From NCBI GenBank assembly GCA_000004985.1, contig GG738891.1: a stretch of DNA of 64,000 nucleotides, one strand, 5' to 3'. The notes below the pieces were generated by a model, which saw only the letters and a program-made list of their open reading frames with translations, was not told the DNA's origin and made no database searches. Origin of the DNA: Naegleria gruberi. Its lineage: Eukaryota. This document shows positions 1 through 64,000 of the stretch, in pieces. Position numbers and translations under genes: made by a program. Each line of letters opens with the position of its first letter. Positions within the stretch are counted from its first letter, which is position 1.

Positions 1-1
1 A

Positions 2-364
2 GATGAAGGCCAAGAAGGCAACTCCAAAGAAGAGAGCTATATTGAGAGAAACCCCCATAAATCACACACACAAAAAAAAAGTTCTAACAGAAATACTAGA
101 AAGAATCAATTCAATCCTGCTCTTTGTGTATTTATTACCAATCTATCCTATTCATCAACATGGAGAGAAATTAAGGAATTATTTGATGGAGCTACCTATG
201 TTAAATTATTCAAAAATCAAGATTCTGAACAACACAAAGGATGTGGTTATATTCAATTCAAATCCAAAGAACAGAAAGATGCTGCTTTAAAATTGAAGCA
301 ACCAATATCACACAATGGAAGAAACATTAAGATAAGAGAATATGAAAAGAGAAACAACAAATAG
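2..364 (+). CDS. 3' end of an RNA-binding protein: C-terminal RRM domain, 5'-truncated by the window edge
   Basis: The frame starting at position 2 is open through to TAG at 362-364. It contains RNP-2-like CVFITNL and RNP-1-like KGCGYIQF motifs (…NPALCVFITNLSYSSTWREIKELFDGATYVKLF…KGCGYIQFKSKEQKDAALKL…NGRNIKIREYEKR). This frame is not in the ORF track because it has no in-window ATG. Confidence 0.5.
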   Translation, partial: DEGQEGNSKEESYIERNPHKSHTQKKSSNRNTRKNQFNPALCVFITNLSYSSTWREIKELFDGATYVKLFKNQDSEQHKGCGYIQFKSKEQKDAALKLKQPISHNGRNIKIREYEKRNNK

Positions 365-400
365 ACAGCACAGCAGTAACAAAATTAACAATTAAAAATA

Positions 401-2188
401 TTAGTGGTCATTAAAATAAACAACCATACTACCATGTGTAATTTCCCAAGCCAATTTCAATTCCCAACAATAAGGTACTTCCTTAGAAATTAATGCAATT
501 GAGCCATTATCCTCATTTCCAATTATTAGAAAGTTCAATTTAATGTCATCATCAATGAAAGGAAAATAGGTAACTGATAATTTATCCCCTTCATTTTCTA
601 CTCCAACGTGACACTTTTCGTCCTTCCAATCAAAACTTCCTTCAAATACAGAGCCATGCGCCTCCAAATTACATGAGACAATTGACTGGTTTTGAGATAT
701 TTCAATATAGTTACTAGTGGCAACTTTCAAGGAATCTTTCACTTCGTCTGATAGATATTCTGATGATAATACCATTTTTGAAACATGTTCTGGAATTGAT
801 TTGAGAGAACTTGAAAAATTATTCGAAACGAAATCTGAAACGATTCCACAAACAAATTCCAAATGTTCTCTCTTTTCATATTTCATCATGAAATAGAGAG
901 TATAAACTGGATTCAATGCTTGCAAGATTTGTGAAATTGTCATTTCATCTCCTAAATATAAACATAATTCGTATAATAATTCTAAACTTTCAAATGGCTT
1001 TCCAATAAAATAATCTTGTAAATCTAATGGTTTAACTTTCAGACTTTCCAAATATAATTCAAATATTTCAATAACTTTTTCTGATTGAGAAATAATGTTT
1101 TTTTCAATGCCTGTCATGTCAATTATCAAAACACCATCTTGGTTTCTCTTACAATTTTCTTTCCAATTAGAGCTCAACATGGTTGACAAGAAATTTGATC
1201 TTTTCAACAATTGACTTTCGAATAAAAATTCATTTTTGGAAAATTGAATCAAAACCTTCTCATCCGTAACTGAAATGTCATTCACACTTTCCATCACATT
1301 ATTAGAAAACATCAATCTTCCAACATTTTCAATTGGATTAATCAAAATCTTGACTTTGGAATTCTCAATTAAAACTTTCGAATACCATTTCAATTTCTCT
1401 TCTTCTGTGAAAAAATCATTGACAATTTCAAAAATTCTGTTAAATGATGCAAAATGTCCACAATTAAATGCCATGATGAAATATTCCAATGATTTTACAT
1501 AATCATCATAGTCATCATCTTCGGCTCCTGAATAAATATTCCCTAAACCTATTAAGGCATTGACGCAATTCAATTCAGCAGCTTTCGAATAGTATTCCAC
1601 TGCTTTTGCAGTATCATAGTTAACTTTCATATAAAAGTTTCCAATAGCACATAGAGAAGCTGGATGATCTTGTTGAGCAGCTTTCATATACCATTCTAAA
1701 GCTTTCGAATAATCTTTTTTAACTCCCTTTCCCTTTGCAAACAAATTTCCAATACAATATTGAGACTCTGCACTATTTAATTCAGCAGCTTTCGAATACC
1801 ATTTCATAGAATTTTTGTAATCACTGTCTGAAGAATACAAGGAGCCAATCTTCAAGATTGCATTCAAATGATTATTTTCCATCGATTTCACACACCATTC
1901 CCATGCATTGTCCAAATCTTCTTGGCGATTTAAATAAAAAATATAAAATCTAGTGAATGGATGCTTAGCTGTCATTATGGAAATGTCATTAATCAATTGA
2001 TCAAATAAATCGGAATGAATTTTAATTTCTTGCTTCTTATTTTTGATATTTTCCAATAATTGCTCATTCCAATTTATCAATTTTTCAATTTCTGCTTCTT
2101 CATATTTGGACACCAACTTTCGGTCAGTTTCTTCTAGTTTAACTTTCTTCAAATCTTGTTGTGATTCTCCCTCACCCACTCTTTTCAT
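401..2188 (-). CDS. Sel1-like/TPR-like repeat protein with an N-terminal coiled-coil
   Basis: A 595-aa uninterrupted ORF. It has a run of ~36-aa repeats of the form …MKWYSKAAELNSAESQYCIGNLFAKGKGVKKDYSKALEWYMKAAQQ…AIGNFY…AVEYYSKAAELN…, which is typical of Sel1 repeats. The N-terminus is acidic and coiled-coil-like. Confidence 0.55.
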   Translation of the reverse strand: MKRVGEGESQQDLKKVKLEETDRKLVSKYEEAEIEKLINWNEQLLENIKNKKQEIKIHSDLFDQLINDISIMTAKHPFTRFYIFYLNRQEDLDNAWEWCVKSMENNHLNAILKIGSLYSSDSDYKNSMKWYSKAAELNSAESQYCIGNLFAKGKGVKKDYSKALEWYMKAAQQDHPASLCAIGNFYMKVNYDTAKAVEYYSKAAELNCVNALIGLGNIYSGAEDDDYDDYVKSLEYFIMAFNCGHFASFNRIFEIVNDFFTEEEKLKWYSKVLIENSKVKILINPIENVGRLMFSNNVMESVNDISVTDEKVLIQFSKNEFLFESQLLKRSNFLSTMLSSNWKENCKRNQDGVLIIDMTGIEKNIISQSEKVIEIFELYLESLKVKPLDLQDYFIGKPFESLELLYELCLYLGDEMTISQILQALNPVYTLYFMMKYEKREHLEFVCGIVSDFVSNNFSSSLKSIPEHVSKMVLSSEYLSDEVKDSLKVATSNYIEISQNQSIVSCNLEAHGSVFEGSFDWKDEKCHVGVENEGDKLSVTYFPFIDDDIKLNFLIIGNEDNGSIALISKEVPYCWELKLAWEITHGSMVVYFNDH

Positions 2189-2416
2189 ATTTTTTGAAGA
2201 GAGAAAGTTGCCGAAACCTGAAAATCAAAAGATTACAATAGAACAATTTTAGAAGGTGACAACAAAAAAAAATACCCAACAAGCTCCCTCTCATTAACCT
2301 CTTGAGATTTTTCAACAACAATAACCGTTTCAGTTGATTTTTCTCATCATCGGAACAAAAATTTGTTGTTTTTTATATAAATTAAAAAAAATTTTGCTCA
2401 TCACACAACACAGAAA

Positions 2417-4201
2417 ATGAATATTTTAAAAAGTAATATTGTCGTGATGATGATGGTGATGATGATATTTGGACTGCTGTTCATGACATTGGGAACGTGG
2501 TGTGCTAATACGGTAGAGTTTGGACGTTACTATCCTATTGAACCATTATCTGAAGAATTGTTTTATAAGGATTTATCTCTGCCTCAAGTGAGTGTCACGA
2601 TTCAGTATAGAAAAGATCTTGTCGTGTCTAGTGGACAAATAATGCTTGATAGAAATTTGATTGTTACTGATAGAGTGTTGAACAGTTCGAATTTTGTTGA
2701 TTCTTCACAATTGAAATATGAAAGTATGAAATTATTAGCCATTTACGAGTTGGATTTGGCTCGATTGACTGCCGTATCCGATATTGAACAAGAAGAATTG
2801 ACAAGTATCATGTACATTACTATTCAGTGGACAAGTCCACTCATGAACACAAATCCCGAATCAATGATTCCATTAATTTTGAATGAAAACTATGATAGAG
2901 CAATTGTTCCATCAAATGTCTCTAAAATTCTCGGAGAACCATCAAGTGTGGAATTTAATGTGGAATCTATTGAGAATTATCTTGGAAAGAAGAGATTAGT
3001 TTTTGCTTTGGGAGGTTATTCTAAACCTATTGATGCTGTTTTTGGGACTACGTACGAAGTTGAAGAATTTCCAAGAAGTTTCTTATTCAAAAATCAATTG
3101 AGAGATTCGTCCCAGTATTTACAAATTGAAATGAACAAACCAGAATTGGTCCAATCCTTCTCTGTAGAAATGTACAATGAAAAGGAATCTGTAGTATCTG
3201 GATTATTGAACTCTAATTATACTACACTTTATATTTTGAATGTGAATCAACAAATGTTTGGAGGAAAGAAGATTTTTTACTATAATAGAAAGAAGGCCAT
3301 AAGAGATATTGATGATAAGTTGGTAATCATCAAACCAGATACTGTCAAATTATTTTTTAGAACTGTTGATGGATCATTTAAAGGAGTTTGGTCGAGTTCA
3401 ACAACTACTGTCACTTGTCCAGAGTATGGAACTTACACGTGTACAGCCTCAAGTGAATTACCAATCTATGACACAACAGAAGTAGGAATTGTGGCAGAAA
3501 TTGATGTGGAAGCAACTAAATTAATTATTGAAAATGGAAATTCAACTGATAATTCAACAATGGCTACAAATCTTTTGGATGGAACATTTATTAATTATCA
3601 ACCAATTTCTTCAACTATTCAACCACATTATCAAGTAGTTTTGGATGGATTTCAAATTTTGAAATTGAAAGATGTCAAAATTTCAGGTAGCTCCACTTCC
3701 AAAGTTGTGGTTTATCAATCAAATGGCACTCCATTCCCAAATGCCACAATGTATGACAACCGATATGAATTTTCATCATCTGACACTTCTAAATCGATTG
3801 AATTGAAACATAGAAGTTTTTCCAAAGCCACTTACTATCTCAGAATAGTCAACCTTGATGAATCTCAACCAGACAACACTTGTTATATTACATTTTCTGT
3901 ATCTGTCGCTTCATTTACAGATGACAAGATTACTCCAGAAGATAATGGCCCAATTTATCCATATATTTTCATTGGAGTATTTGGTGGAATAGTTGCAATT
4001 TTGATTTTCATTTCAGTTGTTTATATTTTATGGAAGAAGACCAAGAAACCTAAAAGAACTATGTCTAACAAACAATTCCCATCTGTCTCCTCTCAAATGT
4101 CAATTCAAAGCGAACAAATTATTTCAAATACTCCAAGTGCTGTAGGTTTAGATATTGAACAAGGTAATCAATCAACTCAATATTATAGAATGAATGAATA
4201 A
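2417..4201 (+). CDS. Type I transmembrane glycoprotein of unknown function
   Basis: A 594-aa ORF beginning with ATG preceded by an A-rich leader. It has a hydrophobic N-terminal signal (IVVMMMVMMIFGLLFMTLG), many N-x-S/T sites, one TM near the C-terminus (IFIGVFGGIVAILIFISVVYILW) followed by a KKTKKPKR stop-transfer, and a short cytoplasmic tail. Confidence 0.5.
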   Translation: MNILKSNIVVMMMVMMIFGLLFMTLGTWCANTVEFGRYYPIEPLSEELFYKDLSLPQVSVTIQYRKDLVVSSGQIMLDRNLIVTDRVLNSSNFVDSSQLKYESMKLLAIYELDLARLTAVSDIEQEELTSIMYITIQWTSPLMNTNPESMIPLILNENYDRAIVPSNVSKILGEPSSVEFNVESIENYLGKKRLVFALGGYSKPIDAVFGTTYEVEEFPRSFLFKNQLRDSSQYLQIEMNKPELVQSFSVEMYNEKESVVSGLLNSNYTTLYILNVNQQMFGGKKIFYYNRKKAIRDIDDKLVIIKPDTVKLFFRTVDGSFKGVWSSSTTTVTCPEYGTYTCTASSELPIYDTTEVGIVAEIDVEATKLIIENGNSTDNSTMATNLLDGTFINYQPISSTIQPHYQVVLDGFQILKLKDVKISGSSTSKVVVYQSNGTPFPNATMYDNRYEFSSSDTSKSIELKHRSFSKATYYLRIVNLDESQPDNTCYITFSVSVASFTDDKITPEDNGPIYPYIFIGVFGGIVAILIFISVVYILWKKTKKPKRTMSNKQFPSVSSQMSIQSEQIISNTPSAVGLDIEQGNQSTQYYRMNE

Positions 4202-4205
4202 AATT

Positions 4206-5149
4206 TTAATGTAAAATTGAAATGAGTAACATCATGACACTAATCAACATTGCATTCCAAATTTGTTGAACTGCAAAACTGACAGCTGGTATTTGAGTAA
4301 AGGTTCCAAAATTTTGCACATCTCCAAACATTTTAATATAACATCCACTACAGTTGGCCTTATGTTGACCTAACCATCTAGTAGTATCAAAGAAATCACC
4401 AAAAAAGGCATGTGCAGTATTATTCAAAATCATGTCCCATCCTTCATCATATCCTGGAATTTTAACAATTCTTGCATTCTTAAAATTGGCTAATAACCAA
4501 GCTTCATAGGTTGTACCTGTTGGAACAACTACAGTATACTTGGTAGTGTCTAATTGCGACACATCAGTAATCGTTGTATCATTTTGATAGGTATTTCTCA
4601 AGAAACTCTTTGAACCCATTCCATATGGACCTTAATTATCGTTGTAAATTGAAAAAATCATAATTCACTAAACTTACATTGGAAATGAACAACTTTAGCT
4701 CTGTCAGCGTTATGATTAGTGGCAGCAATAGCAACATCACATTCTCCACTTTGAACTCTTTCATTCAATGATGAGAAATATCCTGTAGATGTATCATAGG
4801 TAGTAATCACATAGGTCAGATTTAACTTGTATTGTTCATTCAAAGTACTAGTCAACATCTTTGAGGCTGACAAGTGATAGGTCACCCAAGGTTCTCCTGC
4901 CTCCTTGTCATAACAATAATTGATAACAGATTTGTTAAAAGCAAAGTAAGATGGAAAGGTTGGCTCACTTGAACAGTCTGGCAATAAAGTTGGGAGAAAG
5001 GCCTTTGCTAATGTGTTTGCCCACTCTGTAGTTCTAATATATTTGAAAGTTGCTGCGTCAATGGCTTGGACAAAGAGAGGATCCGCTAAACCGTGGACTG
5101 TGTATGTGGAAAGAAAGAGAATGAGAAAGATGACTGAGATTAGTTTCAT
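4206..5149 (-). CDS. Secreted/GPI-anchored solute-binding-protein family 3 (PBPb, glutamate-receptor ligand-binding-like) protein; 2 exons
   Basis: Exon 1 is 4678..5149 and exon 2 is 4206..4630, joined across a 47-nt intron 4631..4677 (GTAAGT…TTAAG). The spliced frame reads …AIAATNHNADRAKVVHFQ-C-PYGMGSK…. The motif DVAIAA…ERAKVVHF matches the PBPb signature, there is a signal peptide MKLISVIFLILFLSTYTVHG, and the hydrophobic C-terminus (LISVMMLLISILH) is GPI-like. Confidence 0.55.
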
Positions 5150-5564
5150 TTTTTTGAAGTGTTAAAAGGTAGCAAAATGATAATGTAAGGATCATGATAG
5201 CCACATGCGAAGTGTCACTATCTTGTGTAGGTTCTTACCAAATCCTTTTGAAAGTTATTTGTAAATCTATGAAAGGTGACACAAATTTGGTATTTAACCC
5301 TCAAAAGATCATAACATCCCTTTATCTTTTATATCCACCAGTCAATTAGGTCTCAACCAATTTATATTTCACATGCCAAATAATTAATAAATAGTAAATT
5401 TGGTTATTAAAGAATGTGCACTATCCATTGTTACTATCGTTACTCGACAAATTCAAAGAGGATAGTGCAGTTACCAATTTACAATAACTCTAAAAATTGT
5501 AATTGTTTTTGATATTTTGAAATTATAATTTCAACAATATAATTGAATTGAAAGTGAAATGATT

Positions 5565-6530
5565 TTATATCTTTGCAATGCAATCCATAACTTCTCTATC
5601 ATTAAAACATTGCACAAAATGTTGATTTTGAGCATTATTGAGATTTCCTCTTCCCATTTTCTTCAAACATGAATTCATGGCCTTGGCACACAATAATGAT
5701 GATTGACAATGTTCGTATTTGTATGTTTTTACCATTTCCTTAAATGTATCCTTTGTTATATTTACATTATTTGGTTCAATTGTTGCTTGAGCTTGATATT
5801 TGAGACATGGATTTAATTTATCTTCCAAAATTTTCTTCTTTTCCTCTTCAGATTCAGCAGCATTTGCCGAGTTAGCTGCCAATGTATTGAATTTACCCTT
5901 CCAATCACTATTTTCCAAGTAATATAATAATAAATTTAATTATATTTAAATAATTAATATTAAATAAAAATTAAATAATTAAATAATTAAATAAACAACA
6001 AATAGATCCAACACAAACCTTGGTAAATTATCAAAGAGTTTTCCACTAGTAGCATTCTTAATCTTTTCTTCAATAATATGTCTAACAACTCTAGTTTGCA
6101 TACATTCAGCATTCTTATTATTTACTCTATTATATAATTCCGTTTCTTCTTCAGTTTTCTTTTTCAAATCAGCTTCAGCTTGCTTATCAACAGGAGCTCT
6201 TCTCTTACCAGAGGCTTGCATACCAGCAGCCAATGCTCTTGCTTGTTTTTGTTGGAGCATATCATGAACAGCATCAAATTCCGTATAACAAGGCTCATTA
6301 GCAACTTGTCTCTTTTCCGAAGCTGTATACATATCAAATCTATTAAAATACTTGTTCAAACAACTAAAATAATATCCTGTTTTAAATAATTTAGCTGAAA
6401 ATTCCATATTTTGAGCACTGAGAGCCATTCTATAGTCGGCTAAAGGAACATAACATGGTGATGAATTAATAGTGTGGAGTTGGAACATATCTTCCAATGG
6501 TCCTTTTTCTTCTCTCTTAAACCAAGACAT
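5565..6530 (-). CDS. Hypothetical protein with a charged coiled-coil centre and CHCH-like cysteine pairs; 2 exons
   Basis: Exon 1 is 6019..6530 (ATG at 6530, MSWFKREEKG…) and ends …CCAAG|GTTTGT. The 111-nt AT-rich intron 5908..6018 ends …AAAATAG. Exon 2 is 5565..5907 and the junction reads …KLFDNLP-S-DWKGKF…. C-terminal cysteine spacings include C-x5-C-x6-C and C-x8-C (HCQSSLLCAKAMNSC…FVQCFNDREVMDC). A CCAAT box lies about 170 bp upstream. Confidence 0.4.
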
Positions 6531-6958
6531 TCCGATAATGATGATGATGAAATATTAAAAAAATTGCAAAATTGATGATGAAACTCCTTCCGAGGTGGAT
6601 GTTGAAAGTTTTTTTTCAAATTCAATTTTAAAAAAAAAATTTCCAATCAATTTTAAAAAAAATATTTCGCTCACTTGTCGCATTGATAAAGTCAATCATT
6701 TTGTTGTGTTGATCATGATTGGCTAGAGGAAGGTTGTTATTGTGTCTGAGACTTTTTCTGTTGAATTAGTAGTACAACAACAAGGAAGAATAACACCATG
6801 AATTTTAATTAATGTTGCTAATTTTAATAACAAAAGGACATGTGGAAGTAATAGTGAATGTCCATCATGATGACTTTGATTAGACTCTACTTGATATTCA
6901 TAATCATAACAACAACAATAGCTACAAGTTAATATTTATAATAACAAATAACTATTAT

Positions 6959-8275
6959 TTAAACAATATATTGCTTGTAATCTTGATTGGAGTGGAAGAA
7001 TTCATACTTTTTCAAATCATCAGCACTACAAATCTCCTTCTTCAACTCTTGAGGAGTAACTTGATGCAAAAGTGGACGGTAAACTTCACAATCTCTTCTG
7101 ATAAAGTTGTGAACTATACGAGCAGTATCTTCCTCTCTCTCCATAAAGAACAAGTGTTTAGTATTGTTGAGGAGAACGTATTGGGCCTTATCATTCTTGG
7201 AGAAGGGAGTGTGGAATTGTGGGAAACATTCATCGGATGGTACAGTAGTATCAAACATGGCCCAAATGATGAGAGTATTCTTGTTCATGGAGGCAACATG
7301 TTCAATTTCATTCTTACTATCATTCAATGGAAAGTGTCTATTATCAGCATGTTATTATTATGAAAATAGTTATTATGGTTATGGTAATAGGAACAACAAA
7401 ACTTACTTGTAGGAATTCAAAAAGCTCTTTGTGAGAACATCATGATCTTCTTGTTCCTTCATCTCGAGAGCAAACTTTAATCTCTGCTGGGTAATGTCAT
7501 TCTTCATATCAAACAAGTCGACTTCCATCTTTTGCTCATAAGTTTGAGAGGAATCAACAGCATTATACAAGAGACTTCCCAAGAATGGTAACTTGATGAG
7601 ACCAGCTCCTGTTGGTAATTTCCATACACCTCCTGCTGGTGAGAAGAGAATCAAGGCATCCACCATATCTGGATGAGTGTGTGTGAATTGAGTTGCCAAA
7701 CAACCTCCCATACTGAACCCCAACACTGTTATTTTACAATTCTTCTTTACAACAGGTTTACTCAATACATAGTCCAACAATTCTTTCAATTGTCCAACAA
7801 AGAGTTCTCTATTTTGATCATGATTTGGATTTGACGATTTTCCTCTTCCGTAGGCCTCATATCTCAATATGGCCAAATTATCATCATGGAATCCTCGTGA
7901 TGTATGTTCGGTGGTTGGATTTCTTTCCTCATTCAAACATTCCCCAACGTAATCCTTATCCATTTCCAAAATACGTTTTGACAATTGATAATAACAATAG
8001 GTATGAGCACTATGCAGAGAAATTCCTCCCAAGCAACAAACAATATTCTCAATAGGAGCTCCACTGCTACTTTCCAAATCTACAATACCCTCCAAGTGTT
8101 GCTTGCTGCTCAATACAAATGCACTTCTTCCATGAGATGAAGGTGCATAATGAATCACTTCGGGACAAACATCCTTCAATTTATGATGATATGCCTTATT
8201 ATCTACAACAATTTGTTGAAACTTTACATCATCACCTGGTGCACTAGTATCATCAGAACTTTTCAATACTACCAT
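6959..8275 (-). CDS. Alpha/beta-hydrolase fold protein; 2 exons
   Basis: Exon 1 is 7407..8275 and exon 2 is 6959..7337, with a 69-nt intron 7338..7406 (GTAAGT…ATAATAG) and junction …FLNSY-K-HFPLNDSK…. It has a nucleophile-elbow motif VLGFSMGGCLAT (GxSxG) and downstream acidic and His residues consistent with a Ser-Asp-His triad. Confidence 0.6.
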
Positions 8276-8614
8276 ATTATCTCTCTGAATATATATTTAC
8301 ACTATGAAAATAATAACAATATGGATGATTAAGATATTGATTTTTTTTAGATTTTGAAATTAAATCTGATGCCCCTAAAGTTCATCATCAATAATTTATT
8401 TACAATTATCATGATTCAATTATTCAAGTTCCATTAAGGATGAACACCAATAAATTCAATAAATTGTAAATAAGCGTTCAAATTTCAAGAATGGAAAGTA
8501 ATAATTGTTTCTGCTTCCTCGCGCTTATTGGACGCAATAATCCATCAATAACACCGAAAAAAAAAGCAACAACATCAAACTCTTCCAAACCTTTGAGAAA
8601 ACACAATCATCATC

Positions 8615-10809
8615 ATGGATTCGCCCTTCTTTTCATCATCCCTTTCCCAGATGATATCGAAAAATGAACAATTACATCAACAACAACATTCTATGAGAAA
8701 CAACAATAACAATAATACTACTAACAGCATACTGAATAATAGTAATAATAATAATAATAATTGGAATGCTAATAATTTGATGAATCAATTTTCGGTCAAT
8801 CAAAATAGCCTTCAACAAAATCAACAACAACAGTTAGTCATTCCTTCCTTTAGTGATTTACTTTCAATGGGTAGTAATAATAATATAATGTCGAGTAGTA
8901 GTAATAACATGTTCATTAGTCAAATGTCAACAAATAATAGTAATAATAATGTAAATCTTGGCAGAAGAGCAAGTGTAGTTTCGAATAGTAGTAATACGAA
9001 TATGAATAATAACATTGGTAGTAGCAGTGCACCACAAGTACTTTCTTCTTCATCTTCTACGAATAGTAATGAAGCAACTAGCTCTTTTCAAGTTTCGAAT
9101 AATGCAACTGGAGAAGAATCATCACAGTTTCACCCAATTTCGTGTATTAACTGCAGAAAGGTACACAAAAAGTGCGATAAACAATTGCCTAGTTGTGCCA
9201 AATGTGTAGCTAAAGGAGCCACTTGTATAGTAAGTAATTAGTTCAATTGTTTCCATTCTATAAGAAATATTAGTATGAAAATCCAAAGAAAAGAGGAAAA
9301 GGGTCATTAGCTTACCCACACAAAAAGAAGAAACTTGATATTGTTCAACAAGAGGATGATGCCACGACCACTGTTATTCATCAAGAAAGTCCTTCTGCTG
9401 CAAACAAATCTCAGAGTGGATCTAGCTCAACAATTCAAAGTAATCAACTATATTCATTGAGAGTAGTGAATTTAGTGGAATTGTACTTTACTTTTATTTG
9501 TGCTGGACATCCATTCATTAGAAAGGCCAAGTTGGAGTATTTCATTAATAACTTTTTGATTTATTTTGAAAATGAGGTGAACATTGATCAGATTCATTTT
9601 GCTCCAAATGAATTCATTGAAAGCATTGGAGAATTGAAATGTATATATGCATTTTACTTGTCAGTACTGGCACTAGGTCATCAATTATTGGCAAATACAG
9701 AAACATCAGATGGAATTGCTAAACTATGTGAAGTTGAAATTGCAAAATTATCAATTGAATATTATTTGAATTTCTATTGGGCTTGCTCCACATTCCATCT
9801 CTGTATTTATTATAATGGAAGTGGCGTGCTTCAAAAAGCAAGATATTATGTTAGATTTGCTGATTTTTATTGTTTAGAATTCCCTAACATGACAGATATT
9901 ATTCAAAAAAATCTAGTCAAGAGGAAAGTCTTCTCAGTTGGGTATTATGGAGATTCTATCAATGAATTTGCAGTATTTTTCAAAAACATGCCAAATGTAT
10001 TTGAAATTACATCAAATCTCAAGTTGGAAAATATAGTTCTCCCAAATACATTAGAGTATTTACAATCAGCAAACGTTACTCCACAGAATTTCTTACTTTT
10101 CAGACAAGTGATTGATTTTTCTTTTGCAGTCACTACTCAATACAGAACAGAGCTAATGAAAAAGATGACAGATTGCCACTCCCCTCTATTTTTCACTGGA
10201 CAAATAGTTTTGAGATTAATGGTAATGAATGGCTTTAAGCTTTTATTCCTTTTAAAGGTTCCAGAGCATGCCAAACAGATGGCTGAAGAGGTGGCACTCA
10301 GAATTACCTTATTGGCAGATCATGATGTTTTCACATATGCTAATGGAGATGTTTCAATTAGTATCAAGACTGCCTCACGATTCCATTTGGATATTTGTAA
10401 AGATATTGAAGAAGGAAAGAGAACGAATAATGCAACATTGAAAACATCCAACGGAAAGGGATTGAATGTTGACTATTTTTCAATTTTGGAAAAGAATCTC
10501 AAAGCAATGAAAATTCATACCAAGAAATACGTACGTGTTCGCAATGAATGCAGTGGAATGATGAAAGAAATGGAGGAAATGTTGGAAAGACATAGACAGC
10601 GAAGAAATTTAGCAATTACTTTGGATAATCATTGCCAATCATGGATAAGTCAGGGCGATCAGTTCCCAGACCAACAAGATCCTGTTTTGTCATCTGTACT
10701 GACCTACCTCAATGAATTGAATCAACAAATGCCAAAGCAAATGACAACAACACCTCAGGAAGAATTTGATTCAGAATGGAGAGATATTTTTACTGATTCT
10801 CTTCTCTAA
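8615..10809 (+). CDS. Zn(II)2Cys6 (GAL4-type) binuclear-cluster transcription factor with a poly-Asn/Gln N-terminus; 2 exons
   Basis: Exon 1 is 8615..9229 and ends …TGTATA|GTAAGT. The intron is 9230..9288 and exon 2 is 9289..10809. The six-cysteine motif CINCRKVHKKCDKQLPSCAKCVAKGATC is followed by a basic linker and a long 'fungal transcription-factor middle homology'-like region. Upstream of the motif are long AAT/CAA-encoded N/Q runs. Confidence 0.6.
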
Positions 10810-13321
10810 TAGATTCCCAATATCTCTTTACAATGAGATACCATTTGTTTCACAACTATATCTTCAGGATTATCCCTTTTAAAAGTTTCGAATAATGTAA
10901 GAGCCTTCTCGATATCATTTTTAAAGAATAGAGAGCATGCCTCATTATAAATCTTCCATTTTTGCTTCCTTTCCTGTTCTCTCAATTCATATAACCATTC
11001 ATCTGCTGCATGTTGCGTAGAATCACCCAATTCGTATACTTTCTGTTCGAATTTCAATGTCAAATCGTTTTCCAATAATTCAGAGCTGTGTGGCAATAGA
11101 GAGCTATACTCATCAACCATCAATGATTGAATTTCAGCAATGAATCTTGTATGATATAATATCTCAACTGCTTTGTGCACTTCACTGCTAATTAGAATTT
11201 CTAAATTATAATATTTGGTCAATTGTAACATTTTTGAAAGACTCCAACGAGCATTGGTGATGAGAGTGAAATTTTTCACATCATTGGTTCCTATATTTCC
11301 ACACAGCACTTCCTGCGTAGTAACAGCTACTCTAAATCTGATATTTTCTATTAGATTCTTGAAGCTATCATTTCTAATTAACTTGTTGGAAGCCATTAAC
11401 CATTTCTTATCTCGAGTAATTTTTAGTTTTTCAATAATTGACCTGGCTGCTTGAACTCCCTTCTCCTGGTGTTTAGGGTGGTTAGCTGCTGTGTTAAAAG
11501 TGATGGAAATTGAATCATTTTCAAAATGTCCTAACAAGCCACCTTGAATTTTAGTGACACATGTCAATTGGTCGAAAATATCTGTCAATAAATGGATACT
11601 TTCTGAAGGAGGCATTTGAGATATCAGCTCTGAGAACTCATCTATCAATACACAAACAATAGTTACATGTTTCTTATCCAAATATAACGAAAATAATTGC
11701 TTTGATGTCAGCTGTCCTTTAAATAAATTAACAGTGCTTCTGATTGATGTCCTCATCGAGTCCATAAGTGAAGGATTGACAGCCACTGAGTCGTGTTCAG
11801 CGCTTACTTTCAAATCTCTTGATTTCTTCATAATTTCCATCTTTTCCACTTGATTCAACAAGTGTTGTGGAATAAACGAACGAAACAGACGAATCTGATT
11901 CGTCATTTGAACGAATTGCTTTTGTAATGTTCTCACCTCTGAGAATTTACTCGTTTTAATATCCAAACTTTCCATATCCATTCTCGAAACTGCCTGAAAT
12001 TGTTCAATTAAATTGTGGAATGGTTTTACAATTTTTACAGAAACAAAAATGGAAAGTGAAACTGCAATGCAAATTATTAAACAAGTTCCAATGATTGAAA
12101 CTATTAATCCAATTACCAAAGATCCAATAAAGTTCCATTGAGGTATTGAAAGTACAAAAATCCAATCCACTCCAGTTTCGGCACAGAATCGATTAATGTA
12201 AACGAAATCGTCCAAATGTTCGATTGTGATTGCATTGTTGCAGGGTAAACTTTTAAAGTTATTTCGAGTTTCTTCCAAAATTCTATGAGATAACTGATTA
12301 ATCTTGTCATCTTTGATTGTAAAAATAGTATTTCTCTTGACAGAGCTGTCAGAATTAATTTCTGTAATTTTTAAATCTTTTCTGTCAACTGTTACAAAAA
12401 TTTCAATAAGAAAGTTGAAAAATTAAACATACCAGCTACGAAATATTGCTTATCAGTTTCAAAAATAAAACTCCTCGATCCATCAATTGATCCAATTTTG
12501 GAAATTAAAATGTCAGAAAATCCACTGACAGTCATGTCAAATCCCAGATAATAATCAAATGAATTATCCTTCGATTTGTTAAAGGAATAGCAATATAACA
12601 AGGTAAAGAACGTGTCAATGTTTGGCGTTGTGACATCTACATAACTTCTCGAAAAAACTAATTGATTTGGATTGGCATTACAGCTGTCAGTTAAATCTGA
12701 CAGATCGACAGCAGGTATTACACTTGTAGGTTGATTATCCAATCTCCTTTTACAATACGGATATTTTTCCAAATCAGAATCACATTCATAAAAATACTGA
12801 GCTACCAATGACATGTTTAACCAATTGACTGACGTGCCAGAATAGAAAATTCCCAAAGCATTTCCACTAGGCTCTCCTATATACACCGTAACCACAAATT
12901 CCTTTCTCATTTTCCATTCAGATAAGAATGATTGATAAGTGACTTGTTCGATTTGTTTCGAATTTTGAAAATCTAATAAATATAACAATTGTCCTTTCAT
13001 TACATCCAAGGAAATCGTTGCTTCGACCACTGACTTGGTAACAGACGAAACTATATCAGAAAATTGAGCTTCCCTTTGACCAATCGTTCCTTTGATGGCA
13101 TTCGGAAGTAAAGAACTCATCCAGACAAGTGACAGGACGAGAATACTTGATATAACGAGCAGGGAAAGTAGTAGAATGATACAAAATTTGATAGAGCTAA
13201 AGAATTGGTAGGGTTCATGATTAGTTTCTTGAGTTTCGAATAATGATGAAGGAATATTTTGAGTTTCTTGAGTTTCTTGAGTTTCGGAAAGATTAGGTGT
13301 TATTTGATTAATCTTGACCAT
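10806..13321 (-). CDS. Receptor-type membrane protein with a class III nucleotidyl-cyclase homology domain (two TM segments flanking a ~330-aa extracellular sensor domain, then a TPR-like tail); 2 exons
   Basis: Exon 1 is 12433..13321 and exon 2 is 10806..12388, separated by a 44-nt intron 12389..12432 (GTATGT…AACAG). The intron length is 2 mod 3, which is exactly what is needed to join the two observed frames: …DKQYFVA-V-DRKDLKITE…. TM1 is FCIILLLSLLVISSILVLSLVW and TM2 is FIGSLVIGLIVSIIGTCLIICIAVSLSIFVSV. The cyclase-like block is VTIVCVLIDEFSEL…KIQGGLLG…FRVAVTTQEVLCGNIG…FTLITNARWSLSKM. Its stop codon overlaps the stop of the convergent gene 8615..10809. Confidence 0.5.
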
Positions 13322-13565
13322 TTTTTTTGAGATGAGATTTATTGATAGATTTAAAATGTTGAATGATTAGTTTTATGATTTCTTGTCAGCACCTTTCAAA
13401 TTTCCATTTTCAGATTAAGCGAAAAATCAGTTAGATTCGAATAACAATTAGTATTTACATTGTAGTTTATACAAAGAGTTCATATAAAGGAAGTTTTCAA
13501 TTCTTGCAATTTTTTACAATTTTTGTAAACAATTTTTCAATAAAATTTTTTAATTATTTCACAAA

Positions 13566-14329
13566 TTAATGACGTCCAACAATACACTCAGCAATTGCTT
13601 CTGTCAATTCTGCAATATCTTCAGGTGCTCTACCAGAAAAAATAAACAAATCAGATCTGACAACTGTTGAATCTCTGTATTCAGCTCCAGCATTTTCCAA
13701 ATCTTGACGTATGGCAGGTGCTCCTGTCACTTTCTTTCCCTTAATCAATCCAGCATTGATCAATAATGAAGAAGACATGTCAATTGTGCCAATCATGTTT
13801 CCATAATTGTATGTTTTTTGAATTAGAGAAATAGCATCGCTGTCAGTTCTCATTGTGGCAGTTGACCAAGCTCCTCCTGCAATAAATAAGGCATCATATT
13901 GCAAAAGGTATGCTTCCTTGAATGTCTTGTTGATAGAAACAACTCTGTTTGCACGAACATATTGACATGAAACTATTTTTCTGTCAACTGTCCAACTTGG
14001 TCCAACAATGTCGACAGTTGCACCTCTGCTTGTCAAATAAATGTATGGGAATGTTAAATCTACCTCTTCAAAACAATGTGATGCCATAATTGCAACACGT
14101 GCTCCTTGAAGAATTGTTGGAAAATGCACAATTGGCTAATTTGACGTGTTAGATTAATGACAGATGTGTTAAAACTTACTTGTGAAATATTGTAAGCAAC
14201 TCCTCTGAGTCCTAACTTATCTTCTTCATCAAGAGAACTAATCAGAGGGAAAATATTGTTAATATTCTGAGCAGAAATGCATACTGTCAAGAATAGGAAC
14301 GCAACAATGATAAAAGTGAGTTTTGACAT
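13566..14329 (-). CDS. Secreted DJ-1/PfpI (class I glutamine-amidotransferase-like) family protein with the nucleophile Cys replaced; 2 exons
   Basis: Exon 1 is 14180..14329 and carries the signal peptide MSKLTFIIVAFLFLTVCISA. The 44-nt intron 14136..14179 (GTAAGT…AATTAG) leads into exon 2 at 13566..14135. The family motif …DALFIAGGAW…NMIGTIDMSSSLLINAGLIKGKKVTG… matches DJ-1/PfpI, but the position of the catalytic Cys in the I-C-H/A-G-P elbow reads I-D-M-S-S. Confidence 0.5.
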
Positions 14330-14468
14330 TTTTTTTCAAGTAGAAATTTGCAAAGGTTGACAGGAAGAATCCAATTTGTTGTTGTGGAGGATACTGGTCC
14401 ATCCTTTAACTGTTACTTGAAGGTTGGAAAATATTTCCTATTTTGTAAACTGTAATCCTACCTTAAGA

Positions 14469-15980
14469 TTATTCTTTCACATTGTCAAAATCCTTGATAG
14501 AATAAATGGAACAAGTATCTAATATGAAATCTCGCATGTAGAGAAAGTTTTTAGCATATTTTAGGCATTTCTTATTGATTCGAATAGCCTTTCTTATAAA
14601 TGCCTCGTTAGTCGAATAATCTGATTCAATTAAGGAAATGGCAAAGTCGTCATCGTTCTTGATTGCTTCCAACATGATATCTTCATCACATCTTGCTTTT
14701 TCTAACTCTTCATATCTCAATGAATGAAATTTCGTCAAGTTTCTAATTTTTCCATAAATAACTTCCTTTGACGAACCAATCGATTGGTGTTTTCTCATCC
14801 AAAAATCAATTCCAACACGTGGAATCCAAATATCTTGTTCATTATCTACTTGTTGTGGAAGATTAGTTGTCAGTTGTTGTTGAACTTGAAGAGAAGCAAA
14901 TTTCAAAGCATCTAGATTTTGGTCAACTGCACTTTTTACAATATCATAATCTGATTTGAATTTCTCAAGAGTAAATTCTAAAGCAAGAGGGTGGTTTCTA
15001 ATAGCTGTTAAATTAATGAGCTCGCTGTCTAGAAGAGGAGGTTTAACAAACTCTAACGCTCGTCCGTCTTGGTTGACTGCGATCATTACAATTGTTTCGT
15101 TGAAACTCTTGATGGAATCATGAGCATATTCTAATTCTAACCCATTTTTCTTGACCAGTTCAGTGACGATGAGTTCATTATTATTGTGAGCTTTCAGATA
15201 TTTTAGAAATTTCGGATAAACTTTCTTCTTGATGCAATTCAATACGAAATTCACTTCCTTCACTAGAGGAGTAATTTCCAGAATGGAAGGTTCTTTCAAT
15301 ACAGCTCTAGTGACTAATTCTTCATTAGTTTTCAATGAAACATCCACAAATCTAATGCAGTTTCCATTTAGTTTTACACATTTCAAAGCAAAATCAAAGT
15401 TTCGTCTCAAATCTTCATGAGCAAATGTCAAATTTACAGGTTTAATCTTCACTGCCTCATAAATCATCTGCTCATCCCTACAAAACTCTTCATTCATTTC
15501 GAATATTTCCTTAACTAATTCTCCTCCACCACTTTCCAAAGCTTTCAATGCAACTATTCGATTCTTCTTTAATTTTTCACTCAAAAATCTATACGAATCA
15601 CCCTCACTCTTCACAGCAGCCAACCCAAACTCAAAATCATCTTTAAACTCAACTGGCATTTCTCTAATAAACAACCCAAATTGACCCAAACATTCCTTTA
15701 TAAAAATTCGATCCGTTATCAAATCTTGTGGAATTTTCTTCATCAAATACTTGGGTCCATATATTCTAGTGAGAGAAAACGCCAAAATCTTTGTGTATTT
15801 CATGGTTTGTAGTTCGTGTGATGATTGTTGGAAAACTGATCGGAGGAGAAAACTCTTGAAAGTTTGATCGAGAATGAGTTGAACGGAAGTTTCGTCCAAA
15901 TCATCTTCTTGATGTGAAATCATTTTTTTTGAAGCTTGAATTTGTTGAATTAAACACGGTGTTATTAGTTGGACTAACAT
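14469..15980 (-). CDS. DUF4116-repeat protein
   Basis: A 503-aa single-exon ORF with ATG at 15980. It has tandem ~30-aa repeats of the form …LVKKNGLELEYAHDSIK…IVMIAVNQDGRALEFVKPPLL…IVKSAVDQNLDALKFASLQ…, matching the DUF4116 repeat pattern (vkqNG.aLqya…e.vl.AV.qng.al.y). Confidence 0.5.
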   Translation of the reverse strand: MLVQLITPCLIQQIQASKKMISHQEDDLDETSVQLILDQTFKSFLLRSVFQQSSHELQTMKYTKILAFSLTRIYGPKYLMKKIPQDLITDRIFIKECLGQFGLFIREMPVEFKDDFEFGLAAVKSEGDSYRFLSEKLKKNRIVALKALESGGGELVKEIFEMNEEFCRDEQMIYEAVKIKPVNLTFAHEDLRRNFDFALKCVKLNGNCIRFVDVSLKTNEELVTRAVLKEPSILEITPLVKEVNFVLNCIKKKVYPKFLKYLKAHNNNELIVTELVKKNGLELEYAHDSIKSFNETIVMIAVNQDGRALEFVKPPLLDSELINLTAIRNHPLALEFTLEKFKSDYDIVKSAVDQNLDALKFASLQVQQQLTTNLPQQVDNEQDIWIPRVGIDFWMRKHQSIGSSKEVIYGKIRNLTKFHSLRYEELEKARCDEDIMLEAIKNDDDFAISLIESDYSTNEAFIRKAIRINKKCLKYAKNFLYMRDFILDTCSIYSIKDFDNVKE

Positions 15981-16182
15981 TCTTTCTATTTATAAGCAAT
16001 TTCCTATAATTTCATGTTCATAATCTTGAATGAACACTTTACAATAATTTACAATTCTGTTTTATAAAAAAACGAAAAATTTCAATATATTAAATTGTTT
16101 AATCGTACTTCCTCCTAGTGCGTAGTGCTATTCCGTTGTTTGATCATCCTTTTGGTTCAAAATATCCCGCTTCAAGGATTCT

Positions 16183-16208
16183 TTATTCGAAACTCAATTA
16201 CAAAAAAA
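16183..16208 (+). promoter_or_regulatory. Conserved leader motif (T/C)ATTATTCGAAACTCAA followed by oligo-A and ATG; further copies at 21781-21802, 30065-30090 (minus) and 13237-13254 (minus, within a CDS), and a variant at 20917-20931
   Basis: At 16183 the sequence is CTTTATTCGAAACTCAATTACAAAAAAAATG. At 21781 it is CATTATTCGAAACTCAAAAAAAATG. At 30064-30090 the reverse complement gives the same. At 13237 the reverse complement is CATCATTATTCGAAACTCAAGAAACTCAAG, coding …SLFETQETQ…. The variant CCTTTCGAATAATGG lies inside the arm-specific 52-bp indel at ~20917. Confidence 0.35.
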
Positions 16209-16964
16209 ATGTCAACACTTCAAAATCTCTGCAAACACTATCTGACAGCTCTTGATTCTGCCTTTCAACAAGCACTTGATTATTATCAAGAAATCAACGA
16301 TCAAACAAATGGTTGGGTCAATTACAAAACTACACCTGAACAAGCTCAGTATTTCATTAACAAGAAGAAACATTCGTATTGGATTTGGATGGGAGAAATG
16401 AAGAATGTGGAGATTCCAGAAAGTATTGCCAAAAATTCAAGAGATTTGATCAAGTATTTGGATGAGGAAAGTGAACGAAAGTTGTGGGATGAAGAATTTG
16501 TATCAGGTGTAAAAATTCATGACAAGATTGAAAAGAATTGTAACGAAACTTGTAAGAACGGAAGTGATCATTCTGATTTTAATGTTTATTATAGAGTTTT
16601 CACAGTAGGATCCAAAGCAGTTTCGAATAGAGAATTCGTCATTTCTAGAAATATTTATCAAGATCCAAAGTTGGAAAATGTAACTTGGATGTGCAATCAA
16701 ACACCTTTAGATTTTCCAGATTATGAACACAAGAAGGCACCTACAAATTCATCATGTGTTAGAGGAACAGTTCATGTCACTGCTTGGAGATTCGAACAGT
16801 TGAAATCTTCCATTTCTGGAAAATCTGTTTTTAACATTTCTGTAATTAGTCATTCTGAACCTGGTGGATGGGTGACTGCTTCTTTTTTCAATAATGGAGC
16901 AGGAGATCGTCCAGCATCAGCCGTTGTGAGATTAGTCAAATATTTACAAAGTAAACAAAACTAG
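16209..16964 (+). CDS. START (StAR-related lipid-transfer) domain protein
   Basis: The first true ATG is at 16209, immediately after an aaaaaaaa run. The ORF track start at 16125 is not an ATG. START-like sequence includes …FNVYYRVFTVGSKAVSNREFVISRNIYQD…SCVRGTVHVTAWRFEQL…PGGWVTASFFNNGAGDRPASAVVRLVKYLQ. The motif TTTATTCGAAACTCAA lies 10-25 nt upstream of the ATG. Confidence 0.5.
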   Translation: MSTLQNLCKHYLTALDSAFQQALDYYQEINDQTNGWVNYKTTPEQAQYFINKKKHSYWIWMGEMKNVEIPESIAKNSRDLIKYLDEESERKLWDEEFVSGVKIHDKIEKNCNETCKNGSDHSDFNVYYRVFTVGSKAVSNREFVISRNIYQDPKLENVTWMCNQTPLDFPDYEHKKAPTNSSCVRGTVHVTAWRFEQLKSSISGKSVFNISVISHSEPGGWVTASFFNNGAGDRPASAVVRLVKYLQSKQN

Positions 16965-17023
16965 TTTTCAATTTTTTAAAAAAAACCCAAAAATTTTACG
17001 ATTTTTCATCATTACAAAAAAAA

Positions 17024-19834
17024 ATGAATGAACAGGAACCGATTCTCTCCACCACAGGTCGTCTCGCCAATGCTCCCTACAAAATCTTCGATTGGGATCA
17101 AGAGGAGCCTCCTCTCTCTCGTGAAAAAGCCATTGAAAATCTAATGCAAGCGGAATATTACAACTACACTGTTGAGGAGATTATCGAGGAAGGTATTGAT
17201 CCAAATGAATATGGAAGGGCAAGGTTTATTTCCGAAGCCTTGATCATGATGGAAAATACGGGTGATGATGAGAAGGAAAATCAAGTAAAAAAACAACCAT
17301 CAACAATAAGAAGAGAAGATGATGATGAACCAAAGTTTTGGAGGAGAAGGGACTTGTTGATTCCTGGACAATCAATTCAAATTCCTTCAAAGATTACGAC
17401 AGTGCACTTGTTGAAGGAAAAACCGATTGAACATCAAGAGAAAAGTGGTGATGATTATGATAATGATTATGAGGAAGATAATGAGGAAAAGGAAAGCCAG
17501 GATGTTGAAACAATTATCAATCAAGATCGTTGTATTTATATTGGAAGTTTACTATCCCGAACAGAATGTAGTGATTTGATTGATTCCACATCAAGATTGG
17601 GATATGCAGAAATTGATAAGGAATATCCAAAGGAATATCGTAATAGTGAGAGAGTTTTGGTCAAGAGTAAGAAACTTGCGGACATGATTTGGTCTCGAAT
17701 TGTTCCATTCTTGAAAAAGTCTGATATTGATGGTGTGAAACCTTATGGTTTTGATAATGATGGTTGTTGGGTTCCTTGTGGAATTAATGAAGTATTGAGA
17801 TTCAACAAGTATAGTCGTGGAACTTTCTTTAAACCTCACACTGATGCTCAATTCGTTAGAAATGATAATGAAAAATCAATCTTCACAGTGTTGGTCTATT
17901 TGAGCGACTCTTCTGCAGCTACAACCCTTCTGAAAAAGGTTGGAGAGAAGATTGAGGATGATAGTATTTCCTTTGATTTCAAAAAGTTGGCATCCATCAA
18001 ACCAACAGAAGGAAGTGTTGGTAAGTTGAATAGATTAATGATTCTAAATAATAATTTAAAGCTATTTTTAACCATGATCTCTATCATGACGGCCAAAAAC
18101 TATACTATGGATCAAAGTATGTTGTGAGAAGTGAAATCATCTTCAAGAGAATTGATAAGGATAGCATTTATAGAATGGATTATAGAAATAGTGAAGAATT
18201 CAAACGAGTAAAGAACCTCATTGATGATAGCTACGAGTTGGAACGTCAAGGTAATTTAACTCAATCCACCATCAAATATATCCAAGCTATGGACTTGCAG
18301 ACATCCTTGTCCCACTCCATTCAAAGAAAATCAAATAGAAAATTGAGTTTTATTGAAGAAAATCTTCCTGAAGAGGTATTCGTTCACATATTTAACTATT
18401 TAACGGATGAAGAAGTTTGTACGAGTGTCATTCCTATCAATTCTGAAATTAATTCAATTGCTAGAAATGAAACCATGTGGGAACAAAGATTTTCAAAAAA
18501 GTGGGGATCTGAAACAATGGAAAAGTCAATTCTTGATAGAGTCATTAGATATGAATATGATGAAAATTATGAACCTACAAATGAAGAGAAGATTGAATTT
18601 CATAGTAAGGAAAATGAAATTATCAATCTTCTTCAAAAAGATACTCACGATTGGTATAATGCATTTTCTTGCAGATCAAATATGGAAAAATCTTTCAATG
18701 CTGTACTTTTAGATCTTGGGCAGCATACTTACAAGTATGGATTAGCAAGTAATAATGCCTATTGGAGATCAATGACAGCTGTCGGTGAACCTAATCATCC
18801 TCACTTTTATTTACCATCCTATGGATTTGACGATGTTATAACAGGAGATAGATTTGTTCAAGCTCAATACCATTGTAGATTGAACAAGTTCTTTAACTCT
18901 AAAGGAGTACCCAAGAAGAAACTGCTCAAAATTTTCCTTTATCAGCTCTATAAGGAAGATTTAAGAGTTAACTTACAAGAACACCCTCTTCTTATGGCTG
19001 TGCCTCCTCACTGGGATAAGGAATACTTGAAAAAGGTGGAACAGGTTGCAGTAAGTTCTCTATATTGCAAATTATATTTAATTTCATTGATAGTTTTCTT
19101 TAGGTATTCCAGCAGTTCACTTTGTGGACTCGTTCAAGCTACTTGCATTGTATTATCAAAAACCAACATCCTTAATTATTAGTGCAACACCAAATGGATC
19201 GACATGTGTACCAGTCATAGATTGTGAGTCTAAGACTGCATGTATGGATATGAATGTGTTTAACATGTACGAGGAGTATAGGAATATGAATGAAGATATG
19301 CGCTATTATGAAATGACTTTCAGAGAGGAAGTATCAGAATTTTTGAAAATTGCCCCTTGCAGTCCGAGCCAAGATCAAAAAGAATTTAATGAATTTGTAC
19401 AAAACCTTGAACCTTTCGAATGGACTTCATACATGGTTTCACCAATCAATGAAAGAGCCAATATTTCGGAAATTTTCTACTCTCATGTATGGGAAAATGT
19501 CCAAAAATCAATCACCTTAATTCGAAATAATCAATCTCTTTCCAATATTGAAAAAGATCAAATTCTAAACAATATTTTAATTGTAGGTGGATTCTCAGCA
19601 TTAACAGGATTTAGAGAAAGAATTAAGAAGGACATTTTGGAATATCTTGGACAAGAATACTCTCCATCATTTACTTTTAGAGAACAGAAGGCTGATTATT
19701 CTGTCAGAAAAACAGGTATCAAGGTCAGCATTGTTGGACAAGATATGGACGTAGTTGGAGGAGCTAGAATTGTTTCCAATCTCTCAAACTTTAGAGAAAT
19801 TTGTAGTTACAATCAAGCATATAACAAGTATTAA
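17024..19834 (+). CDS. Fusion-architecture protein: N-terminal 2OG-Fe(II) prolyl-4-hydroxylase domain, central F-box, C-terminal divergent actin-related (Arp-like) domain; 3 exons, about 908 aa
   Basis: Exon 1 is 17024..18020 (…GTTG|GTAAGT, phase 1), intron 1 is 18021..18061 (41 nt) and exon 2 is 18062..19050. Intron 2 is 19051..19093 (GTAAGT…ATTGATAG, 43 nt) and exon 3 is 19094..19834. The P4H motifs are LRFNKYSRGTFFKPHTDAQF (HxD) …IFTVLVYLSD… in exon 1, and NHDLYHDGQKLYYGSKYVVRSE (second His + Lys/Arg) at the start of exon 2. That same uninterrupted exon-2 frame then runs through an F-box (LPEEVFVHIFNYLTDEEVCTSVIPINSEINSIARNETMWEQRF) into actin-fold sequence (AVLLDLGQHTYKYGLASNNAYW…EDLRVNLQEHPLLMAVPPHWDKEYLKKVEQVA). 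Exon 3 continues the actin fold (FSLGIPAVHFVDSFKLLALYY…NNILIVGGFSALTGFRERIKKDI…GIKVSIVGQDMDVVGGARIVSNL). Confidence 0.5.
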
Positions 19835-19938
19835 ATAGACAACCATTTATTAAATTATATCATGTAATATTTTCCAGACAAATTGACATTCTATTGAATT
19901 GTTTCGAAATAGTGATCATGGCTGGAATTTTAACCGAT

Positions 19939-20652
19939 TTATTTTGAAGGTGTGTGATTTACAAATTCCCACTTTCTCTTTCTTGGAATAGTTACTGGTT
20001 CTGTTGTTTCCAAAATTGGTTGGTATTGGATATTTTCATATGCAGTTATATTTTTTCTTAGTTCTGCCCTTGCACTGTTTTCATAGTCGTTTTTGTTGAT
20101 GATAATTACATTATATTCGAAATTACGACAGAGTGGCCTAAAAAACTTTCCTTGAATTTCTAAATAAATTCTTCCTTTGTAGTTTTTGCATTGGGGATAT
20201 TGAGAGATGATATGGATTGCACGATATGCTGTTTCTTTTTTTGGAAAAGTAATAGTTGAAGTTCCAAGCAACGTCAAATCTCTACTTTTTTTAGGTTTGT
20301 GTTTACCATAAATTAGCATTTCAAAACATAATTCAGAAGAATTTTTGCTACAAATAATTTTGAAATCATTGTGAACTGTTTGAATTTCGCTTTTGCTTGG
20401 CAAGATGTTAATGCTAGATGACATTGGCATTTGTTGAGCGGTTTGTTGATTTTGAATTTGTGAGACGTTTTGCAATTGATTTTCATATGGCATATGAATT
20501 AATGTTGGTTGCCGATTCCAGAATTGAGTGTTAATTTTGAAACTCAGTAACTTCATCCTGATAGAGGATAGTTGAGAGTGGTGAGAATATCGAGGGACTT
20601 GAGGCAGTGTTATTGGATGTAACTTGGTGAGTATTATCGGTGATATCTTCAT
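19939..20652 (-). CDS. Hypothetical protein, paralog A of a diverged gene pair (paralog B is 32389..33021)
   Basis: A 237-aa ORF with ATG at 20652 (MKISPIILTKLHPITLPQVPRYSHHSQLSS…). It shares its N-terminal ~30 aa and scattered motifs (PYENQ.QNVS…QQTAQQMPMS…IYLEI.G.F) with the plus-strand ORF at 32389. There are no recognisable domains. Confidence 0.4.
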   Translation of the reverse strand: MKISPIILTKLHPITLPQVPRYSHHSQLSSIRMKLLSFKINTQFWNRQPTLIHMPYENQLQNVSQIQNQQTAQQMPMSSSINILPSKSEIQTVHNDFKIICSKNSSELCFEMLIYGKHKPKKSRDLTLLGTSTITFPKKETAYRAIHIISQYPQCKNYKGRIYLEIQGKFFRPLCRNFEYNVIIINKNDYENSARAELRKNITAYENIQYQPILETTEPVTIPRKRKWEFVNHTPSK

Positions 20653-21341
20653 AACGAAGGAAACAAATCATCGTCATCATTAATTTCATGAGTGTCAGCT
20701 TGTTGGTGTTCATACAAGGTGCAACTGAGTTTTTATACTCACATTCTCTTATTTTAGATTTTCATTACAACTCACAATTATTTTTAATTTTAGTAATGGA
20801 TGATTGTTAGGTACTTGGCCACGCTCACGTTTATTTTTAATTTTCAAGCATAATCAAAGTCCTTGGACAAGAATCGAACACGTGGTTTCTTCCTTGACAA
20901 TCTACAGTGTTTGACCTTTCGAATAATGGTGTGTACCATTAAAATTGTCTAACATTTTAAAAGTAGGCAAAAAAAAATGCCTCCATTTGCTTCTCACTAC
21001 AACCTGCTTCATTCAATAAATCATTTATAAAATTATGAGTACATACAATATGAAATAAATCATCAACTTGTTTAAATGTGAAATACATTCTAATTCTTTA
21101 ATTATTAATACTTCAATGTTCTAAACATTTTCTACATCTTTTCCGATGTTGTTACATCATTCCATGATGAGGAAGTAAAAAAATTCAATTTCAGTCCAAT
21201 AAAGTTAAACAAGTAATGTAATTGGTATGTATCGAATTTCTCGACCAATAAACACTAAATAAACACATGAGGTGGAATACCAGCAACTAATATTAATCTT
21301 CGTGTTCTAATAATTTAATGACTAACAACAAACGAGCGTGA

Positions 21342-21660
21342 AAATATTTATTTAAAATGAAAAGATTTCACAAGAATCAGGGTCAATGATGGTCAATTGA
21401 CTCATTTTGGAAGTTTTGGAGCTTTCCATGGACCTCAAGCTATTGCTGATTTCTTCCAAAATGTTTTATTTGGACAAGTTGGCGCCAGAAATCCACAATT
21501 GACTTCACATGTTATTCAAAGAATTGACGAATCAACAATTTATAAATTGGGTAAAGTTCTGGTGGAGAAATTGAAGCTCCTTATACAGTTGTTTGGACTA
21601 TGGGTCAAGAAGGAGAATATAAGATTAAAATTGATACTTTCTAACACTTTTTTGAATTAG
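21342..21660 (+). CDS. Hypothetical small ORF or terminal exon (…GSFGAFHGPQAIADFF…RIDESTIYKLGKVLVEKLKLLIQLFGLWVKKENIRLKLILSNTFLN), present in both arms of the inverted duplication
   Basis: The frame is open from the AG at ~21340 to TAG at 21660. An identical copy lies on the minus strand at 30207..30348, running into a gap. It has no recognisable domain and its 5' boundary is uncertain. Confidence 0.2.
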
Positions 21661-21802
21661 TTTACAAATATTTTTCAATTGAAAATTAAAGTTGCTATAA
21701 ATCAACAATAAGGAAAGATTGTCGTACAATTCAATTAATAATCATAATTAGTAACCACACTAAAATGGAAAGCAAATTCTCATTATTCGAAACTCAAAAA
21801 AA

Positions 21803-22086
21803 ATGCCACAATTACATGTAAATCCACTGCATCCTCCCAATCACACCAGAACAAGAGGAAATTCAGGTCCAACTCACCATCATCACTCGCACCACTCACA
21901 CCATCACCCAACGTCAACACATCACACGAGACAAGTCAGTAATCCATCTCCACCTTCTAACAGCAGTCCAGATAACATAATTAAATTTATTTCTGATGAA
22001 GATGAAAAGCATAACTGTACAATGATCGGATATTCATTTGCATCCTTCTTGGTGTCAACTTTATTATCAGTGACATTGGCAGTTGT
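21803..22086 (+). CDS. 5' part of a His-rich type II membrane protein gene, truncated by a scaffold gap; a 100% identical copy of the start of 29042..30064
   Basis: The sequence 21803-22086 is identical to the reverse complement of 29781-30064 (MPQLHVNPLHPPNHTRTRGNSGPTHHHHSHHSHHHPTSTHH…TM segment). It is preceded by CATTATTCGAAACTCAAAAAAAATG. The N run begins at 22087. Confidence 0.4.
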
Positions 22087-22137
22087 NNNNNNNNNNNNNN
22101 NNNNNNNNNNNNNNNNNNNNNNNNNNNNNNNNNNNNN

Positions 22138-22500
22138 GGACATGGTAATTATTTCGGTAAGTTTCTATTTCATTACTGACCTATTTCAATAACCAAAAAA
22201 GCCGACAAATTCAAGAAATCTCTCGGATATACCAGTTTCACAGGATCCTATTGGGCAGGAGGTTCTTCAGATAAGGCCTATCTTGCTGTATTTGATGTAC
22301 ATGTTGGCAAACAATTGGAAGTTACTAATTGGGATCACACACTTTCGGATTTCACAGAAGAATCCTTGACGAATTATAATGGACAAGATTATGATTCATT
22401 ATTTGCAAAAGCAAAGAATGGATTCTTGCTTAATAATGAATTTATAGTGTATAACTCAGCTCAATGCACAATCAAGTTTATGGTTGAAATTAAACAATAG
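22138..22500 (+). CDS. 3' fragment of a poly(ADP-ribose) polymerase (PARP) catalytic domain (last two exons), beginning at a gap
   Basis: …GHGNYF is split by a 45-nt intron 22157..22201 (GTAAGT…AAAAAAG) before ADKFKKSLGYTSFTGSYWAGGSSDKAYLAVFDVHVGKQLEVTNWDHTL…LLNNEFIVYNSAQCTIKFMVEIKQ*, matching the PARP catalytic C-terminus (…YFADMVSKSANYC…LLYNEYIVYD…KLKF). The same exons occur on the minus strand at 30389..30575 as part of the full PARP gene. Confidence 0.45.
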
Positions 22501-22534
22501 TGAAGATTCTATTAATTAAAAAATGTTATAAAAG

Positions 22535-22607
22535 AGAAACAAGATGGATTTGAACCACCGACCTTGGGGGTGAGAGCCCCATATTCTCCCCGCTGAACTA
22601 CTGTTCC
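22535..22607 (-). tRNA. tRNA-Glu (anticodon CUC)
   Basis: The reverse complement reads GGAACAG TA GTTC AGCGGGGA GAAT A TGGGG CTCTCAC CCCCA AGGTC GGTGG TTCAAAT CCATC TTGTTTC T. This gives the cloverleaf with a 7/4/5/5 stem layout, anticodon loop CUCUCAC, T-loop TTCAAAT and a 5-nt variable loop. An oligo-T terminator (CTTTTAT…TTTTTT) follows on the minus strand. The acceptor stem is weak (two G-U pairs, mostly A-U). Confidence 0.55.
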
Positions 22608-22746
22608 TCATGGTAGCTGCCAAAATCTTTAGACACTCAATAAACTGATGATTTTTTCCCTCCAAAAACTGGTTAGATTCATTTTTTGATGTTAAGCATA
22701 CAAAATTTCCTTCAATCAACCCACTTCAGGAATTGGTTCTGACATC

Positions 22747-22813
22747 TTGACATTGTGACAAGCCAACCACGTGTCCAAATTTCCAACCATCATTGACATT
22801 GTGACAAGCCAAC
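22747..22813 (+). promoter_or_regulatory. Perfect 21-bp direct repeat (TTGACATTGTGACAAGCCAAC x2, spaced 46 bp) ending 9 nt upstream of the LRR-gene ATG
   Basis: The copies lie at 22747-22767 and 22793-22813, seen directly in the sequence. They sit between the tRNA-Glu gene and the ATG at 22822. Confidence 0.4.
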
Positions 22814-22821
22814 AAAAAAAA

Positions 22822-23895
22822 ATGAGCAAACGTACAACAAGCCATGATCCGCTCAGCAACCAATCAATGGATTTAAAAAAGAAGAAACTCTCCCATCAAG
22901 AAAATATCTTCTCAGATGACATTCTTTATGACATTTTGTCATTTCACAAAAATGATTTTCCATTTATTGTAATGAATTGTGCGTTGGTTTCAAAACAGTG
23001 GTCAAATGTCATTTTAGAAAGATTGAAAGTGGAATTGAGTTGTGGAAATGACAAGAAAGTGAATGGTCAATTTTTACAAAATGTCGAAACTTTTCACATG
23101 AACATCAATGTATTTGTCAAGAGTTTCGAATGTGAAAGGTTTAGTTTGTTTAAACAATTAACAAAGCTTGATATTGCTTATGAATTAGAAGATCCTGATT
23201 ATTTGGACCATCTAAGAGAACAAGATTATGAAGAATACCAAAAATACCTCCAATTTACTCACAAAATTGGTAAAACGGGAGCAAAATATATTGGTGATCA
23301 ATTGAGACAGTTGACTTATCTCAATATTGGTAATAATGATATTGGAGATGAAGGAGCCAAGCACATTAGTCAATTGAAACTCTTGACTTTTCTTGATGTT
23401 TATGAAAATCGAATTAGCAATGTAGGACTTGTCAATTTCAGTAACGAATTGCAACATTTGACACATCTTAATATCAATTCCAATTATATTTTCTCAGATG
23501 ATGCAAAATTATTAATTGAAATGAAACAATTAACTCATCTCAATATTGGTGATAATTCTCTTCAAGAGGAAGGTGCCAAATGGATTAGTGAAATGAAGCA
23601 ATTGAAATATCTCAATATTTCCAGAAACCTTATTAGAAGTGAAGGCATGAAATATATTTGTGAGTTGACAAATTTAACAACTCTCAACGTTTCCCAGAAT
23701 AGTATAAAAGATAAAGGGATAGAGAAATTACCAAATTTGGAAAAATTGACCGAGCTCAATATTAGTTACAACAATATTAGTAACAAAGGAGCTAAATTGA
23801 TCAACGAGTTGAAACAATTGACTTTTCTTGATATGGACTGCAATGAAGGAGGTGATATGAAAGGATTCAAAATTACTATTGCACTTAAAAATTGA
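22822..23895 (+). CDS. F-box-like / ribonuclease-inhibitor-type leucine-rich-repeat protein
   Basis: The first ATG is at 22822 after aaaaaaaa; the ORF track start at 22771 is not an ATG. The N-terminal sequence DDILYDILSFHKNDFPFIVMNCALVSKQWSNVILERL is F-box-like. It is followed by about 9 RNI-type LRRs (…LNIGNNDIGDEGAKHISQLKLLTFLDVYENRISNVG…NIGDNSLQEEGAKWISEMKQLKYLNISRNLIRSEGMKYI…). Confidence 0.6.
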   Translation: MSKRTTSHDPLSNQSMDLKKKKLSHQENIFSDDILYDILSFHKNDFPFIVMNCALVSKQWSNVILERLKVELSCGNDKKVNGQFLQNVETFHMNINVFVKSFECERFSLFKQLTKLDIAYELEDPDYLDHLREQDYEEYQKYLQFTHKIGKTGAKYIGDQLRQLTYLNIGNNDIGDEGAKHISQLKLLTFLDVYENRISNVGLVNFSNELQHLTHLNINSNYIFSDDAKLLIEMKQLTHLNIGDNSLQEEGAKWISEMKQLKYLNISRNLIRSEGMKYICELTNLTTLNVSQNSIKDKGIEKLPNLEKLTELNISYNNISNKGAKLINELKQLTFLDMDCNEGGDMKGFKITIALKN

Positions 23896-24080
23896 AATTT
23901 ATCGTAATCTTTCAGATTAAATACAAAATGCTAATGTAATTTATACGAATTTTATGATTGAATCATGTCAATAAACATGTATATTCAAATATTAATGAAT
24001 TTACAAATTTCTGTTAATGACCTAGATCAGAATTTCATCCTCTAAAAAAAGAGGTACAAATTTTTTGTAATGATAGATAA

Positions 24081-24169
24081 CCCGTTGTAGTCCAATGGTT
24101 AGGACATGTGACTCAGTCCAACAAGACTAAAGTTCTCACAAGATCCTGGTTCAACTCCAGGCAATGGGT
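24081..24169 (+). tRNA. Intron-containing tRNA gene (predicted 17-nt intron 24118..24134); the anticodon reads CAG but the isotype is unresolved
   Basis: The fold is CCCGTTG TA GTCC AATGGTTA GGAC A TGTGA CTCAGT[ccaacaagactaaagtt]C TCACA AGAT CCTGG TTCAACT CCAGG CAATGGG T. It has canonical D- and T-arms, the acceptor pairs with one G-U, an intron at the canonical 37/38 position with an anticodon-intron helix (AGTC/GACT), and an oligo-T (T9) about 17 nt downstream. The short 4-nt variable loop is inconsistent with a Leu/Ser class II tRNA, and position 37 would be U. Confidence 0.45.
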
Positions 24170-24368
24170 ATCCAATTATTGCAATCTGTTTCAATTTTTT
24201 TTTAACCTTCAGCAAACCTTAAAAGAACTATGCAATTTTCACCCCAACTCCGACCTATTCCTTTCGAATACTGTATCAAGGTCACAATTTCACTCCACTC
24301 TTTTCCACTTCGCTCCAAATTAAAAAAATCCAAGATTCTAATTTAGCGCCAAAATCAAATCTAAAAAA

Positions 24369-27010
24369 ATGGCCCACGAGATTTTTGCCAACACGATCGT
24401 GTTGAGTGAGGGCAATTCCTTCTTGTCATCGTCCTCGGAGGGGTTGTATAATGTATTGATGCAAAGTGTACAGGCATATAATGGAGGTGGTTTTCCTGGA
24501 TTACCATTTTTCAATGATACAATGTGTGGGGATTATGCTGTCTTGTCGGCTAGTCTGCCCGATAATATGGATTTGTGTGCTTGGAGAGCTTGGTTATTTG
24601 TAAGTTGTTGTTATTGTTGTTTTTAATTGTCATTATCTTTTTATTCAACAATTTTCTTGATGATGATGGATATGTTATTATTATAATATGGAATTATTTT
24701 GATGGGTTGAATATGAATAGTTCGTTTTGCTCATCTTTATTCTGACCATTGTATCCGGAATTATACTCACCATCTTATCGTGGGTTGTATTTGCAGTGAT
24801 CAATTTTTGCAAGTGTTTATTTGGAGGAGATTCAAAGAGAAAGAACTATCAAAGAATTGGTGAAGAACCACTCTCTAGGCACTTCCAAAATAGAGGAGAT
24901 TCCTTGTTTGATGGAGTGAGCTCTGATGGTCTTGTTACTAGAACTTGTGGACTTTCATATTGTTGTATTGTTTTGTTCTTGTTGGTTGTTTGTCTTGCAG
25001 GTATGTTTTCAATAACTAGAATAATTAGATAACTTTATTTTACTATAATATTATTATTTGTAATGGATAATAATTTATTCACACAACAATTAACCTTGCT
25101 CATCATGATATGTGAATAATATTTTGGAATTTAATTTTCTGTTGAAATTCTTCATCAAATAACGATATCATATCAACATTTAAATAACAACAACAACAGG
25201 TGTTGGTTTCTCTGTAGCTTTCTATGTTGGTCTGGATAGAGCAGCTGATCCATTGATTACTTCATTGGAAAAGGCTAGAAATGCTATCAATGAAACAGCT
25301 ACCATCATGTCTAACACTACTTATCAATCCAACTTGACTGGATTTGTTGAATACATTCCAAGGATTCAAACTCTTGTACAAGGAGCCATTCAAAATGGTC
25401 AGGCCTATTTGGAAAATGCAGTAATTGATAATAATGATAGACTTCATTTGGAATATTTAATTTATGATCAATTGAATGGAGCAACAAAGAGTCTCTATGA
25501 AAACTCAACTGAAATCAATGCTCTTGTTCAAAAGTATCAAAATATTGTTTCAAAGAGTTCTATTGATGTTTTCAATTTGGATGACGTATTTAATTATCAA
25601 GCTCTGATGCCAAACGGATTGGTTGCCAGAATGTTAATTGCTCACGAAAACCTCGTAGATGCCTTGTCAAACACCAGTTATCTTGTTGAACATTTGAATT
25701 ATACCAATGAAGTCTTTTCTGGTAACACCTACTCCAAGTGGAATCAAATGTATAGTGAAGTCTTTGTTCCTTTGGCAATCAATGCTCCAACCATTCCAGA
25801 TCAAATGGGTCAATTCCAAACTGTATTGGACTATTTACTCACCTACTCTGATGGAAATACTGTATTTATTGATTTCCAAATCACGTACATGTCAGTTTTT
25901 ATTGGTTTCTTTGCAATTGGTATTTGTGTTGCATTGTTTGCTGGTATTGGTCTCACTAGAAGAAGTAATGCCTTGTTGAATATTACATGCTGTTGCAGCT
26001 GCTCACTTTTGGTTTGGTTCGTTCTCTTTGCTGCTGTTAACATTGCCGTATCATTGGCTATTGCTCCATATTGTGTTCACAAGGGTGACTTGTTCGATCC
26101 AAATAATTTGAAGCATTCTGAACCAGTTAAGGTTCAACCAAGCTCCCTCGGCCTTTCTGACATTAATTCTAATACTCCAAACATTTTTGTTAACAATTAT
26201 ACATTTGTCATTAATGTTACCAGATTCTTTATGAATTGTGGTGGTAAGAATTTCGATCAAGAAGCTGATGCCCAAGAAAATGTTCTCGATGCTATTCAAT
26301 TGGCTCAACAAGGTCACTATGCCACAGTTGAAGATTACAATCAATTCTTTGATGCCTTCATTTCTGGTATGGAATCATTGAACTTTACTGAGCAAGCTAT
26401 GAATGTTGCTAATAATGGTCAAACACTCTTCAAAAACATGCTTCTCATCCAACAAGATCTTGCAGCTGTTGGTAATACTCTCCAATCATACGTAACAGCA
26501 CTTGAAGCTCTCAAGTCACGTGTAAATAACAATACCTTGTATGAAGATTATGAAGCTAACAAGCAAGTAATTACCCAATTCCAAAATGAAATGACTCCAC
26601 TCTTGAACAAATTGATCCAAGAAGCTCAAACCACTAATGATATTCAATACAATGATGCTCAATCCTATTTCACTGGTACCTCCTATCCTGAATTTTTACA
26701 AGGATACCAATTGGGATCTACCTTTATGATTAATTACATTTCCAATTTGCCAGTTGATGCTAATGTTTTGGTTCCTAGTGCTGAAACTGTTGGATTGTTA
26801 TTGAACGATTTGAAGGATAGAACCACCTGTAGCTTTATGAGTAAGGCTATTGAAGAAGTCAACACAGATCTTTGTGGAGTTATGGGCATTGGTACTCTTG
26901 GTAATGCCATTTCTCAAATCCTTGTTTCTCTCTTCTTGTTCCTCTTGATTCCAATTGGAGTTATTTTGGCAAGCAGATTACACAGAGACAAGTATGTCGG
27001 CATTAACTAA
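24369..27010 (+). CDS. Prominin-like pentaspan membrane glycoprotein; 3 exons, about 773 aa
   Basis: Exon 1 is 24369..24599 (…TTATTT|GTAAGT), intron 1 is 24600..24720 and exon 2 is 24721..25000 (…GCAG|GTATGT, phase 1). Intron 2 is 25001..25199 and contains a (CAA)n tract; exon 3 is 25200..27010. The topology is TM1-short loop-TM2, a ~200-aa glycosylated loop, TM3 (MSVFIGFFAIGICVALFAGIGL), a Cys-rich short loop (CCCSCS), TM4, a ~290-aa glycosylated loop, TM5 (ILVSLFLFLLIPIGVILA) and a short tail. This is the prominin (CD133) arrangement. Confidence 0.45.
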
Positions 27011-27387
27011 TTTATTATTTTCACAAATTTGAAATAAATCTAAAAAAATCATCTTATTATATAGAAATCTTTTTTAATGAACTAATGGAATTTTGAAAAC
27101 TTTAGATTATTCATCGTCACTTACAAACTCCAAAAATAGGAACTTTGATTATCTGTGATGATAACACTTTTGATCTGTACAGTTCCTTGTTCACGCAGTT
27201 GTGTTCAGTTTCTTATCCACCATACAACAAATTTCCACTCACATAAACTGTCAAAAAATTCTTAAAAAAATTTCAACATCCAACAGACAGTTTCAACACA
27301 TTCTTGGATACATCATTATTCCATCATCTATTCAATCCCAAGAACATTAGTTTTCTTTCGTCTCTTCAAATACGAAACAACACACTC

Positions 27388-27456
27388 TTCGCGCGCAAAC
27401 TTCTTTCAAAAACTACATACAAATTGTTTTGATCATCAAAAAAGAAGCGCGAAAAC
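27388..27456 (+). promoter_or_regulatory. Two E2F-like GC motifs (TTCGCGCGCAAA at 27388-27399 and AGCGCGAAAAC at 27446-27456) in the G-alpha promoter, 150-220 bp upstream of the ATG
   Basis: TTTSSCGC-type sites stand out in an otherwise more than 70% AT intergenic region. A duplicated TCATCAAAAAAG element flanks them at 27433-27444 and ~27488-27497. Confidence 0.3.
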
Positions 27457-27542
27457 AAAACCTTCCTCTCTCGAGCTCTCGCTACTTTTTTCATCATCAA
27501 AAAGTGATAAGAAACACAAAGCCTCTCCGCTCTACTAATATA

Positions 27543-27564
27543 ACAACAACAACAACAACAACAA
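27543..27564 (+). repeat. (CAA)7 microsatellite in the G-alpha 5' region
   Basis: ACAACAACAACAACAACAACAA. Similar (CAA)n and (AAT)n tracts occur in the intron 25180-25198 and in the coding poly-N/Q of 8690-8780. Confidence 0.6.
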
Positions 27565-27607
27565 TAACATCAATCATATAATTATAATTTTATAAATTTT
27601 AATAATA

Positions 27608-29014
27608 ATGGGAAATTGTTTTGGAAAACCAAGTCCTCCCAATGATAATTCTCAAAGAGGCAACGACAATAAAACAACAAAAACAGATAATTCAAAAGGA
27701 CATCATACGAATGGAGGAGTGAATGGTTCACCTTCTAATGCTACTGCTGATCCTAAAGCTACAGATAATGCTGCCGTTGATTTGAAAATATTATTATTGG
27801 GAAGTGGTGATAGTGGTAAAAGTAAGTAGTACTTGTTGTTCTTGTTTATTGAAGATTTAATTTCGTATGAACTTTCTAATAATATTATTACTTTAAATTG
27901 TATTTTTATACTTAATAATTATAATAATAATATAGGTACCCTTTTCAAACAAATTAAAATTACAGAAACTGGTGGATTTACACATCAAGAAGTTTTACGT
28001 TATCAGAGTACTATTTACGGAAATTTAATACATACTATTGATAGTTTGGTGGATCTGCTGAAAGAAAAGGGAAATATTGCTAGATTGCTTCCACAAAACA
28101 ATGAAAGAGTTTCCAGGNTGAAGGAAGTGACAGGGATGCCACACGACACTATACAGAGGAAATGGCAAATGACATTCAAGAATTGNCCAATGATCCAGAT
28201 ATAATTAATGCTTTTAACAATATGAGATATGAAGCACACGTTTTTGAAGGTTTGTTTTCTTGTATTCACCATTTAATCAATTCTTTCAATTGTAATAACA
28301 ACAAATTAGGTGCTACATACTTTTTCAAGGATTTAGAGAGATTACGTCCACCAGATTATAAACCAAATGATACTGACATTTTATATTGTAGACAAAAGAC
28401 AACAGGTATTTCAGATGTCACATTCGAATTTAATACAAAGAAACTTAAAGTTGTTGATGTTGGAGGTCAAAGACCAGAAAGAAGAAAATGGATTAATGCT
28501 TATGATGAAGTTGATGCTATTATATTTGTTGCCAGTCTTAGTGATTTTGATCAAAAATGTTATGAAGATGATTTGGTAAGTTTTTTTGCTTTACTTTCAA
28601 ATTAATTTTACTATATTTATGTATTATAAATATTGATTTATGAATATAAAATAGACTAATAGAATGCAAGAATCAATAGATTTATTTTCAAAAACAATCA
28701 ATGATGAACGGTTTAGAGATACCCCAATAATACTGCTACTGAACAAGACTGATGTTTTCACACGAAAACTTCAACAAAAATCCATTCGAACCTTGTTTGC
28801 TGACGAATATACTGGACCAGATAAATTTGAGGAATCAGTCAAGTTTATTGAGAACAAATACTTGAGTACTAACCGATTCGATCCTAATAGAATTTTCACA
28901 TTTTGGAGTTGTGCCACACAAACCGATGATATCAAGGAAGTGTTTGGACAAGTCAAAAAGAGACTTTTGGAAGCCAAATTCCCTGAACTCAGAGAATCGC
29001 ACCCTTCGAATTAA
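27608..29014 (+). CDS. Heterotrimeric G-protein alpha subunit; 4 exons with an apparent frameshift in exon 2 next to an ambiguous base
   Basis: Exon 1 is 27608..27821 (MGNCFGK… with myristoyl-Gly2 and Cys4; P-loop LLLGSGDSGKS). Intron 1 is 27822..27935 and exon 2 is 27936..28249. Within exon 2 the reading frame shifts by -1 around the n at 28118, between …NIARLLPQNNERVSR and …EGSDRDATRHYTEEMANDIQELxNDPDIINAFNNMRYEAHVFEG. Intron 2 is 28250..28309 and exon 3 is 28310..28575 (…KLKVVDVGGQRPERRKWINAYDEVDAIIFVASLSDFDQKCYEDDL). Intron 3 is 28576..28654 and exon 4 is 28655..29014 (TNRMQESIDLF…LLLNKTDVF…FTFWSCATQTDDIKEVF…). The DVGGQ, NKxD and TCAT G-boxes are all present. Confidence 0.65.
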
Positions 29015-29041
29015 ATTAATTTATTTATTACAATAAGCTCA

Positions 29042-30064
29042 TTATTTGTCTCTAAAAGTCATGTATCCAACCACATACAACATTTGAGAATATCCAAATC
29101 CATCAGCAATTTCAGAACTAGTCAATGGTGTCAATACTGTCAAAATCCATTGTTCTTGGGGATGTAAAATATTTCTTCTCAACACTGCAATTACCTCATT
29201 GGAACCATCCAATTTTACAATTGGCATCTCATAGGAAATGAAATCAATCCTCTGCTGAACCATTGCTCTATTCGCTCCCTTTGCATCTCTCAAATAATAA
29301 GTCTTGACTCCAGAGTTAACTTGTAATTTTATAGAACCACCAAAAATTCCCTGATCTGCACTATTCAATCCAACAATGGAACTCACACTAGGAACACAAC
29401 TAGCTGAATTATCATAATGTCCAATCTGAATCGTATCAGATAGAGTAAAATAAGAACCCATTGCAAATGAAATTCCCTTTCCATCATTCCAAATAAAATC
29501 CATCATTGTGGGGACACTCCAAGTTCTCAATTGTAAACTTCCAATGCTTTGTTTTGTGTATTGAGAGAGTTTTCCAGATGATAGTAATGAAATAATTGAA
29601 TCACCACTCAAATCATTGTATTTTTCAATGACAAATTGACCTTGTGAAAACATGTCTCTTGTCATGACAAAACTGTCATTAGTAGAAAGAGTTTCAATAC
29701 TTGAAAGTGTAGTTAAATAATTAGAATTATAAACAAAACAATTTTTAGGTGCCTTGCTTGAAATTGCTCCTAAAACAATGACAACTGCCAATGTCACTGA
29801 TAATAAAGTTGACACCAAGAAGGATGCAAATGAATATCCGATCATTGTACAGTTATGCTTTTCATCTTCATCAGAAATAAATTTAATTATGTTATCTGGA
29901 CTGCTGTTAGAAGGTGGAGATGGATTACTGACTTGTCTCGTGTGATGTGTTGACGTTGGGTGATGGTGTGAGTGGTGCGAGTGATGATGGTGAGTTGGAC
30001 CTGAATTTCCTCTTGTTCTGGTGTGATTGGGAGGATGCAGTGGATTTACATGTAATTGTGGCAT
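29042..30064 (-). CDS. His-rich type II membrane protein of unknown function (full-length copy)
   Basis: A 340-aa ORF with ATG at 30064, preceded on the minus strand by CATTATTCGAAACTCAAAAAAAATG. The N-terminal cytoplasmic part is HHHHSHHSHHH-rich, followed by one TM (FASFLVSTLLSVTLAVVIVLGAI) and a ~240-aa extracellular domain with N-glycosylation sites. Confidence 0.5.
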   Translation of the reverse strand: MPQLHVNPLHPPNHTRTRGNSGPTHHHHSHHSHHHPTSTHHTRQVSNPSPPSNSSPDNIIKFISDEDEKHNCTMIGYSFASFLVSTLLSVTLAVVIVLGAISSKAPKNCFVYNSNYLTTLSSIETLSTNDSFVMTRDMFSQGQFVIEKYNDLSGDSIISLLSSGKLSQYTKQSIGSLQLRTWSVPTMMDFIWNDGKGISFAMGSYFTLSDTIQIGHYDNSASCVPSVSSIVGLNSADQGIFGGSIKLQVNSGVKTYYLRDAKGANRAMVQQRIDFISYEMPIVKLDGSNEVIAVLRRNILHPQEQWILTVLTPLTSSEIADGFGYSQMLYVVGYMTFRDK

Positions 30065-32530
30065 TTTTTTTGAGTTTCGAATAATGAGAATTTGCTTTCC
30101 ATTTTAGTGTGGTTACTAATTATGATTATTAATTGAATTGTACGACAATCTTTCCTTATTGTTGATTTATAGCAACTTTAATTTTCAATTGAAAAATATT
30201 TGTAAACTAATTCAAAAAAGTGTTAGAAAGTATCAATTTTAATCTTATATTCTCCTTCTTGACCCATAGTCCAAACAACTGTATAAGGAGCTTCAATTTC
30301 TCCACCAGAACTTTACCCAATTTATAAATTGTTGATTCGTCAATTCTTNNNNNNNNNNNNNNNNNNNNNNNNNNNNNNNNNNNNNNNNNNNNNNNNNNAT
30401 CCATTAGTACTTCCAATTGTTTGCCAACATGTACATCAAATACAGCAAGATAGGCCTTATCTGAAGAACCTCCTGCCCAATAGGATCCTGTGAAACTGGT
30501 ATATCCGAGAGATTTCTTGAATTTGTCGGCTTTTTTGGTTATTGAAATAGGTCAGTAATGAAATAGAAACTTACCGAAATAATTACCATGTCCAAACATT
30601 CTACCATTAGCAGCAGGTCTCAATTGAAGACCATTGATCATGATGGACAAAAAGTTTGCATTTTTAGAGCCATGCCAGAACAATTCTCTCTTTTGATTTC
30701 GTTTCCTTTGGACGAAATTGTCGAATAGTGTTTGAGTTTGATTATTGGTAACTCTGAAAGCTCTGTAAAACAAGTGACTATCTGAGCCCATCATCTTCTT
30801 GAGGAGTTTAATTTCATCTTGTGAAGCATCCTCCACAACAAGTCCATTCTTTTTAAGGAAATCAGGTTGATCAGATTGATCATGTTTTGTAATCTTGACT
30901 TGAGTAGCCATGACATCAAGAATTTCCTGCTGATCATCTAATAGTGAAGCAGCACTATCCTTATTACTCTTATCATTAATCAAATAATCCTGAACTTTCT
31001 TCATCTTTCTTGGAATGACAGCGTACAATTTCAGTAATTTTTCATTGAATGAATTCAGAAAATCCTCATCATTCTTGAAATTCTCATTCACCTTATACAA
31101 TTCATCCAAAATAGATTGAGCAGAGTCCAATTGTTCCTTTGTAACACTTCCAACTCCAACATTGTAATTGCTTACAATGGAAATATTCGAAAAATTATTC
31201 AACTCTGAAATTAAACTCTTCACATCTGGACTGGAATTCTCTAAATAAATATCATCCCCTGCATTGGTCATATCAGATCCCAAATTTGTCATATCTACAT
31301 AGCCTTTCTTCATCTTGGATCGAACTAAACTATCCCATTCACTCAAACTGGCTTTGATTGCAATTCCTGTGGCACCAACTCGACCATAGACAATATGAAT
31401 TTCACCATCCTTTTCAGTCATTTCATAATACTTGTTATTATTCTTGGAGGAGACCATAATTAATTTACAATATCTTCCGGCAGTGTTTGTGAAATTTTTC
31501 ACACTCGAGGAAAAGCTTCGGATTGGATGAATCGTGGAGGAAAAATTATTAACTCTCTTCATCATGCTCATGCTTCTGTTGAGCATTAGTGGTGAAATAA
31601 TCTCCCGATGGGAAGCAATAGATAAAGTACAGTTTAGTTTGCGCATTTTTTTGTGGTTGACTATTGTGAAATTGATCAAGATTTTGATTGGGATTGAAAT
31701 TGATTGAAAGATAACGAAAGAAATGATTTTTAATTATTAGTATTGTAAACTCTGTGAACACTGTTATGTAGAAGTTAAATCTCCCAGTTGATGATAGTAT
31801 TCCACCTCATGTTTTTATTGGCGAGAAATTAGATACATGCTAATTACATTTCTTTTTATTGTACTGAAATTTATTTTTTACTTTCTCATTATAATGAAAC
31901 AAAAGTATGAATCTGATGATGTAACAACATCGGAAAAGATGTAGAAAATGGATAGAACATTGAAGTATTAATAATTAAAGAATTAAAATGTATTTCACAT
32001 TTAAACAAGTTGATGATTTATTTCATATTGTATGTACTCATAATTTTATAAATGATTTATTGAATGAAGCAGGTTGTAGTGAGAAGCAAATGGAGGCATT
32101 TTTTTTTGCCTACTACACTGTAGATTGTCAAGGAAGAAACCACGTGTTCGATTCTTGTCCAAGGACTTTGATTATGCTTGAAAATTAAAAATAAACGTGA
32201 GCGTGGCCAAGTACCTAACAATCATCCATTACTAAAATTAAAAATAATTGTGAGTTGTAATGAAAATCTAAAATAAGAGAATGTGAGTATAAAAACTCAG
32301 TTGCACCTTGTATGAACACCCACAAAAATTAAAAAAGAAATACTGAAAATGTTGAATCAAGATATGAAATACCAACAAGCTGACACTCATGAAATTAATG
32401 ATGACGATGATTGTTTCCTTCGTTATGAAGATATCACCGATAATACTCACAAAGTTACATCCAATAACACTGCCTCAAGTCCCTCGATATTCTCACCACT
32501 CTCAACTATCCTCTCTCAAGAAGAAAGTTA
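30060..32530. repeat. Right arm of the inverted segmental duplication (partner 20530..22500), interrupted by a scaffold gap
   Basis: See the left arm. Gene order differs between the arms. Read on the minus strand, the right arm runs PARP, then the gap, then the small ORF, then the His-rich gene. The left arm runs the small ORF, the 5' of the His-rich gene, the gap, then the PARP 3' exons. Confidence 0.6.
30389..31679 (-). CDS. Poly(ADP-ribose) polymerase-like protein (WGR domain + PARP regulatory/catalytic domains), 3'-truncated by a scaffold gap
   Basis: Exon 1 is 30575..31679 and the 45-nt intron is 30530..30574. Exon 2 runs 30389..30529 into the N run at 30349-30388. The WGR motif is KYYEMTEKDGEIHIVYGRVGATG. 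The catalytic block is ELFWHGSKNANFLSIMINGLQLRPAANGRMFGHGNYF|ADKFKK…AYLAVFDVHVGKQLEV, with the H-G-S…Y…E-type PARP signature partly visible. The missing C-terminus corresponds to the fragment at 22202..22500. Confidence 0.55.
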
Positions 32531-33021
32531 CTGAGTTTCAAAACATTAACTCAACCTCTCAATCACAACCACATGAAATTATTCACCCATATGAAAATCA
32601 AGTTCAAAACGTCTCACATATTATACTTCAACAAACCGCTCAACAAATGCCAATGTCTTTCATTAACAAATCAAATTTCGAGAGTTGCAGTGATTTTAGA
32701 TTCATCAATAGATCTTCCGAAAAAATACTTGAAATTGGAATATACCAGTTTTCCTTTGTAAACCAAAATTTGATTCGTACTAGACGTTTACGTGTTACCA
32801 TTCCAGAATATAGAGAAACAGGAAATGCATATCGTGTAAAATATATTATCGACAAATACCAAGGACAAATTTATTTGGAAATTAAAGGAACTTTTGTTAA
32901 GCTAATTAGTAAAGGTAAACTTAATACAATTATCATCAATGAAAACAATATAAGTTTACAAAAAATCAATTACAACAATCAAAGCTCATTGGAATGTACT
33001 GATTATGAAGTCTATGAATGA
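32389..33021 (+). CDS. Hypothetical protein, paralog B of the diverged pair (paralog A is 19939..20652)
   Basis: A 210-aa ORF (MKLMMTMIVSFVMKISPIILTKLHPITLPQVPRYSHHSQLSS…). Relative to paralog A, a 1-nt indel upstream changes which ATG is usable. The C-terminal two-thirds have diverged strongly. Confidence 0.4.
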   Translation: MKLMMTMIVSFVMKISPIILTKLHPITLPQVPRYSHHSQLSSLKKKVTEFQNINSTSQSQPHEIIHPYENQVQNVSHIILQQTAQQMPMSFINKSNFESCSDFRFINRSSEKILEIGIYQFSFVNQNLIRTRRLRVTIPEYRETGNAYRVKYIIDKYQGQIYLEIKGTFVKLISKGKLNTIIINENNISLQKINYNNQSSLECTDYEVYE

Positions 33022-33621
33022 ATTTGTTTTTGATTGTCTAATTCTGAGCGAAGTGAAGAATGGACTTGTTTTCATTGTAAACTTAATAAAATATAAGTTG
33101 AGTATTTTTCAACAAGACCTTAACTACCTTCTTCAGGTACAATCAGCAAAAGATATCACCTGGCAAAGACTCAAACAACGCCAAGGTTGGTTCACAAGGT
33201 GCTTCTGCTCGCTTCTTCGATGGAATTGTTTGAGTCCAACCCATCTGAAGAGGTTTCTGGTAAAAGAGCAAGAGTTGCTGATGAACCAGATGATTGGTTT
33301 AAAACCACGTCATCAACTCTTACCAAAGAATGTTTGGTGTATCATTGAAAGAAGATTTGCAGTTGGAAGAAGCTGTTTCGAATAGAAGAGAGCGCTGACA
33401 ACTTGGAATTCAAGAATAGAATGGCTGCTCTTGAATAGACACTCCATTCCAGATTCATCTAGTATAAAAGATATTAAAAGTAAAGGTTATTCTTTACTTT
33501 TAACAAATTCTTTTATCATCTCTCAAATCTGCAAGCGTTTGAGAGAGAGTGATAACCTTGATTTACCGCTTATTCTTCAAGGATTTGAATTTATTCAGAA
33601 TATTTCTGAGTTAAATCTAGT

Positions 33622-33924
33622 TTGGAGGCCAAACAACAAGAGAAGGCGATTAAATCTGCTGAAAAAGTAAAAACAGCAGAAACTATTGAAAAAGTCAGCA
33701 AATGGGCCAGCAGAACCCCTAATTTTCGTAAGTTCCCCACTAGATACGATAATAGACAAGCTGGCTACAACTACAACAACAACAAGCACAACAACAACAA
33801 CTTCAACCAAGGACAAGGTAATGGTTATCAATCCAACAATCAAGGCTTCAGAAGATTCAATAATGCTCACCAAGCAAGTGGAACCTCTTCAAATTCCTCC
33901 AACTCAAACAACAACAATAAATGA
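33622..33924 (+). CDS. Hypothetical Asn/Gln/Gly-rich small protein, possibly the 3' exon of an unresolved multi-exon gene
   Basis: A 100-aa ORF (…KQQEKAIKSAEKVKTAETIEKVSKWASRTPNFRKFPTRYDNRQAGYNYNNN…NQGFRRFNN…). Overlapping alternative frames in 33100-33960 are also open (MELFESNPSEEVSGKRARVADEPDDWF…; a Thr-rich frame from 33686 that runs into the gap), so the gene model is ambiguous. Confidence 0.2.
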   Translation: MEAKQQEKAIKSAEKVKTAETIEKVSKWASRTPNFRKFPTRYDNRQAGYNYNNNKHNNNNFNQGQGNGYQSNNQGFRRFNNAHQASGTSSNSSNSNNNNK

Positions 33925-34087
33925 TGCCAACATTCCTCTTGGTGGTCGCCTCTCTCGTTTTCACAGCGGATGGCAANNNNNNNNNNNNNNNNNNNNNNNN
34001 NNNNNNNNNNNNNNNNNNNNNNNNNNAATATTACTTTTATATTTTTGTGATACTAGTAACTATATATCTACTATTACACTTAATAGT

Positions 34088-34250
34088 AGATATATAGTTA
34101 CTAACAATCAAATTGGTGATGAAGGATCCAAACATATAAGTGAAATGAAACGGTTGATATCACTTGATATTGGTAACAATTTAATTAGTGATGAAGGAGT
34201 TAAATATATCAGTGAAATGAAACAATTGATATCACAAGAAAATAGGTAAT
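34088..34250 (+). pseudogene. Partial RNI-type LRR coding fragment, a paralogous piece of the 22822..23895 LRR gene, starting just after a scaffold gap
   Basis: The translation IVTNNQIGDEGSKHISEMKRLISLDIGNNLISDEGVKYISEMKQLIS resembles …IGNNDIGDEGAKHISQLK…EEGAKWISEMKQLKYLNIS… of the LRR gene. The 5' part would lie in the gap 33977-34026. Whether this is a truncated pseudogene or an intact gene broken by the gap cannot be decided. Confidence 0.3.
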
Positions 34251-34364
34251 TTGTTCTCTTTACAACATGTTTCGACCTTGAACTCGAAAGAAGTTTAATT
34301 TATTTTTAACTCTAAAAAAAACACAACAAACAACACACGACAGTAGCCACACCAACAAACAACA

Positions 34365-34874
34365 ATGGCAATAATGTACGGAGGCTTGGCAAGAAGTGGT
34401 AAAGTCAAATATCAAACACCACGTGTAGAAAAGACCAGCGATTCATCCTATCACGGAGGTTGCGCCAAATACAAAATCAAATCATCAAATAATTTATCAT
34501 ATTCGGGAGGTGCTCATCGGTTGGAGAAGAATTTTACTGAAGAGTTGAAAGTCTATGATCAATACAAGGAAAATCATCAACGATGTGATTGGGTGGAGGA
34601 GAGAGCGAATATAAAGAGATCAGAACCTGTTCTTTTGAATTCCTTTCACAAGTTTAATACTGAGAAGGGTTTTAACAAGATGGAATGGAATTCAATGAAA
34701 AAGGAGGAGAATATCTTGAAGAATAGATACAATTATAATCCAAATGCAAAGAATCATAAAAAGTGGCATAGAAATCATCCTAAAGATGGTTTTTATCAAA
34801 AGAGAACTGTTGATGCCAATGATTTGGAATGTTGGGAAGATGAAGTAATTCAATTCTCTCATTTGTATGAATAA
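34365..34874 (+). CDS. Hypothetical basic protein (169 aa), no recognisable domain
   Basis: A 510-nt open frame in about 70% AT sequence, with ATG preceded by an A/C-rich leader (…caacaATGgca). The composition is protein-like (K/N/E/Y-rich) and no repeats or domains are recognised. Confidence 0.3.
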   Translation: MAIMYGGLARSGKVKYQTPRVEKTSDSSYHGGCAKYKIKSSNNLSYSGGAHRLEKNFTEELKVYDQYKENHQRCDWVEERANIKRSEPVLLNSFHKFNTEKGFNKMEWNSMKKEENILKNRYNYNPNAKNHKKWHRNHPKDGFYQKRTVDANDLECWEDEVIQFSHLYE

Positions 34875-35064
34875 TTGCAAACAATAGAAAGGAATTCAAG
34901 AGATGGAGCTTGTTGTTATTACAATATATTTGGAAGGTCACTTTCCCATAATATGAAAAGGCACAGAATGTGCTAACCAGACATTTTAACATTATCAGTT
35001 CTATTAATTTCAATAAAATTATATTAATTATTAAGGAATGCTATTGCCTTGTTAAGCCAGGAAT

Positions 35065-36501
35065 TTATTGTTTTCTATCAACTCTTGAAAATTCAATTAA
35101 TTTCTTAATAGAATCAACATGTTCGTTCATGGTTTCGTCTCCAATTTCTTTCACTTCATTGGTGAAAAGGTTCAATAATTGATTGAATTTTGAATTCCAT
35201 CGTTCATGTTTAGTTTCCCCATTCTTCATTTCCATCAAATAACCCTTCACATTTTCAACAAATCTAACCAAAGCAATGGCCTTTCGAATTCCATTAGTTT
35301 CGTAATAATTTCCAAGTTGATTTGCATTGATTTTAACCTGCTTCTCCTCTCTGACCTTCTTTCCTTCAACAGTCTCATAAGAAAGTGTTAATTTCACATT
35401 CGATTCTCCTTTAAAATCATTCTTTGCTTTCAATCTTAATAAAACTATTCCTCCCTTAACTCCTCTTTCATCTAATTGACTAGCAGAACAAGTATCAACT
35501 TTCATAATCTCGCCAGTTGATTCTCCTGCCATATTTGTTCCAAAACATTTTTCAATTTCATAATTTTCACATTCCAAACTCAACTTGACATTGTAACAAA
35601 TCGGTGTTACAATATAATTGAAATCCTGATTCAAAATCTTTGTAAAATCCTCAGTTGATTTAACAGAGAAATAATTACAACCACGAACTTGAGTCAATTC
35701 TTCAACAATATCCGAATTGAAATCTAAACCAATTCCAATAAAAGTTGAAAAGATATTATACGGACCAGAGTTTGCATCTTTTGTAAGAATATCGAGAGTG
35801 TCAGTTCCACCCACATTTGGACAAGCATCTGTCAAGTAAATAATTCTATTAGAATTGGATAAATCAGACGAATCTAGAGTGGAAAATAAATCAATTCCTC
35901 TTTGCATGCCAGCTTCAAAATTTGTAGATCCCTTCTCTTTAATCTTTAGAACAGTTTCCTTGAGCGATTTCTTATCTAAATCCTGAACAATTGTTAATGG
36001 AAGAAAAGTTTCGGCCTTGTCATCGAATAAAACAATTCCCAATCTTTCAAATTCTCTCAAATTGTCAATTATTTCACAAATTACTTGATTGGCAACTTGC
36101 ATTTTGGTTTTTTCCTTGTTAGACATGGCAGATCCCATTGATCCACTAATATCCAATACAATCTTTAGTTTACAATAATTATTAAATAATCATAACTAAA
36201 CAACACGTACAACTAAATTCAAATCCCTTCTTTCATTCAAACCATCTTTACAACTGTGCAATCCTAATGCCAAGTGAATTTGTCTTTCCGCACTGATCGG
36301 ATCATGATCAACAGCAATCGAATAGGCAGTTTCCAATAATTTATCAGAAACCTTCATCACACCAGTTTGATAAAAGTATTCTTTCATAATTCCCTCGAAT
36401 GTAATGGAAGAATTGGAGGGTAATCTCTTTCCACAATTCAAAACCTCTTTAAAAGATTCGGAATTAAAAGCTCCGGAAGAAAATAAAGCTGCTTTCATCA
36501 T
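35065..36501 (-). CDS. von Willebrand factor type A (vWA) domain protein; 2 exons
   Basis: Exon 1 is 36201..36501 (ATG at 36501, MMKAALFSS…DLNLV). The 38-nt intron 36163..36200 (GTACGT…AACTAAAG) leads into exon 2 at 35065..36162, which begins IVLDISGSMGSAM, a classic MIDAS DxSxS motif. The remaining vWA features include …GSTNFEAGMQRGIDLF…RIIYLTDACPNVGG…. Confidence 0.55.
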
Positions 36502-37309
36502 TTATTTTTTTGATTTCTGCAAGTTCAGTAAAATTGGATTTTACAATGGAAATTATCGGAAAACAATATATTATTCGAAACATTTCAGTTCTTAAGGCAA
36601 GTTTGATTTTTACAAGAATTTTGAAATAAGAAACAAGAAGAATTGAGGAAACTTTTTGTTACTGTAAATTACCCGCTCATTTTTATTGACGCTTGTTTTG
36701 ACGATTTTATAGTCATGAATGACGCCTTTGTTTATGCTTGTTAAGGTGTCATTGGGACGTTGTTGTGGACGTCAAAATGACGTTTTTTTTCGTCATTTTG
36801 ACGGTGTCAATTTGAGAGTCATTAAGACGTCAAAAAAAGCGTCCTCAATGACGTCTCAAAAAGTGTCTCCAATGACGTTGCAGAATGATTATTAATTTTT
36901 GATAAATTGAAATTTTATTGAACTATTCATAATTCTTACAAGTTGGAAATCCTTCATCTTGAACCATTTCACACTGAGTGAAACTCAATGCTGTGAAAGA
37001 TTCACACCGTGTGAATTAATATTGTAAAAGATTTCACACCATCAAAGATGACAAGGAAATTGACAAGAGTTTCTTATAAAAACGTGAAATAAAAATTTGA
37101 ATTGATATGTCTTGTAAATGAATTGAAATGATGTAATATAATTGATAACTGATACGACTTACTAGTATGTTGAGGTATTTTTTTTGAAAAATAGTTTAAA
37201 CTGGTTGCAAAAATAGAAAGTGTTTATTTTAGAGATGAAGCCAAATATGGAAAGACATTTAATATAATGTAAAGGCCATTTTGTGAATTGGTTTGAAGTG
37301 AAAAGAGCC

Positions 37310-38244
37310 NNNNNNNNNNNNNNNNNNNNNNNNNNNNNNNNNNNNNNNNNNNNNNNNNNNNNNNNNNNNNNNNNNNNNNNNNNNNNNNNNNNNNNNNNNN
37401 NNNNNNNNNNNNNNNNNNNNNNNNNNNNNNNNNNNNNNNNNNNNNNNNNNNNNNNNNNNNNNNNNNNNNNNNNNNNNNNNNNNNNNNNNNNNNNNNNNNN
37501 NNNNNNNNNNNNNNNNNNNNNNNNNNNNNNNNNNNNNNNNNNNNNNNNNNNNNNNNNNNNNNNNNNNNNNNNNNNNNNNNNNNNNNNNNNNNNNNNNNNN
37601 NNNNNNNNNNNNNNNNNNNNNNNNNNNNNNNNNNNNNNNNNNNNNNNNNNNNNNNNNNNNNNNNNNNNNNNNNNNNNNNNNNNNNNNNNNNNNNNNNNNN
37701 NNNNNNNNNNNNNNNNNNNNNNNNNNNNNNNNNNNNNNNNNNNNNNNNNNNNNNNNNNNNNNNNNNNNNNNNNNNNNNNNNNNNNNNNNNNNNNNNNNNN
37801 NNNNNNNNNNNNNNNNNNNNNNNNNNNNNNNNNNNNNNNNNNNNNNNNNNNNNNNNNNNNNNNNNNNNNNNNNNNNNNNNNNNNNNNNNNNNNNNNNNNN
37901 NNNNNNNNNNNNNNNNNNNNNNNNNNNNNNNNNNNNNNNNNNNNNNNNNNNNNNNNNNNNNNNNNNNNNNNNNNNNNNNNNNNNNNNNNNNNNNNNNNNN
38001 NNNNNNNNNNNNNNNNNNNNNNNNNNNNNNNNNNNNNNNNNNNNNNNNNNNNNNNNNNNNNNNNNNNNNNNNNNNNNNNNNNNNNNNNNNNNNNNNNNNN
38101 NNNNNNNNNNNNNNNNNNNNNNNNNNNNNNNNNNNNNNNNNNNNNNNNNNNNNNNNNNNNNNNNNNNNNNNNNNNNNNNNNNNNNNNNNNNNNNNNNNNN
38201 NNNNNNNNNNNNNNNNNNNNNNNNNNNNNNNNNNNNNNNNNNNN
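37310..38244. other. Scaffold gap (935 N). Other gaps are 22087-22137 (51 N), 30349-30388 (40 N) and 33977-34026 (50 N). Single ambiguous bases are at 28118 and 28186.
   Basis: Runs of n in the sequence. ORF-track entries made of X residues (37224-38401) are artefacts of this gap. Confidence 0.95.
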
Positions 38245-38256
38245 CCAACCAATAAG

Positions 38257-38922
38257 ATGTCAACTAGAAAAAACAAATCTAAGGCAGCTGCTCCAAAGAG
38301 GAAGAATCAATCTGATGAAGATGAATCAAGTACTGATACAGATAATGATTCTGAACCAAGCAAGAAAAAACAATTTAAACCATCTTCCAGTAAACAACTA
38401 GTGAAGACAGTGAAGAAGACCATGTCAGTTCATGATTCAGATAGTGATGAATCCACCACTGAAGATTCAGAAAATGGTACTGGTGACTCCACAGAATCTG
38501 TCTATTTTCAAGTTCGTCACGTTAATGGAAAACGGGAATATGTGATTGTTCCAGAGCATGTCGATTACATCTTTGATTTGATAGATAAGGACAAAGCTTT
38601 TCCAGAGTTCATCAATGCCATTATCCAATGTGAAAAGGTATTAACTGACCTCACAAAAAGGTTTGCTCATCTATTTTCAGGGCTTGCATTCAACACTACC
38701 GTAAATGGTATAACTTATTCAATTCCTCCAGACATTATCAAAATGCTTATTGGTAATGTGACTCAAAAACAGTGCTTGGAATTGTTAGCACATCATCACT
38801 TCAAGAAACCTATAGGAGAACTCACAACTGATCAAAGAACAGTATGTAGAAAGTTCTTTGAAGCAAGGGGATGGGATAAAGAAAGTGTTCGGAAGGCAAT
38901 CAATAGTTTGATCAAAGAATAA
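38257..38922 (+). CDS. Hypothetical protein encoded inside the putative TIR element (Ser/Asp/Lys-rich N-terminus, ~130-aa globular C-terminal domain)
   Basis: A 221-aa ORF starting 13 nt after the gap (MSTRKNKSKAAAPKRKNQSDEDESSTDTDNDSEP…VYFQVRHVNGKREYVIVPEHVDYIFDLIDKDKAFPEFINAIIQCEKVL…CRKFFEARGWDKESVRKAINSLIKE). No transposase (DDE/DDD) motifs are seen, and the true N-terminus may lie in the gap. Confidence 0.4.
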   Translation: MSTRKNKSKAAAPKRKNQSDEDESSTDTDNDSEPSKKKQFKPSSSKQLVKTVKKTMSVHDSDSDESTTEDSENGTGDSTESVYFQVRHVNGKREYVIVPEHVDYIFDLIDKDKAFPEFINAIIQCEKVLTDLTKRFAHLFSGLAFNTTVNGITYSIPPDIIKMLIGNVTQKQCLELLAHHHFKKPIGELTTDQRTVCRKFFEARGWDKESVRKAINSLIKE

Positions 38923-39339
38923 TTTCCAGACATGATGTTAAGCTTGATAGTCAAGCTTGTGAAATTTGTATTTTTTTTTTTAAAATTTTCAAAAAAATTC
39001 ACAAGTCTGAAATACGTCACCTCCTCCTTCACTGATTTTCATCATCAAAACAACACAAAACAAACAACAACAAATAAACAACACATTACAACATCAAGTA
39101 GAACACAACAGAATATCGATAATTAACTTTGGAGTAACTTTATGCAAAATCGTCAGCGATGACGTCAAAAAAAGCGTCAATCCACCATCAGGAATGACGA
39201 AATAAAATGAGCGGGTTAATTGGTGAAAAATTAAAGAGCAGAAAAAAATTTAAACGTTTATTAATCGTATGAACCCGACGGGTTCGTCTTGATGATATTA
39301 CGAATATTAAATAATAAATTCTTTCTTGTTGGGATTGCT

Positions 39340-39509
39340 TTGTTCATTTCTTGTAACTCTGTGGACACAAATACTTGGCTTGAACACCCTATGCTGGAAC
39401 CCCGGGTAGTATAGGGTACGGTGACTTAACCCGACGTAAGTATTGCGGCAACACACTGTGGTCTCAGGGTCAACAGTGTAGTTACTGGGTGGTACGACAT
39501 TTTTTTTGA
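39340..39509 (+). ncRNA. Candidate Pol III-transcribed structured ncRNA: a GC-rich island ending in T8, class unknown
   Basis: Between 39400 and 39500 GC content rises to about 50% against ~30% background. The sequence GGAACCCCGGGTAGTATAGGGTACGGTGACTTAACCCGACG…CACACTGTGGTCTCAGGGTCAACAGTGTAG…GGTGGTACGAC is followed by TTTTTTTT at 39502-39509. A TATA-like box (TATTAAATAATAAA, 39303-39318) lies ~25-30 nt upstream of the putative start. Internal hairpins are visible (CACACTGT…ACAGTGTA). An upstream perfect 15-nt palindrome GAACCCGACGGGTTC sits at 39270-39284 and a TGATGA box at 39287. Confidence 0.25.
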
Positions 39510-39528
39510 GACGAAAGAGCAGAAAAAA

Positions 39529-40851
39529 ATGGGTAAATTCGAAACTCTGAAAACTGAAAGCATTCACTCACTGCAAAGCAAGGGACTATTTAGATTCGTC
39601 ATCATCGTGATGATGAGTTTAATTATGTTTTGTTCGAATATTGTTATCGGAAAACAATATATTATTCGAAACGTGCCATACTTTTCACAACAAACAGAAT
39701 ATTCGTGTGGAGCTACCAGTTTACAGATGGCACTTTCGTATTTTGATGGAAATTTTCATAGACAAATGAAAGAAGAGTCATTGTTAAAGGAAACAGTTTC
39801 GTTTCGAATAATTTCTCAAGAATCAATTGTAGATGTTGCTAGAACTTCCAATCATACAGGAACATGTTCATTAGACGTCATTAGAAGTGCCAGATTCTCC
39901 ACCATTAGTTCAACACCAATTTCTCAATATTATTTACAATATCCGAAACAAGCTCCGATGAACGGATGGTTTGGAATTGAGAATTCCCATAATTTATTGA
40001 ACAAATCTTTGGATTCAATTTACTATTTTGGAGGATTAATGACCATATACTATCCAGAAAGAGGTTCTTATTTGAAATCTGAAAAATGTTCTGAAAAGAA
40101 GGGAGGAGAAGGAAATGTCAAATGTTGGGTAAAAGAAATGATTGAATCCTTTTTGAAATTTGACATTCCTGTCATTTGTTTAATGTTTTATGATTTGAAT
40201 GATAGTGAAGGACATTACCGATTGGCAGTTGGTTACGAAACTAAACTAGACGAAAGTGGAAATGAAATTCCAACACATATTATTATGTGGGATCCTTACA
40301 ATCGAGAAGGAAATCCTCCAATTTCTAATTTTACAATTTCAGAATTTTGTAATTTGTGGAATTATACAGAATTGAGATTTGAGAATACTTGTTATAGACC
40401 TTATTTTGGAGCTGTCATGTATCCATTGGATATTAAGGCAATGGTTAGTAGAGAGGGACATTTGATGGTTGAGTATGGACATCCGAAACACTTGGTTTCG
40501 TCTGATTTTGTTTCGAAACATGTGGAAAAGACACTAGTGATAGACAATGTGGTGGCCAAGATTCGTATTTATCAAACGATTCCTAATCAAGAAGATATTT
40601 TGAAAGAAGTGGAAAGTGTTGATTTGCAAATGAATCCTTCCAGATTGAATTTTGGACAAAATCTTTCATTTTCTTGGAAATTACCATCAAATCTCTTATT
40701 GGAAAAGAATATTCGAATCAAAATTGGAATTTATGGATTAGTTTGTGATAAAACCTTAACTTGGCTCTATGAACCAAACACGGACAAGTTTAGTCAATCG
40801 TACAAATATTGCGATCAAGTTGGAGGAACAATTTTCATTAAAACAGATTAA
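39529..40851 (+). CDS. Secreted/membrane-anchored peptidase C39-like (papain-fold, BtrH/C39_2-type) domain protein
   Basis: A 440-aa ORF with an N-terminal signal-anchor (LFRFVIIVMMSLIMFCSNIVIG). The motif VPYFSQQTEYSCGATSLQMALSYFDG matches the C39-like Q…CG..S signature, and a downstream GHYRLAVGYE supplies the His of the Cys-His dyad. The C-terminal ~150 aa are of unknown function. Confidence 0.5.
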   Translation: MGKFETLKTESIHSLQSKGLFRFVIIVMMSLIMFCSNIVIGKQYIIRNVPYFSQQTEYSCGATSLQMALSYFDGNFHRQMKEESLLKETVSFRIISQESIVDVARTSNHTGTCSLDVIRSARFSTISSTPISQYYLQYPKQAPMNGWFGIENSHNLLNKSLDSIYYFGGLMTIYYPERGSYLKSEKCSEKKGGEGNVKCWVKEMIESFLKFDIPVICLMFYDLNDSEGHYRLAVGYETKLDESGNEIPTHIIMWDPYNREGNPPISNFTISEFCNLWNYTELRFENTCYRPYFGAVMYPLDIKAMVSREGHLMVEYGHPKHLVSSDFVSKHVEKTLVIDNVVAKIRIYQTIPNQEDILKEVESVDLQMNPSRLNFGQNLSFSWKLPSNLLLEKNIRIKIGIYGLVCDKTLTWLYEPNTDKFSQSYKYCDQVGGTIFIKTD

Positions 40852-41168
40852 TCTTATTGGAAATATAATCTAAATTATTCTAAATTATTATGAAATTATT
40901 CTAAAATGATTAGAAACTATTTATATTGAAGCCATTTTTCGTAGATTGTTCTTTACAGTAGTGGCTTAATTATTATAGAAATTTGATCAATGAGATTACA
41001 AAAAAATTTGATGAATATTTATAGTAATTAAAACACATTATATTCGCTGTCATGATTTTCATTTTTTGTAAACTTGACAAAGAACCATTACATTCGTCTA
41101 ATCTCATATAATTGTGATTTTGCCTTTCGAATAGTTTAACAGTCAAAAAAATAATAACAAAATAAAAC

Positions 41169-42178
41169 ATGCAACAAGCAATGAAATTCTGGGTTCAAGA
41201 CACCAAACCAGCTTGGTTACCTGAAGGATTCCAAGTGGTAAGTTTTCATATTTCTTTCGAGATCTTTTCACACATTTTAAAGCCAACCGAAATGTTAACT
41301 CACGTTCAACAATTATGTAAAGAAGCCGAAACTGTGTATAATCAAGTCGATTTGGAAGGTAATGGCTTCTTGAGAAGAAGAGAATTCAAGAAGGCAATGA
41401 AGAGATTGGGAATTAACAAGTTTGAAGCAAGGTATGTGTTATCTTGGAGGATTAGTTAAATTTCTGACATTTTGACTTTAGACACATGTTGATCTTTGTT
41501 GACAGAGAACGTCTCAAAGTTGTCAGTATCAAAAACTACGTCAATGCCTACTTATTCATCAAGAGTGGTGGCTTGAATCACATCAATGCTGATTATCAAG
41601 GTCCACTCACTTCCTCAGTTGACCAAAGAACTCACATGAACAATACAGATCCAGGAGAACCATTCAATTTCTCTCAATTAACCAAAAGACAATTATCCAA
41701 CACTACCCAACCACTCTCATTCTTTGCTCAAAACATGTTCCAACCAATTCCTCGTCCAAAAACCATCTACGGTTACACTCAATCCATGAAAGCAGCTAAT
41801 GGAATGTATCTCTGCTCTGAAAATGGAAGAGTCATTGCGAATCGTCCAGTAGTTGGTCCATGGGAGAATTTCTTCTTTCACTCAGATACAGAATGGTCCA
41901 GTGATTGGAATTCTTATTGTGCATTGAGAACTCATTGGAATACTCTGTTGTGTTGTGAGATGGATAATTCAATTATTGATAATAGAACTGTTGCTGGACC
42001 GTGGGAGAGGTTTACTGTGGAGATTCCTCCTGGGGCTGGTGGTGGCATTAGTTGTTACAAGTCGTGGACTGGACATTATTTGACAGCTGATGCTTCTGGA
42101 AATGTTTCGTTCAGTGCAACTAGTATTGGTCCAAATGAAACATGGATTTGTAAAGTACTTAATGTTCTATATCTTTAA
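41169..42178 (+). CDS. EF-hand plus fascin-like beta-trefoil repeat protein; 3 exons
   Basis: Exon 1 is 41169..41237 (…CAAGTG|GTAAGT), intron 1 is 41238..41282 (45 nt) and exon 2 is 41283..41431. Exon 2 contains the EF-hand loop DLEGNGFLRRRE. Intron 2 is 41432..41481 (GTATGT…TTTAG, 50 nt) and exon 3 is 41482..42178, with four repeats of the form …YL.a..nG.V.A.R…GPWE.F… (KNYVNAYLFIKSGGLNHINADYQGPL; NGMYLCSENGRVIANRPVVGPWENFFF; WNTLLCCEMDNSIIDNRTVAGPWERFTVE; TGHYLTADASGNVSFSATSIGPNETWI). Confidence 0.5.
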
Positions 42179-42271
42179 AAAGTTTAATTGTAATGTAAAT
42201 ATAAATGATTTATTTTTCTTGAATGTAAACTATTTCTGTAATCACGTTTCGTTTTCTTTCATTCCAAAAAA

Positions 42272-43870
42272 ATGTCAAAAGAATGTGCAGTGGCTGATCG
42301 CGAATATTATGAAGAATCTCAACCACCAACAGTGCTAAATAATCAAAATAATGCAAAGAAACTAGACGAAAGCTTTCCACCAGTTGAATATCACGAAAAT
42401 TCATTAAATTCTTTAACACCCGATTACATTTACCTTGACGAGAACAATATCGAAAAGGATTTAATCTGTTCTCTCTGCTACCATCCCTTCATTGATCCAA
42501 TTATGCACTCAACATGTGAAAATATGTTCTGCTCCTCTTGTGTTAAAAAAGTTATTGGAAACAAGTGTCCCCTATGTAAAGGAGAGAATTTCACATCAAA
42601 TTGCTCATCTGTTCCTCGATTCGTCACCAACAAGTTGCTACAATTGAAAGTGGAATGTTCCATGTGTAAGGGAGCAGTTGCAAGAGGTGATTTGAAAGAT
42701 CATCAGGAAAAATATTGTCCTCTTCATGATGCCTATCAACAGGTGACTAAATTGAAGGAGAAACTGGAAGAGGAATGCAAGGAGAAGAAGGATGAGTTGG
42801 GAAGAAAGTTGGAAGAATTATCTGAAAGTTTAAATCTCGAATGGAGTCAAAAGAAGGATGAGTTGACCAGAGAATTTGAATCGAAAGAGGAGGAACTGCA
42901 TGAACGAATTGAATTATTTGAGAATCAAATATTGGCAAGGGAAAAACTTGAGAATGTGAACAAACCTATTCATTTAAATGTTGGTGGGACTATTCTTACA
43001 GTTTCTTTGGGAACATTTATTCATAATGAAAGAGAATCAGATAATTTATTTAAAAAAATGTTCACAGGTGAATATCCATGCTATCAAACACCTTCAAAAC
43101 AGTTTGAAGAGCCTGTGTATTATGTTGATTGTGATCCAATGATTTTCAGATACATCTTAGGATGGTTACAATATGGAAAGAACTCAATTGGGCCAAGTTT
43201 GAGTTTATCTGACATTCTTCTAGCTTGTAAGAAGTTTAGTTTAGATAATCTAGCTGTTAAATTAACCAAATCTGAATACTTTTATGAGATTTCTCAACTA
43301 GAATTCTTCAAAATGAAGAATAGCTCTCCATCCATAATTTTAAACAAATTTGACATGACTAATTTAATGTTAAGAGGTATGGATCTACAAAAATCCTCAA
43401 TTTCACTTTCACTTTTCAGGGGAATGGATTTGAGTGGAGTGAATTTTTCCAATTCTAATTTGAATGGATGTAACTTTAGTGGTTGTATCTTGGATGGAAC
43501 TAATTTTTCAAAATCCAACTTGTCAAATGCAAACATTCAAATAAGTTCATCTTGTAATTTCACTAACTGTGATTTTTCTGGTTGCTTGATTGACAAGTCA
43601 AATTTGAACAATCTTTCATTTTCAGGATCCAGTTTTAAAGAAACCAAGTTTGTGGAATTGTGTAATTTGATTGAGAATGTGACACTGAGCAAGTGCACAA
43701 TTTACAAAGTTTACTTAAATGGAAAGACGTTTAATAGAGTTGACTTTAGTGAAACATCTTTTAAAGATTGCAAGTTTGCAGATTGTACCTTCAAGAACTG
43801 TAACTTTTCAGAGACTCAATGGAAGACAAGCAAAGTAGAGCGATGTAATTTTCTGGAATGCATTCAGTAA
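42272..43870 (+). CDS. RING finger, TRAF-type zinc finger, coiled-coil, BTB/T1 (KCTD-like) and pentapeptide-repeat protein
   Basis: A 532-aa ORF. The C3HC4 RING is CSLCYHPFIDPIMHSTCENMFCSSCVKKVIGNKCPLC and the TRAF-zf-like block is …VECSMCKGAVARGDLKDHQEKYC. A coiled-coil (KLKEKLEEECKEKKDELGRKLEEL…) follows. The BTB/T1 domain is IHLNVGGTILTVSLGTFIHN…YYVDCDPMIFRYILGWLQYG. There are more than 25 pentapeptide repeats (…NFSNSNLNGCNFSGCILDGTNFSKSNLSNANIQ…DFSETSFKDCKFADCTFKNCNFSE…). The arrangement is like KCTD9 (BTB + pentapeptide) with an added N-terminal RING. Confidence 0.6.
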   Translation: MSKECAVADREYYEESQPPTVLNNQNNAKKLDESFPPVEYHENSLNSLTPDYIYLDENNIEKDLICSLCYHPFIDPIMHSTCENMFCSSCVKKVIGNKCPLCKGENFTSNCSSVPRFVTNKLLQLKVECSMCKGAVARGDLKDHQEKYCPLHDAYQQVTKLKEKLEEECKEKKDELGRKLEELSESLNLEWSQKKDELTREFESKEEELHERIELFENQILAREKLENVNKPIHLNVGGTILTVSLGTFIHNERESDNLFKKMFTGEYPCYQTPSKQFEEPVYYVDCDPMIFRYILGWLQYGKNSIGPSLSLSDILLACKKFSLDNLAVKLTKSEYFYEISQLEFFKMKNSSPSIILNKFDMTNLMLRGMDLQKSSISLSLFRGMDLSGVNFSNSNLNGCNFSGCILDGTNFSKSNLSNANIQISSSCNFTNCDFSGCLIDKSNLNNLSFSGSSFKETKFVELCNLIENVTLSKCTIYKVYLNGKTFNRVDFSETSFKDCKFADCTFKNCNFSETQWKTSKVERCNFLECIQ

Positions 43871-44463
43871 ATTGGCAAATGCAACTTCAAACAAGTTAAC
43901 CAATCTGATTGCCAATTTAAAAATTGTGCTCCAGAAGTTGTTGGACAATTCAAATCCATCACCATTACAGACAGCTCTATTTGGAAAGATATTTGTTCTA
44001 GTATTGGATTGCTTGGATTAAAACTTATTTATCGTGGAACAGTTCATGGTTTTAGTGCTTCTTCCTTCCACTCCAATTGCGATAATCAAGGACCAACCTT
44101 GACCATCATTAAATCTGAAAATGATCAAATATTTGGAGGATTTACCATTAATAATTGGAAATCGATAGAATCAAAACAGGAGCAAGATAAAAATGCATTT
44201 CTTTTCAAAATTGAAAATAGAAAATTTAACAGATTCAATATCAAACCAGAGAGGATAGATTTCGCCACATATAGCAGATTCAACAGAATGGAATTTCCAT
44301 TGACACGAATTGTAATGTGAATAATAATTCATATGCTGACTTTGGAAATACTTATCAGCTCCCTAGTGGAATGATTCGTGGAGAGGTCTCGAAAAGATAT
44401 TTGGCAGAAAGTGAGAAATTCAAAGTTGAAGAAATTGAGGTTTTCAAGTTGCTTTTAAATTGA
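43871..44463 (+). CDS. TLDc-domain coding region in the same frame as, and immediately after the TAA of, the upstream RING-BTB-pentapeptide gene; contains an internal -1 frame change
   Basis: The frame is open from the nucleotide after TAA (43868-43870): IGKCNFKQVNQSDCQFKNCAPEVVGQFKSITITDSSIWKDICSSIGLLGLKLIYRGTVHGFSASSFHSNCDNQGPTLTIIKSENDQIFGGFTINNWKS…AFLFKIENRKF…. This continues the pentapeptide pattern and then gives a TLDc N-half. The TLDc C-half (NGISIDTNCNVNNNSYADFGNTYQLPSGMIRGEVSKRYLAESEKFKVEEIEVFKLLLN*, stop 44461-44463) is in the +1 frame starting around 44290. No intron can fit in the ~20-nt switch region. Confidence 0.4.
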
Positions 44464-44824
44464 AATCTGAATCACTTAAGGGAAATCTTTAAATTTTGAT
44501 GTGGTCTTCTGGAAAATATATTCTGGCTTTCATTTTTATTTTTAATAACCTAAATTTAGAAAACTCATTTCTATTATTAGACTCTTGTAATAAATATAGA
44601 TCTCTAAAAATTCTAAAAATAATTATAATATTTTTAGAATCAAAAAACTAAAAATATATTTTCTATTAATATTATGTTAAAAATAATCACCACACTCAAC
44701 AACAAATCATCATGGGAATAATATCTTGCGGAGTGTTTCACGACCCAATTTTTTAAACAATAAACACATCATCTCAACACACAATAAAAATCACAAGATT
44801 TTTCGGAATAAGTTATGATTATTA

Positions 44825-45295
44825 GACCCTTTATACTCAGGTAAACAATTACTTTCAAATACGAGTAAAGACAATTCTTTTGAATGGACTGTAAAAAAAT
44901 TTTTTACAGAAACCTCTTATAACGTTCAAGAGTAAAGTAAACTTGAAAAAATTAATTTTATTGAAAATGGTTGGTTTTGTCATCATGATCGGAATCAGTT
45001 GTTGCACAAAACATCTCTCAAACTTATTCATAATCATCAATGCCATTCTGCTGAAGCAGATGATGAAATATTGTAACACGATAATATAGCCTATCACAAA
45101 TTATTGTGATTGTTCTTTTCATGATGAAGAAACCTTTAGAGATGGACTAGCTTTGACATTTTTTTTGTTGTTGTTTTCAAGTTTACTTTACTTTACTCTG
45201 AACGTTATAAGAGGACTCTTGAAAATAAAATTTTTTTTAATTACTGTTCAATTCAAGCCCACCACTATAAAGGGTCTATTGTAATACTCAGTCCA
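44825..45295. repeat. Imperfect foldback/inverted repeat (~120-bp arms around a ~200-bp core) immediately downstream of the giant gene's stop codon
   Basis: 44827-44950 (CCCTTTATACTCAG…GAAACCTCTTATAACGTTCAAGAGTAAAGTAAACTTG) is the inverse complement of 45170-45295 (CAAGTTTACTTTACTTTACTCTGAACGTTATAAGAGGACTC…ACTATAAAGGGTC…TACTCAG). The terminal ~38 bp are near-perfect and the middle has diverged. Confidence 0.35.
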
Positions 45296-45325
45296 TTTTA
45301 TAAGAATATAAAATATTTATTATTA

Positions 45326-48300
45326 TTATTCAAATACCAATCTCAAATCAATTTGCACTGCAGATGGAATTTCTTCTTCCTTCTTCTTCTTTCTGAATAA
45401 TTTTCTAACAGATTCCGATGAAAAATTGGACAAGACCGATATGAAGGAATGTCTAGAATTTGTTGTTGAGTTTCCATCATCATCATCACCTCCTCCTCTG
45501 CCTACGCCTTTGCCTCCTCTCACAACAGTCACTGCTCCTTCTGAATTATGATCATCACCATCATCATTATCATGACTAATTGTGATGTTGTTGCTATGAT
45601 TTGAATGTGTATCCTCCTCTCCCCTTGTTGAAGGAGTTTCTCTTGGAGTTGGTGGAAGATAAATTGTTTCTCCCTCCACAATAGGATGATCTTCATTATA
45701 TATTATTGTTGTTGTACTCGTATTATTAATAGTATTATTTAAATTAATGATAGGAACAACAGGATGAGGATGAGGATTAAAAGGCTCGATATGAAGATGA
45801 GGTTTTTCATCATCACCATTATCACTTTCTACATCGACATCAATTGCTGTTGTCATTGAAAGTGCTCTTCTTCTTCTATTCCGATGATGACGAAGAATGC
45901 TCGATTTACCACAACAATAACAACACCACCAACAGCAACAACAAAACTGCAGGCAAGGAATGGCTAGACAACATAATTCTCCATAGAAACAATAGTAGGC
46001 ATAGCAACCAATTGTTACAGAGCAACACAAAACCATAGCACCAACCACCACAGCAATGATAATGCCTATTAACATACTCTGATCATCTATATAAATCTTC
46101 TTTTGGACAATGAAGAGATTGAGTGTGGAGGAGACAAGATTGGTCATGTTGAAAGTGACAGAACATTTGCAGGTTGCCATTGTTGAATTGATAATTGTAA
46201 CTATGCAATTTGGATTATCTTCGATGGATAGTGTACTGATTGAGATTGAGGCACATGAATATGATGTATTGACCTCTTTGAAGAACAATTGACCCAAATT
46301 ACTGTCATCTTGAGTAGTAGTAGTATTCTCTAGCAGTGGAATATGGAATTCCAAGTCAATTATGGAAGATGATTTCAATAAGGCAACATCCAAATCACCA
46401 AAACCAAAAGCAATAATTTTAGATTGGAGAGAGGACTTTCTTCTAACTTTCTCAGAGAGAGTTTCTACTTTTGAGGCTAAATAATCACCAATGGAGAATA
46501 TATCATCCACCACAAGGAATGCTTGAAGGAATGGTTTGCTGGAATGTGTGGCCTTAATAGTATTATTTAACTGTACTTTGACACTTGTCAATGTTGAAGG
46601 TTCTATCAACAGCTGATGATTCGAATAGTCGTATAACCACACCAGTTCCATCACTCTTCTATAGAATGCTGCCTTCTTAAAGACTTTTGTTCTTGTCTTT
46701 GGTTGACTTCTGGCTTCTAGATGGGAGGTAAACTTGAGAGTTGTAAATAATTGTTGTGCATTTGAAGCTTGTTTGGTAAAGAATCGTTTCTCAAGGATGA
46801 ATTGGAAGGCAGAATCAATGACAGAGTCCAAACAAAAGTCAACACCCACTGGAAGTTTCAAGCTTTCATCAGCAATCACCTTAACAAGATATTTGACAAG
46901 TTGGGATAGAGCTTCTGATACTGTATTTGTATCAAGATGTTTGAAGTTATACAGAATCGAGTCTACAGTAAATGCAGCTATGGAAATGAGTTGATTATCC
47001 ATCATTATTTCTGTACCATTTGCTAACATTCTCAATAGTTGTAGATTCTTGTTTTGATATTCTGCAAAATCCTTGATGGTATTTTCACAAGCAACCCCAA
47101 CAAAACCTTCCCTACACATACAGGTATCCTTTTTCAAAATTCCACCATTCTTACATGTGAGACTTCTTGTCAATGACCTAGTATTTTCATATATTGAAAT
47201 TGGTTCAATTTTTGTGATGGCTCTATTCAGAAGGGCAGTAGAAGTTCTAGATATGGCTGCTGATTGATAGAGTGATCCCAATAGCGACTCTTCTTTTGCC
47301 TGTTTAATCCATTGTTGAGCTAAAACTTGTACTTGTGAAAAGGTTGAATATGAGCGAGTTTGAATGCTTACATTCATTGATTCTATAGTTGATGCTTGTG
47401 TGGCTGTATTGATTACCTCAAAGAAACATGTAACTGTCTCACCAATGAATGCTGTAGGAAGTTGTTTCGAATAGCCAACATCAATATTATGCATGTAAAT
47501 TTTTACACCAGACCTATCATCAATGAAACCATATCTGTAATCTAAATGATCTTCTTCACTTTTACAATTCATGCAAATGAATTCAAATTCTGTTTCTACT
47601 GCAAAACCATTCAAAGGAGTAATGGTACAATAACACATTGGAGGAGGGGAGGCAACACTGAAACTGTACTGAATCAATGAAGCAACATTTGCATTTGGAT
47701 CATAAGCTGACAGAGTAATAATATTATTGGAGCCAGCATTTAACAAACTTGGATCAATATTAATGTAATCTGAACTTGTGGAACCAACAATAACATTATT
47801 AACAATTACCGTATAATTGGTAATTAAAGATGTTCCAGGAATGAGAGAGGTCTGTAATGTTAGAGTATCACTAACAAGAAAGTATTCCTTCTTTGGGTAA
47901 ACATTAATAATGTTAATTATTGGTGGAATATACGTAAAATGGATAGTAGTCGATTTATGAATACTTCTTCCATCAGATTTAGTAACTTTAAGATCTAGTT
48001 CTAGTGATAGTGGAGGAACGGGGAAAAGAGCTGCATCAATTTTGAAGTTCGTTGACTTTTCTGAGGATAGTACTGAGAGAAACTCTAATAAGAGCTCATT
48101 GACGTTATTGTCCAAGCATGTCCATTCCCACACTTCTGTAGAGTATGCGTTGTAAACCATTTCAGGATCTGTATAATCTACATTAATTATGGTATAATTG
48201 GGTTGTGCATCAAAAGTAATTAAGTTCAAGTATAGATCTGGAGGTTTGGTGATTAAGGTTACAACTGAAACATCTTTGATGTTAGGATTGGATGGATAGT

Positions 48301-51300
48301 AGACAGATACTTGGAATTTATAGATCTGGTAACCAAATGTTTCTAAAGAGACGTAGAGGTCAGAGTATTTATCCATACTGTATCTGATTTTTGGTCCACT
48401 CAATTGAGTCCATTCAATGATTGAATTTTCTGATTTGCATGAAGATTCTGACACTATTTTCTTGATGGTAATAGGAAATTGAGTAGTTACTTTTTCAATA
48501 GTTGTTTGTGGAACATATAATGCTGGAAGAGGGCTTTCTGCTTTTGAAAATATGGAAGAATATACAGTTGAGCTATTTACAATATTTCCCACCACAAGAG
48601 AAACTAAATATTTTCCTTGTGGAAGGGTTGAATCTAGCTTAATTAATGGAGTATTGGGGAAATTGAATGGAATAATTTGGAACACATGGTCTGTCTCATT
48701 GAACAAGGTCCAGTAATAGTCAAGTGGTGTATTATTTGGAGATATACTGAGCGAGCCATCAATGATAATCTCATCACAGGAGCTATAGAATTCTGAGAGT
48801 AGATTTATGGATGCTGTTGGAGCGATAACTTTTTCATTTTCACACCAAATGCCATAATATCCATTCTCACATTGGCATTGATTGTAATCTATGCATACAC
48901 CTCTTCCAGAACAAACATTAGAATCATTCGAAAGTAGAGAATCACATCGTGTCAACTCACAATTCACACCAACATGATTACTGGTGCATGTACAATTATC
49001 AAAGCTTGAACAATTACCACGATTTGAACACACCAAAGGATTGGTATTATTCAGACCGAAACAAGAGTATTGTTCACAACTTTCACCGAAATAGCCGTCA
49101 GAGCATTGGCAAGTATCCAAATCAATGCAATTACCCTTTCCAGAGCAAACAGTTTCTTTTTCACTTGATGAAATGTTGAAACATGTGGTCAACTCACAAT
49201 TAGCTCCATGATACTTTTCTCCACATGTACAATTATTGTAGGATGAGCAAAATCCTCTACCAGAACAAACCTTTGAATCGGCATGCTCTGTTCCATTACA
49301 ATCAAAATAATTACATAGATCTCCATAAGTTCCTAATTGACAAGAGCACTTATTCACATCAATACATTGGCCATTTCCAGAACACACTGTCGAGTTGTCT
49401 TTTTCAATACCAAAGCATGAAAATTCTTTACATTCCACACCAGTATATCCTGAACGACATTTACAATCATCAAAATCAACACATTCACCTCTTCCTGAAC
49501 AAACATTTTGAGTTTCATTGCTCAAAACACCAAAACAACTTGTCACTGAACAATCTAATCCGAAATAATGTGATACACATTCGCACTCATCTGTTTCAGT
49601 ACAACTTCCGTGCCCAGAGCAAACTCTGGAATCAGTTCTATTCATTCCATAACAAGAATAATATTGGCAGTTGTCTCCGTAATATCCTTCAGAACAATTG
49701 CATTGATTGAATCGATAGCAATTTCCTTTTCCAGAGCAAACTTGAGGATTTGATGAAGATACATTGAAACACACATAAGATTCACATTCTTCTCCATGAT
49801 ATCCATGCTCACATGAGCAATTATTAGGAGAAACGCATTGACCATGACCTGAACAAGCCAATGGTTCTGAATGTTGCACATTAAAACATGAGAAATTGTC
49901 ACATTCCTTTCCATAGTAACCAGATACACATGTGCAATTATCAAAATCAACACATTCACCTCTTCCAGAACAAACACTTGAAGAATTGGAAAGTTTGGAG
50001 AAGCAAGTAGTGATGGAACAGTTCAAATCCATATAGTTCTCATCACATTGGCATTGATCCAAGCTGGAACAAGTTCCTCTTCCAGAACAAACATTGGAAT
50101 CTGAAGAATTGAATCCAAAACATGTGTAAAGTTCACAAAATTCACCAAAATATCCATATTCACATTGGCAATTATTAAATGTTTCACATGAACCATGCTT
50201 GGAACAAACTGAGCTATTGGAAGATGAAATTCCATCACAAGTAGTTTCTTGACAGAATGAACCAAAGTAATGTTCTACACATTCGCATGTGTCATGTTGC
50301 TTGCATTCACCACGTCCATTACAAACTCTTGAATCATTACTTAATAATCCCTCACAGGATGTCACTTGACATTTATCACCCCACCAATTGTTTGAGCAGT
50401 GACATGTATCGGGTCCAACACATATTCCATTTCCAGAACATGATATGTTTAAAGTTTTCGATTCATTAAAACATGAAAATTCGTCACAATTTGATCCAAA
50501 ATAATCAATTTCACATTGACATAAATTAAAATCAATGCATTGACCATGTGAGGAACAAACTAGATTGGTTTGATTCGATGGGATGGAAGCACAGGTGGTG
50601 AGTTGACATTCTTCTCCGAAATAGTTTGGTAGACAAAAGCATTCGTCAAGTTTCGAACAATTTCCTCTTCCAGAACAAACACTTTTGGTTTCAGTATGAT
50701 TAATTCCAAAGCAAGCATAATTTTCACAATCCATGCCTGAATAACCATTCTCACATTCGCAAATTTCAGATTTTAAGCATTTTCCGTGTTTGGAACAAAC
50801 TGAACTATTTAAATGCTCAATTCCATTACAATAAAATTCTTCACAATTTGATCCAAAATAACCAGTATTACAAGTGCAATTGTTAAAATCATTACAGTTA
50901 CCATTTTTGGTACAAACAGTCGAGTCATTTGACATTATTCCAAAACAAGAGGTTACGTCACATGCCAATCCAAAGTAATTTTCTTGACATTCACAATTTC
51001 CAAAATCTGAACAATTTCCTCTTCCTGAACAAACTAACACATCATTTTGAGTAATATTGTTACATGTGTAATATTGACATTCATCACCAAAATATCCAAA
51101 TTTACAAGAACAAGTATTGTAATCAATACATTTTCCTTTTCCAGAACAAGCTCGTGAACTGGAAGATATTTCAGCACCACAACTTGTCAATTGACAATAA
51201 TCTCCAAAATAGTGAGCTTGACATTTACAATTATTGTAAGAAGTACAATTTCCTTTTTGGGAACAAACAACAGAAGAATTGGTATTGTTAATGCCATTAC

Positions 51301-54300
51301 AAGTATAATATTGGCATTCTTCTCCGAAATATCCATCATTACAACGACATGAATTGTAATCAATACATTGGCCGTTAGAGGAACAAGCAGTTTCGTTTTG
51401 GTTGGAATATTCGAAACATTCGAATATCTCACAATTGAAGCCCCTGTAATTAAGCGAGCAGTTACATTGATTGTAATCAATGCAATTACCCTTTGATGAG
51501 CAGACTGTTGAATTTAGAGATGATACTGAGCTACATGTGGTCAACTCACAATTTTTTCCAAAATAATTTTCTTCACAAGTACAATTATCGAAACTTGAGC
51601 ATTTTCCTCGAGAAGAGCAAACTTTAAAATCGACATTTGATATTCCATGACATGAAAAATATTGACATTCGTCTCCAGAATATTCATCATTTTCACAAGC
51701 GCAATTATTAAAGGAAGTACATTTGCCGAAACCAGAACAAACTGAAGAGTTATAAGATTCAATTCCATTACAAGTGGTAATTTCACAACTCAATCCAAAA
51801 TAATTCATTTCACATTGACAGGTGTCAAAATCAACACAAGCTCCATAACCAGTACAAACCAAACTGTCATTACTCAATATTCCATTACAACTTGTCACTT
51901 GACACATTGATCCAAACATATTTTCCTTACATTCACAAGTATTTACATCAAGACATTTGCCACGACCAGAACATGACAAGTTGGAGAATTTGGAAATTTC
52001 AAAACAATTGAAATTTTCACATGAATCTCCATAATAATCAGCTGTGCAATTACAAGTATTGTAATCTATACATGTTCCCTTTGATGAGCAAACAGAACTT
52101 TCATTGGATTGAATATTATTACAAGTGGTCAATTCGCAATTATTTCCAAAATAGGAATCAATACAGGTGCAATTATCAAAACTCGAACATTTTCCTTTTG
52201 AAGAACAAACAGATTCCAAAGTATTGTTCACATTGAAACAAGTATAAAATTGACAATCATTTCCAAAGTATCCTTCGTCACATTCGCAATTCTCAAAACT
52301 TTTACAATGACCTCTTGATGAGCAAACTGAGGAATTGTAATGTTCAATGCCATTACAGTTAAATAATTCACAATTGGTTCCATAATATCCTTCATTGCAT
52401 TCGCAGAAATCAAAATCTGTGCAATTTCCTTTTCCAGAACAAACATTAGTTTCGTTTGAAAGTGTTGAATTACAACTGGTCAATTGACATTCATCTCCTA
52501 AATAATTAAGGAAACATGAACAATTATTTGTTGAATAGCATTCTCCACGTGAATGACAAACAGATGAGTTGATATTCAAAATGTCAAAACATTTGAATTC
52601 AGAACAATCAGAACCAAATGAATTTTCAAAACATTGACAGGTGTCAAATTGTGAACAAACTCCATTTCCAGAACATGTCAAATCTGTTACATTGGATGGA
52701 ACTCCAAAACATACAGTAACTTGGCAGAATTGACCAAAATAATTTTCAGTGCAATTACAACTATCTGTTTCAATACAATTACCACGTCCTGAACAAACAA
52801 TTGATTCATTACTCAATGTTCCATTACATTTGTATAATGAACAGTCAGCTCCGTAAGCATCTGGTTGACATTGACAGGAATTCACATCAGAACATTTGCC
52901 TCTGCCAGAACAAACTAATTGTGATTGATTTGAAGGAATGGAAAAACAATCAGTCACTTGACAATAATCTCCATAATATCCATCTCTGCATGAACATTGA
53001 TTTGGTGATAGACATTCTCCTCTTCCAGAACAAGTAATTGTTTCATTACTAAAAATGGAATTACATATTGTAACTGAACAATTCAGTCCAAAGTAATTAA
53101 AATCACATTCACACAAATCTGTTTCTGAACAAATACCATGTCCAGAACAAACCAAAGATTCACTATTATTCAAACCAAAGCAAGTGTGGAATTGACAATT
53201 CTCTCCATAATATCCCTCAGAACAATTACAATGATTGTAAGAAGAACAATCACCTTTTCCAGAACAAACACTGTTATTGGTCATATCAAGTCCAAAACAA
53301 GATGTTCTCTCACAAAATTCACCATAGTATCCATCCGTACAATTACAAATATCTTTTGCAACACAATTTCCATTGGAATTACAAACACTTGTCAAATTAC
53401 CAAAAGTTCCATTACATTTGGATATGGAACAATCCTCACCAAATGCATCTGGAAGACAAATACATGAATCTATATCTGAACAATTGCCTCTTCCTGAACA
53501 AACTGTAGAGTCCAAGTTGAGTGTGCCAAGACATGAGAATTGAGAACAAGTTATTCCTGAATAACCTGGTTTACAAGTACAATTATTGAAAGAAGAACAT
53601 AAACCGTGAGAGGAGCATACTTGAGTGAAATTGGAAACAATATTTTCACAAGTCGTGAGCTGGCAGAATGGACCAAAATAATTTGCCGTGCAATTACAGA
53701 TATCTGGATTAATACACGAGCCACTTCCGCTACAAACAAGGGAATCATTACTTGGAATACCATTGCACAATGTAAATTCACAATTTGTTCCATAAATTTG
53801 AGAATTATTGCAATGACAATTGTTAACATCTGAACAAACGCCCCTTGAGGAACAAACTGATGAGGAATTTCTGTTAAATCCAAAGCAATCATATTCTTGA
53901 CAGTCAGATCCATAGTATCCTTCCTCACATTCACAATTATTGTATTGAGTACAATTACCGCGACCTGAACAAACAATTGTGGAATTTGAAACGATATTTG
54001 AACACGTTGTGAACTGACACCATTCACCAAAGTAATGTTTGGAACAGTTGCAAACTTTGAAATCGGTACAAATACCATTCTTTGAACAGACTAATGAATC
54101 ATTTGCAGTAATATTGTTACAATATGGAATTTCACAATTCAATCCAGTATAACCATATTTGGAATCACAATTACAATTATTATATGAATCACAACTTCCA
54201 TGTCTACTACAAACACGTTGATCATTAGATCCAAAACCATAACATGTTGTAAAATCACAAAAAGTTCCAGCATAATTCAAGTCACATTCACAAACGTCCA

Positions 54301-57300
54301 TGTCAACACATTTTCCAAAATTATTACAAACAAGAGATGAGTTTGAAGAGATCGAATCACAAGTAGTAAATTCACAATTCGATCCAAAATATCCTTCTCT
54401 ACATTCACATCTATTGTACTCTGAACAGATTCCTCGGCCACTACATACAGACCTATTATTCGAATCCACTCGGTCACAAGTTGTAAGTTCACACCAATCA
54501 CCGAAATAATTCTGAGAGCAGTTACAATAATTTGGACCATAGCAAGTACCCCTGGAATTACAAACTCTTGAATCATTGCTCATCGTTCCATTACAATATG
54601 TCAATTCGCATTCTAATCCAAAACTAAACTCATTACACTCACACTTATTGTAATCAACACATTTGCCATTTTTTGAACAAGTTTCATTGGAATTAAAAAC
54701 TCCAAAACATGAAAATTCGCTGCAATTAAACCCAAAGTATCCATAACTGCATTCACAGGTATCGTATGCAGTACATTTACCCTTTCCATTACAAACTTGA
54801 GAATGTTGTGAATCAACTCCATAACAACTGGTCAACTCACAAAAGGAGCCCCAATAGTACGGTTCTATACAAGAGCACACATCAGGATTAGAACAGTTGC
54901 CTCTACCAACATCAGTACACTTTCCAATTAGTCCATTACATATTGGAATATCACAATCTGAGCCACCATAACCTAAAGTCTCATTACATGTGCAATTATT
55001 GAAATTTTCACACAATCCTCTCAAATTACAAACCAATGGTGAAGTGTTTTCAATGAGATTACATGTTGTAAATTGACACCACTCTCCATAATGACCCTCT
55101 TCACATGAACAAACATCGGTTTTTGTGCATTTTCCATGACCATTACAAACAAGAGTTTCATTTCCCAAAGTGCCATTACAATACAATACTGAACAATCAA
55201 CTCCAAAAGTGTCTGGTCTACAAGAGCAGGTATTGAAATCTGTACAATTTCCATTTCCAGAACAAACAGTTGGAGAGTTTGGAAGCAAATCAAAACATGT
55301 GAATAAATTGCAGTCCTCTCTGACATATGGTTGTAAAGGGTCAAAGGTTGATGGTTGACTGAATTTTGCTTGTTTCAAAATTAAATAACCACCTTCTGTA
55401 CAGGTTGACCAAATAGCTCCTTGAATATTATCTGAAACTATGAAATCGTGTCCATATCTTGCAATTACAGTTCCATGAACATTTCCAGAAAAGGTATTTC
55501 CATGAATTGCTGGATTGTAAACCCAATTTGCATTTCCAGAGCTGAAATAATAAGTCAACCAAAAAACATTTCTATAGGTAGCACATTTCAGATAGGTAAA
55601 ATCGGCGCCAAAATAGTGTACGAAAGGAAGCTTAAAGACCACTGGTTCAATTCCTACAATTGTAAACTTTTGGCCATTGATTGTCCATCCATTTTCCATG
55701 CAATAGACACCTCCTCTGTTGATGATAATGTTTCTACCCATGTCAGTGTCTGGATTTTTTATCATGTAATCACAAGGAAGGGCCAGAAGCTCCTGCATCT
55801 TATTAGAAACTTGTTGAACTAATTCTAAACCGTAATTTTCTGAACTGTTTGTAACTATAGCACTTCCATTGGCAACATAGGGATAAACTGGATCTGGATA
55901 AACATAATTTGGAGGATTAATGACGAATGAAGGTATTGCAATACTAGCAGAAAGTGGCGCGTTATCCAAACTATTCTTAACTAAAACTATTGGAATGTTG
56001 GAGATTAATTTATAACCAGCAAATATATCATTTTCGCACAAGGTTCCAGAAAAGCCAGCACTACAAGTACATTGATCAAATGCATAGCAACGTCCTCTTC
56101 CAGAACAAACTGAACTATTCGTATTTTCAATGCCGAAACATGAAGTAAATTGGCAGAAAGTTCCATAATAATTTTGAGAACAGGAGCAATTATTTGGAGC
56201 AAAACAAGCACCTCTTCCAGGTGCAGTACAAATTCCTACCAAATTATTACAAATAGGAATATCACAATTAGGTCCGCCAAATCCCATTTCTGTCCTACAT
56301 GTACAATTATCGAAATAGTCACAAATTCCACTACTGTTACAAACAAGAGGTGAATATTTGGAAACTCCTGCACATGTTGTAAACTCACAAAAAGTTCCAT
56401 TGTGTCCAAAGTCACATTGACATGTATCCTTGGCCACACATCGTCCGTGTCCACTACAAACATTTGAAACATTACTAAGAATTCCATTACAAAAGGAAAG
56501 TGAGCATTGAGGACCATAACTATCTGAATTACATATACAGGTGTCAAAATCTACACATTTACCCCTTCCAGAACATGTCATATTTGAAGTTGACACAATG
56601 CCATAACAATTCACACGAGAACAGAAAGTTCCATCATAATACGAATCTTGTGGATTAAATGTTATAGGTGCTGACAGTTTTACATCTTTAAAATTGAGAT
56701 TTCCTTTAGAATTTGGTGAATGAATCATCAAAGATCCTTGTATGTCACCTGTAACTGTCAAATCAGCATTGCTATTTGCGATCATTGTTCCTTGAACAGT
56801 TCCAGAAATAGTTAAATTAGAGTTTGCATCAGTGGATAGGAAGAGTAAATTTCTATAAGTTGCGCACTCAAGATATGAAACCTTGGATCCAATATAATTA
56901 AAATACGGAGCTTTAAAGACAACTTGTTCAGTACCTATTATGGTTAAAGACATTTTGTTAATTGTCCATCCTTGCTTCAAGCAATAAACCATTCCACCTC
57001 TAATAGTGATGCTAGTAGTCAATTCCAAGTCTGGATTAGTAACATTAACTGTACATGGTAATGCTATTAATTCAGTTACTTTTTTTGTTAATTCTTGAGA
57101 AAGAATTTGTCCGCTAGATGTTGTAGTATTCTTAATGACTGCATCTCCATTCGAAACATATTGGAATTGATACTTTTCTGTAACCATTAGTGGAATTGCA
57201 ATACTGGCCAATAGATATGAATTGGATCTTGAGTTTTTTACCAAATTTAGTTTCTTATTGGTGATGAGTTTGTATCCAGCAAAAAGATCATTTTGACAGT

Positions 57301-60300
57301 TAGTGCCAGAGAAACCTGCTCTACAAGAGCATGTATTGTAATCTGTACAATAACCATGTCCACTACAAACCATCGAATCATTGGAAATAAGCCCAAAACA
57401 AGTAGTCAACTCACAATTCACACCCAAATATCGTGAAGATGAGCATGTACAAGTATTAGCATTCGAACAAGTTCCTCTTCTCGAACAAACATTAGGATTT
57501 GAAGCATTCAAACCGAAACACATGGAAACATTGCACCAAGTTCCAGTAAATTTCGAATAATCAGCGCAAGTGCAATTATTGAAAGGCCAACAAGTTCCAT
57601 GCCCACCACAAACTAATGAAGAATTTGAAGATGAAATGGAAGCACAAGTTGTTTGATTGCAATTTGGTCCAAAATAATTGGATTTACAGGAACAAGTGTC
57701 AGTTGCCAAACAACTTCCCAATCCATTGCAAGTTTGTGTGGAATTACTCCAAATGCCAAAGCATTTCTGAATGGAACAATTCGTTCCATAATATCCATCG
57801 TAACATTTACATGTGTCAATAGCAGAACAAACACCTTTTCCACTACAAACATTTGTTGAATTTTTGAGAATTCCAAAACATTTGTAAATTTCACAATTAC
57901 TTCCAGAATATCCTGTCTTACAAGTACAATTGTTGTAATCAATGCATTTACCAAATCCTGAACAAGTTAGTGAATTATTTGATTCAATTCCACCACAAGT
58001 TGTCAAATCACAGAATTGACCATGATAACGTTGTGAACAGTTACAAACATCTGGATAGATACATGAACCATGAGTATTACAAACTGATGAAAGAGAAGCC
58101 TTTGTTCTATTGCAAATAGGAATTTCACAATCTAATCCAGTATAACCAAACTCTGAACTGCAATTACAATTATTGTAAACTTGACAAGAACCTCTTTCTC
58201 TACAAGCCAAGGAAGAATTTGATGAAACACCATTACATGTGGTTAGCTCACAGAATTTTCCGTAATAATGAGCATTACACTCACAAATGTCTTTGGCAGA
58301 ACAAATTCCTCTACCAGAACAAACAGTTGATATGTTACTGAAAATTCCATCACATTTAGATATGGAACAATCACTTCCATAGGCATCCTCTGAGCATACA
58401 CAAGTGTTATAATCTATGCATTGTCCTCTTCCATGACATGTACTATTTAAATTTGAAGAAACATTATAGCAAGAAGTGTAATTACAAAAATCTCCGATAT
58501 ACTTTTCATGAGTATCAAAAGTTAATGGTACAGCAAGAGAAACTTCATGTAAAATTGAGGTAGAGCTTCCTGTTACCCATAATTGACCATCAAACGGTCC
58601 TATTACCGTCATTGATCCAGAATAATTGGGAATGTACGTTCCAAGAATTGGTGGTAAATAATTTGTCAACTTGTTTCCTCCTTCAATCACAGTGGAACCA
58701 CCAATTATCCAGAAAAAGTTTCTATGGGATGCACATTCCAGTAGCAATATGTTTGCATTAGTAATTGTAAGAGACTGAACTTTGAAAATCACTAGTTCAG
58801 TACCAATAATTACAATTCTTTGGGACGAGTTGATTGTCCAAGTGAAATCAAAACAAAATACCCCAGATTTTCTAACAACAAGTTCTTTAGGTATTTGTGA
58901 TGAGCTGGTAAATCGTTGAGTGCAGGCCATTGCTATCAAGCTAGTTCTTTTTCTCTTCATTTTTTGAATAATCACATTTGACAGCGAGATAGAACTTTTA
59001 GTCATGGTTGCCTTTCCCTTGGATTTTAAAGTAATTCCGGTACTACTCATAGAACCATAAATAATACTTGATCCAAAGTACCTAGTTAAGCTGTTTACAA
59101 CTGGCTGATAATAGTTGTTCGAATATTCAATTTCGAATACACCTGGAGTATCAGAAATGAGACCATACCCAGCAAACATATCATACATGAATCTTTCACA
59201 ATAGATTCCATCATATTCGTCCTGACAAGAGCATGTTTCGTACAAATTACAAGCTCCATGTCCATTACAAACAAACGAATCATTCGAAGCAGTTTGGTTA
59301 CAAGTTGTCAGTTGACACCAATCACCATAATAATGATCATTACATAAACAGCTATTAGGGGATGTACACTTTCCGTGTGAGCTACAAACATTCGAATTAT
59401 CGCTATAAGTTCCATTACAAATTGTAATCTGACAATTCAATCCAAAATAATTTGGAATACAGGAACAAGTATTTGGGGCCATGCATGAACCTTTAGAAGA
59501 ACAAGTTGAATTCAACAAGCTAGATACTCCATTGCAATCATACTTATTACAAATTGTATCGTAATAACCTGATTTACATGTACAAGTTTCGAATGCAGTA
59601 CAAGTACCATGTGAGGAACAAACGGCCGTGTTATTCGATTCAGTTCCATTACAAGTAGTTACCTCACAATTAACACCATAGTAATGTTCTTTGCAGTGAC
59701 ATGTATTTGGTTCTGTGCAGTTACCTCTACCTGAGCAGACTTTCGAATCAGTGGCAGGTTTAGAATAACAAACAGGGATTTGACATTCAGATCCAGTATA
59801 TCCCTTTAGAGGATTACAAACACAAGTATTATAAGGCCAACAAGTACCCCTTTCATTACAAACGGTGGTGTTTGTGGAATTAATTCCAAAACATGTTGTA
59901 AATTGACATTTGAAGCTTTCGTAATTTGGTTTACAGACACAGGTGTCAGTATCTACACATGTGCCTTCTCCGCTACAAACATGTGATACATCATTACTTA
60001 AATACCCATAACACTTGGAAATTGAGCAATCATTTCCATAATATCCATCTCTACATTTACAATTATTGTAATCTAAACATTCACCTCTTCCAGAGCAAGT
60101 TGTGTTTGAATTTCTATTGATTCCATAACAATTAAATTCTTGACAATTATTTCCGTAATAGTTCGTCTTACAATCGCACTTTTCAAAGGCAGAACAAGAA
60201 CCATGAGATGAACAAACAGTTGAATTTGTTGAATTAATTTCTGAACATGTTGTCACTTGACATAGATCACCAAAGTAATGATCTGAACAATTACATACAG

Positions 60301-63300
60301 AAGGAGAGATGCAAGAACCATGTGCACTGCATACTGCACTACCAGTTGCCAAAATTCCTTTACAAATAGGAACTTGGCAATAGCTTCCTCCATATCCATA
60401 ATTGGAATTACAAGAACAGTTTTCATATTTGATGCATTGTCCTCTTCCACTGCAAACATCTGAAGAATTGCTGGAAATACCTCCACAAGTAGTCAATTCA
60501 CAGAAAGTTCCATAATAATTAGCATTACAAGAACAAGTATCTGGTCCTACACATTTTCCTCGAGTGGAGCAAACTGAAGATGTATTGCTATATGTGGAGT
60601 TACATAAGAACAAGGAGCAATCTAATCCAAAAGCACCTTCTAGACACTTGCATGTATCAATATCGACACAAACACCCTTTCCTGAACAAGTTGTATTTGA
60701 GTTGGATTTTTCATTGTAACATGTTGTAAAGTTACAAAAATCTCCAACTATTTGATCATAAGGATCAAATGTTATAGGAGCTGTAAACTTCACATTACTT
60801 AATTCTATCATCCCTAAATTCCAAATCTGACCTTCAACAAGACCACTAATTGGCAAATAGTCAACCGATGAAACAAGAGTTCCATACAGAGGACCCACAA
60901 CACGTGAAGTGAAATTCACAGACTTTCCTATGAACCAATAAACATTTCTAAATGACGAACATTCTAAATGAATCATTGAAACATTCTTATAATCAATACT
61001 TGGTGCTTTGAATACAATTGTCTCTGTACCAATTATTGTAATCTTTGTAGAAGAAACTGTTAAAGTTGAATTAAAGCAATAGACTCCTCCCTTTCTAATT
61101 ACCATAGAATTTGCAAAGAATGATAGAGAATTTGATATGTAATAGTTGCATCTCAATAGATTTAACTCTTGAACTTTTTCTTTCATTTGTCGAAGCAATT
61201 CTATACCAATTGGTTGACTTGTATTTGTAATGATAGCATTTCCATTAGAAATGTATTCGTATTGACCTTGAGAAACATTCATTGATGGTATAGCTATACT
61301 TGCCATCAAAGGGGAATTAGTTTGCAAGTTGATTTTTACATTGATTTTCGACTCACTGATTAATTTGTATCCAGCAAAGTAATCATGAATGAAAAGTTCA
61401 CAATTTGAACCATTATAACGAGTTACACATTCACAGATATCATAATCTAGACATTTTCCGTTTCCAGAACAAGCTAATGAAGAATTAGAAACCTCGCCAA
61501 AACATGTTGTCATTTCACACAAACTTCCCAAATAATTGCTATCACATGAACAGAGATCTGTAGAAGTACATGATCCGTGAGAGCTACATACAGAAGAAAC
61601 GTTGCTAAATACCCCGTTACATGTAGTTACTTCACAAGTATTTCCATAGAAATTTGTATTGCATTCACAAGTGTCTATATCAATACAATTTCCATTTTTG
61701 GAGCAAGATAAACCAGAGGCCATTCCTATTCCAAAGCAATCATATTCCTGACAAATCTTACCATAATAACCTTCCATGCATGAACAATTGTTAAAATCTG
61801 TGCATTCACCATGTCCAGAGCAAACCAAAGAATCATTTGAACTGATTCCATCGCATGTGGTCAACTCACATAAATTTCCAAAGTATGTGTCACTGCAATT
61901 ACAATAATCCAGCAATACACAATTTCCTCTATGGTTACACACCGTTTCATTGGTAGATATTATACCTTTGCAATATGTAAGTTCACATGAAAATCCCTCA
62001 AACCCTTCAAAACAAGTACAATTCTCAGCCATCGCACAAATTCCATTTCCATTACAAACAGTTGTGTCATTTGACAATACTCCACCACACAAGGTTTCAG
62101 AGCATGTCTCACCAAAATAGTTCAATTCGCAAAGGCAACTGTTTGTACTATGGCAAGAACCTCTTCCAGAGCAAACAGAACTGTCATTACTCGAAATACC
62201 ATTACAATAGGAAATTTCACACATCGCTCCCTCATATCCTTCTTCACATTGACAAGAATCAATATCTAAGCATTGACCCCTTCCAGAACAAACTTTACTA
62301 TTGTTCAAAGATAAACCGAAACAATTAAAAATTTCACATTCTTGTCCATAGTATCCTTGGGCACATTCACAATAATTGAAAGAAGAACAACTTCCTCTCA
62401 TGGAACAAACTGATGTAGAGTTGGATTCTAATCCAAAACACGTGGTTGATTGACAGAATTCTCCATAATAATTATCTGTACAATTGCAAATATTAACATC
62501 AATACATTGACCTCTTTCTGGTTGAGTGCAATAACCAACCAATCCATTGCACGTTGGAATATCACAATTGGATCCTCCATAAAGAAATGATGCATCACAA
62601 GAGCAATTATTAAATTTCTCACATGAACCTCTTTGATTACAGGCATTTGGTGATAAATTTGAAATACCATCACAAGTTCTGAATTGACACCAAGTACCAT
62701 TATTTCCATATTCACAAAGACAAGTATCTGTAGAGATACATTGACCATTTCCACTGCATGCATTCGATTCATTTCCAAGTACTCCATTACATTTGGAAAT
62801 AGAACAATCGTGTCCATAACTTTCTGAAGGACACAAGCATGCGTCCAAGCCAACACATAATCCCCTTCCTCCACAAACGCTCGCCTCACTCGATAACACT
62901 CCAAAACAATAGGTACTTAAGCATTGTGCAGTAATATAGGTATCATATGGATTGAAAGTTATTGGCGGACTAAACACGAGATCAAAAACAATCAATTGAG
63001 TTCCTCCGACATACCAGATTGCTCCTTGGACATTGTGGTAAACCTCCAAGCTGTAATAAGGAGAGGCTCCTATCACTGTACCATGAATTGTTCCTGTGAA
63101 AAAGTTGCCATTCAATCCTCTATCAAATGTCAACCAGAAAAAGTTTCTGTAAGAGGCACATTCCAAGTAATAGAAAGTGGCTCCATAGTAGTAGACAAAA
63201 GGAGTTTTGATTACAACAGGTTCTGTACCAATCACTACAAAAGTATAAGATGAATCTATGGCCAATCCATTTGGAAAACAATACACTCCTCCATGTTTGA

Positions 63301-64000
63301 AAATTGCACTCTTATTAGATCCAAAAAATGGTTCCTGATTGGAAAAGGTAAAATCACATGGTTTCTCAATAATTTCTTGAGCTCTTTTTTCCATGGCTTG
63401 AACAATTTGATCACCTAAAGGGTTTGTATCGTGTGTGTAAGAAATTGATGCGTAAACTTCGTCATCTGCCAAAACAAATGGTTCTGGAGGTGTTGATACA
63501 TAGGCTGTCGATAAAATCATTGATGGAAGAGCAATACTTGCAGAAAGAATGTTATTTGGAGCAGAGTTTCTTCCAATTACAACAGGTCTTGTACTAATGA
63601 GCTTGTAACCTGCTAAAATATCAACTTCACACAAATTCCCTTCAAATCCAGAAGGACATTCACATGTTTGATAGTCTGAGCATTTACCAACTCCTGAACA
63701 AGTAAACCTTGAATTGGATACAACCCCTCCACAAGATGTTAATTCACACAATTCACCAAAATAATTATTAGAGATGCACGAGCATTGATTAGGGCCAATG
63801 CACGAACCTCTCGAATTACAAGCAGTACTATTGGTATTCTCTACCTCTCCACATTTGAAAAGCTCACATTCTTCTCCATAAGCACCAGTGGAGCAGAGAC
63901 AAGTATCTAACTGTGTGCAATTTCCTCTTGAAGAACAAACATTGCTCATATTGGAGAGTTTATCAAAACAGGTGCTAATTTCACATTCCATACCAGAATA
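45326..64000 (-). CDS. Giant (more than 6,221 aa, N-terminus beyond the window) intronless extracellular-repeat protein: about 150 tenascin/laminin-type EGF-like repeats, five copies of an unknown ~330-aa module, a REJ/PKD-like region and GPS-like motif, one TM, and a Cys-rich basic juxtamembrane segment plus acidic cytoplasmic tail
   Basis: There is a single 18,666-nt ORF from 45326 to 63991, still open at the window edge. The repeat unit is C.G.G.C….C.C…(Y/F).G..C(E/Q) of ~31 aa, iterated with frequent NxS/T sites. The module is 'AGYKLIS…IAIPSM…KGGVYCF…TI.GTEPVVFKAP…LECA(S/T)YRN.FW…'. Near the C-terminus are REJ-like (…EVWEWTC…) and GPS-like (…NPNCIVTIINSTMATCKCSVTFNMTNL…) sequences, then the TM LIGIIIAVVVGAMVLCCSVTIGCYAYYCF, then CCLAIPCLQFCCCCWWCCYCCGKSS…HRNRRRRA, then an acidic/Asn-rich tail ending …DLRLVFE*. 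Confidence 0.7.
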   Translation of the reverse strand, partial: YSGMECEISTCFDKLSNMSNVCSSRGNCTQLDTCLCSTGAYGEECELFKCGEVENTNSTACNSRGSCIGPNQCSCISNNYFGELCELTSCGGVVSNSRFTCSGVGKCSDYQTCECPSGFEGNLCEVDILAGYKLISTRPVVIGRNSAPNNILSASIALPSMILSTAYVSTPPEPFVLADDEVYASISYTHDTNPLGDQIVQAMEKRAQEIIEKPCDFTFSNQEPFFGSNKSAIFKHGGVYCFPNGLAIDSSYTFVVIGTEPVVIKTPFVYYYGATFYYLECASYRNFFWLTFDRGLNGNFFTGTIHGTVIGASPYYSLEVYHNVQGAIWYVGGTQLIVFDLVFSPPITFNPYDTYITAQCLSTYCFGVLSSEASVCGGRGLCVGLDACLCPSESYGHDCSISKCNGVLGNESNACSGNGQCISTDTCLCEYGNNGTWCQFRTCDGISNLSPNACNQRGSCEKFNNCSCDASFLYGGSNCDIPTCNGLVGYCTQPERGQCIDVNICNCTDNYYGEFCQSTTCFGLESNSTSVCSMRGSCSSFNYCECAQGYYGQECEIFNCFGLSLNNSKVCSGRGQCLDIDSCQCEEGYEGAMCEISYCNGISSNDSSVCSGRGSCHSTNSCLCELNYFGETCSETLCGGVLSNDTTVCNGNGICAMAENCTCFEGFEGFSCELTYCKGIISTNETVCNHRGNCVLLDYCNCSDTYFGNLCELTTCDGISSNDSLVCSGHGECTDFNNCSCMEGYYGKICQEYDCFGIGMASGLSCSKNGNCIDIDTCECNTNFYGNTCEVTTCNGVFSNVSSVCSSHGSCTSTDLCSCDSNYLGSLCEMTTCFGEVSNSSLACSGNGKCLDYDICECVTRYNGSNCELFIHDYFAGYKLISESKINVKINLQTNSPLMASIAIPSMNVSQGQYEYISNGNAIITNTSQPIGIELLRQMKEKVQELNLLRCNYYISNSLSFFANSMVIRKGGVYCFNSTLTVSSTKITIIGTETIVFKAPSIDYKNVSMIHLECSSFRNVYWFIGKSVNFTSRVVGPLYGTLVSSVDYLPISGLVEGQIWNLGMIELSNVKFTAPITFDPYDQIVGDFCNFTTCYNEKSNSNTTCSGKGVCVDIDTCKCLEGAFGLDCSLFLCNSTYSNTSSVCSTRGKCVGPDTCSCNANYYGTFCELTTCGGISSNSSDVCSGRGQCIKYENCSCNSNYGYGGSYCQVPICKGILATGSAVCSAHGSCISPSVCNCSDHYFGDLCQVTTCSEINSTNSTVCSSHGSCSAFEKCDCKTNYYGNNCQEFNCYGINRNSNTTCSGRGECLDYNNCKCRDGYYGNDCSISKCYGYLSNDVSHVCSGEGTCVDTDTCVCKPNYESFKCQFTTCFGINSTNTTVCNERGTCWPYNTCVCNPLKGYTGSECQIPVCYSKPATDSKVCSGRGNCTEPNTCHCKEHYYGVNCEVTTCNGTESNNTAVCSSHGTCTAFETCTCKSGYYDTICNKYDCNGVSSLLNSTCSSKGSCMAPNTCSCIPNYFGLNCQITICNGTYSDNSNVCSSHGKCTSPNSCLCNDHYYGDWCQLTTCNQTASNDSFVCNGHGACNLYETCSCQDEYDGIYCERFMYDMFAGYGLISDTPGVFEIEYSNNYYQPVVNSLTRYFGSSIIYGSMSSTGITLKSKGKATMTKSSISLSNVIIQKMKRKRTSLIAMACTQRFTSSSQIPKELVVRKSGVFCFDFTWTINSSQRIVIIGTELVIFKVQSLTITNANILLLECASHRNFFWIIGGSTVIEGGNKLTNYLPPILGTYIPNYSGSMTVIGPFDGQLWVTGSSTSILHEVSLAVPLTFDTHEKYIGDFCNYTSCYNVSSNLNSTCHGRGQCIDYNTCVCSEDAYGSDCSISKCDGIFSNISTVCSGRGICSAKDICECNAHYYGKFCELTTCNGVSSNSSLACRERGSCQVYNNCNCSSEFGYTGLDCEIPICNRTKASLSSVCNTHGSCIYPDVCNCSQRYHGQFCDLTTCGGIESNNSLTCSGFGKCIDYNNCTCKTGYSGSNCEIYKCFGILKNSTNVCSGKGVCSAIDTCKCYDGYYGTNCSIQKCFGIWSNSTQTCNGLGSCLATDTCSCKSNYFGPNCNQTTCASISSSNSSLVCGGHGTCWPFNNCTCADYSKFTGTWCNVSMCFGLNASNPNVCSRRGTCSNANTCTCSSSRYLGVNCELTTCFGLISNDSMVCSGHGYCTDYNTCSCRAGFSGTNCQNDLFAGYKLITNKKLNLVKNSRSNSYLLASIAIPLMVTEKYQFQYVSNGDAVIKNTTTSSGQILSQELTKKVTELIALPCTVNVTNPDLELTTSITIRGGMVYCLKQGWTINKMSLTIIGTEQVVFKAPYFNYIGSKVSYLECATYRNLLFLSTDANSNLTISGTVQGTMIANSNADLTVTGDIQGSLMIHSPNSKGNLNFKDVKLSAPITFNPQDSYYDGTFCSRVNCYGIVSTSNMTCSGRGKCVDFDTCICNSDSYGPQCSLSFCNGILSNVSNVCSGHGRCVAKDTCQCDFGHNGTFCEFTTCAGVSKYSPLVCNSSGICDYFDNCTCRTEMGFGGPNCDIPICNNLVGICTAPGRGACFAPNNCSCSQNYYGTFCQFTSCFGIENTNSSVCSGRGRCYAFDQCTCSAGFSGTLCENDIFAGYKLISNIPIVLVKNSLDNAPLSASIAIPSFVINPPNYVYPDPVYPYVANGSAIVTNSSENYGLELVQQVSNKMQELLALPCDYMIKNPDTDMGRNIIINRGGVYCMENGWTINGQKFTIVGIEPVVFKLPFVHYFGADFTYLKCATYRNVFWLTYYFSSGNANWVYNPAIHGNTFSGNVHGTVIARYGHDFIVSDNIQGAIWSTCTEGGYLILKQAKFSQPSTFDPLQPYVREDCNLFTCFDLLPNSPTVCSGNGNCTDFNTCSCRPDTFGVDCSVLYCNGTLGNETLVCNGHGKCTKTDVCSCEEGHYGEWCQFTTCNLIENTSPLVCNLRGLCENFNNCTCNETLGYGGSDCDIPICNGLIGKCTDVGRGNCSNPDVCSCIEPYYWGSFCELTSCYGVDSQHSQVCNGKGKCTAYDTCECSYGYFGFNCSEFSCFGVFNSNETCSKNGKCVDYNKCECNEFSFGLECELTYCNGTMSNDSRVCNSRGTCYGPNYCNCSQNYFGDWCELTTCDRVDSNNRSVCSGRGICSEYNRCECREGYFGSNCEFTTCDSISSNSSLVCNNFGKCVDMDVCECDLNYAGTFCDFTTCYGFGSNDQRVCSRHGSCDSYNNCNCDSKYGYTGLNCEIPYCNNITANDSLVCSKNGICTDFKVCNCSKHYFGEWCQFTTCSNIVSNSTIVCSGRGNCTQYNNCECEEGYYGSDCQEYDCFGFNRNSSSVCSSRGVCSDVNNCHCNNSQIYGTNCEFTLCNGIPSNDSLVCSGSGSCINPDICNCTANYFGPFCQLTTCENIVSNFTQVCSSHGLCSSFNNCTCKPGYSGITCSQFSCLGTLNLDSTVCSGRGNCSDIDSCICLPDAFGEDCSISKCNGTFGNLTSVCNSNGNCVAKDICNCTDGYYGEFCERTSCFGLDMTNNSVCSGKGDCSSYNHCNCSEGYYGENCQFHTCFGLNNSESLVCSGHGICSETDLCECDFNYFGLNCSVTICNSIFSNETITCSGRGECLSPNQCSCRDGYYGDYCQVTDCFSIPSNQSQLVCSGRGKCSDVNSCQCQPDAYGADCSLYKCNGTLSNESIVCSGRGNCIETDSCNCTENYFGQFCQVTVCFGVPSNVTDLTCSGNGVCSQFDTCQCFENSFGSDCSEFKCFDILNINSSVCHSRGECYSTNNCSCFLNYLGDECQLTSCNSTLSNETNVCSGKGNCTDFDFCECNEGYYGTNCELFNCNGIEHYNSSVCSSRGHCKSFENCECDEGYFGNDCQFYTCFNVNNTLESVCSSKGKCSSFDNCTCIDSYFGNNCELTTCNNIQSNESSVCSSKGTCIDYNTCNCTADYYGDSCENFNCFEISKFSNLSCSGRGKCLDVNTCECKENMFGSMCQVTSCNGILSNDSLVCTGYGACVDFDTCQCEMNYFGLSCEITTCNGIESYNSSVCSGFGKCTSFNNCACENDEYSGDECQYFSCHGISNVDFKVCSSRGKCSSFDNCTCEENYFGKNCELTTCSSVSSLNSTVCSSKGNCIDYNQCNCSLNYRGFNCEIFECFEYSNQNETACSSNGQCIDYNSCRCNDGYFGEECQYYTCNGINNTNSSVVCSQKGNCTSYNNCKCQAHYFGDYCQLTSCGAEISSSSRACSGKGKCIDYNTCSCKFGYFGDECQYYTCNNITQNDVLVCSGRGNCSDFGNCECQENYFGLACDVTSCFGIMSNDSTVCTKNGNCNDFNNCTCNTGYFGSNCEEFYCNGIEHLNSSVCSKHGKCLKSEICECENGYSGMDCENYACFGINHTETKSVCSGRGNCSKLDECFCLPNYFGEECQLTTCASIPSNQTNLVCSSHGQCIDFNLCQCEIDYFGSNCDEFSCFNESKTLNISCSGNGICVGPDTCHCSNNWWGDKCQVTSCEGLLSNDSRVCNGRGECKQHDTCECVEHYFGSFCQETTCDGISSSNSSVCSKHGSCETFNNCQCEYGYFGEFCELYTCFGFNSSDSNVCSGRGTCSSLDQCQCDENYMDLNCSITTCFSKLSNSSSVCSGRGECVDFDNCTCVSGYYGKECDNFSCFNVQHSEPLACSGHGQCVSPNNCSCEHGYHGEECESYVCFNVSSSNPQVCSGKGNCYRFNQCNCSEGYYGDNCQYYSCYGMNRTDSRVCSGHGSCTETDECECVSHYFGLDCSVTSCFGVLSNETQNVCSGRGECVDFDDCKCRSGYTGVECKEFSCFGIEKDNSTVCSGNGQCIDVNKCSCQLGTYGDLCNYFDCNGTEHADSKVCSGRGFCSSYNNCTCGEKYHGANCELTTCFNISSSEKETVCSGKGNCIDLDTCQCSDGYFGESCEQYSCFGLNNTNPLVCSNRGNCSSFDNCTCTSNHVGVNCELTRCDSLLSNDSNVCSGRGVCIDYNQCQCENGYYGIWCENEKVIAPTASINLLSEFYSSCDEIIIDGSLSISPNNTPLDYYWTLFNETDHVFQIIPFNFPNTPLIKLDSTLPQGKYLVSLVVGNIVNSSTVYSSIFSKAESPLPALYVPQTTIEKVTTQFPITIKKIVSESSCKSENSIIEWTQLSGPKIRYSMDKYSDLYVSLETFGYQIYKFQVSVYYPSNPNIKDVSVVTLITKPPDLYLNLITFDAQPNYTIINVDYTDPEMVYNAYSTEVWEWTCLDNNVNELLLEFLSVLSSEKSTNFKIDAALFPVPPLSLELDLKVTKSDGRSIHKSTTIHFTYIPPIINIINVYPKKEYFLVSDTLTLQTSLIPGTSLITNYTVIVNNVIVGSTSSDYINIDPSLLNAGSNNIITLSAYDPNANVASLIQYSFSVASPPPMCYCTITPLNGFAVETEFEFICMNCKSEEDHLDYRYGFIDDRSGVKIYMHNIDVGYSKQLPTAFIGETVTCFFEVINTATQASTIESMNVSIQTRSYSTFSQVQVLAQQWIKQAKEESLLGSLYQSAAISRTSTALLNRAITKIEPISIYENTRSLTRSLTCKNGGILKKDTCMCREGFVGVACENTIKDFAEYQNKNLQLLRMLANGTEIMMDNQLISIAAFTVDSILYNFKHLDTNTVSEALSQLVKYLVKVIADESLKLPVGVDFCLDSVIDSAFQFILEKRFFTKQASNAQQLFTTLKFTSHLEARSQPKTRTKVFKKAAFYRRVMELVWLYDYSNHQLLIEPSTLTSVKVQLNNTIKATHSSKPFLQAFLVVDDIFSIGDYLASKVETLSEKVRRKSSLQSKIIAFGFGDLDVALLKSSSIIDLEFHIPLLENTTTTQDDSNLGQLFFKEVNTSYSCASISISTLSIEDNPNCIVTIINSTMATCKCSVTFNMTNLVSSTLNLFIVQKKIYIDDQSMLIGIIIAVVVGAMVLCCSVTIGCYAYYCFYGELCCLAIPCLQFCCCCWWCCYCCGKSSILRHHRNRRRRALSMTTAIDVDVESDNGDDEKPHLHIEPFNPHPHPVVPIINLNNTINNTSTTTIIYNEDHPIVEGETIYLPPTPRETPSTRGEEDTHSNHSNNITISHDNDDGDDHNSEGAVTVVRGGKGVGRGGGDDDDGNSTTNSRHSFISVLSNFSSESVRKLFRKKKKEEEIPSAVQIDLRLVFE

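What the first reader, a model, noticed from the sequence alone, without database searches (positions are those of the whole stretch)
42272..44463. RING-TRAF-BTB-pentapeptide gene reads through an in-frame TAA into a TLDc domain and then changes frame
The nucleotide after the stop codon TAA (43868-43870) continues in the same frame with more pentapeptide-repeat-like sequence (IGKCNFKQVNQSDCQFKNC…) and then a clear TLDc N-half (LIYRGTVHGFSASSFHSNCDNQGPTLTIIKSENDQIFGGF…AFLFKIEN). The TLDc C-half (…SYADFGNTYQLPSG…EVFKLLLN*) lies downstream in the +1 frame, and the ~20-nt switch region has no room for an intron. So the locus encodes a BTB/pentapeptide + TLDc architecture interrupted by one stop and one frameshift. 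This could be a recent pseudogene, two sequencing errors, or, less likely, programmed read-through/frameshifting.
Basis: seen in the sequence. Interest (0 to 1): 0.55.

Follow-up and report, generated by a model that had tools for sequence, protein, structure and literature searches.

The report
Broken TLDc tail of Naegleria gene
One copy of a Naegleria gruberi multi-domain gene family has been cut short by a stop codon and a one-base deletion, which strand the remains of its last domain after the gene; this is ordinary recent gene decay, or possibly a draft-assembly error, and not a recoding signal.

Summary
The window is Naegleria gruberi. ORF 42272-43870 is the annotated 532-aa protein NAEGRDRAFT_71501. 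Past its TAA the same frame stays open for 149 codons and encodes a linker and the N-part of a TLDc domain. The C-part lies in the -1 frame (not +1), after a one-base deletion at 44288-44289. The repaired tail scores 81.8 bits on Pfam TLD, as high as intact paralogs.

Seven relatives carry RING-BTB-pentapeptide-TLDc in one protein. These are three N. gruberi paralogs, one N. fowleri, one N. lovaniensis and two metagenomic proteins. The two whose loci could be fetched are single uninterrupted ORFs. Paralogs have Ser, Leu, Gln or Ile at the TAA column, and TCA, TTA and CAA are each one substitution from TAA.

I found no in-frame ATG, no slippery heptamer, no leaky stop context and no credible intron. 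TAA ends 19 of 29 long ORFs in the window.

Most likely this is a recent truncation leaving a decaying TLDc relic (about 0.72). Two assembly errors remain possible (about 0.18). Recoding or intronisation is unlikely (about 0.03-0.05).

Interest is low.

The parts
42272..43870 (+). Annotated ORF NAEGRDRAFT_71501 (XP_002673308.1, D2VR88), 532 aa, ending at the TAA
   Evidence: ORF list. It is 100% identical to P0001.
42449..42583 (+). RING-like zinc finger (aa 60-104). The canonical His ligand position is Asn (C-x-N-x2-C) in the whole family.
   Evidence: Pfam RING models match but fall below their cutoffs. The family profile matches the LNX2 and TRIM21 RING regions in PDB at E 2.4e-13 and 6.8e-11. 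The ligand pattern is read from the alignment.
42647..42721 (+). Second zinc finger (aa 126-150, C-x2-C-x11-H-x4-C), weakly TRAF-like
   Evidence: zf-TRAF E 0.017, 16.3 bits against cutoff 27. Many of its alignment columns are invariant in the family.
42968..43177 (+). BTB_2 (T1/KCTD-type) domain core, aa 233-302
   Evidence: PF02214, 22.5 bits against cutoff 21.4. The family profile matches KCTD1 and KCTD15 BTB structures.
43337..43852 (+). Pentapeptide-repeat region (about aa 356-527)
   Evidence: PF00805 at 75.8 bits, plus PF13599 and PF13576. The family profile matches pentapeptide-repeat structures.
43868..43870 (+). Premature in-frame TAA, followed by A (strong terminator context)
   Evidence: Paralogs have S, L, Q or I at this column; TCA, TTA and CAA are each one substitution from TAA. 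TAA ends 19 of 29 long ORFs in the window, 8 of them as TAA-A.
43871..44014 (+). Relic of the last pentapeptide-like turns and the linker, frame 1, with no ATG
   Evidence: It is colinear with paralog coding sequence. GC is 0.33-0.35, like coding sequence.
44015..44287 (+). TLDc relic, N-terminal part, same frame as the upstream ORF
   Evidence: TLD/PF07534 match on the repaired translation and tblastn.
44288..44289 (+). Frameshift site: two bases left of a codon (1-nt deletion) between AGA (Arg) and GGA (Gly)
   Evidence: Frames compared, with the paralog alignment 'FG..DI.I'.
44290..44463 (+). TLDc relic, C-terminal part, in the -1 frame, ending at the ancestral stop TGA 44461-44463
   Evidence: tblastn second segments, and the TLD profile matched to position 169 of 170.

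Best explanation
This is one member of a Naegleria family of RING-like / zinc-finger / coiled-coil / BTB(KCTD-type) / pentapeptide / TLDc proteins. It has recently lost its C-terminal TLDc domain. A single-base substitution turned a sense codon into TAA at 43868. A one-base deletion at 44288-44289 broke the now untranslated TLDc coding sequence. The order of the two events is unknown.

What the ribosome makes, if the gene is still expressed, is the 532-aa RING-BTB-pentapeptide protein. It has a KCTD9-like core but lacks the module that in other TLDc proteins binds the V-ATPase. Positions 43871-44463 are a decaying coding relic that now lies in the 3' UTR or intergenic DNA.

Shown: the lesions, the homology across them, the single-gene architecture of relatives, and the absence of recoding or splicing signals.

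Inferred: that the lesions are real rather than assembly errors, that they are recent, and that the truncated protein may still work.
For: 1. The family architecture is a single gene. P0002, P0003 and P0005 (N. gruberi), P0004 (N. fowleri), P0006 (N. lovaniensis) and metagenomic P0007 and P0008 all carry pentapeptide plus TLD in one protein. The N. lovaniensis and N. fowleri genes are single uninterrupted ORFs of 2790 and 3300 nt.
2. Paralog alignments cross the TAA in frame and resume in the -1 frame after 44287.
3. The TAA column holds S, L, Q or I in paralogs; Ser, Leu and Gln each have a codon one substitution from TAA.
4. TAA is the normal stop here, ending 19 of 29 long ORFs. The adjacent 6221-codon ORF contains no stop codon of any kind, so the genetic code is standard.
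5. The lesions are recent. The repaired TLDc scores 81.8 bits, against 78.4 and 81.2 for intact paralogs. There is no further stop in 197 codons. In a neutral simulation P(no new stop) is 0.46 at 2% divergence, 0.15 at 5% and 0.03 at 10%.
6. There is a hint of relaxed constraint. The locus keeps 76% of family-conserved columns in TLDc against 90% in RING plus BTB, Fisher p = 0.05.
7. The locus lies in a gap-free stretch, 38245-64000, whose 18.6-kb neighbouring ORF is intact. This argues against a locally high error rate.
8. Other N. gruberi members are also annotated without TLDc: P0009 at 426 aa and P0063 at 277 aa. BTB-pentapeptide proteins without TLDc exist elsewhere, for example P0011 and P0021 and KCTD9 (PMC6019787).
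Against: - No independent reads, transcripts or second N. gruberi assembly could be consulted, so sequencing errors are not excluded.
- The window has assembly gaps and single Ns between 22 and 38 kb, so it is draft quality.
- At profile level the TLDc relic shows no measurable decay. Two artefacts would give the same result.
- The constraint difference is only borderline (p = 0.05), and pre-stop versus post-stop overall is not significant (p = 0.30).
- Whether the truncated protein is functional or the whole gene is dead cannot be decided. Two lesions both falling in the last 27% of the gene has p about 0.07 under uniform decay (my estimate).
Confidence: 0.72

Rival explanations
1. Both lesions are errors of the draft assembly, or belong to one null allele of a heterozygous strain. 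The real gene would then be an intact protein of about 730 aa: RING-BTB-pentapeptide-TLDc.
For: - The repaired TLDc scores as well as intact paralogs, 81.8 against 78.4 and 81.2 bits, and there are no further lesions in 197 codons.
- The scaffold is draft quality. It has N-runs at 22087-22137, 30349-30398, 33977-34026 and 37310-38244, single Ns at 28118 and 28186, and 98-100% identical inverted repeats next to gaps.
- The two sites are only 420 nt apart, so a single poor read could carry both.
- N. gruberi is reported to be heterozygous (PMC9928731, citing Fritz-Laylin 2010).
Against: - The locus lies about 5.6 kb inside a gap-free 25.7-kb stretch.
- At least 21.6 kb of neighbouring coding sequence, including one 18.6-kb ORF, has no frameshift or stop. 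That bounds the disruptive indel error rate below about 1.4e-4 per nt (my estimate).
- A substitution that makes a stop and an indel in the same 420 nt is improbable.
- The deletion is not in a long homopolymer (AGA-AT-GGA).
- No protein at 90% identity or more with the intact architecture exists in the 5.8-billion-protein collection; the P0001 cluster has one member.
Confidence: 0.18
2. Programmed recoding: the ribosome reads through the TAA and then shifts -1 near 44288, producing some full-length TLDc-bearing protein.
For: Only that both downstream frames are open and the relic is well preserved. The fold downstream of the shift site is marginally stable, z = -1.74 with 12 of 200 shuffles as good.
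Against: - The stop context is UAA-A. Established knowledge rates this an efficient terminator, and 8 of the 29 long ORFs in the window end TAA-A, as many as TAA-T.
- No known read-through motif is present.
- The sequence after the stop has no significant structure, z = +0.42.
- There is no X XXY YYZ heptamer in frame within the 44275-44317 overlap.
- All seven full-length relatives encode the domain in one frame with a sense codon at the stop column, so neither signal is conserved.
- Two independent rare events would compound to a negligible yield.
- No suppressor tRNA lies in the window.
- I found no paper reporting read-through of ordinary genes in Naegleria; five papers hold both terms and none was opened.
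Confidence: 0.02
3. The TAA is spliced out. An in-frame 108-nt intron at 43867-43974 (GTAAAT...ACAG), ancestral or newly intronised after the nonsense mutation, joins the pentapeptide region to the TLDc.
For: - A GT-AG pair with length 3n exists. The G of CAG plus TAA forms GTAAAT, and 108 nt is within the species' intron size range. The N. gruberi mean is 203 bp (PMC8296547), and local candidates run 41-199 nt.
Against: - Likely introns in this window start GTAAGT or GTATGT and have GC 0.14-0.25. This candidate starts GTAAAT and has GC 0.35, like coding sequence.
- The segment is colinear with paralog coding sequence.
- The family members whose loci I could read are intronless.
- Splicing would not repair the frameshift. 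The only GT-AG pairs that do (44312 or 44317 to 44358-44396) delete conserved TLDc motifs and keep out-of-frame residues.
Confidence: 0.03
4. The TLDc part is a separate downstream gene with its own start.
For: None beyond the annotated gene ending at 43870.
Against: - Frame 1 has no ATG from 43871 to 44287. The first Met in the -1 frame tail leaves only about 30 aa.
- The TLDc itself is split by the frameshift.
- There is no AT-rich intergenic spacer after 43870. GC there is 0.33, against 0.20-0.26 in true spacers.
- No database protein corresponds to it.
Confidence: 0.01

Closest known systems
Intact N. gruberi paralogs NAEGRDRAFT_48585 (P0003, 710 aa), NAEGRDRAFT_80657 (P0005, 685 aa) and NAEGRDRAFT_82104 (P0002, 927 aa), with N. 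fowleri FDP41_001763 and N. lovaniensis C9374_011707
   Same: They have the same domain order: RING-like, zinc finger, coiled coil, BTB_2, pentapeptide, TLDc. Identity to the repaired locus is 38-45% overall, rising to 54-62% in the RING and BTB regions of the three N. gruberi paralogs. The fetched loci are single-exon genes.
   Different: In this locus the TLDc is cut off by a TAA and split by a 1-nt deletion. The pentapeptide region is also shorter and more diverged, at about 30% identity. The N. fowleri and N. lovaniensis genes are not syntenic with this window, so they are not positional orthologs.
Human KCTD9 (BTB plus pentapeptide-repeat protein)
   Same: The truncated 532-aa product has the same core: a T1/KCTD-type BTB domain followed by pentapeptide repeats (PMC6019787, PMC9658877).
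   Different: KCTD9 has no RING or zinc-finger N-terminus and never had a TLDc. I did not test for specific homology beyond the shared domains.
TLDc proteins (OXR1, NCOA7, TBC1D24, mEAK-7/TLDC1), which interact with the V-ATPase
   Same: The relic is a bona fide TLDc by sequence, E 6.9e-23. The family profile matches the TLDc regions of mEAK-7, Skywalker and zebrafish OXR2 in PDB. TLDc domains bind the V-ATPase (PMC8608904, PMC11094088).
   Different: Here the domain is not translatable as one chain. V-ATPase binding in this family is untested.
Ordinary duplicated-gene pseudogenes or truncated paralogs in expanded families
   Same: There are disabling lesions (one nonsense, one frameshift) in sequence that is otherwise clearly homologous to functional paralogs.
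   Different: Only the 3' quarter is affected and the 5' 532 codons are intact. This may therefore be a domain-loss allele rather than a dead gene.

Membership tests
TLDc domain (Pfam PF07534) | Sequence match above the Pfam gathering score | tested here: met
   81.8 bits against cutoff 24.5, profile 28-169 of 170, on the frame-repaired translation. Intact paralogs score 78.4 and 81.2.
TLDc domain (Pfam PF07534) | Encoded as one continuous translatable chain | tested here: not met
   It lies after a TAA, has no ATG, and is split between frame 1 and the -1 frame at 44288-44289.
TLDc domain (Pfam PF07534) | Binds the V-ATPase (function reported for TLDc proteins, PMC8608904) | not testable with these tools
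   This needs biochemistry.
Pentapeptide repeat (PF00805, PF13599) | Match above the gathering score | tested here: met
   75.8 bits against 20.2, and 72.3 against 38. PDB profile hits to pentapeptide-repeat structures.
BTB_2 / T1-KCTD type BTB (PF02214) | Match above the gathering score | tested here: met
   22.5 bits against 21.4, just above the cutoff. The family profile matches KCTD1 and KCTD15 BTB structures at E 1e-6 to 1e-5.
RING finger | Pfam RING model above the gathering score, with the canonical C3HC4 ligand pattern | tested here: inconclusive
   All RING models fall below their cutoffs; the best is zf-RING_6 at 27.8 against 35. The family profile matches the LNX2 RING-ZnF region at E 2.4e-13 and the TRIM21 RING at 6.8e-11. 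The canonical His position is Asn in all members (C-x-N-x2-C). A conserved His lies three residues before Cys3, so eight potential ligands remain.
TRAF-type zinc finger (PF02176) | Match above the gathering score | tested here: not met
   E 0.017, 16.3 bits against cutoff 27, covering 25 residues only. A C-x2-C-x11-H-x4-C motif is present and conserved. The resemblance is real but membership is not shown.
Programmed -1 ribosomal frameshift | Slippery heptamer X XXY YYZ in the zero frame inside the frame overlap | tested here: not met
   None in 44275-44317. The only heptamer nearby (AAATTTA at 44222) is out of frame and upstream of the overlap.
Programmed -1 ribosomal frameshift | Stable downstream stimulatory structure | tested here: inconclusive
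   z = -1.74, and 12 of 200 shuffles fold as well.
Programmed -1 ribosomal frameshift | Frame change conserved in relatives | tested here: not met
   All seven full-length relatives encode the TLDc in one frame.
Programmed stop-codon read-through | Leaky stop context or a conserved stop with a conserved extension | tested here: not met
   The context is UAA-A, one of the two commonest normal termination contexts in the window (8 of 29 long ORFs, tied with TAA-T). Relatives have a sense codon at this column. There is no structure after the stop, z = +0.42.
Spliceosomal intron covering the TAA | GT-AG boundaries, local donor consensus, AT-rich non-coding composition | tested here: not met
   A GT-AG pair with length 3n exists at 43867-43974. 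Its donor is GTAAAT against the local GTAAGT or GTATGT. Its GC is 0.35 against 0.14-0.25 for likely introns. The segment is homologous to paralog coding sequence.
Pseudogene / decaying gene fragment | Clear homology to functional genes combined with disabling lesions | tested here: met
Pseudogene / decaying gene fragment | Relaxed selective constraint on the disabled part | tested here: inconclusive
   76% of conserved columns are kept against 90%, p = 0.05, but the profile score is undiminished.
Pseudogene / decaying gene fragment | Lesions are real in the organism's DNA and the part is not translated | not testable with these tools
   No N. gruberi reads, transcripts or second assembly were reachable.

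The most novel reading that the evidence does not exclude
The lesions are real but are bypassed. One route is nonsense-triggered 'intronisation' of 43867-43974, where the new TAA completes a GTAAAT donor. The other is TAA read-through. Either would be combined with low-level -1 slippage at 44288, so that some TLDc-bearing protein is still made.
Probability: 0.03. Interest if true: 0.6.

Novelty: new member of a known kind. Interest (0 to 1): 0.1.

Why it matters
It matters little beyond annotation. NAEGRDRAFT_71501 should be flagged as a C-terminally truncated family member with an unannotated TLDc relic at 43871-44463, or corrected to about 730 aa if the lesions prove to be assembly errors.

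It is a clean, datable example of domain loss by a nonsense mutation in a lineage-specific RING-BTB-pentapeptide-TLDc family. It also suggests that other short N. gruberi models of the family (P0009, P0063) deserve the same check.

Only if RNA or ribosome data showed bypass of the lesions would it become interesting.

Tried and rejected
- **Locating the gene elsewhere.** Exact-protein look-ups for the 532-aa product and for N. gruberi paralogs P0003, P0009 and P0063 found nothing on record. Paralog loci, and the possibly similar truncated members, could not be inspected.
- **Searching for a closer ortholog.** The metagenome scan returned only distant pentapeptide proteins at 23-25% identity. 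A second protein search with the RING-BTB part found only N. gruberi paralogs and one metagenomic relative. The N. fowleri and N. lovaniensis members are not syntenic with this window, so no true ortholog test was possible.
- **Introns.** I enumerated every GT-AG pair that removes the TAA or repairs the frameshift. I rejected them on donor sequence, composition, homology to coding sequence and loss of conserved motifs.
- **Recoding signals.** I checked for slippery heptamers, RNA structure and suppressor tRNAs and found nothing supportive.
- **Genetic-code change (TAA as a sense codon).** Rejected, because a 6221-codon ORF has no in-frame stop and TAA ends most long ORFs.
- **Separate TLDc gene.** Rejected, because there is no start codon.
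- **Literature.** I found no paper on this family. The search for Naegleria plus stop-codon read-through returned five papers (four listed), none opened. The 2010 genome paper is not held.
Full report
**Source and annotation.** The window is Naegleria gruberi. ORF 42272-43870 is 100% identical to a 532-aa 'predicted protein [Naegleria gruberi]'. Its accessions are NAEGRDRAFT_71501, XP_002673308.1 and D2VR88. GC is about 33%, matching the published genome figure (PMC8296547).

**Checking the observation.** It holds.
- The ATG at 42272 opens a frame that reaches TAA at 43868-43870. The same frame then stays open to TGA at 44318-44320.
- The pre-stop protein carries Pentapeptide (75.8 bits) and BTB_2 (22.5 bits against cutoff 21.4). 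RING matches fall below their cutoffs.
- The post-stop translation, joined to frame 3 after about 44288, matches Pfam TLD at E 6.9e-23 over profile positions 28-169 of 170.
- tblastn with four relatives (P0002, P0003, P0005, P0007) gives single alignments that cross the TAA, for example P0003 at 42398-44266. A second segment follows in another frame, starting at 44287-44329 and ending at 44445-44448.

Three corrections apply.
- The C-half lies in frame 3, which is the -1 frame and corresponds to a one-base deletion. It is not the +1 frame.
- 'TRAF' is only a marginal zf-TRAF hit, E 0.017 and 16.3 bits against cutoff 27.
- The 'more pentapeptide' stretch right after the stop is weak alone. The 34-aa piece has no hit, and reading through adds only 0.6 bit.

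**Placing the lesions.**
- In frame 1 the codons TTC AAC AGA (F-N-R, 44279-44287) align with the family motif 'F-G-x'.
- In frame 3 the codons GGA ATT TCC ATT GAC (G-I-S-I-D, from 44290) align with 'D-I-x-I'.
- Two bases, 44288-44289, lie between them, so one base is missing.
- At the TAA column the relatives have Ser (three), Leu (two), Gln and Ile. TCA, TTA and CAA are each one substitution from TAA.

**The architecture elsewhere.**
- Three N. gruberi paralogs (710, 685 and 927 aa), one N. fowleri protein (1099 aa), one N. lovaniensis protein (929 aa) and two metagenomic proteins all carry the TLDc at the end of the same protein.
- The N. lovaniensis and N. fowleri genes are uninterrupted ORFs of 2790 and 3300 nt.
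- None is a positional ortholog, because their neighbours differ from those in this window. The closest relative is only 41-45% identical. A metagenome scan found nothing closer.

**Rival: separate gene.** Frame 1 has no ATG between 43871 and 44287. The -1 tail has its first Met about 30 residues from the end. The TLDc cannot be a gene of its own.

**Rival: changed genetic code.** The neighbouring 6221-codon ORF contains no stop codon, and TAA ends 19 of 29 long ORFs. The code is standard.

**Rival: read-through.** The context is UAA-A. This is an efficient terminator by established knowledge, and 8 of 29 long ORFs in the window end TAA-A, as many as TAA-T. The following 120 nt fold no better than shuffles, z = +0.42.

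**Rival: -1 frameshifting.** No in-frame X XXY YYZ heptamer lies in the overlap. The downstream fold is unremarkable, z = -1.74. No relative shares the frame change.

**Rival: introns.**
- Likely introns in this window start GTAAGT or GTATGT, are 41-199 nt long and have GC 0.14-0.25.
- One candidate uses the stop's own G-TAA as donor and keeps the whole TLDc: 43867-43974, 108 nt, GTAAAT...ACAG (a 135-nt alternative ends at 44001). Its GC is 0.35, and it is colinear with paralog coding sequence.
- Nothing sensible repairs the frameshift.

**Real lesions or errors?**
- For errors:
  - The repaired TLDc scores as well as intact paralogs, 81.8 against 78.4 and 81.2 bits.
  - The scaffold has gaps and single Ns between 22 and 38 kb.
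  - The two sites are 420 nt apart.
- Against errors:
  - The locus sits about 5.6 kb inside a gap-free 25.7-kb stretch.
  - At least 21.6 kb of adjoining coding sequence, including the 18.6-kb ORF, has no disruptive error.
  - Two different kinds of error in one gene are unlikely.
  - The deletion is not in a long homopolymer.
  - No intact version exists in the protein collection.
- On timing:
  - The locus keeps 76% of family-conserved columns in the TLDc against 90% in RING plus BTB, p = 0.05. This hints at relaxed constraint.
  - A neutral-decay simulation limits the time since inactivation. The chance of no new stop in 197 codons is 0.46 at 2% divergence, 0.15 at 5% and 0.03 at 10%.

**Conclusion.**
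- The most likely reading (about 0.72) is a recent nonsense truncation plus a one-base deletion in the orphaned tail.
- The translatable product is a 532-aa RING-like / zinc-finger / coiled-coil / BTB / pentapeptide protein. It shares its BTB-pentapeptide core with KCTD9 (PMC6019787). It lacks the TLDc module, which in other proteins contacts the V-ATPase (PMC8608904).
- Whether the truncated protein still functions is open. Its RING and BTB regions keep about 90% of conserved positions. Two further N. gruberi members are also annotated without a TLDc.
- Assembly error, or a heterozygous null allele, is the main rival at about 0.18. Recoding or intronisation together are about 0.05.

This is an ordinary event of a known kind, so interest is low.

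Noticed in passing
window 45326-63991 (- strand): A single uninterrupted 6221-codon ORF encodes hundreds of EGF-like Cys repeats. Its C-terminal 999 residues (45326-48325) match the REJ domain (E 1.2e-13) and include a Cys-rich hydrophobic stretch that looks like a membrane anchor. It converges on the gene studied here.
   Followed up: partly
window 20700-22322 and 29781-32325: Four inverted-repeat pairs are 98-100% identical: 21519-22086 / 29781-30348, 22138-22322 / 30409-30593, 20700-20910 / 32115-32325 and 20962-21160 / 31916-32114. They have inconsistent offsets and abut N-gaps. This is either a recent inverted duplication or a scaffolding artefact.
   Followed up: partly
window 22087-22137, 30349-30398, 33977-34026, 37310-38244; single Ns at 28118 and 28186: Assembly gaps and ambiguous bases show that this scaffold is draft quality between 22 and 38 kb. 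The ORFs listed at 37224-38401 lie across the 935-N gap and are not real.
   Followed up: no
window 41169-41459 and 41486-42178 (+ strand): An EF-hand-like ORF and a fascin/FRG1-like beta-trefoil ORF (repeated GPWE.F motif) are separated by a likely 44-50-nt intron (41432 or 41438 to 41481). They are probably one two-exon gene ending 93 nt upstream of the gene studied here.
   Followed up: partly
window 39529-40851 (+ strand): A 440-aa ORF has an N-terminal hydrophobic segment and a Peptidase_C39-like match (E 1.4e-8). This family is mostly bacterial.
   Followed up: no
window 22534-22607 (-) and 24080-24170 (+): tRNA-Glu(CTC) and tRNA-Leu(CAG) genes. Neither is a suppressor.
   Followed up: no
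family alignment A1, query residues 82-87 (window 42515-42532): In every family member the RING's canonical His ligand (C-x-H-x2-C) is Asn (C-x-N-x2-C). A conserved His sits three residues before the third Cys. This suggests a variant zinc-ligand arrangement in a Naegleria-specific RING.
   Followed up: no
proteins P0009 (NAEGRDRAFT_76763, 426 aa) and P0063 (277 aa), N. gruberi, outside the window: Two more family members are annotated without a TLDc. P0063 ends inside the BTB domain. They may be further decayed copies or incomplete gene models. Their DNA could not be fetched.
   Followed up: partly

Follow-up and report, generated by a model that had tools for sequence, protein, structure and literature searches.

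A 64,000-nucleotide stretch of Naegleria gruberi contig GG738891.1 (the window) carries on its minus strand a real, uninterrupted, single-exon gene. Its product is probably a giant, heavily N-glycosylated type I plasma-membrane protein of EGF-REJ-GAIN architecture, which we infer would act as a long-reach adhesion or surface-sensing receptor.

45326..64000, minus strand: whole ORF, 6,224 sense codons plus a terminal stop at 45326-45328; 5'-incomplete, running off the window

Translation of 45326-64000 yielded a minus-strand frame without a stop that is still open at base 64000, in agreement with the initial annotation, which had described an uninterrupted ORF of more than 6,221 codons open at the window edge. 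Read directly, the first encoded residues, YSGMEC, correspond to the C5-C6 end of an EGF unit. The ATG at 63991 must therefore lie inside the gene, which extends upstream. Nearly all neighboring genes had been described as intron-bearing. This contrast is too strong: several neighbors are long single ORFs of 500-600 aa, although at least one, the cyclase gene at 10.8-13.3 kb of the window, has a short intron. The product of this gene is 100% identical to an N. gruberi cyclase, which places the DNA in Heterolobosea and rules out a dictyostelid origin.

We considered whether the locus could be an assembly artefact in which tandem repeats had been expanded or collapsed, whether it could be a pseudogene, and whether several genes could have been fused by chance in one frame. 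The scaffold is a draft with assembly gaps elsewhere in the window (22087, 30349, 33977, and 37310-38244), and no protein identical to the giant ORF was found in the protein databases searched, nor was an identical model found when the N-terminal 900 aa were used as the query. The published N. gruberi gene set also seems to lack this gene, which exceeds 18.6 kb. Against an artefact, the ORF itself contains no runs of N, and the six Cys are kept in 99 of 99 EGF units. Given the base composition of the window (stop frequency of 0.073 per codon), the probability of a stop-free run of this length arising by chance is ~1e-206. Tandem Repeats Finder reported nothing in the locus, and self-BLAST returned best internal DNA matches of 64-79% identity, with a longest exact repeat of 27 nt. 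Repeats that share at most 79% DNA identity are old, which argues against an assembly artefact, and the domain order is collinear with that of a paralog assembled independently. The concern raised in the initial annotation, that the array might reflect repeat expansion or collapse, is thus largely refuted, and we regard an artefactual origin of the locus as extremely improbable.

The ectodomain contains at least 99 intact six-Cys EGF units of the tenascin/teneurin type, detected with a six-Cys regular expression and arranged in six blocks. Five Cys-poor modules of ~230 aa, absent from the initial annotation, break up the array in its distal half. From the N-terminal side, the features are as follows.

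63629..64000, minus strand: EGF block 0, a partial unit plus 3 units (aa 1-124); six-Cys regex, Pfam EGF_2 and Teneurin EGF
62921..63631, minus strand: DUF3494/ice-binding-like module 1 (aa 124-360); module profiles
61400..62908, minus strand: EGF block 1, 13 units (aa 365-867); Pfam, six-Cys regex
60734..61393, minus strand: DUF3494-like module 2 (aa 870-1089); module profiles
59198..60721, minus strand: EGF block 2, 13 units (aa 1094-1601); Pfam, six-Cys regex
58484..59191, minus strand: DUF3494-like module 3 (aa 1604-1839); module profiles, sub-threshold Pfam Ice_binding match (PF11999)
57296..58471, minus strand: EGF block 3, 10 units (aa 1844-2235); Pfam, six-Cys regex
56624..57298, minus strand: DUF3494-like module 4 (aa 2235-2459); module profiles
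56036..56608, minus strand: EGF block 4, 5 units (aa 2465-2655); Pfam, six-Cys regex
55310..56038, minus strand: DUF3494-like module 5 (aa 2655-2897); module profiles
48842..55297, minus strand: EGF block 5, 55 consecutive units (aa 2902-5053); Pfam, six-Cys regex

The EGF units repeat with a period of 39 aa and a C1-C6 span of 35 aa, and each block spans a whole number of such periods. The huge Cys-rich EGF/tenascin-type array described earlier is therefore present, but not with the period of ~31 aa assigned to it. In the Pfam scan, the array matched EGF_2 (E 5e-119 and 3e-173) and EGF_TEN (E 1e-96 and 1e-155), as well as EGF_Teneurin; the units are tandem six-Cys EGF_2-type domains without a calcium-binding consensus. 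The same scan of the window protein detected no YD shell, FN3, or fibrinogen globe. For this reason, the protein shares its EGF domain type with teneurins and tenascins but is not a member of those families. The ectodomain contains 179 NxS/T sequons, and ~80% of the EGF units have one in the C1-C2 loop.

When compared with the PDB, the module profiles matched ice-binding/DUF3494 chains exclusively (9 of 9 and 14 of 14 matches; best E 7e-5 and 8.6e-5), with weak-to-moderate scores of 20-26 bits. Pfam PF11999 matched two of six modules (best E 1.3e-6), and the sole direct PF11999 score for a segment of the window, module 3 in a 2,500-aa piece, was 16.4 bits, below the cutoff of 28.7. Database Pfam annotation of the paralogs did not flag the DUF3494-like modules. 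Judged by these profiles, the inserts appear to resemble DUF3494 β-solenoids. The profile matches to the IBP-1-fold proteins of PF11999, which occur in bacteria, fungi, and algae, extend over the helix region and include the "GGVY" turn as well as the "A..NVFW" strand motifs. In contrast to DUF3494 ice-binding proteins, the window modules are internal and repeated five times within the EGF array of a eukaryotic membrane receptor. Taken at face value, the exclusive match to ice-binding-protein structures would make the window protein an ice-binding or antifreeze surface protein. However, DUF3494 is a fold family with many members lacking any shown ice activity, the scores here are weak, and N. 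gruberi is a mesophilic amoeba of soil and freshwater. We consider this reading very improbable, and ice binding by the modules would not be expected.

The membrane-proximal part of the protein comprises the following features.

47339..48823, minus strand: REJ region (aa ~5060-5554); Pfam REJ match at aa 5212-5554
47087..47155, minus strand: single EGF-like unit between REJ and GAIN (aa 5616-5638); four Cys, invariant in the family
46082..47077, minus strand: GAIN domain, helical subdomain followed by a β-sandwich (aa 5642-5973)
46163..46255, minus strand: GPS core with four invariant Cys (C5916, C5932, C5944, C5946), followed by a 10-aa insertion at the position of the HL/T turn
46082..46126, minus strand: last GAIN β-strand, TLNLFIVQKKIYIDD (aa 5959-5973); model strand 410-424, family alignment
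45992..46075, minus strand: transmembrane helix (aa 5976-6003); hydropathy peak 2.92, model helix 426-463
45911..46030, minus strand: Cys-rich membrane/juxtamembrane cluster with 15 Cys (aa 5991-6030), followed by RHHRNRRRR
45329..45910, minus strand: cytoplasmic tail of 194 aa, low-complexity and disordered; no domain match

The region previously called REJ-like was matched by Pfam REJ (PF02010) with an E value of 1.7e-16 and 60.3 bits, compared with a cutoff of 25, over profile positions 40-420 of 452; a phmmer search of this region against the PDB returned no match. The GAIN domain sits directly before the first, and single, transmembrane helix, and its last strand occupies the Stachel position of cleaved GAIN domains. 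The alignment showed that the four GPS Cys are invariant across the heterolobosean family. In the window protein, CKC is followed by the 10-aa insertion and then by SSTLNLF, where relatives have NHLTDF or SHATIF; this insertion after the GPS CxC occurs in the window protein alone in the family alignment. The initial annotation had proposed CKCSVTF as a degenerate GPS motif. The alignment and the model agree that CKC corresponds to the GPS CxC, but SVTF starts the insertion and is not the equivalent of HLT. We also considered the insertion as an unspliced mini-intron and rejected this, as its 30 nt contain no AG acceptor.

The window GPS lacks the catalytic His-Leu-Thr triad. Pfam GPS did not match the window GPS segment at E values up to 10, and among the paralogs P0001 alone gave a sub-threshold match (15.3 bits). 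The missing triad, together with the insertion at the cleavage turn, makes GAIN autoproteolysis unlikely, as far as the sequence indicates; some GAIN domains do cleave with atypical residues. An AF2 model of the juxtamembrane region built from 3 sequences was unusable (pLDDT 43.5) and was repeated with 20 sequences, an alignment that took in canonical-GPS relatives and may have drawn the model toward GAIN. The degenerate-GPS subfamily by itself reaches PDB GAIN domains only at an E value of 0.04, and the 3-sequence profile gave EGF matches only against the PDB.

One strong hydropathy peak, at aa 5976-6003, agrees with the single transmembrane segment predicted earlier, and the basic cluster that follows it forms part of the topology evidence. 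The juxtamembrane Cys cluster, also predicted, was recovered as 15 Cys in aa 5991-6030; similar clusters are found in paralogs P0001, P0022, and P0059. Palmitoylation of the window cluster, as suggested in the initial annotation, is plausible. Another hydrophobic segment rich in Cys, at aa 6009-6027 (score 1.9), could lie within the membrane. The cytoplasmic tail showed neither a coiled coil nor any other domain match.

The window protein belongs to a family with at least 14 paralogs in N. gruberi and relatives in N. fowleri, N. lovaniensis, and Willaertia magna, with which it shares the order of the REJ, EGF, GAIN (four Cys), and TM modules; DUF3494 modules may be present or absent in this family. 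The profile search returned full-length matches to N. gruberi paralogs at 745-1,580 bits. The closest relative, NAEGRDRAFT_51207 (P0011; XP_002674088.1/D2VPE3, 4,968 aa, annotated as "predicted protein"), is collinear and 46% identical over 3,676 columns (~3,600 aa). Its five DUF3494-like modules lie at almost identical positions (103, 849, 1603, 2245, and 2668, compared with 124, 870, 1604, 2235, and 2655 in the window protein), and both proteins have the EGF blocks, REJ, the embedded EGF, the four-Cys GAIN, and one TM. They differ in the last EGF block, which comprises 55 units in the window protein, whereas NAEGRDRAFT_51207 combines a shorter array with a Ser/Thr/Asn-rich spacer. Across all paralogs the REJ-GAIN-TM module is kept with invariant Cys, and the ectodomains vary. 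Canonical (HLT/HAT) and degenerate GPS variants coexist in Heterolobosea; the GAIN of Willaertia P0036, for example, has C.C.HAT. Heterolobosea also include REJ-GPS proteins with multiple TM segments, among them Percolomonas P0090, in which Pfam GPS scores above its cutoff. Literature searches on Naegleria returned no papers on the REJ domain, the GAIN domain, or DUF3494, and nothing on polycystin that bears on this family. The whole heterolobosean EGF-REJ-GAIN family is uncharacterized.

We propose that the window protein would serve as an adhesion or surface-sensing receptor with a reach on the order of 0.2 μm, estimated from the EGF count alone. Ligand binding would be the likely task of the β-solenoid modules as head domains, with glycan or particle surfaces as probable targets; the EGF arrays may act as rigid glycosylated spacers, with REJ-GAIN as the putative membrane-proximal stalk. 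The GAIN domain is probably uncleaved and would be a structural or force-bearing module rather than a tethered-agonist switch. Palmitoylation of the multi-Cys segment, if it occurs, would reinforce membrane anchoring.

Two other functions deserve comparison with this proposal. The protein could be purely structural, a component of a surface coat, glycocalyx, or cyst wall in which the EGF rod and solenoids form an extracellular layer without signaling. Its extreme length, some 180 N-glycosylation sequons, domain-free disordered tail, and apparently uncleavable GAIN would all fit such a role, as would the existence of at least 14 paralogs with variable ectodomains. However, retention of REJ-GAIN-TM with invariant Cys in all paralogs suggests more than a passive anchor, and we judge a purely structural role possible but unlikely. 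It could also be a signaling receptor of the suREJ1/polycystin-1 type, in which a ligand such as a sulfated polysaccharide would act through REJ-GAIN on a partner PKD2/TRPP-like channel to cause Ca2+ entry. REJ and GAIN are confirmed here, their membrane-proximal order of EGF, REJ, GAIN, and TM is that of suREJ1, and multi-TM REJ-GPS proteins do exist in heteroloboseans. Against this, the window protein has one TM only, Pfam detected neither a PLAT nor a polycystin channel-like domain, the GPS has lost its triad, and the tail offers no recognizable domain or coiled coil; we find such a signaling role improbable. A long-reach adhesion or surface-sensing receptor remains our preferred reading.

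The N. gruberi proteome is a common free-living outgroup for studies of eukaryote evolution and of the pathogen N. fowleri, and a very large gene is apparently absent from its reference set. The REJ-GAIN juxtamembrane module is known from animals, Dictyostelium, and Tetrahymena (PMC3321182) and is now extended to Heterolobosea, where it has expanded into a multigene family. The coexisting HLT/HAT and degenerate GPS variants offer a natural comparison set for GAIN domains with and without autoproteolysis, and DUF3494-like modules within a eukaryotic EGF receptor suggest that, away from cold environments, this fold may serve in adhesion. A speculative and rather unlikely extension is that Discoba possess single-pass REJ-GAIN adhesion receptors that recruited bacterial-type DUF3494 solenoids as repeated heads on an EGF rod, with a GAIN that lost autoproteolysis and became a permanent force-bearing stalk. 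If true, the REJ-GAIN adhesion module would date back to near the eukaryotic root, and the window protein would offer a natural example of a GAIN that cannot be cleaved, for comparison with its cleavable relatives in Willaertia and Percolomonas when probing GAIN roles beyond cleavage.

Compared with known receptors, the window GAIN shares only 8-15% identity with the GAIN domains of the adhesion GPCRs latrophilin, BAI3, GPR110, and CELSR1. Unlike these receptors, the window protein has no 7TM (no Pfam match to 7tm_2), HormR, or catalytic His/Leu/Thr, and it carries a 9-10-residue loop at the cleavage turn. In polycystin-1, PKDREJ, and PKD1L, REJ is followed directly by GAIN and then by the first TM, as in the window protein. 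The latter, however, has one TM in place of the 11-TM body of polycystin-1 and lacks the PLAT domain, the channel-like C terminus (no Pfam match to PLAT or PKD_channel), and the HL/T triad. Sea-urchin suREJ1, whose architecture was reportedly described by Moy et al. in 1996, measures ~1,450 aa and contains C-type lectin domains as well as an EGF module. It combines a REJ module, a juxtamembrane GPS/GAIN, and a single TM, as does the window protein. As a surface receptor for an extracellular polysaccharide, suREJ1 binds the fucose sulfate polymer of egg jelly (PMC9265791). The window protein differs in its length of more than 6,200 aa, its at least 99 EGF units, its five DUF3494-like modules, the lack of a lectin domain, and its origin in a different eukaryotic supergroup. 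The suREJ/polycystin-1-like layout put forward in the initial annotation is supported in its order of EGF array, REJ, degenerate GPS, and single TM; within the PKD1/REJ family, suREJ1 is the only subtype that this single TM matches.

Translation from base 64000 showed that the giant minus-strand ORF is uninterrupted and still open at the window edge, in agreement with the initial annotation, which had put it at more than 6,221 codons. With the base composition of the window, stop codons are expected at 7.3% of codons, and the probability of a stop-free run of this length is about 1e-206. The product opens with YSGMEC..., the C5-C6 portion closing an EGF unit; the ATG at 63991 is therefore internal, and the gene extends past the window. 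No assembly gaps (N runs) were found inside the ORF.

45326-64000, minus strand: giant ORF, 6,224 sense codons, then one stop at 45326-45328
22087-22137, 30349-30398, 33977-34026 and 37310-38244: N-run assembly gaps
28118 and 28186: single Ns

The 935-nt gap accounts for a low-GC dip at 36-38 kb of the composition profile.

Pfam searches over the first 5,050 aa returned EGF_2 (E 5e-119 and 3e-173), the Teneurin EGF domain, and Teneurin-like EGF, confirming the enormous Cys-rich array of EGF/tenascin type proposed earlier. The unit pattern, C-x10-C-x5-C-x5-C-x-C-x8-C, together with its 4-aa linker gives a period of 39 aa and not the ~31 aa first suggested. The recognisable units are arranged in six blocks of at least 3, 13, 13, 10, 5, and 55 units. 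The C1-C2 loop contains an NxS/T sequon in about 80% of the units, and the ectodomain contains 179 such sequons in total.

The initial annotation had raised the possibility that this array reflects an assembly expansion or collapse of tandem repeats. Tandem Repeats Finder reported zero repeats over 45326-64000, and in a self-BLAST of the ORF the top-scoring internal matches were 64-72% identical, with a ceiling of 79% among matches of at least 90 nt and a longest exact repeat of 27 nt. With internal DNA identity this low, the array is ancient and diverged, not a recently expanded one whose copies an assembler might merge or multiply. Together with the retention of six cysteines in all 99 recognisable units and block lengths that are exact multiples of 39 aa, these data essentially exclude an artefact or pseudogene.

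The EGF blocks are separated by five Cys-poor modules of 220-243 aa, which had escaped the initial annotation and which share 29-43% identity with the first of them. A profile of these modules and one from the paralog P0001 retrieved ice-binding/DUF3494 structures from the PDB in nine of nine matches (best E 7e-5), the alignment spanning a helix, the GGVY turn, and the A..NVFW strand; a 15-module profile did so in 14 of 14 (best E 8.6e-5). Pfam PF11999 matched two of six modules (best E 1.3e-6), and the only direct PF11999 bit score, that of module 3, was 16.4, below the cutoff of 28.7. The five inserts are thus likely, though not proven, to adopt the DUF3494 fold. A true ice-binding protein, the reading that these structural matches would favor, is unlikely.

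The REJ-like region was borne out by Pfam REJ (E 1.7e-16, 60.3 bits, well over the cutoff of 25). The stretch that joins REJ to the membrane consists of three helices, a single EGF-like unit, and a segment about 330 aa long. A three-sequence profile of this segment found no PDB match to it, and a structure model from the same number of sequences was not useful (pLDDT 43.5). Searching the whole library by HMMER with a profile from REJ to the TM yielded 1,944 relatives, the basis for a 20-sequence alignment (A4), in which invariance is confined to the four Cys and one Gly of the embedded EGF plus four Cys immediately preceding the TM. In the PDB, the profile of A4 matched adhesion-GPCR GAIN structures: ADGRL3 (E 1.5e-14), ADGRF1 (7.5e-10), latrophilin-1 (4dlq, 1.4e-5), and BAI3 (4dlo, 7e-4). 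With A4, AF2 produced a model (pLDDT 80.8, pTM 0.79) of five helices followed by a beta-sandwich whose final strand continues into the TM helix, and GAIN domains were the top six Foldseek matches in the PDB (E 3.8e-10 to 1.3e-7).

Because A4 includes relatives with a canonical GPS, there is a risk of circularity, and we made two control comparisons. After removal of EGF and TM, hhalign of 15 degenerate-GPS against five canonical sequences gave a probability of 99.45% (E 4.8e-22, 280 columns). When the degenerate subfamily alone was searched against the PDB, adhesion-GPCR GPS regions ranked first at only E 0.04, pairing CeCskLTNVF with CSCNHLTNFA.

Canonical GPS motifs occur in P0077, a distant relative (C.C-NH-LTDF), in Percolomonas P0090 (C.C-NH-ATDF; Pfam GPS 30.2 bits, cutoff 22.5), and in Willaertia P0036 (C.C-SH-ATIF), and several N. 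gruberi paralogs retain L/F-T with His replaced by Q, K, R, or S. In the window protein the corresponding sequence is CKC-SVTFNMTNLV-SSTLNLFIV; the protein has no Pfam GPS match and lacks the canonical triad. The degenerate GPS (CKCSVTF) initially placed before the TM therefore stands at the domain level, but support is lacking for its register of SVTF with HLTxF, where a 10-aa insertion unique to this protein in the family alignment sits. AF2 draws the insertion with modest confidence (local pLDDT about 59) as a loop at the expected site of the tight HL|T turn. A retained mini-intron was rejected, as the 30 nt lack an AG acceptor. Judging from the motif, autoproteolysis is unlikely.

The proposed single TM agrees with one strong hydropathy peak (aa 5976-6003, score 2.92). 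A second, Cys-rich hydrophobic stretch follows (aa 6009-6027, score 1.9), and AF2 merges both into one continuous helix. Residues 5991-6030 include 15 Cys, with RHHRNRRRR next; Cys clusters followed by basic residues likewise occur in paralogs P0001, P0022, and P0059, and for the 15-Cys segment of the window protein palmitoylation is plausible. The low-complexity cytoplasmic tail of 194 aa has no domain matches.

The other genes considered in the window are as follows.

8615-10809, plus strand: Asn/Gln-rich ORF with long tracts, a Zn2Cys6-like motif CINCRKVHKKCDKQLPSCAKCVAKGATC at its end, and a 450-aa ORF next
10806-13321, minus strand: adenylate/guanylate cyclase gene (P0003, 814 aa), two exons with one short intron near 12.4 kb
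19939-20652, minus strand, and 32389-33021, plus strand: small ORF pair sharing the identical 30-aa stretch MKISPIILTKLHPITLPQVPRYSHHSQLSS
42272-43870, plus strand: 532-aa ORF adjoining the 3' end of the giant gene, with RING-like Cys motifs, a BTB-like region, and pentapeptide-repeat-like sequence (by eye only)

Along its entire length, ORF 10809-12278 matches an adenylate/guanylate cyclase [Naegleria gruberi] at 100% identity, and the intron of this gene shows that small introns do occur in the window. Several neighbors of the giant ORF are, however, uninterrupted ORFs of 500-600 aa, so the contrast drawn earlier between intron-rich neighbors and an intronless giant was overstated. The small ORFs are a local inverted paralog pair (47% identity over 180 aa, E 7e-39), and the shared stretch opens the first but begins at residue 13 of the second. 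The Asn/Gln-rich ORF and the adjoining 450-aa ORF may be one intron-split gene for a fungal-type zinc-cluster transcription factor.

Close relatives of the giant protein are Naegleria proteins only. The best full-length matches are N. gruberi "predicted proteins" (NAEGRDRAFT_71231, 51207, 75960, 53311, 76139, 71256, 53247, 64611, 48114, 61914, 74100, and 82303), with P0001 and P0002 also among the top. The family extends to N. lovaniensis, N. fowleri ("PKD/REJ-like domain-containing protein"), and Willaertia magna, with one multi-TM relative in Percolomonas. The nearest paralog, NAEGRDRAFT_51207 (P0011, 4,968 aa), is collinear with residues 26-3645 of the window protein (46% identity), and its own five DUF3494-like modules occupy corresponding positions. 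Its annotated start Met lies within an EGF unit and aa 1-30 contain no signal peptide, suggesting that this database model is probably 5'-truncated as well. The distant relatives P0090 (Percolomonas cosmopolitus), P0077, and P0086 combine EGF, REJ, a canonical GPS (NH-A/L/T-TDF), and a C terminus that appears multi-TM by eye, with RhoGAP in P0077 and RCC1 repeats in P0090; they look like polycystin-1-like receptors with unusual additional domains.

No identical or near-identical entry for the C-terminal 1,174 aa or the N-terminal 900 aa was found among 5.8 billion clusters, nor any self-match in a search of 1.84 billion representatives, although these databases do include the cyclase encoded on the same scaffold. 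The published N. gruberi protein set thus appears to lack the giant gene.

The domain order and type I topology signals are established, and from them we infer an adhesion or surface-sensing receptor of long reach. In this model, the distal DUF3494-like solenoids would be candidate heads for ligand binding, the glycosylated EGF arrays rigid spacers, and the REJ-GAIN stalk, probably uncleaved, a structural or force-bearing module, with the multi-Cys segment possibly strengthening the membrane anchor. One rival to this receptor is a coat or cyst-wall protein with a purely structural role; another is a suREJ1/polycystin-like signaling receptor coupled to a channel.

We found no paper linking Naegleria to REJ, GAIN, or DUF3494; among protists, GAIN domains have previously been described in Dictyostelium and Tetrahymena (PMC3321182). 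The window protein is a giant and apparently unannotated, belongs to an uncharacterised family of heteroloboseans, and has an unusual domain combination and a naturally degenerate GPS. Its membrane-proximal modules follow the same order as those of suREJ1 and the polycystin-1 ectodomain; however, it has neither the 11-TM body nor the PLAT domain of polycystin-1 and is therefore not polycystin-1 proper, and, unlike adhesion GPCRs, it has no 7TM domain and so does not belong among them.

What the first reader, a model, noticed from the sequence alone, without database searches (positions are those of the whole stretch)
55330..63620. Five copies of an undescribed ~330-aa module interspersed among the EGF repeats of the giant protein
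At nt ~55330-56000, 56600-57300, 58470-59230, 60720-61420 and 62930-63620 (minus strand) the EGF array is interrupted by a recurring non-Cys-rich module. Its landmarks are (F)AGYKLIS…IAIPSM…(K/R)GGVYCF…W(T/I)IN…ltI(I/V)GTEPVVFKAP…yLECA(S/T)YRN(F/L)FW…, followed by G/T-rich beta-strand-like segments. Each copy begins right after an EGF repeat ending …CE.D(I/L)(F/L). I cannot assign it to a known family. It may be a beta-helix, lectin or adhesion module specific to this lineage.
Basis: seen in the sequence. Interest (0 to 1): 0.5.

Follow-up and report, generated by a model that had tools for sequence, protein, structure and literature searches.

The report
Divergent ice-binding-like domains in Naegleria EGF giant
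The five recurring non-cysteine-rich modules are real, but they are highly diverged copies of the known "ice-binding-like" (DUF3494) beta-solenoid domain, set at fixed intervals along the EGF stalk of a giant Naegleria gruberi surface protein. They are probably surface-binding heads rather than a new fold.

Summary
**Observation.** It is confirmed. The minus-strand ORF 45326-63991 (6221 codons, running off the window end) has exactly five copies of a module between EGF repeats. Copies are 215-238 aa (not ~330) and 27-43% identical.

**Identity.** The module is not an unknown family.
- A profile of the copies, searched against 1.84 billion proteins, found only EGF/REJ paralogues and bona fide Pfam PF11999 (Ice_binding/DUF3494) proteins.
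- hhalign against canonical DUF3494 domains gave 97.4% probability, E 1.2e-11.
- The modules fall below Pfam's threshold: 1 of 11 hit, at 21.7 bits against a cut-off of 28.7. They are a divergent subfamily that routine annotation misses.

**Organism.** The window is Naegleria gruberi (Heterolobosea), not Amoebozoa.

**Paralogue.** NAEGRDRAFT_51207 has the same five modules with identical EGF spacing (3-13-13-10-5).

**Function (inferred).** The modules are most likely multivalent surface or glycan-binding heads on a REJ-domain membrane receptor. Antifreeze activity is unlikely.

**Verdict.** This is a new member of a known kind, of modest interest.

The parts
45326..63991 (-). Giant ORF of 6221 codons plus stop. 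The N-terminus lies beyond the window edge at 64000. From the N-terminus it has about 99 EGF repeats with five DUF3494-like modules, then a REJ domain, one TM helix, a Cys-rich juxtamembrane cluster and a cytoplasmic tail of about 220 aa.
   Evidence: no stop upstream of the first ATG. (EGF CxC counts and TM position). (EGF and REJ Pfam hits).
62924..63619 (-). Module 1 (aa 125-356), a divergent DUF3494/ice-binding-like beta-solenoid domain
   Evidence: profile hits. AF2 models. Fold searches.
60737..61381 (-). Module 2 (aa 871-1085)
58487..59179 (-). Module 3 (aa 1605-1835). This is the only copy with a direct, sub-threshold Pfam PF11999 hit (E 1.7e-4, 21.7 bits).
56627..57286 (-). Module 4 (aa 2236-2455)
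55313..56026 (-). Module 5 (aa 2656-2893)
48812..55312 (-). Membrane-proximal run of about 55 EGF repeats (teneurin-like EGF_2 type, about 39-40 aa each). A further 3, 13, 13, 10 and 5 EGF repeats lie before and between the modules, within 56027-63991.
   Evidence: CxC counts. (PF07974, PF23106 and PF25024 hits).
47339..48367 (-). REJ domain (Pfam PF02010, 60.3 bits against a cut-off of 25), aa ~5209-5551
45986..46075 (-). Predicted transmembrane helix (MLIGIIIAVVVGAMVLCCSVTIGCYAYYCF, aa 5973-6002). It is followed by the Cys-rich stretch CCLAIPCLQFCCCCWWCCYCCGK and a basic stop-transfer RHHRNRRRR.
   Evidence: read from the sequence; no TM predictor was run

Best explanation
**What is shown.** Each of the five modules is a highly diverged DUF3494 (Pfam PF11999, 'ice-binding-like', IBP-1 fold) domain. 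That fold is a discontinuous right-handed triangular beta-solenoid braced by one long alpha-helix.

The order of elements in the module is:
- N-terminal coils (FAGYKLIS...).
- A helix of about 19 residues ending in ...ALPC.
- The family's core motifs in the canonical order: GVYC, a G-x-x-x-V-F-K coil, an (A/S)-x-R-N-V-F-W coil, a G-T-x-I coil and a G-x-x-W coil.

The modules sit in the distal half of a giant type-I membrane protein of Naegleria gruberi. They are separated by fixed numbers of EGF repeats (3-M1-13-M2-13-M3-10-M4-5-M5). After them come about 55 EGF repeats, a REJ domain, one TM helix and a cytoplasmic tail.

**What is inferred (mechanism).** The EGF array acts as a long, disulfide-stiffened stalk. 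It displays five rigid beta-solenoid heads at defined spacing. Each head uses a flat solenoid face to bind an ordered, repetitive hydrated surface. Candidates are polysaccharide or glycoprotein on prey bacteria, the substratum, other cells or the cyst wall. Five heads would give multivalent avidity. Engagement would be relayed through the REJ/TM region.

This resembles bacterial DUF3494 adhesins, which combine the domain with Ig-like repeats. True antifreeze or ice adhesion is considered less likely in this mesophilic amoeba.
For: **Homology (shown).**
- A profile of the five copies was searched against 1.84 billion representatives and gave 13 hits at E<=1e-3.
- Five hits are EGF/REJ relatives carrying the same module: P0001-P0004 and P0009.
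- The other eight are all bona fide PF11999 proteins, with Pfam scores of 44-232 bits against a cut-off of 28.7.
- Single-domain matches fall inside the Pfam-defined region. P0006 matches at 513-660 against Pfam 503-668 (iE 7.7e-6). P0012 matches at 111-254 against 88-252. P0008 matches at 183-291 against 101-313.
- hhalign of 11 modules against 6 canonical PF11999 domains gave probability 97.4%, E 1.2e-11, over 133 columns. It aligns helix-ALPC/CT, GVYC, FK and NVFW.
- Pfam hits module 3 directly at E 1.7e-4.
- The only PDB sequence hits are ice-binding protein 7bwx/7bwy.

**Fold (on predicted models).**
- The AF2 model built with 11 sequences has pLDDT 86.4 and pTM 0.86. It has N-terminal strands, a helix at 67-85, then about 15 short strands.
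- In Foldseek the top 30 hits were all DUF3494 ice-binding proteins at probability 1.00. The next hits had E>=0.5.

**Architecture.**
- REJ is at 60 bits, and the EGF families are detected.
- The TM helix and Cys-rich tail are read from the sequence.
- The paralogue NAEGRDRAFT_51207 is 46% identical. It keeps five modules with identical EGF counts of 3/13/13/10/5, while the proximal EGF run differs (55 against 22). This argues for constraint on head spacing.

**Function.**
[quoted passage not shown] They are proposed to bind substrates other than ice (PMC7783341 discussion; PMC11645318 introduction).
- Bacterial hits pair the domain with Ig-like repeats. 6bg8 is the DUF3494 domain of an 'Ig domain protein, group 2'.
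- The window is from N. gruberi, a temperate free-living amoeba (own knowledge).
Against: **Family membership.**
- No module reaches Pfam's gathering score. Only 1 of 11 is detected at all.
- Sequence identity to solved IBPs is 9-15%.
- Foldseek TM-scores are only 0.46-0.61.
- The structure is predicted, not solved.

**Function.**
- The functional part is inference.
- Module composition differs strongly from canonical domains. Modules are 13.5% aromatic, 14.1% charged and 29.6% small residues. Canonical domains are 6.4%, 6.4% and 48.4%. The binding chemistry may therefore differ from anything described for the family.
- The modules could be structural only.
Confidence: 0.9

Rival explanations
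1. The modules are genuine ice-binding domains. The giant protein would be an ice adhesin or ice-recrystallisation inhibitor that protects or anchors the amoeba during freezing.
For: All structurally closest proteins are experimentally characterised ice binders. Tandem or multiple DUF3494 domains are common among environmental IBPs (PMC9957290). Soil and freshwater amoebae can experience frost (own knowledge).
Against: N. gruberi is a mesophile and the strain is a laboratory isolate (own knowledge). DUF3494 domains are widespread in warm habitats with no ice function (PMC7783341, PMC11645318). The modules are twice as rich in aromatic and charged residues as canonical domains and much poorer in the small residues (Thr/Ser/Ala/Gly) that dominate them. 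A membrane-anchored protein with about 100 EGF repeats and a REJ domain looks like a receptor or adhesin, not a secreted antifreeze.
Confidence: 0.07
2. The modules have no ligand. They would be rigid structural inserts, such as joints, spacers or oligomerisation nodes, that shape the EGF stalk.
For: The best-conserved positions are the core motifs of the fold, not obviously a surface patch. The positional spacing is conserved between paralogues.
Against: The fold is otherwise used for surface binding. Five copies kept at 27-43% identity, with modules 1 and 5 conserved at 53-57% between paralogues, suggests selection beyond bulk structure. EGF repeats alone already make a stalk.
Confidence: 0.2
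3. The modules are a pectate-lyase-like or polysaccharide-lyase/hydrolase beta-helix with enzymatic activity on glycans.
Confidence: 0.03
4. One reading: a new, lineage-specific domain family with no relation to known families.
For: Pfam and NCBIfam give no above-threshold hit. The close subfamily is found only in N. gruberi and two metagenome fragments.
Against: Profile, profile-profile and fold evidence all converge on PF11999.
Confidence: 0.02

Closest known systems
DUF3494 / IBP-1 'ice-binding-like' domain (Pfam PF11999). Solved examples include IBPv 5uyt, AnpIBP 7bwx, ColAFP 3wp9, SfIBP_1 6bg8, FfIBP 4nu2, TisAFP 3vn3 and LeIBP 3uyu.
   Different: All modules score below Pfam's gathering threshold. 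Identity to solved IBPs is 9-15%. The modules are far richer in aromatic and charged residues and poorer in Thr/Ser/Ala/Gly. They have subfamily-specific invariant residues (E133, R158 and a third Cys, C154). They are embedded inside an EGF array of a eukaryotic membrane protein, rather than being a secreted single- or double-domain protein. Ice binding is untested and unlikely.
Bacterial DUF3494 adhesin-type proteins with tandem Ig-like domains. The example is Shewanella frigidimarina SfIBP_1 (6bg8), proposed as an ice adhesin by Vance et al. 2018, cited in PMC7783341. Hits P0008, P0010 and P0013 here are of this type.
   Same: DUF3494 head(s) are combined with long runs of small repeat domains that act as extenders on a cell-surface protein.
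   Different: The extender is EGF rather than Big/Ig-like. There are five heads, interspersed rather than terminal. The protein is a eukaryotic type-I membrane protein with REJ and TM regions rather than a bacterial surface anchor.
N. gruberi paralogues: NAEGRDRAFT_51207 (XP_002674088, 4968 aa), 76139, 75960, 61915 and P0017, all annotated as 'predicted protein'
   Same: They have the same EGF + module (+ REJ) architecture. NAEGRDRAFT_51207 has five modules at matching positions with identical EGF counts of 3/13/13/10/5.
   Different: Identity to the window ORF is 46% or less. The other paralogues have fewer modules (1-3). NAEGRDRAFT_51207 has a shorter proximal EGF run (22 against 55). The window's own gene is not in the protein collection searched.
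REJ-domain receptors (sea-urchin receptor for egg jelly, polycystin-1 family; Pfam PF02010)
   Same: There is a REJ domain just outside the membrane, following a long modular ectodomain.
   Different: There is a single TM helix rather than 11. No GPS, PLAT or channel-associated domains were detected. Pfam reported no GPS hit at E<=0.01.

Membership tests
DUF3494 / Ice_binding (Pfam PF11999) | Sequence scores at or above the Pfam gathering threshold (28.7 bits) | tested here: not met
   Only module 3 hits, at 21.7 bits and E 1.7e-4. The other 10 of 11 modules give no hit at E<=1.
DUF3494 / Ice_binding (Pfam PF11999) | Statistically significant homology to family members by profile methods | tested here: met
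   The module profile retrieves eight bona fide PF11999 proteins at whole-library E 1.9e-6 to 9.7e-4, and nothing from any other family. hhalign against canonical domains gives 97.4% probability and E 1.2e-11.
DUF3494 / Ice_binding (Pfam PF11999) | Discontinuous right-handed triangular beta-solenoid braced by a single long alpha-helix (PMC9957290, PMC11645318) | tested here: met
DUF3494 / Ice_binding (Pfam PF11999) | Conserved core motifs in canonical order (helix...C, PGVYC, x-F-K coil, N-V-F-W coil, G-T-I-x-A coil, G-R coil) | tested here: met
   These are aligned column by column in hhalign and visible in sequences from the two groups. The final G-R is replaced by G-x-x-W.
Functional ice-binding proteins (antifreeze or ice adhesin) | Ice-binding activity, and a flat, regular, Thr/Ser/Ala-rich ice-binding face | not testable with these tools
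Bulk composition argues against it: small residues are 29.6% against 48.4% in canonical domains.
EGF-like repeats (Pfam PF07974 EGF_2 / PF23106 EGF_Teneurin) | Six-Cys repeat scoring above the Pfam threshold | tested here: met
   In the C-terminal segment tested, PF07974 scores 57 bits (cut-off 22.1) and PF23106 scores 54.2 bits (cut-off 24.3). There are about 99 CxC-containing repeats of about 39-40 aa along the ORF.
REJ domain (Pfam PF02010) | Score above the gathering threshold of 25 bits | tested here: met
   60.3 bits, E 1.7e-16, covering profile positions 40-420 of 452.
Pectate-lyase-like beta-helix superfamily | Best structural and sequence similarity to pectin or pectate lyase-type three-faced beta-helices | tested here: not met

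The most novel reading that the evidence does not exclude
The Naegleria modules may be a eukaryotic, non-ice DUF3494 subfamily that has been re-tooled, with aromatic and charged faces, as the ligand-binding heads of a REJ-type surface receptor family. Their spacing along the EGF stalk is conserved (3-13-13-10-5), which could match a periodic ligand such as a bacterial or cyst-wall polysaccharide. This would give the first concrete handle on what the many 'warm-habitat' DUF3494 domains bind.
Probability: 0.35. Interest if true: 0.5.

Novelty: new member of a known kind. Interest (0 to 1): 0.3.

Why it matters
**Annotation.** This assigns a fold and family to a block of about 1,150 residues in a giant protein and to at least six N. 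gruberi paralogues. Those paralogues are all currently labelled 'predicted protein'. It also shows that Pfam's PF11999 model misses this branch. The family's reach in eukaryotes is therefore under-counted.

**Biology.** The function of DUF3494 domains outside icy habitats is an open, if niche, question. A mesophilic amoeba displays five such domains at conserved spacing on a membrane receptor. That makes it a tractable system for testing non-ice ligands.

**Limits.** This is not a new fold or a new kind of system.

Tried and rejected
- **Direct Pfam and NCBIfam scans of the five modules.** There were no above-threshold hits. Scattered weak hits (Microvir_J, LD_SV2, Bactofilin, DUF2572, AroM, SV2) were each inconsistent across copies and were rejected as noise.
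- **The search for homologous proteins with the 5-copy alignment.** It found nothing at E<=1e-3, although P0001 is in that collection. This is a limit of the word index, not evidence of absence. The exhaustive representative search replaced it.
- **First AF2 model from 5 sequences.** It reached pLDDT 71 with residues 21-66 unresolved. It was superseded by the 11-sequence model. Both gave the same fold-search answer.
- **Orthologue idea.** I first took NAEGRDRAFT_51207 to be an orthologue from another species, because identity is only 46%. That was rejected when a neighbouring window ORF proved 100% identical to an N. gruberi protein. It is a paralogue.
- **Exact-sequence look-ups of window ORFs and of P0016.** Nothing was on record, so the scaffold name was not recovered.
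- **Low-GC dip at 36-38 kb.** I checked it for a tandem repeat. It is an assembly gap of 935 N.
- **Literature searches.** Queries were DUF3494+EGF, ice-binding-like+EGF, Naegleria+REJ domain and Naegleria+ice-binding. There was no relevant prior description in the held library.
Full report

The minus strand of the window carries one uninterrupted reading frame from 63991 down to 45326, 6221 codons long. The three codons upstream of its first ATG (Y-S-G) contain no stop and look like the end of another EGF repeat. The protein therefore begins beyond the window edge.

A matching C-terminal landmark, P(I/L/S)TF(D/N), lies about 200-220 residues later in each case.

MAFFT alignment of the five stretches gives 27-43% pairwise identity with 24 invariant columns. 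A six-frame hmmsearch of the whole window with the module profile finds exactly these five copies and nothing else, at domain E 1e-76 to 1e-92. Their positions are:

| Copy | nt (-) |
|---|---|
| 1 | 62930-63619 |
| 2 | 60740-61381 |
| 3 | 58490-59179 |
| 4 | 56633-57286 |
| 5 | 55316-56026 |

The modules have 3-4 Cys each and no CxC motif. The surrounding EGF regions are 15% Cys.

The observation and its coordinates are therefore confirmed. The one error is the size. Each copy is 215-238 aa, not about 330 aa.

**2. What is the module?**

*Direct family scans.* These almost fail. In Pfam only module 3 gives a hit. It is to PF11999 (Ice_binding, DUF3494) at E 1.7e-4 and 21.7 bits, below the 28.7-bit cut-off. 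NCBIfam gives nothing meaningful. A profile of the five copies against all PDB sequences returns only two hits. Both are 'Ice-binding protein isoform1a' (7bwx/7bwy, E 0.11-0.35) and both align over the YLECASYRNFFW / NNVFW coil. These are weak, but they point the same way.

*Exhaustive profile search.* The profile was searched with HMMER against 1.84 billion representative proteins. It gave 13 hits at E<=1e-3.
- Five are proteins with the same EGF(+REJ) architecture: P0001-P0004 and P0009.
- The other eight are all bona fide PF11999 proteins, with Pfam scores of 44-232 bits.
- Where a single domain carries the match, it falls inside the Pfam-defined Ice_binding region. P0006 matches at 513-660 against Pfam 503-668, with domain E 7.7e-6 for the whole library. 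P0012 matches at 111-254 against 88-252. P0008 matches at 183-291 against 101-313.
- No protein of any other family was retrieved.

*Profile-profile comparison.* I aligned 11 modules: five from the window, five from P0001 and one from P0002 (A2). I compared them with six canonical PF11999 domains (A3). hhalign gave 97.4% probability and E 1.2e-11 over 133 columns. The alignment places these features in register:
- the end of the long helix with its Cys (…ALPC / …ATCT);
- GGVYC / PGVYC;
- the …VVFK / …YIFK coil;
- ECASYRNVFW / GGA.A.NVFW;
- the G-T-x-I coil;
- the final G-x-x-W / G-R coil.

*Predicted fold.*
- An AlphaFold2 model of module 1 built from only the five window copies had pLDDT 71.
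- With the 11-sequence alignment it reached pLDDT 86.4 and pTM 0.86. It shows several N-terminal strands, one 19-residue helix (67-85) and then about 15 short strands.
- That is the published description of DUF3494. [quoted passage not shown] - Foldseek against the PDB put 30 DUF3494 ice-binding proteins in the top 30 places for both models. Probability was 1.00 and TM-scores normalised by query length were 0.41-0.61. There was then a cliff to E>=0.5.

*Conclusion on identity.* The module is a divergent DUF3494 domain. It is also clear why it was missed: 10 of 11 modules are invisible to the Pfam model even at E<=1.

**3. Organism and gene family**

The closest proteins are all 'predicted protein [Naegleria gruberi]'. 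N. gruberi is in Heterolobosea, Discoba. It is not an amoebozoan.

The window itself is from N. gruberi. ORF 2417-4201 is 100% identical, from its Met76 to the stop, to an N. gruberi predicted protein.

The giant ORF is only 46% identical to NAEGRDRAFT_51207 (P0001, 4968 aa). P0001 is therefore a paralogue.

The giant ORF itself does not appear to be in the protein collections searched.
- There was no self-hit in the representative library.
- Its unique C-terminal 1124 aa find only a 30%-identical paralogue, P0017.

It is probably an unannotated or mis-modelled gene. This is an inference.

The module-bearing family in N. gruberi includes at least:
- the window gene, with 5 modules;
- NAEGRDRAFT_51207, with 5 modules;
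- NAEGRDRAFT_75960, with 3 modules;
- NAEGRDRAFT_76139, with 2 modules plus REJ;
- NAEGRDRAFT_61915, with 1 module plus REJ;
- P0017, with 1 module plus REJ.

The same genome also has NAEGRDRAFT_49989. This is a PhoPQ-related domain fused to a Pfam-significant PF11999 domain (44 bits). It is the nearest 'canonical' relative of the modules.

**4. Architecture**

Counting one CxC per EGF repeat gives the layout below:

3 EGF – M1 – 13 EGF – M2 – 13 EGF – M3 – 10 EGF – M4 – 5 EGF – M5 – 55 EGF

After this come:
- a REJ domain (PF02010, 60 bits);
- a Cys-containing GPS-like stretch with no His-Leu cleavage motif;
- one hydrophobic TM segment (aa 5973-6002);
- a remarkable Cys cluster (CCLAIPCLQFCCCCWWCCYCCGK);
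- a basic stop-transfer sequence;
- a low-complexity cytoplasmic tail of about 220 aa.

The paralogue P0001 has exactly the same EGF counts around and between its modules (3/13/13/10/5). Its proximal run is only 22 EGF repeats.

Between the two paralogues, modules 1 and 5 are the best conserved (53% and 57%). Modules 2-4 have drifted to 30-36%.

Each module has three invariant Cys.
- The first two correspond to the two invariant Cys of the canonical set (C…GVYC). They presumably form a disulfide tying the helix end to the solenoid. This is an inference.
- The third, in LEC, may pair with the extra Cys that precedes the next EGF repeat (…DFC…). This is also an inference.

**5. How it most likely works**

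*Shown.* The domain's identity, its fold, the layout of the protein and the conserved spacing are shown.

*Inferred.* The EGF array is a long, disulfide-stiffened and heavily N-glycosylated stalk. There are 176 N-x-S/T sequons in the ectodomain. The stalk holds five rigid beta-solenoid heads away from the membrane. Each head would bind an ordered, repetitive surface through a flat solenoid face. Five heads would give avidity. The REJ/TM/Cys-rich region would couple binding to the cell cortex.

The reasoning is as follows.
- The DUF3494 fold is used for binding ice or ice-like water on a flat face.
- Bacterial members pair it with Ig-like extender repeats on surface proteins (6bg8).
- N. gruberi is a mesophilic bacterivore (own knowledge).
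- Compared with canonical domains, the modules have twice the aromatic and charged content and far fewer small residues. This fits carbohydrate or protein recognition better than ice.

I put about 0.9 on the domain identity. I put about 0.5-0.6 on the surface- or glycan-binding head function. The rivals are a purely structural role (about 0.2), real ice binding (about 0.07) and glycan-cleaving activity (about 0.03).

**6. Comparison with the known, and novelty**

*Membership of DUF3494.*
- Homology by profile methods is met.
- The fold is met, on a predicted model.
- The motif order is met.
- The Pfam gathering score is not met.
- Ice-binding activity is not testable here.

I therefore file the module as a divergent member of the DUF3494 superfamily, not as an 'ice-binding protein'.

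*Architecture.* DUF3494 heads interspersed in an EGF array with REJ and TM regions were not found in the held literature. Two unnamed Logan-assembly proteins, P0005 and P0007, do combine canonical PF11999 domains with EGF_CA or ephrin-receptor-like Cys-rich repeats. The domain combination is therefore not unique.

*Verdict.* This is a new member of a known kind, with an unreported architecture. It is useful for annotation and gives a possible handle on non-ice functions of DUF3494. It is not a new fold or system. Interest is 0.3.

Noticed in passing
window 45326-64000 (-): The 6221+-codon ORF appears to be absent from the public protein collections searched. There was no self-hit in the 1.84-billion representative library. 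Its unique C-terminal 1124 aa find only a 30%-identical paralogue. The neighbouring ORF 2417-4201 is 100% identical to an annotated N. gruberi protein. The giant gene is probably unannotated or mis-modelled. Its N-terminus lies beyond the window edge.
   Followed up: partly
window ORF aa 1-2893 compared with P0001 (NAEGRDRAFT_51207): The number of EGF repeats before and between the five modules is identical in the two paralogues (3/13/13/10/5), although they are only 46% identical. The membrane-proximal EGF run differs (55 against 22). This suggests constraint on head spacing.
   Followed up: yes
window 45986-46075 and downstream to ~45920 (-); aa 5973-6025: The TM helix is followed by an extreme Cys cluster (CCLAIPCLQFCCCCWWCCYCCGK) and RHHRNRRRR. 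This is a candidate multi-palmitoylation site. Just outside the membrane there is a GPS-like C-x11-C-x-C-S-V-T-F stretch that lacks the His-Leu cleavage motif. Pfam reported no GPS domain.
   Followed up: no
P0006/P0015 (N. gruberi NAEGRDRAFT_49989, 685 aa): This is a fusion of a PhoPQ-activated pathogenicity-related domain (PF10142, 316 bits) with a Pfam-significant Ice_binding domain (44 bits). It is the closest canonical relative of the modules within the same genome, and it could mark the entry point of the domain into Naegleria.
   Followed up: partly
P0005 (1277 aa) and P0007 (1295 aa), Logan assemblies: These unnamed proteins combine three canonical PF11999 domains with EGF_CA/cEGF or ephrin-receptor-like/TNFR Cys-rich repeats. 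The DUF3494 + EGF combination therefore also exists outside Naegleria. The source organisms are unknown.
   Followed up: no
window 22087-22137, 30349-30398, 33977-34026, 37310-38244: These are runs of N (51, 50, 50 and 935 bases), that is, assembly gaps. The apparent GC dip at 36-38 kb and the three overlapping 'ORFs' at about 37224-38401 are artefacts of the 935-N gap.
   Followed up: yes
window 36687-36877 and 39015-39199: There are dense clusters of the pentamer TGACG/CGTCA in intergenic DNA. Ten copies lie within 190 bp and six more within 185 bp. The whole window has 61 copies, against 43 expected by chance. They could be a repeated regulatory motif or a degenerate repeat.
   Followed up: partly
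window 14469-15980 (-), 42272-43870 (+), 401-2188 (-), 30552-31679 (-), 35065-36156 (-): Neighbouring ORFs carry several other domains: five DUF4116 repeats, a RING-like domain plus pentapeptide repeats, Sel1 repeats, a PARP catalytic domain and a VWA domain. There is no obvious functional link to the giant gene.
   Followed up: no
tool behaviour, one search compared: The word-indexed search with the five-module alignment returned nothing at E<=1e-3. Yet P0001 is in that collection and scores 1e-256 with the same alignment in the exhaustive search. Negative results from the word-indexed tool in alignment mode should not be read as absence.
   Followed up: yes
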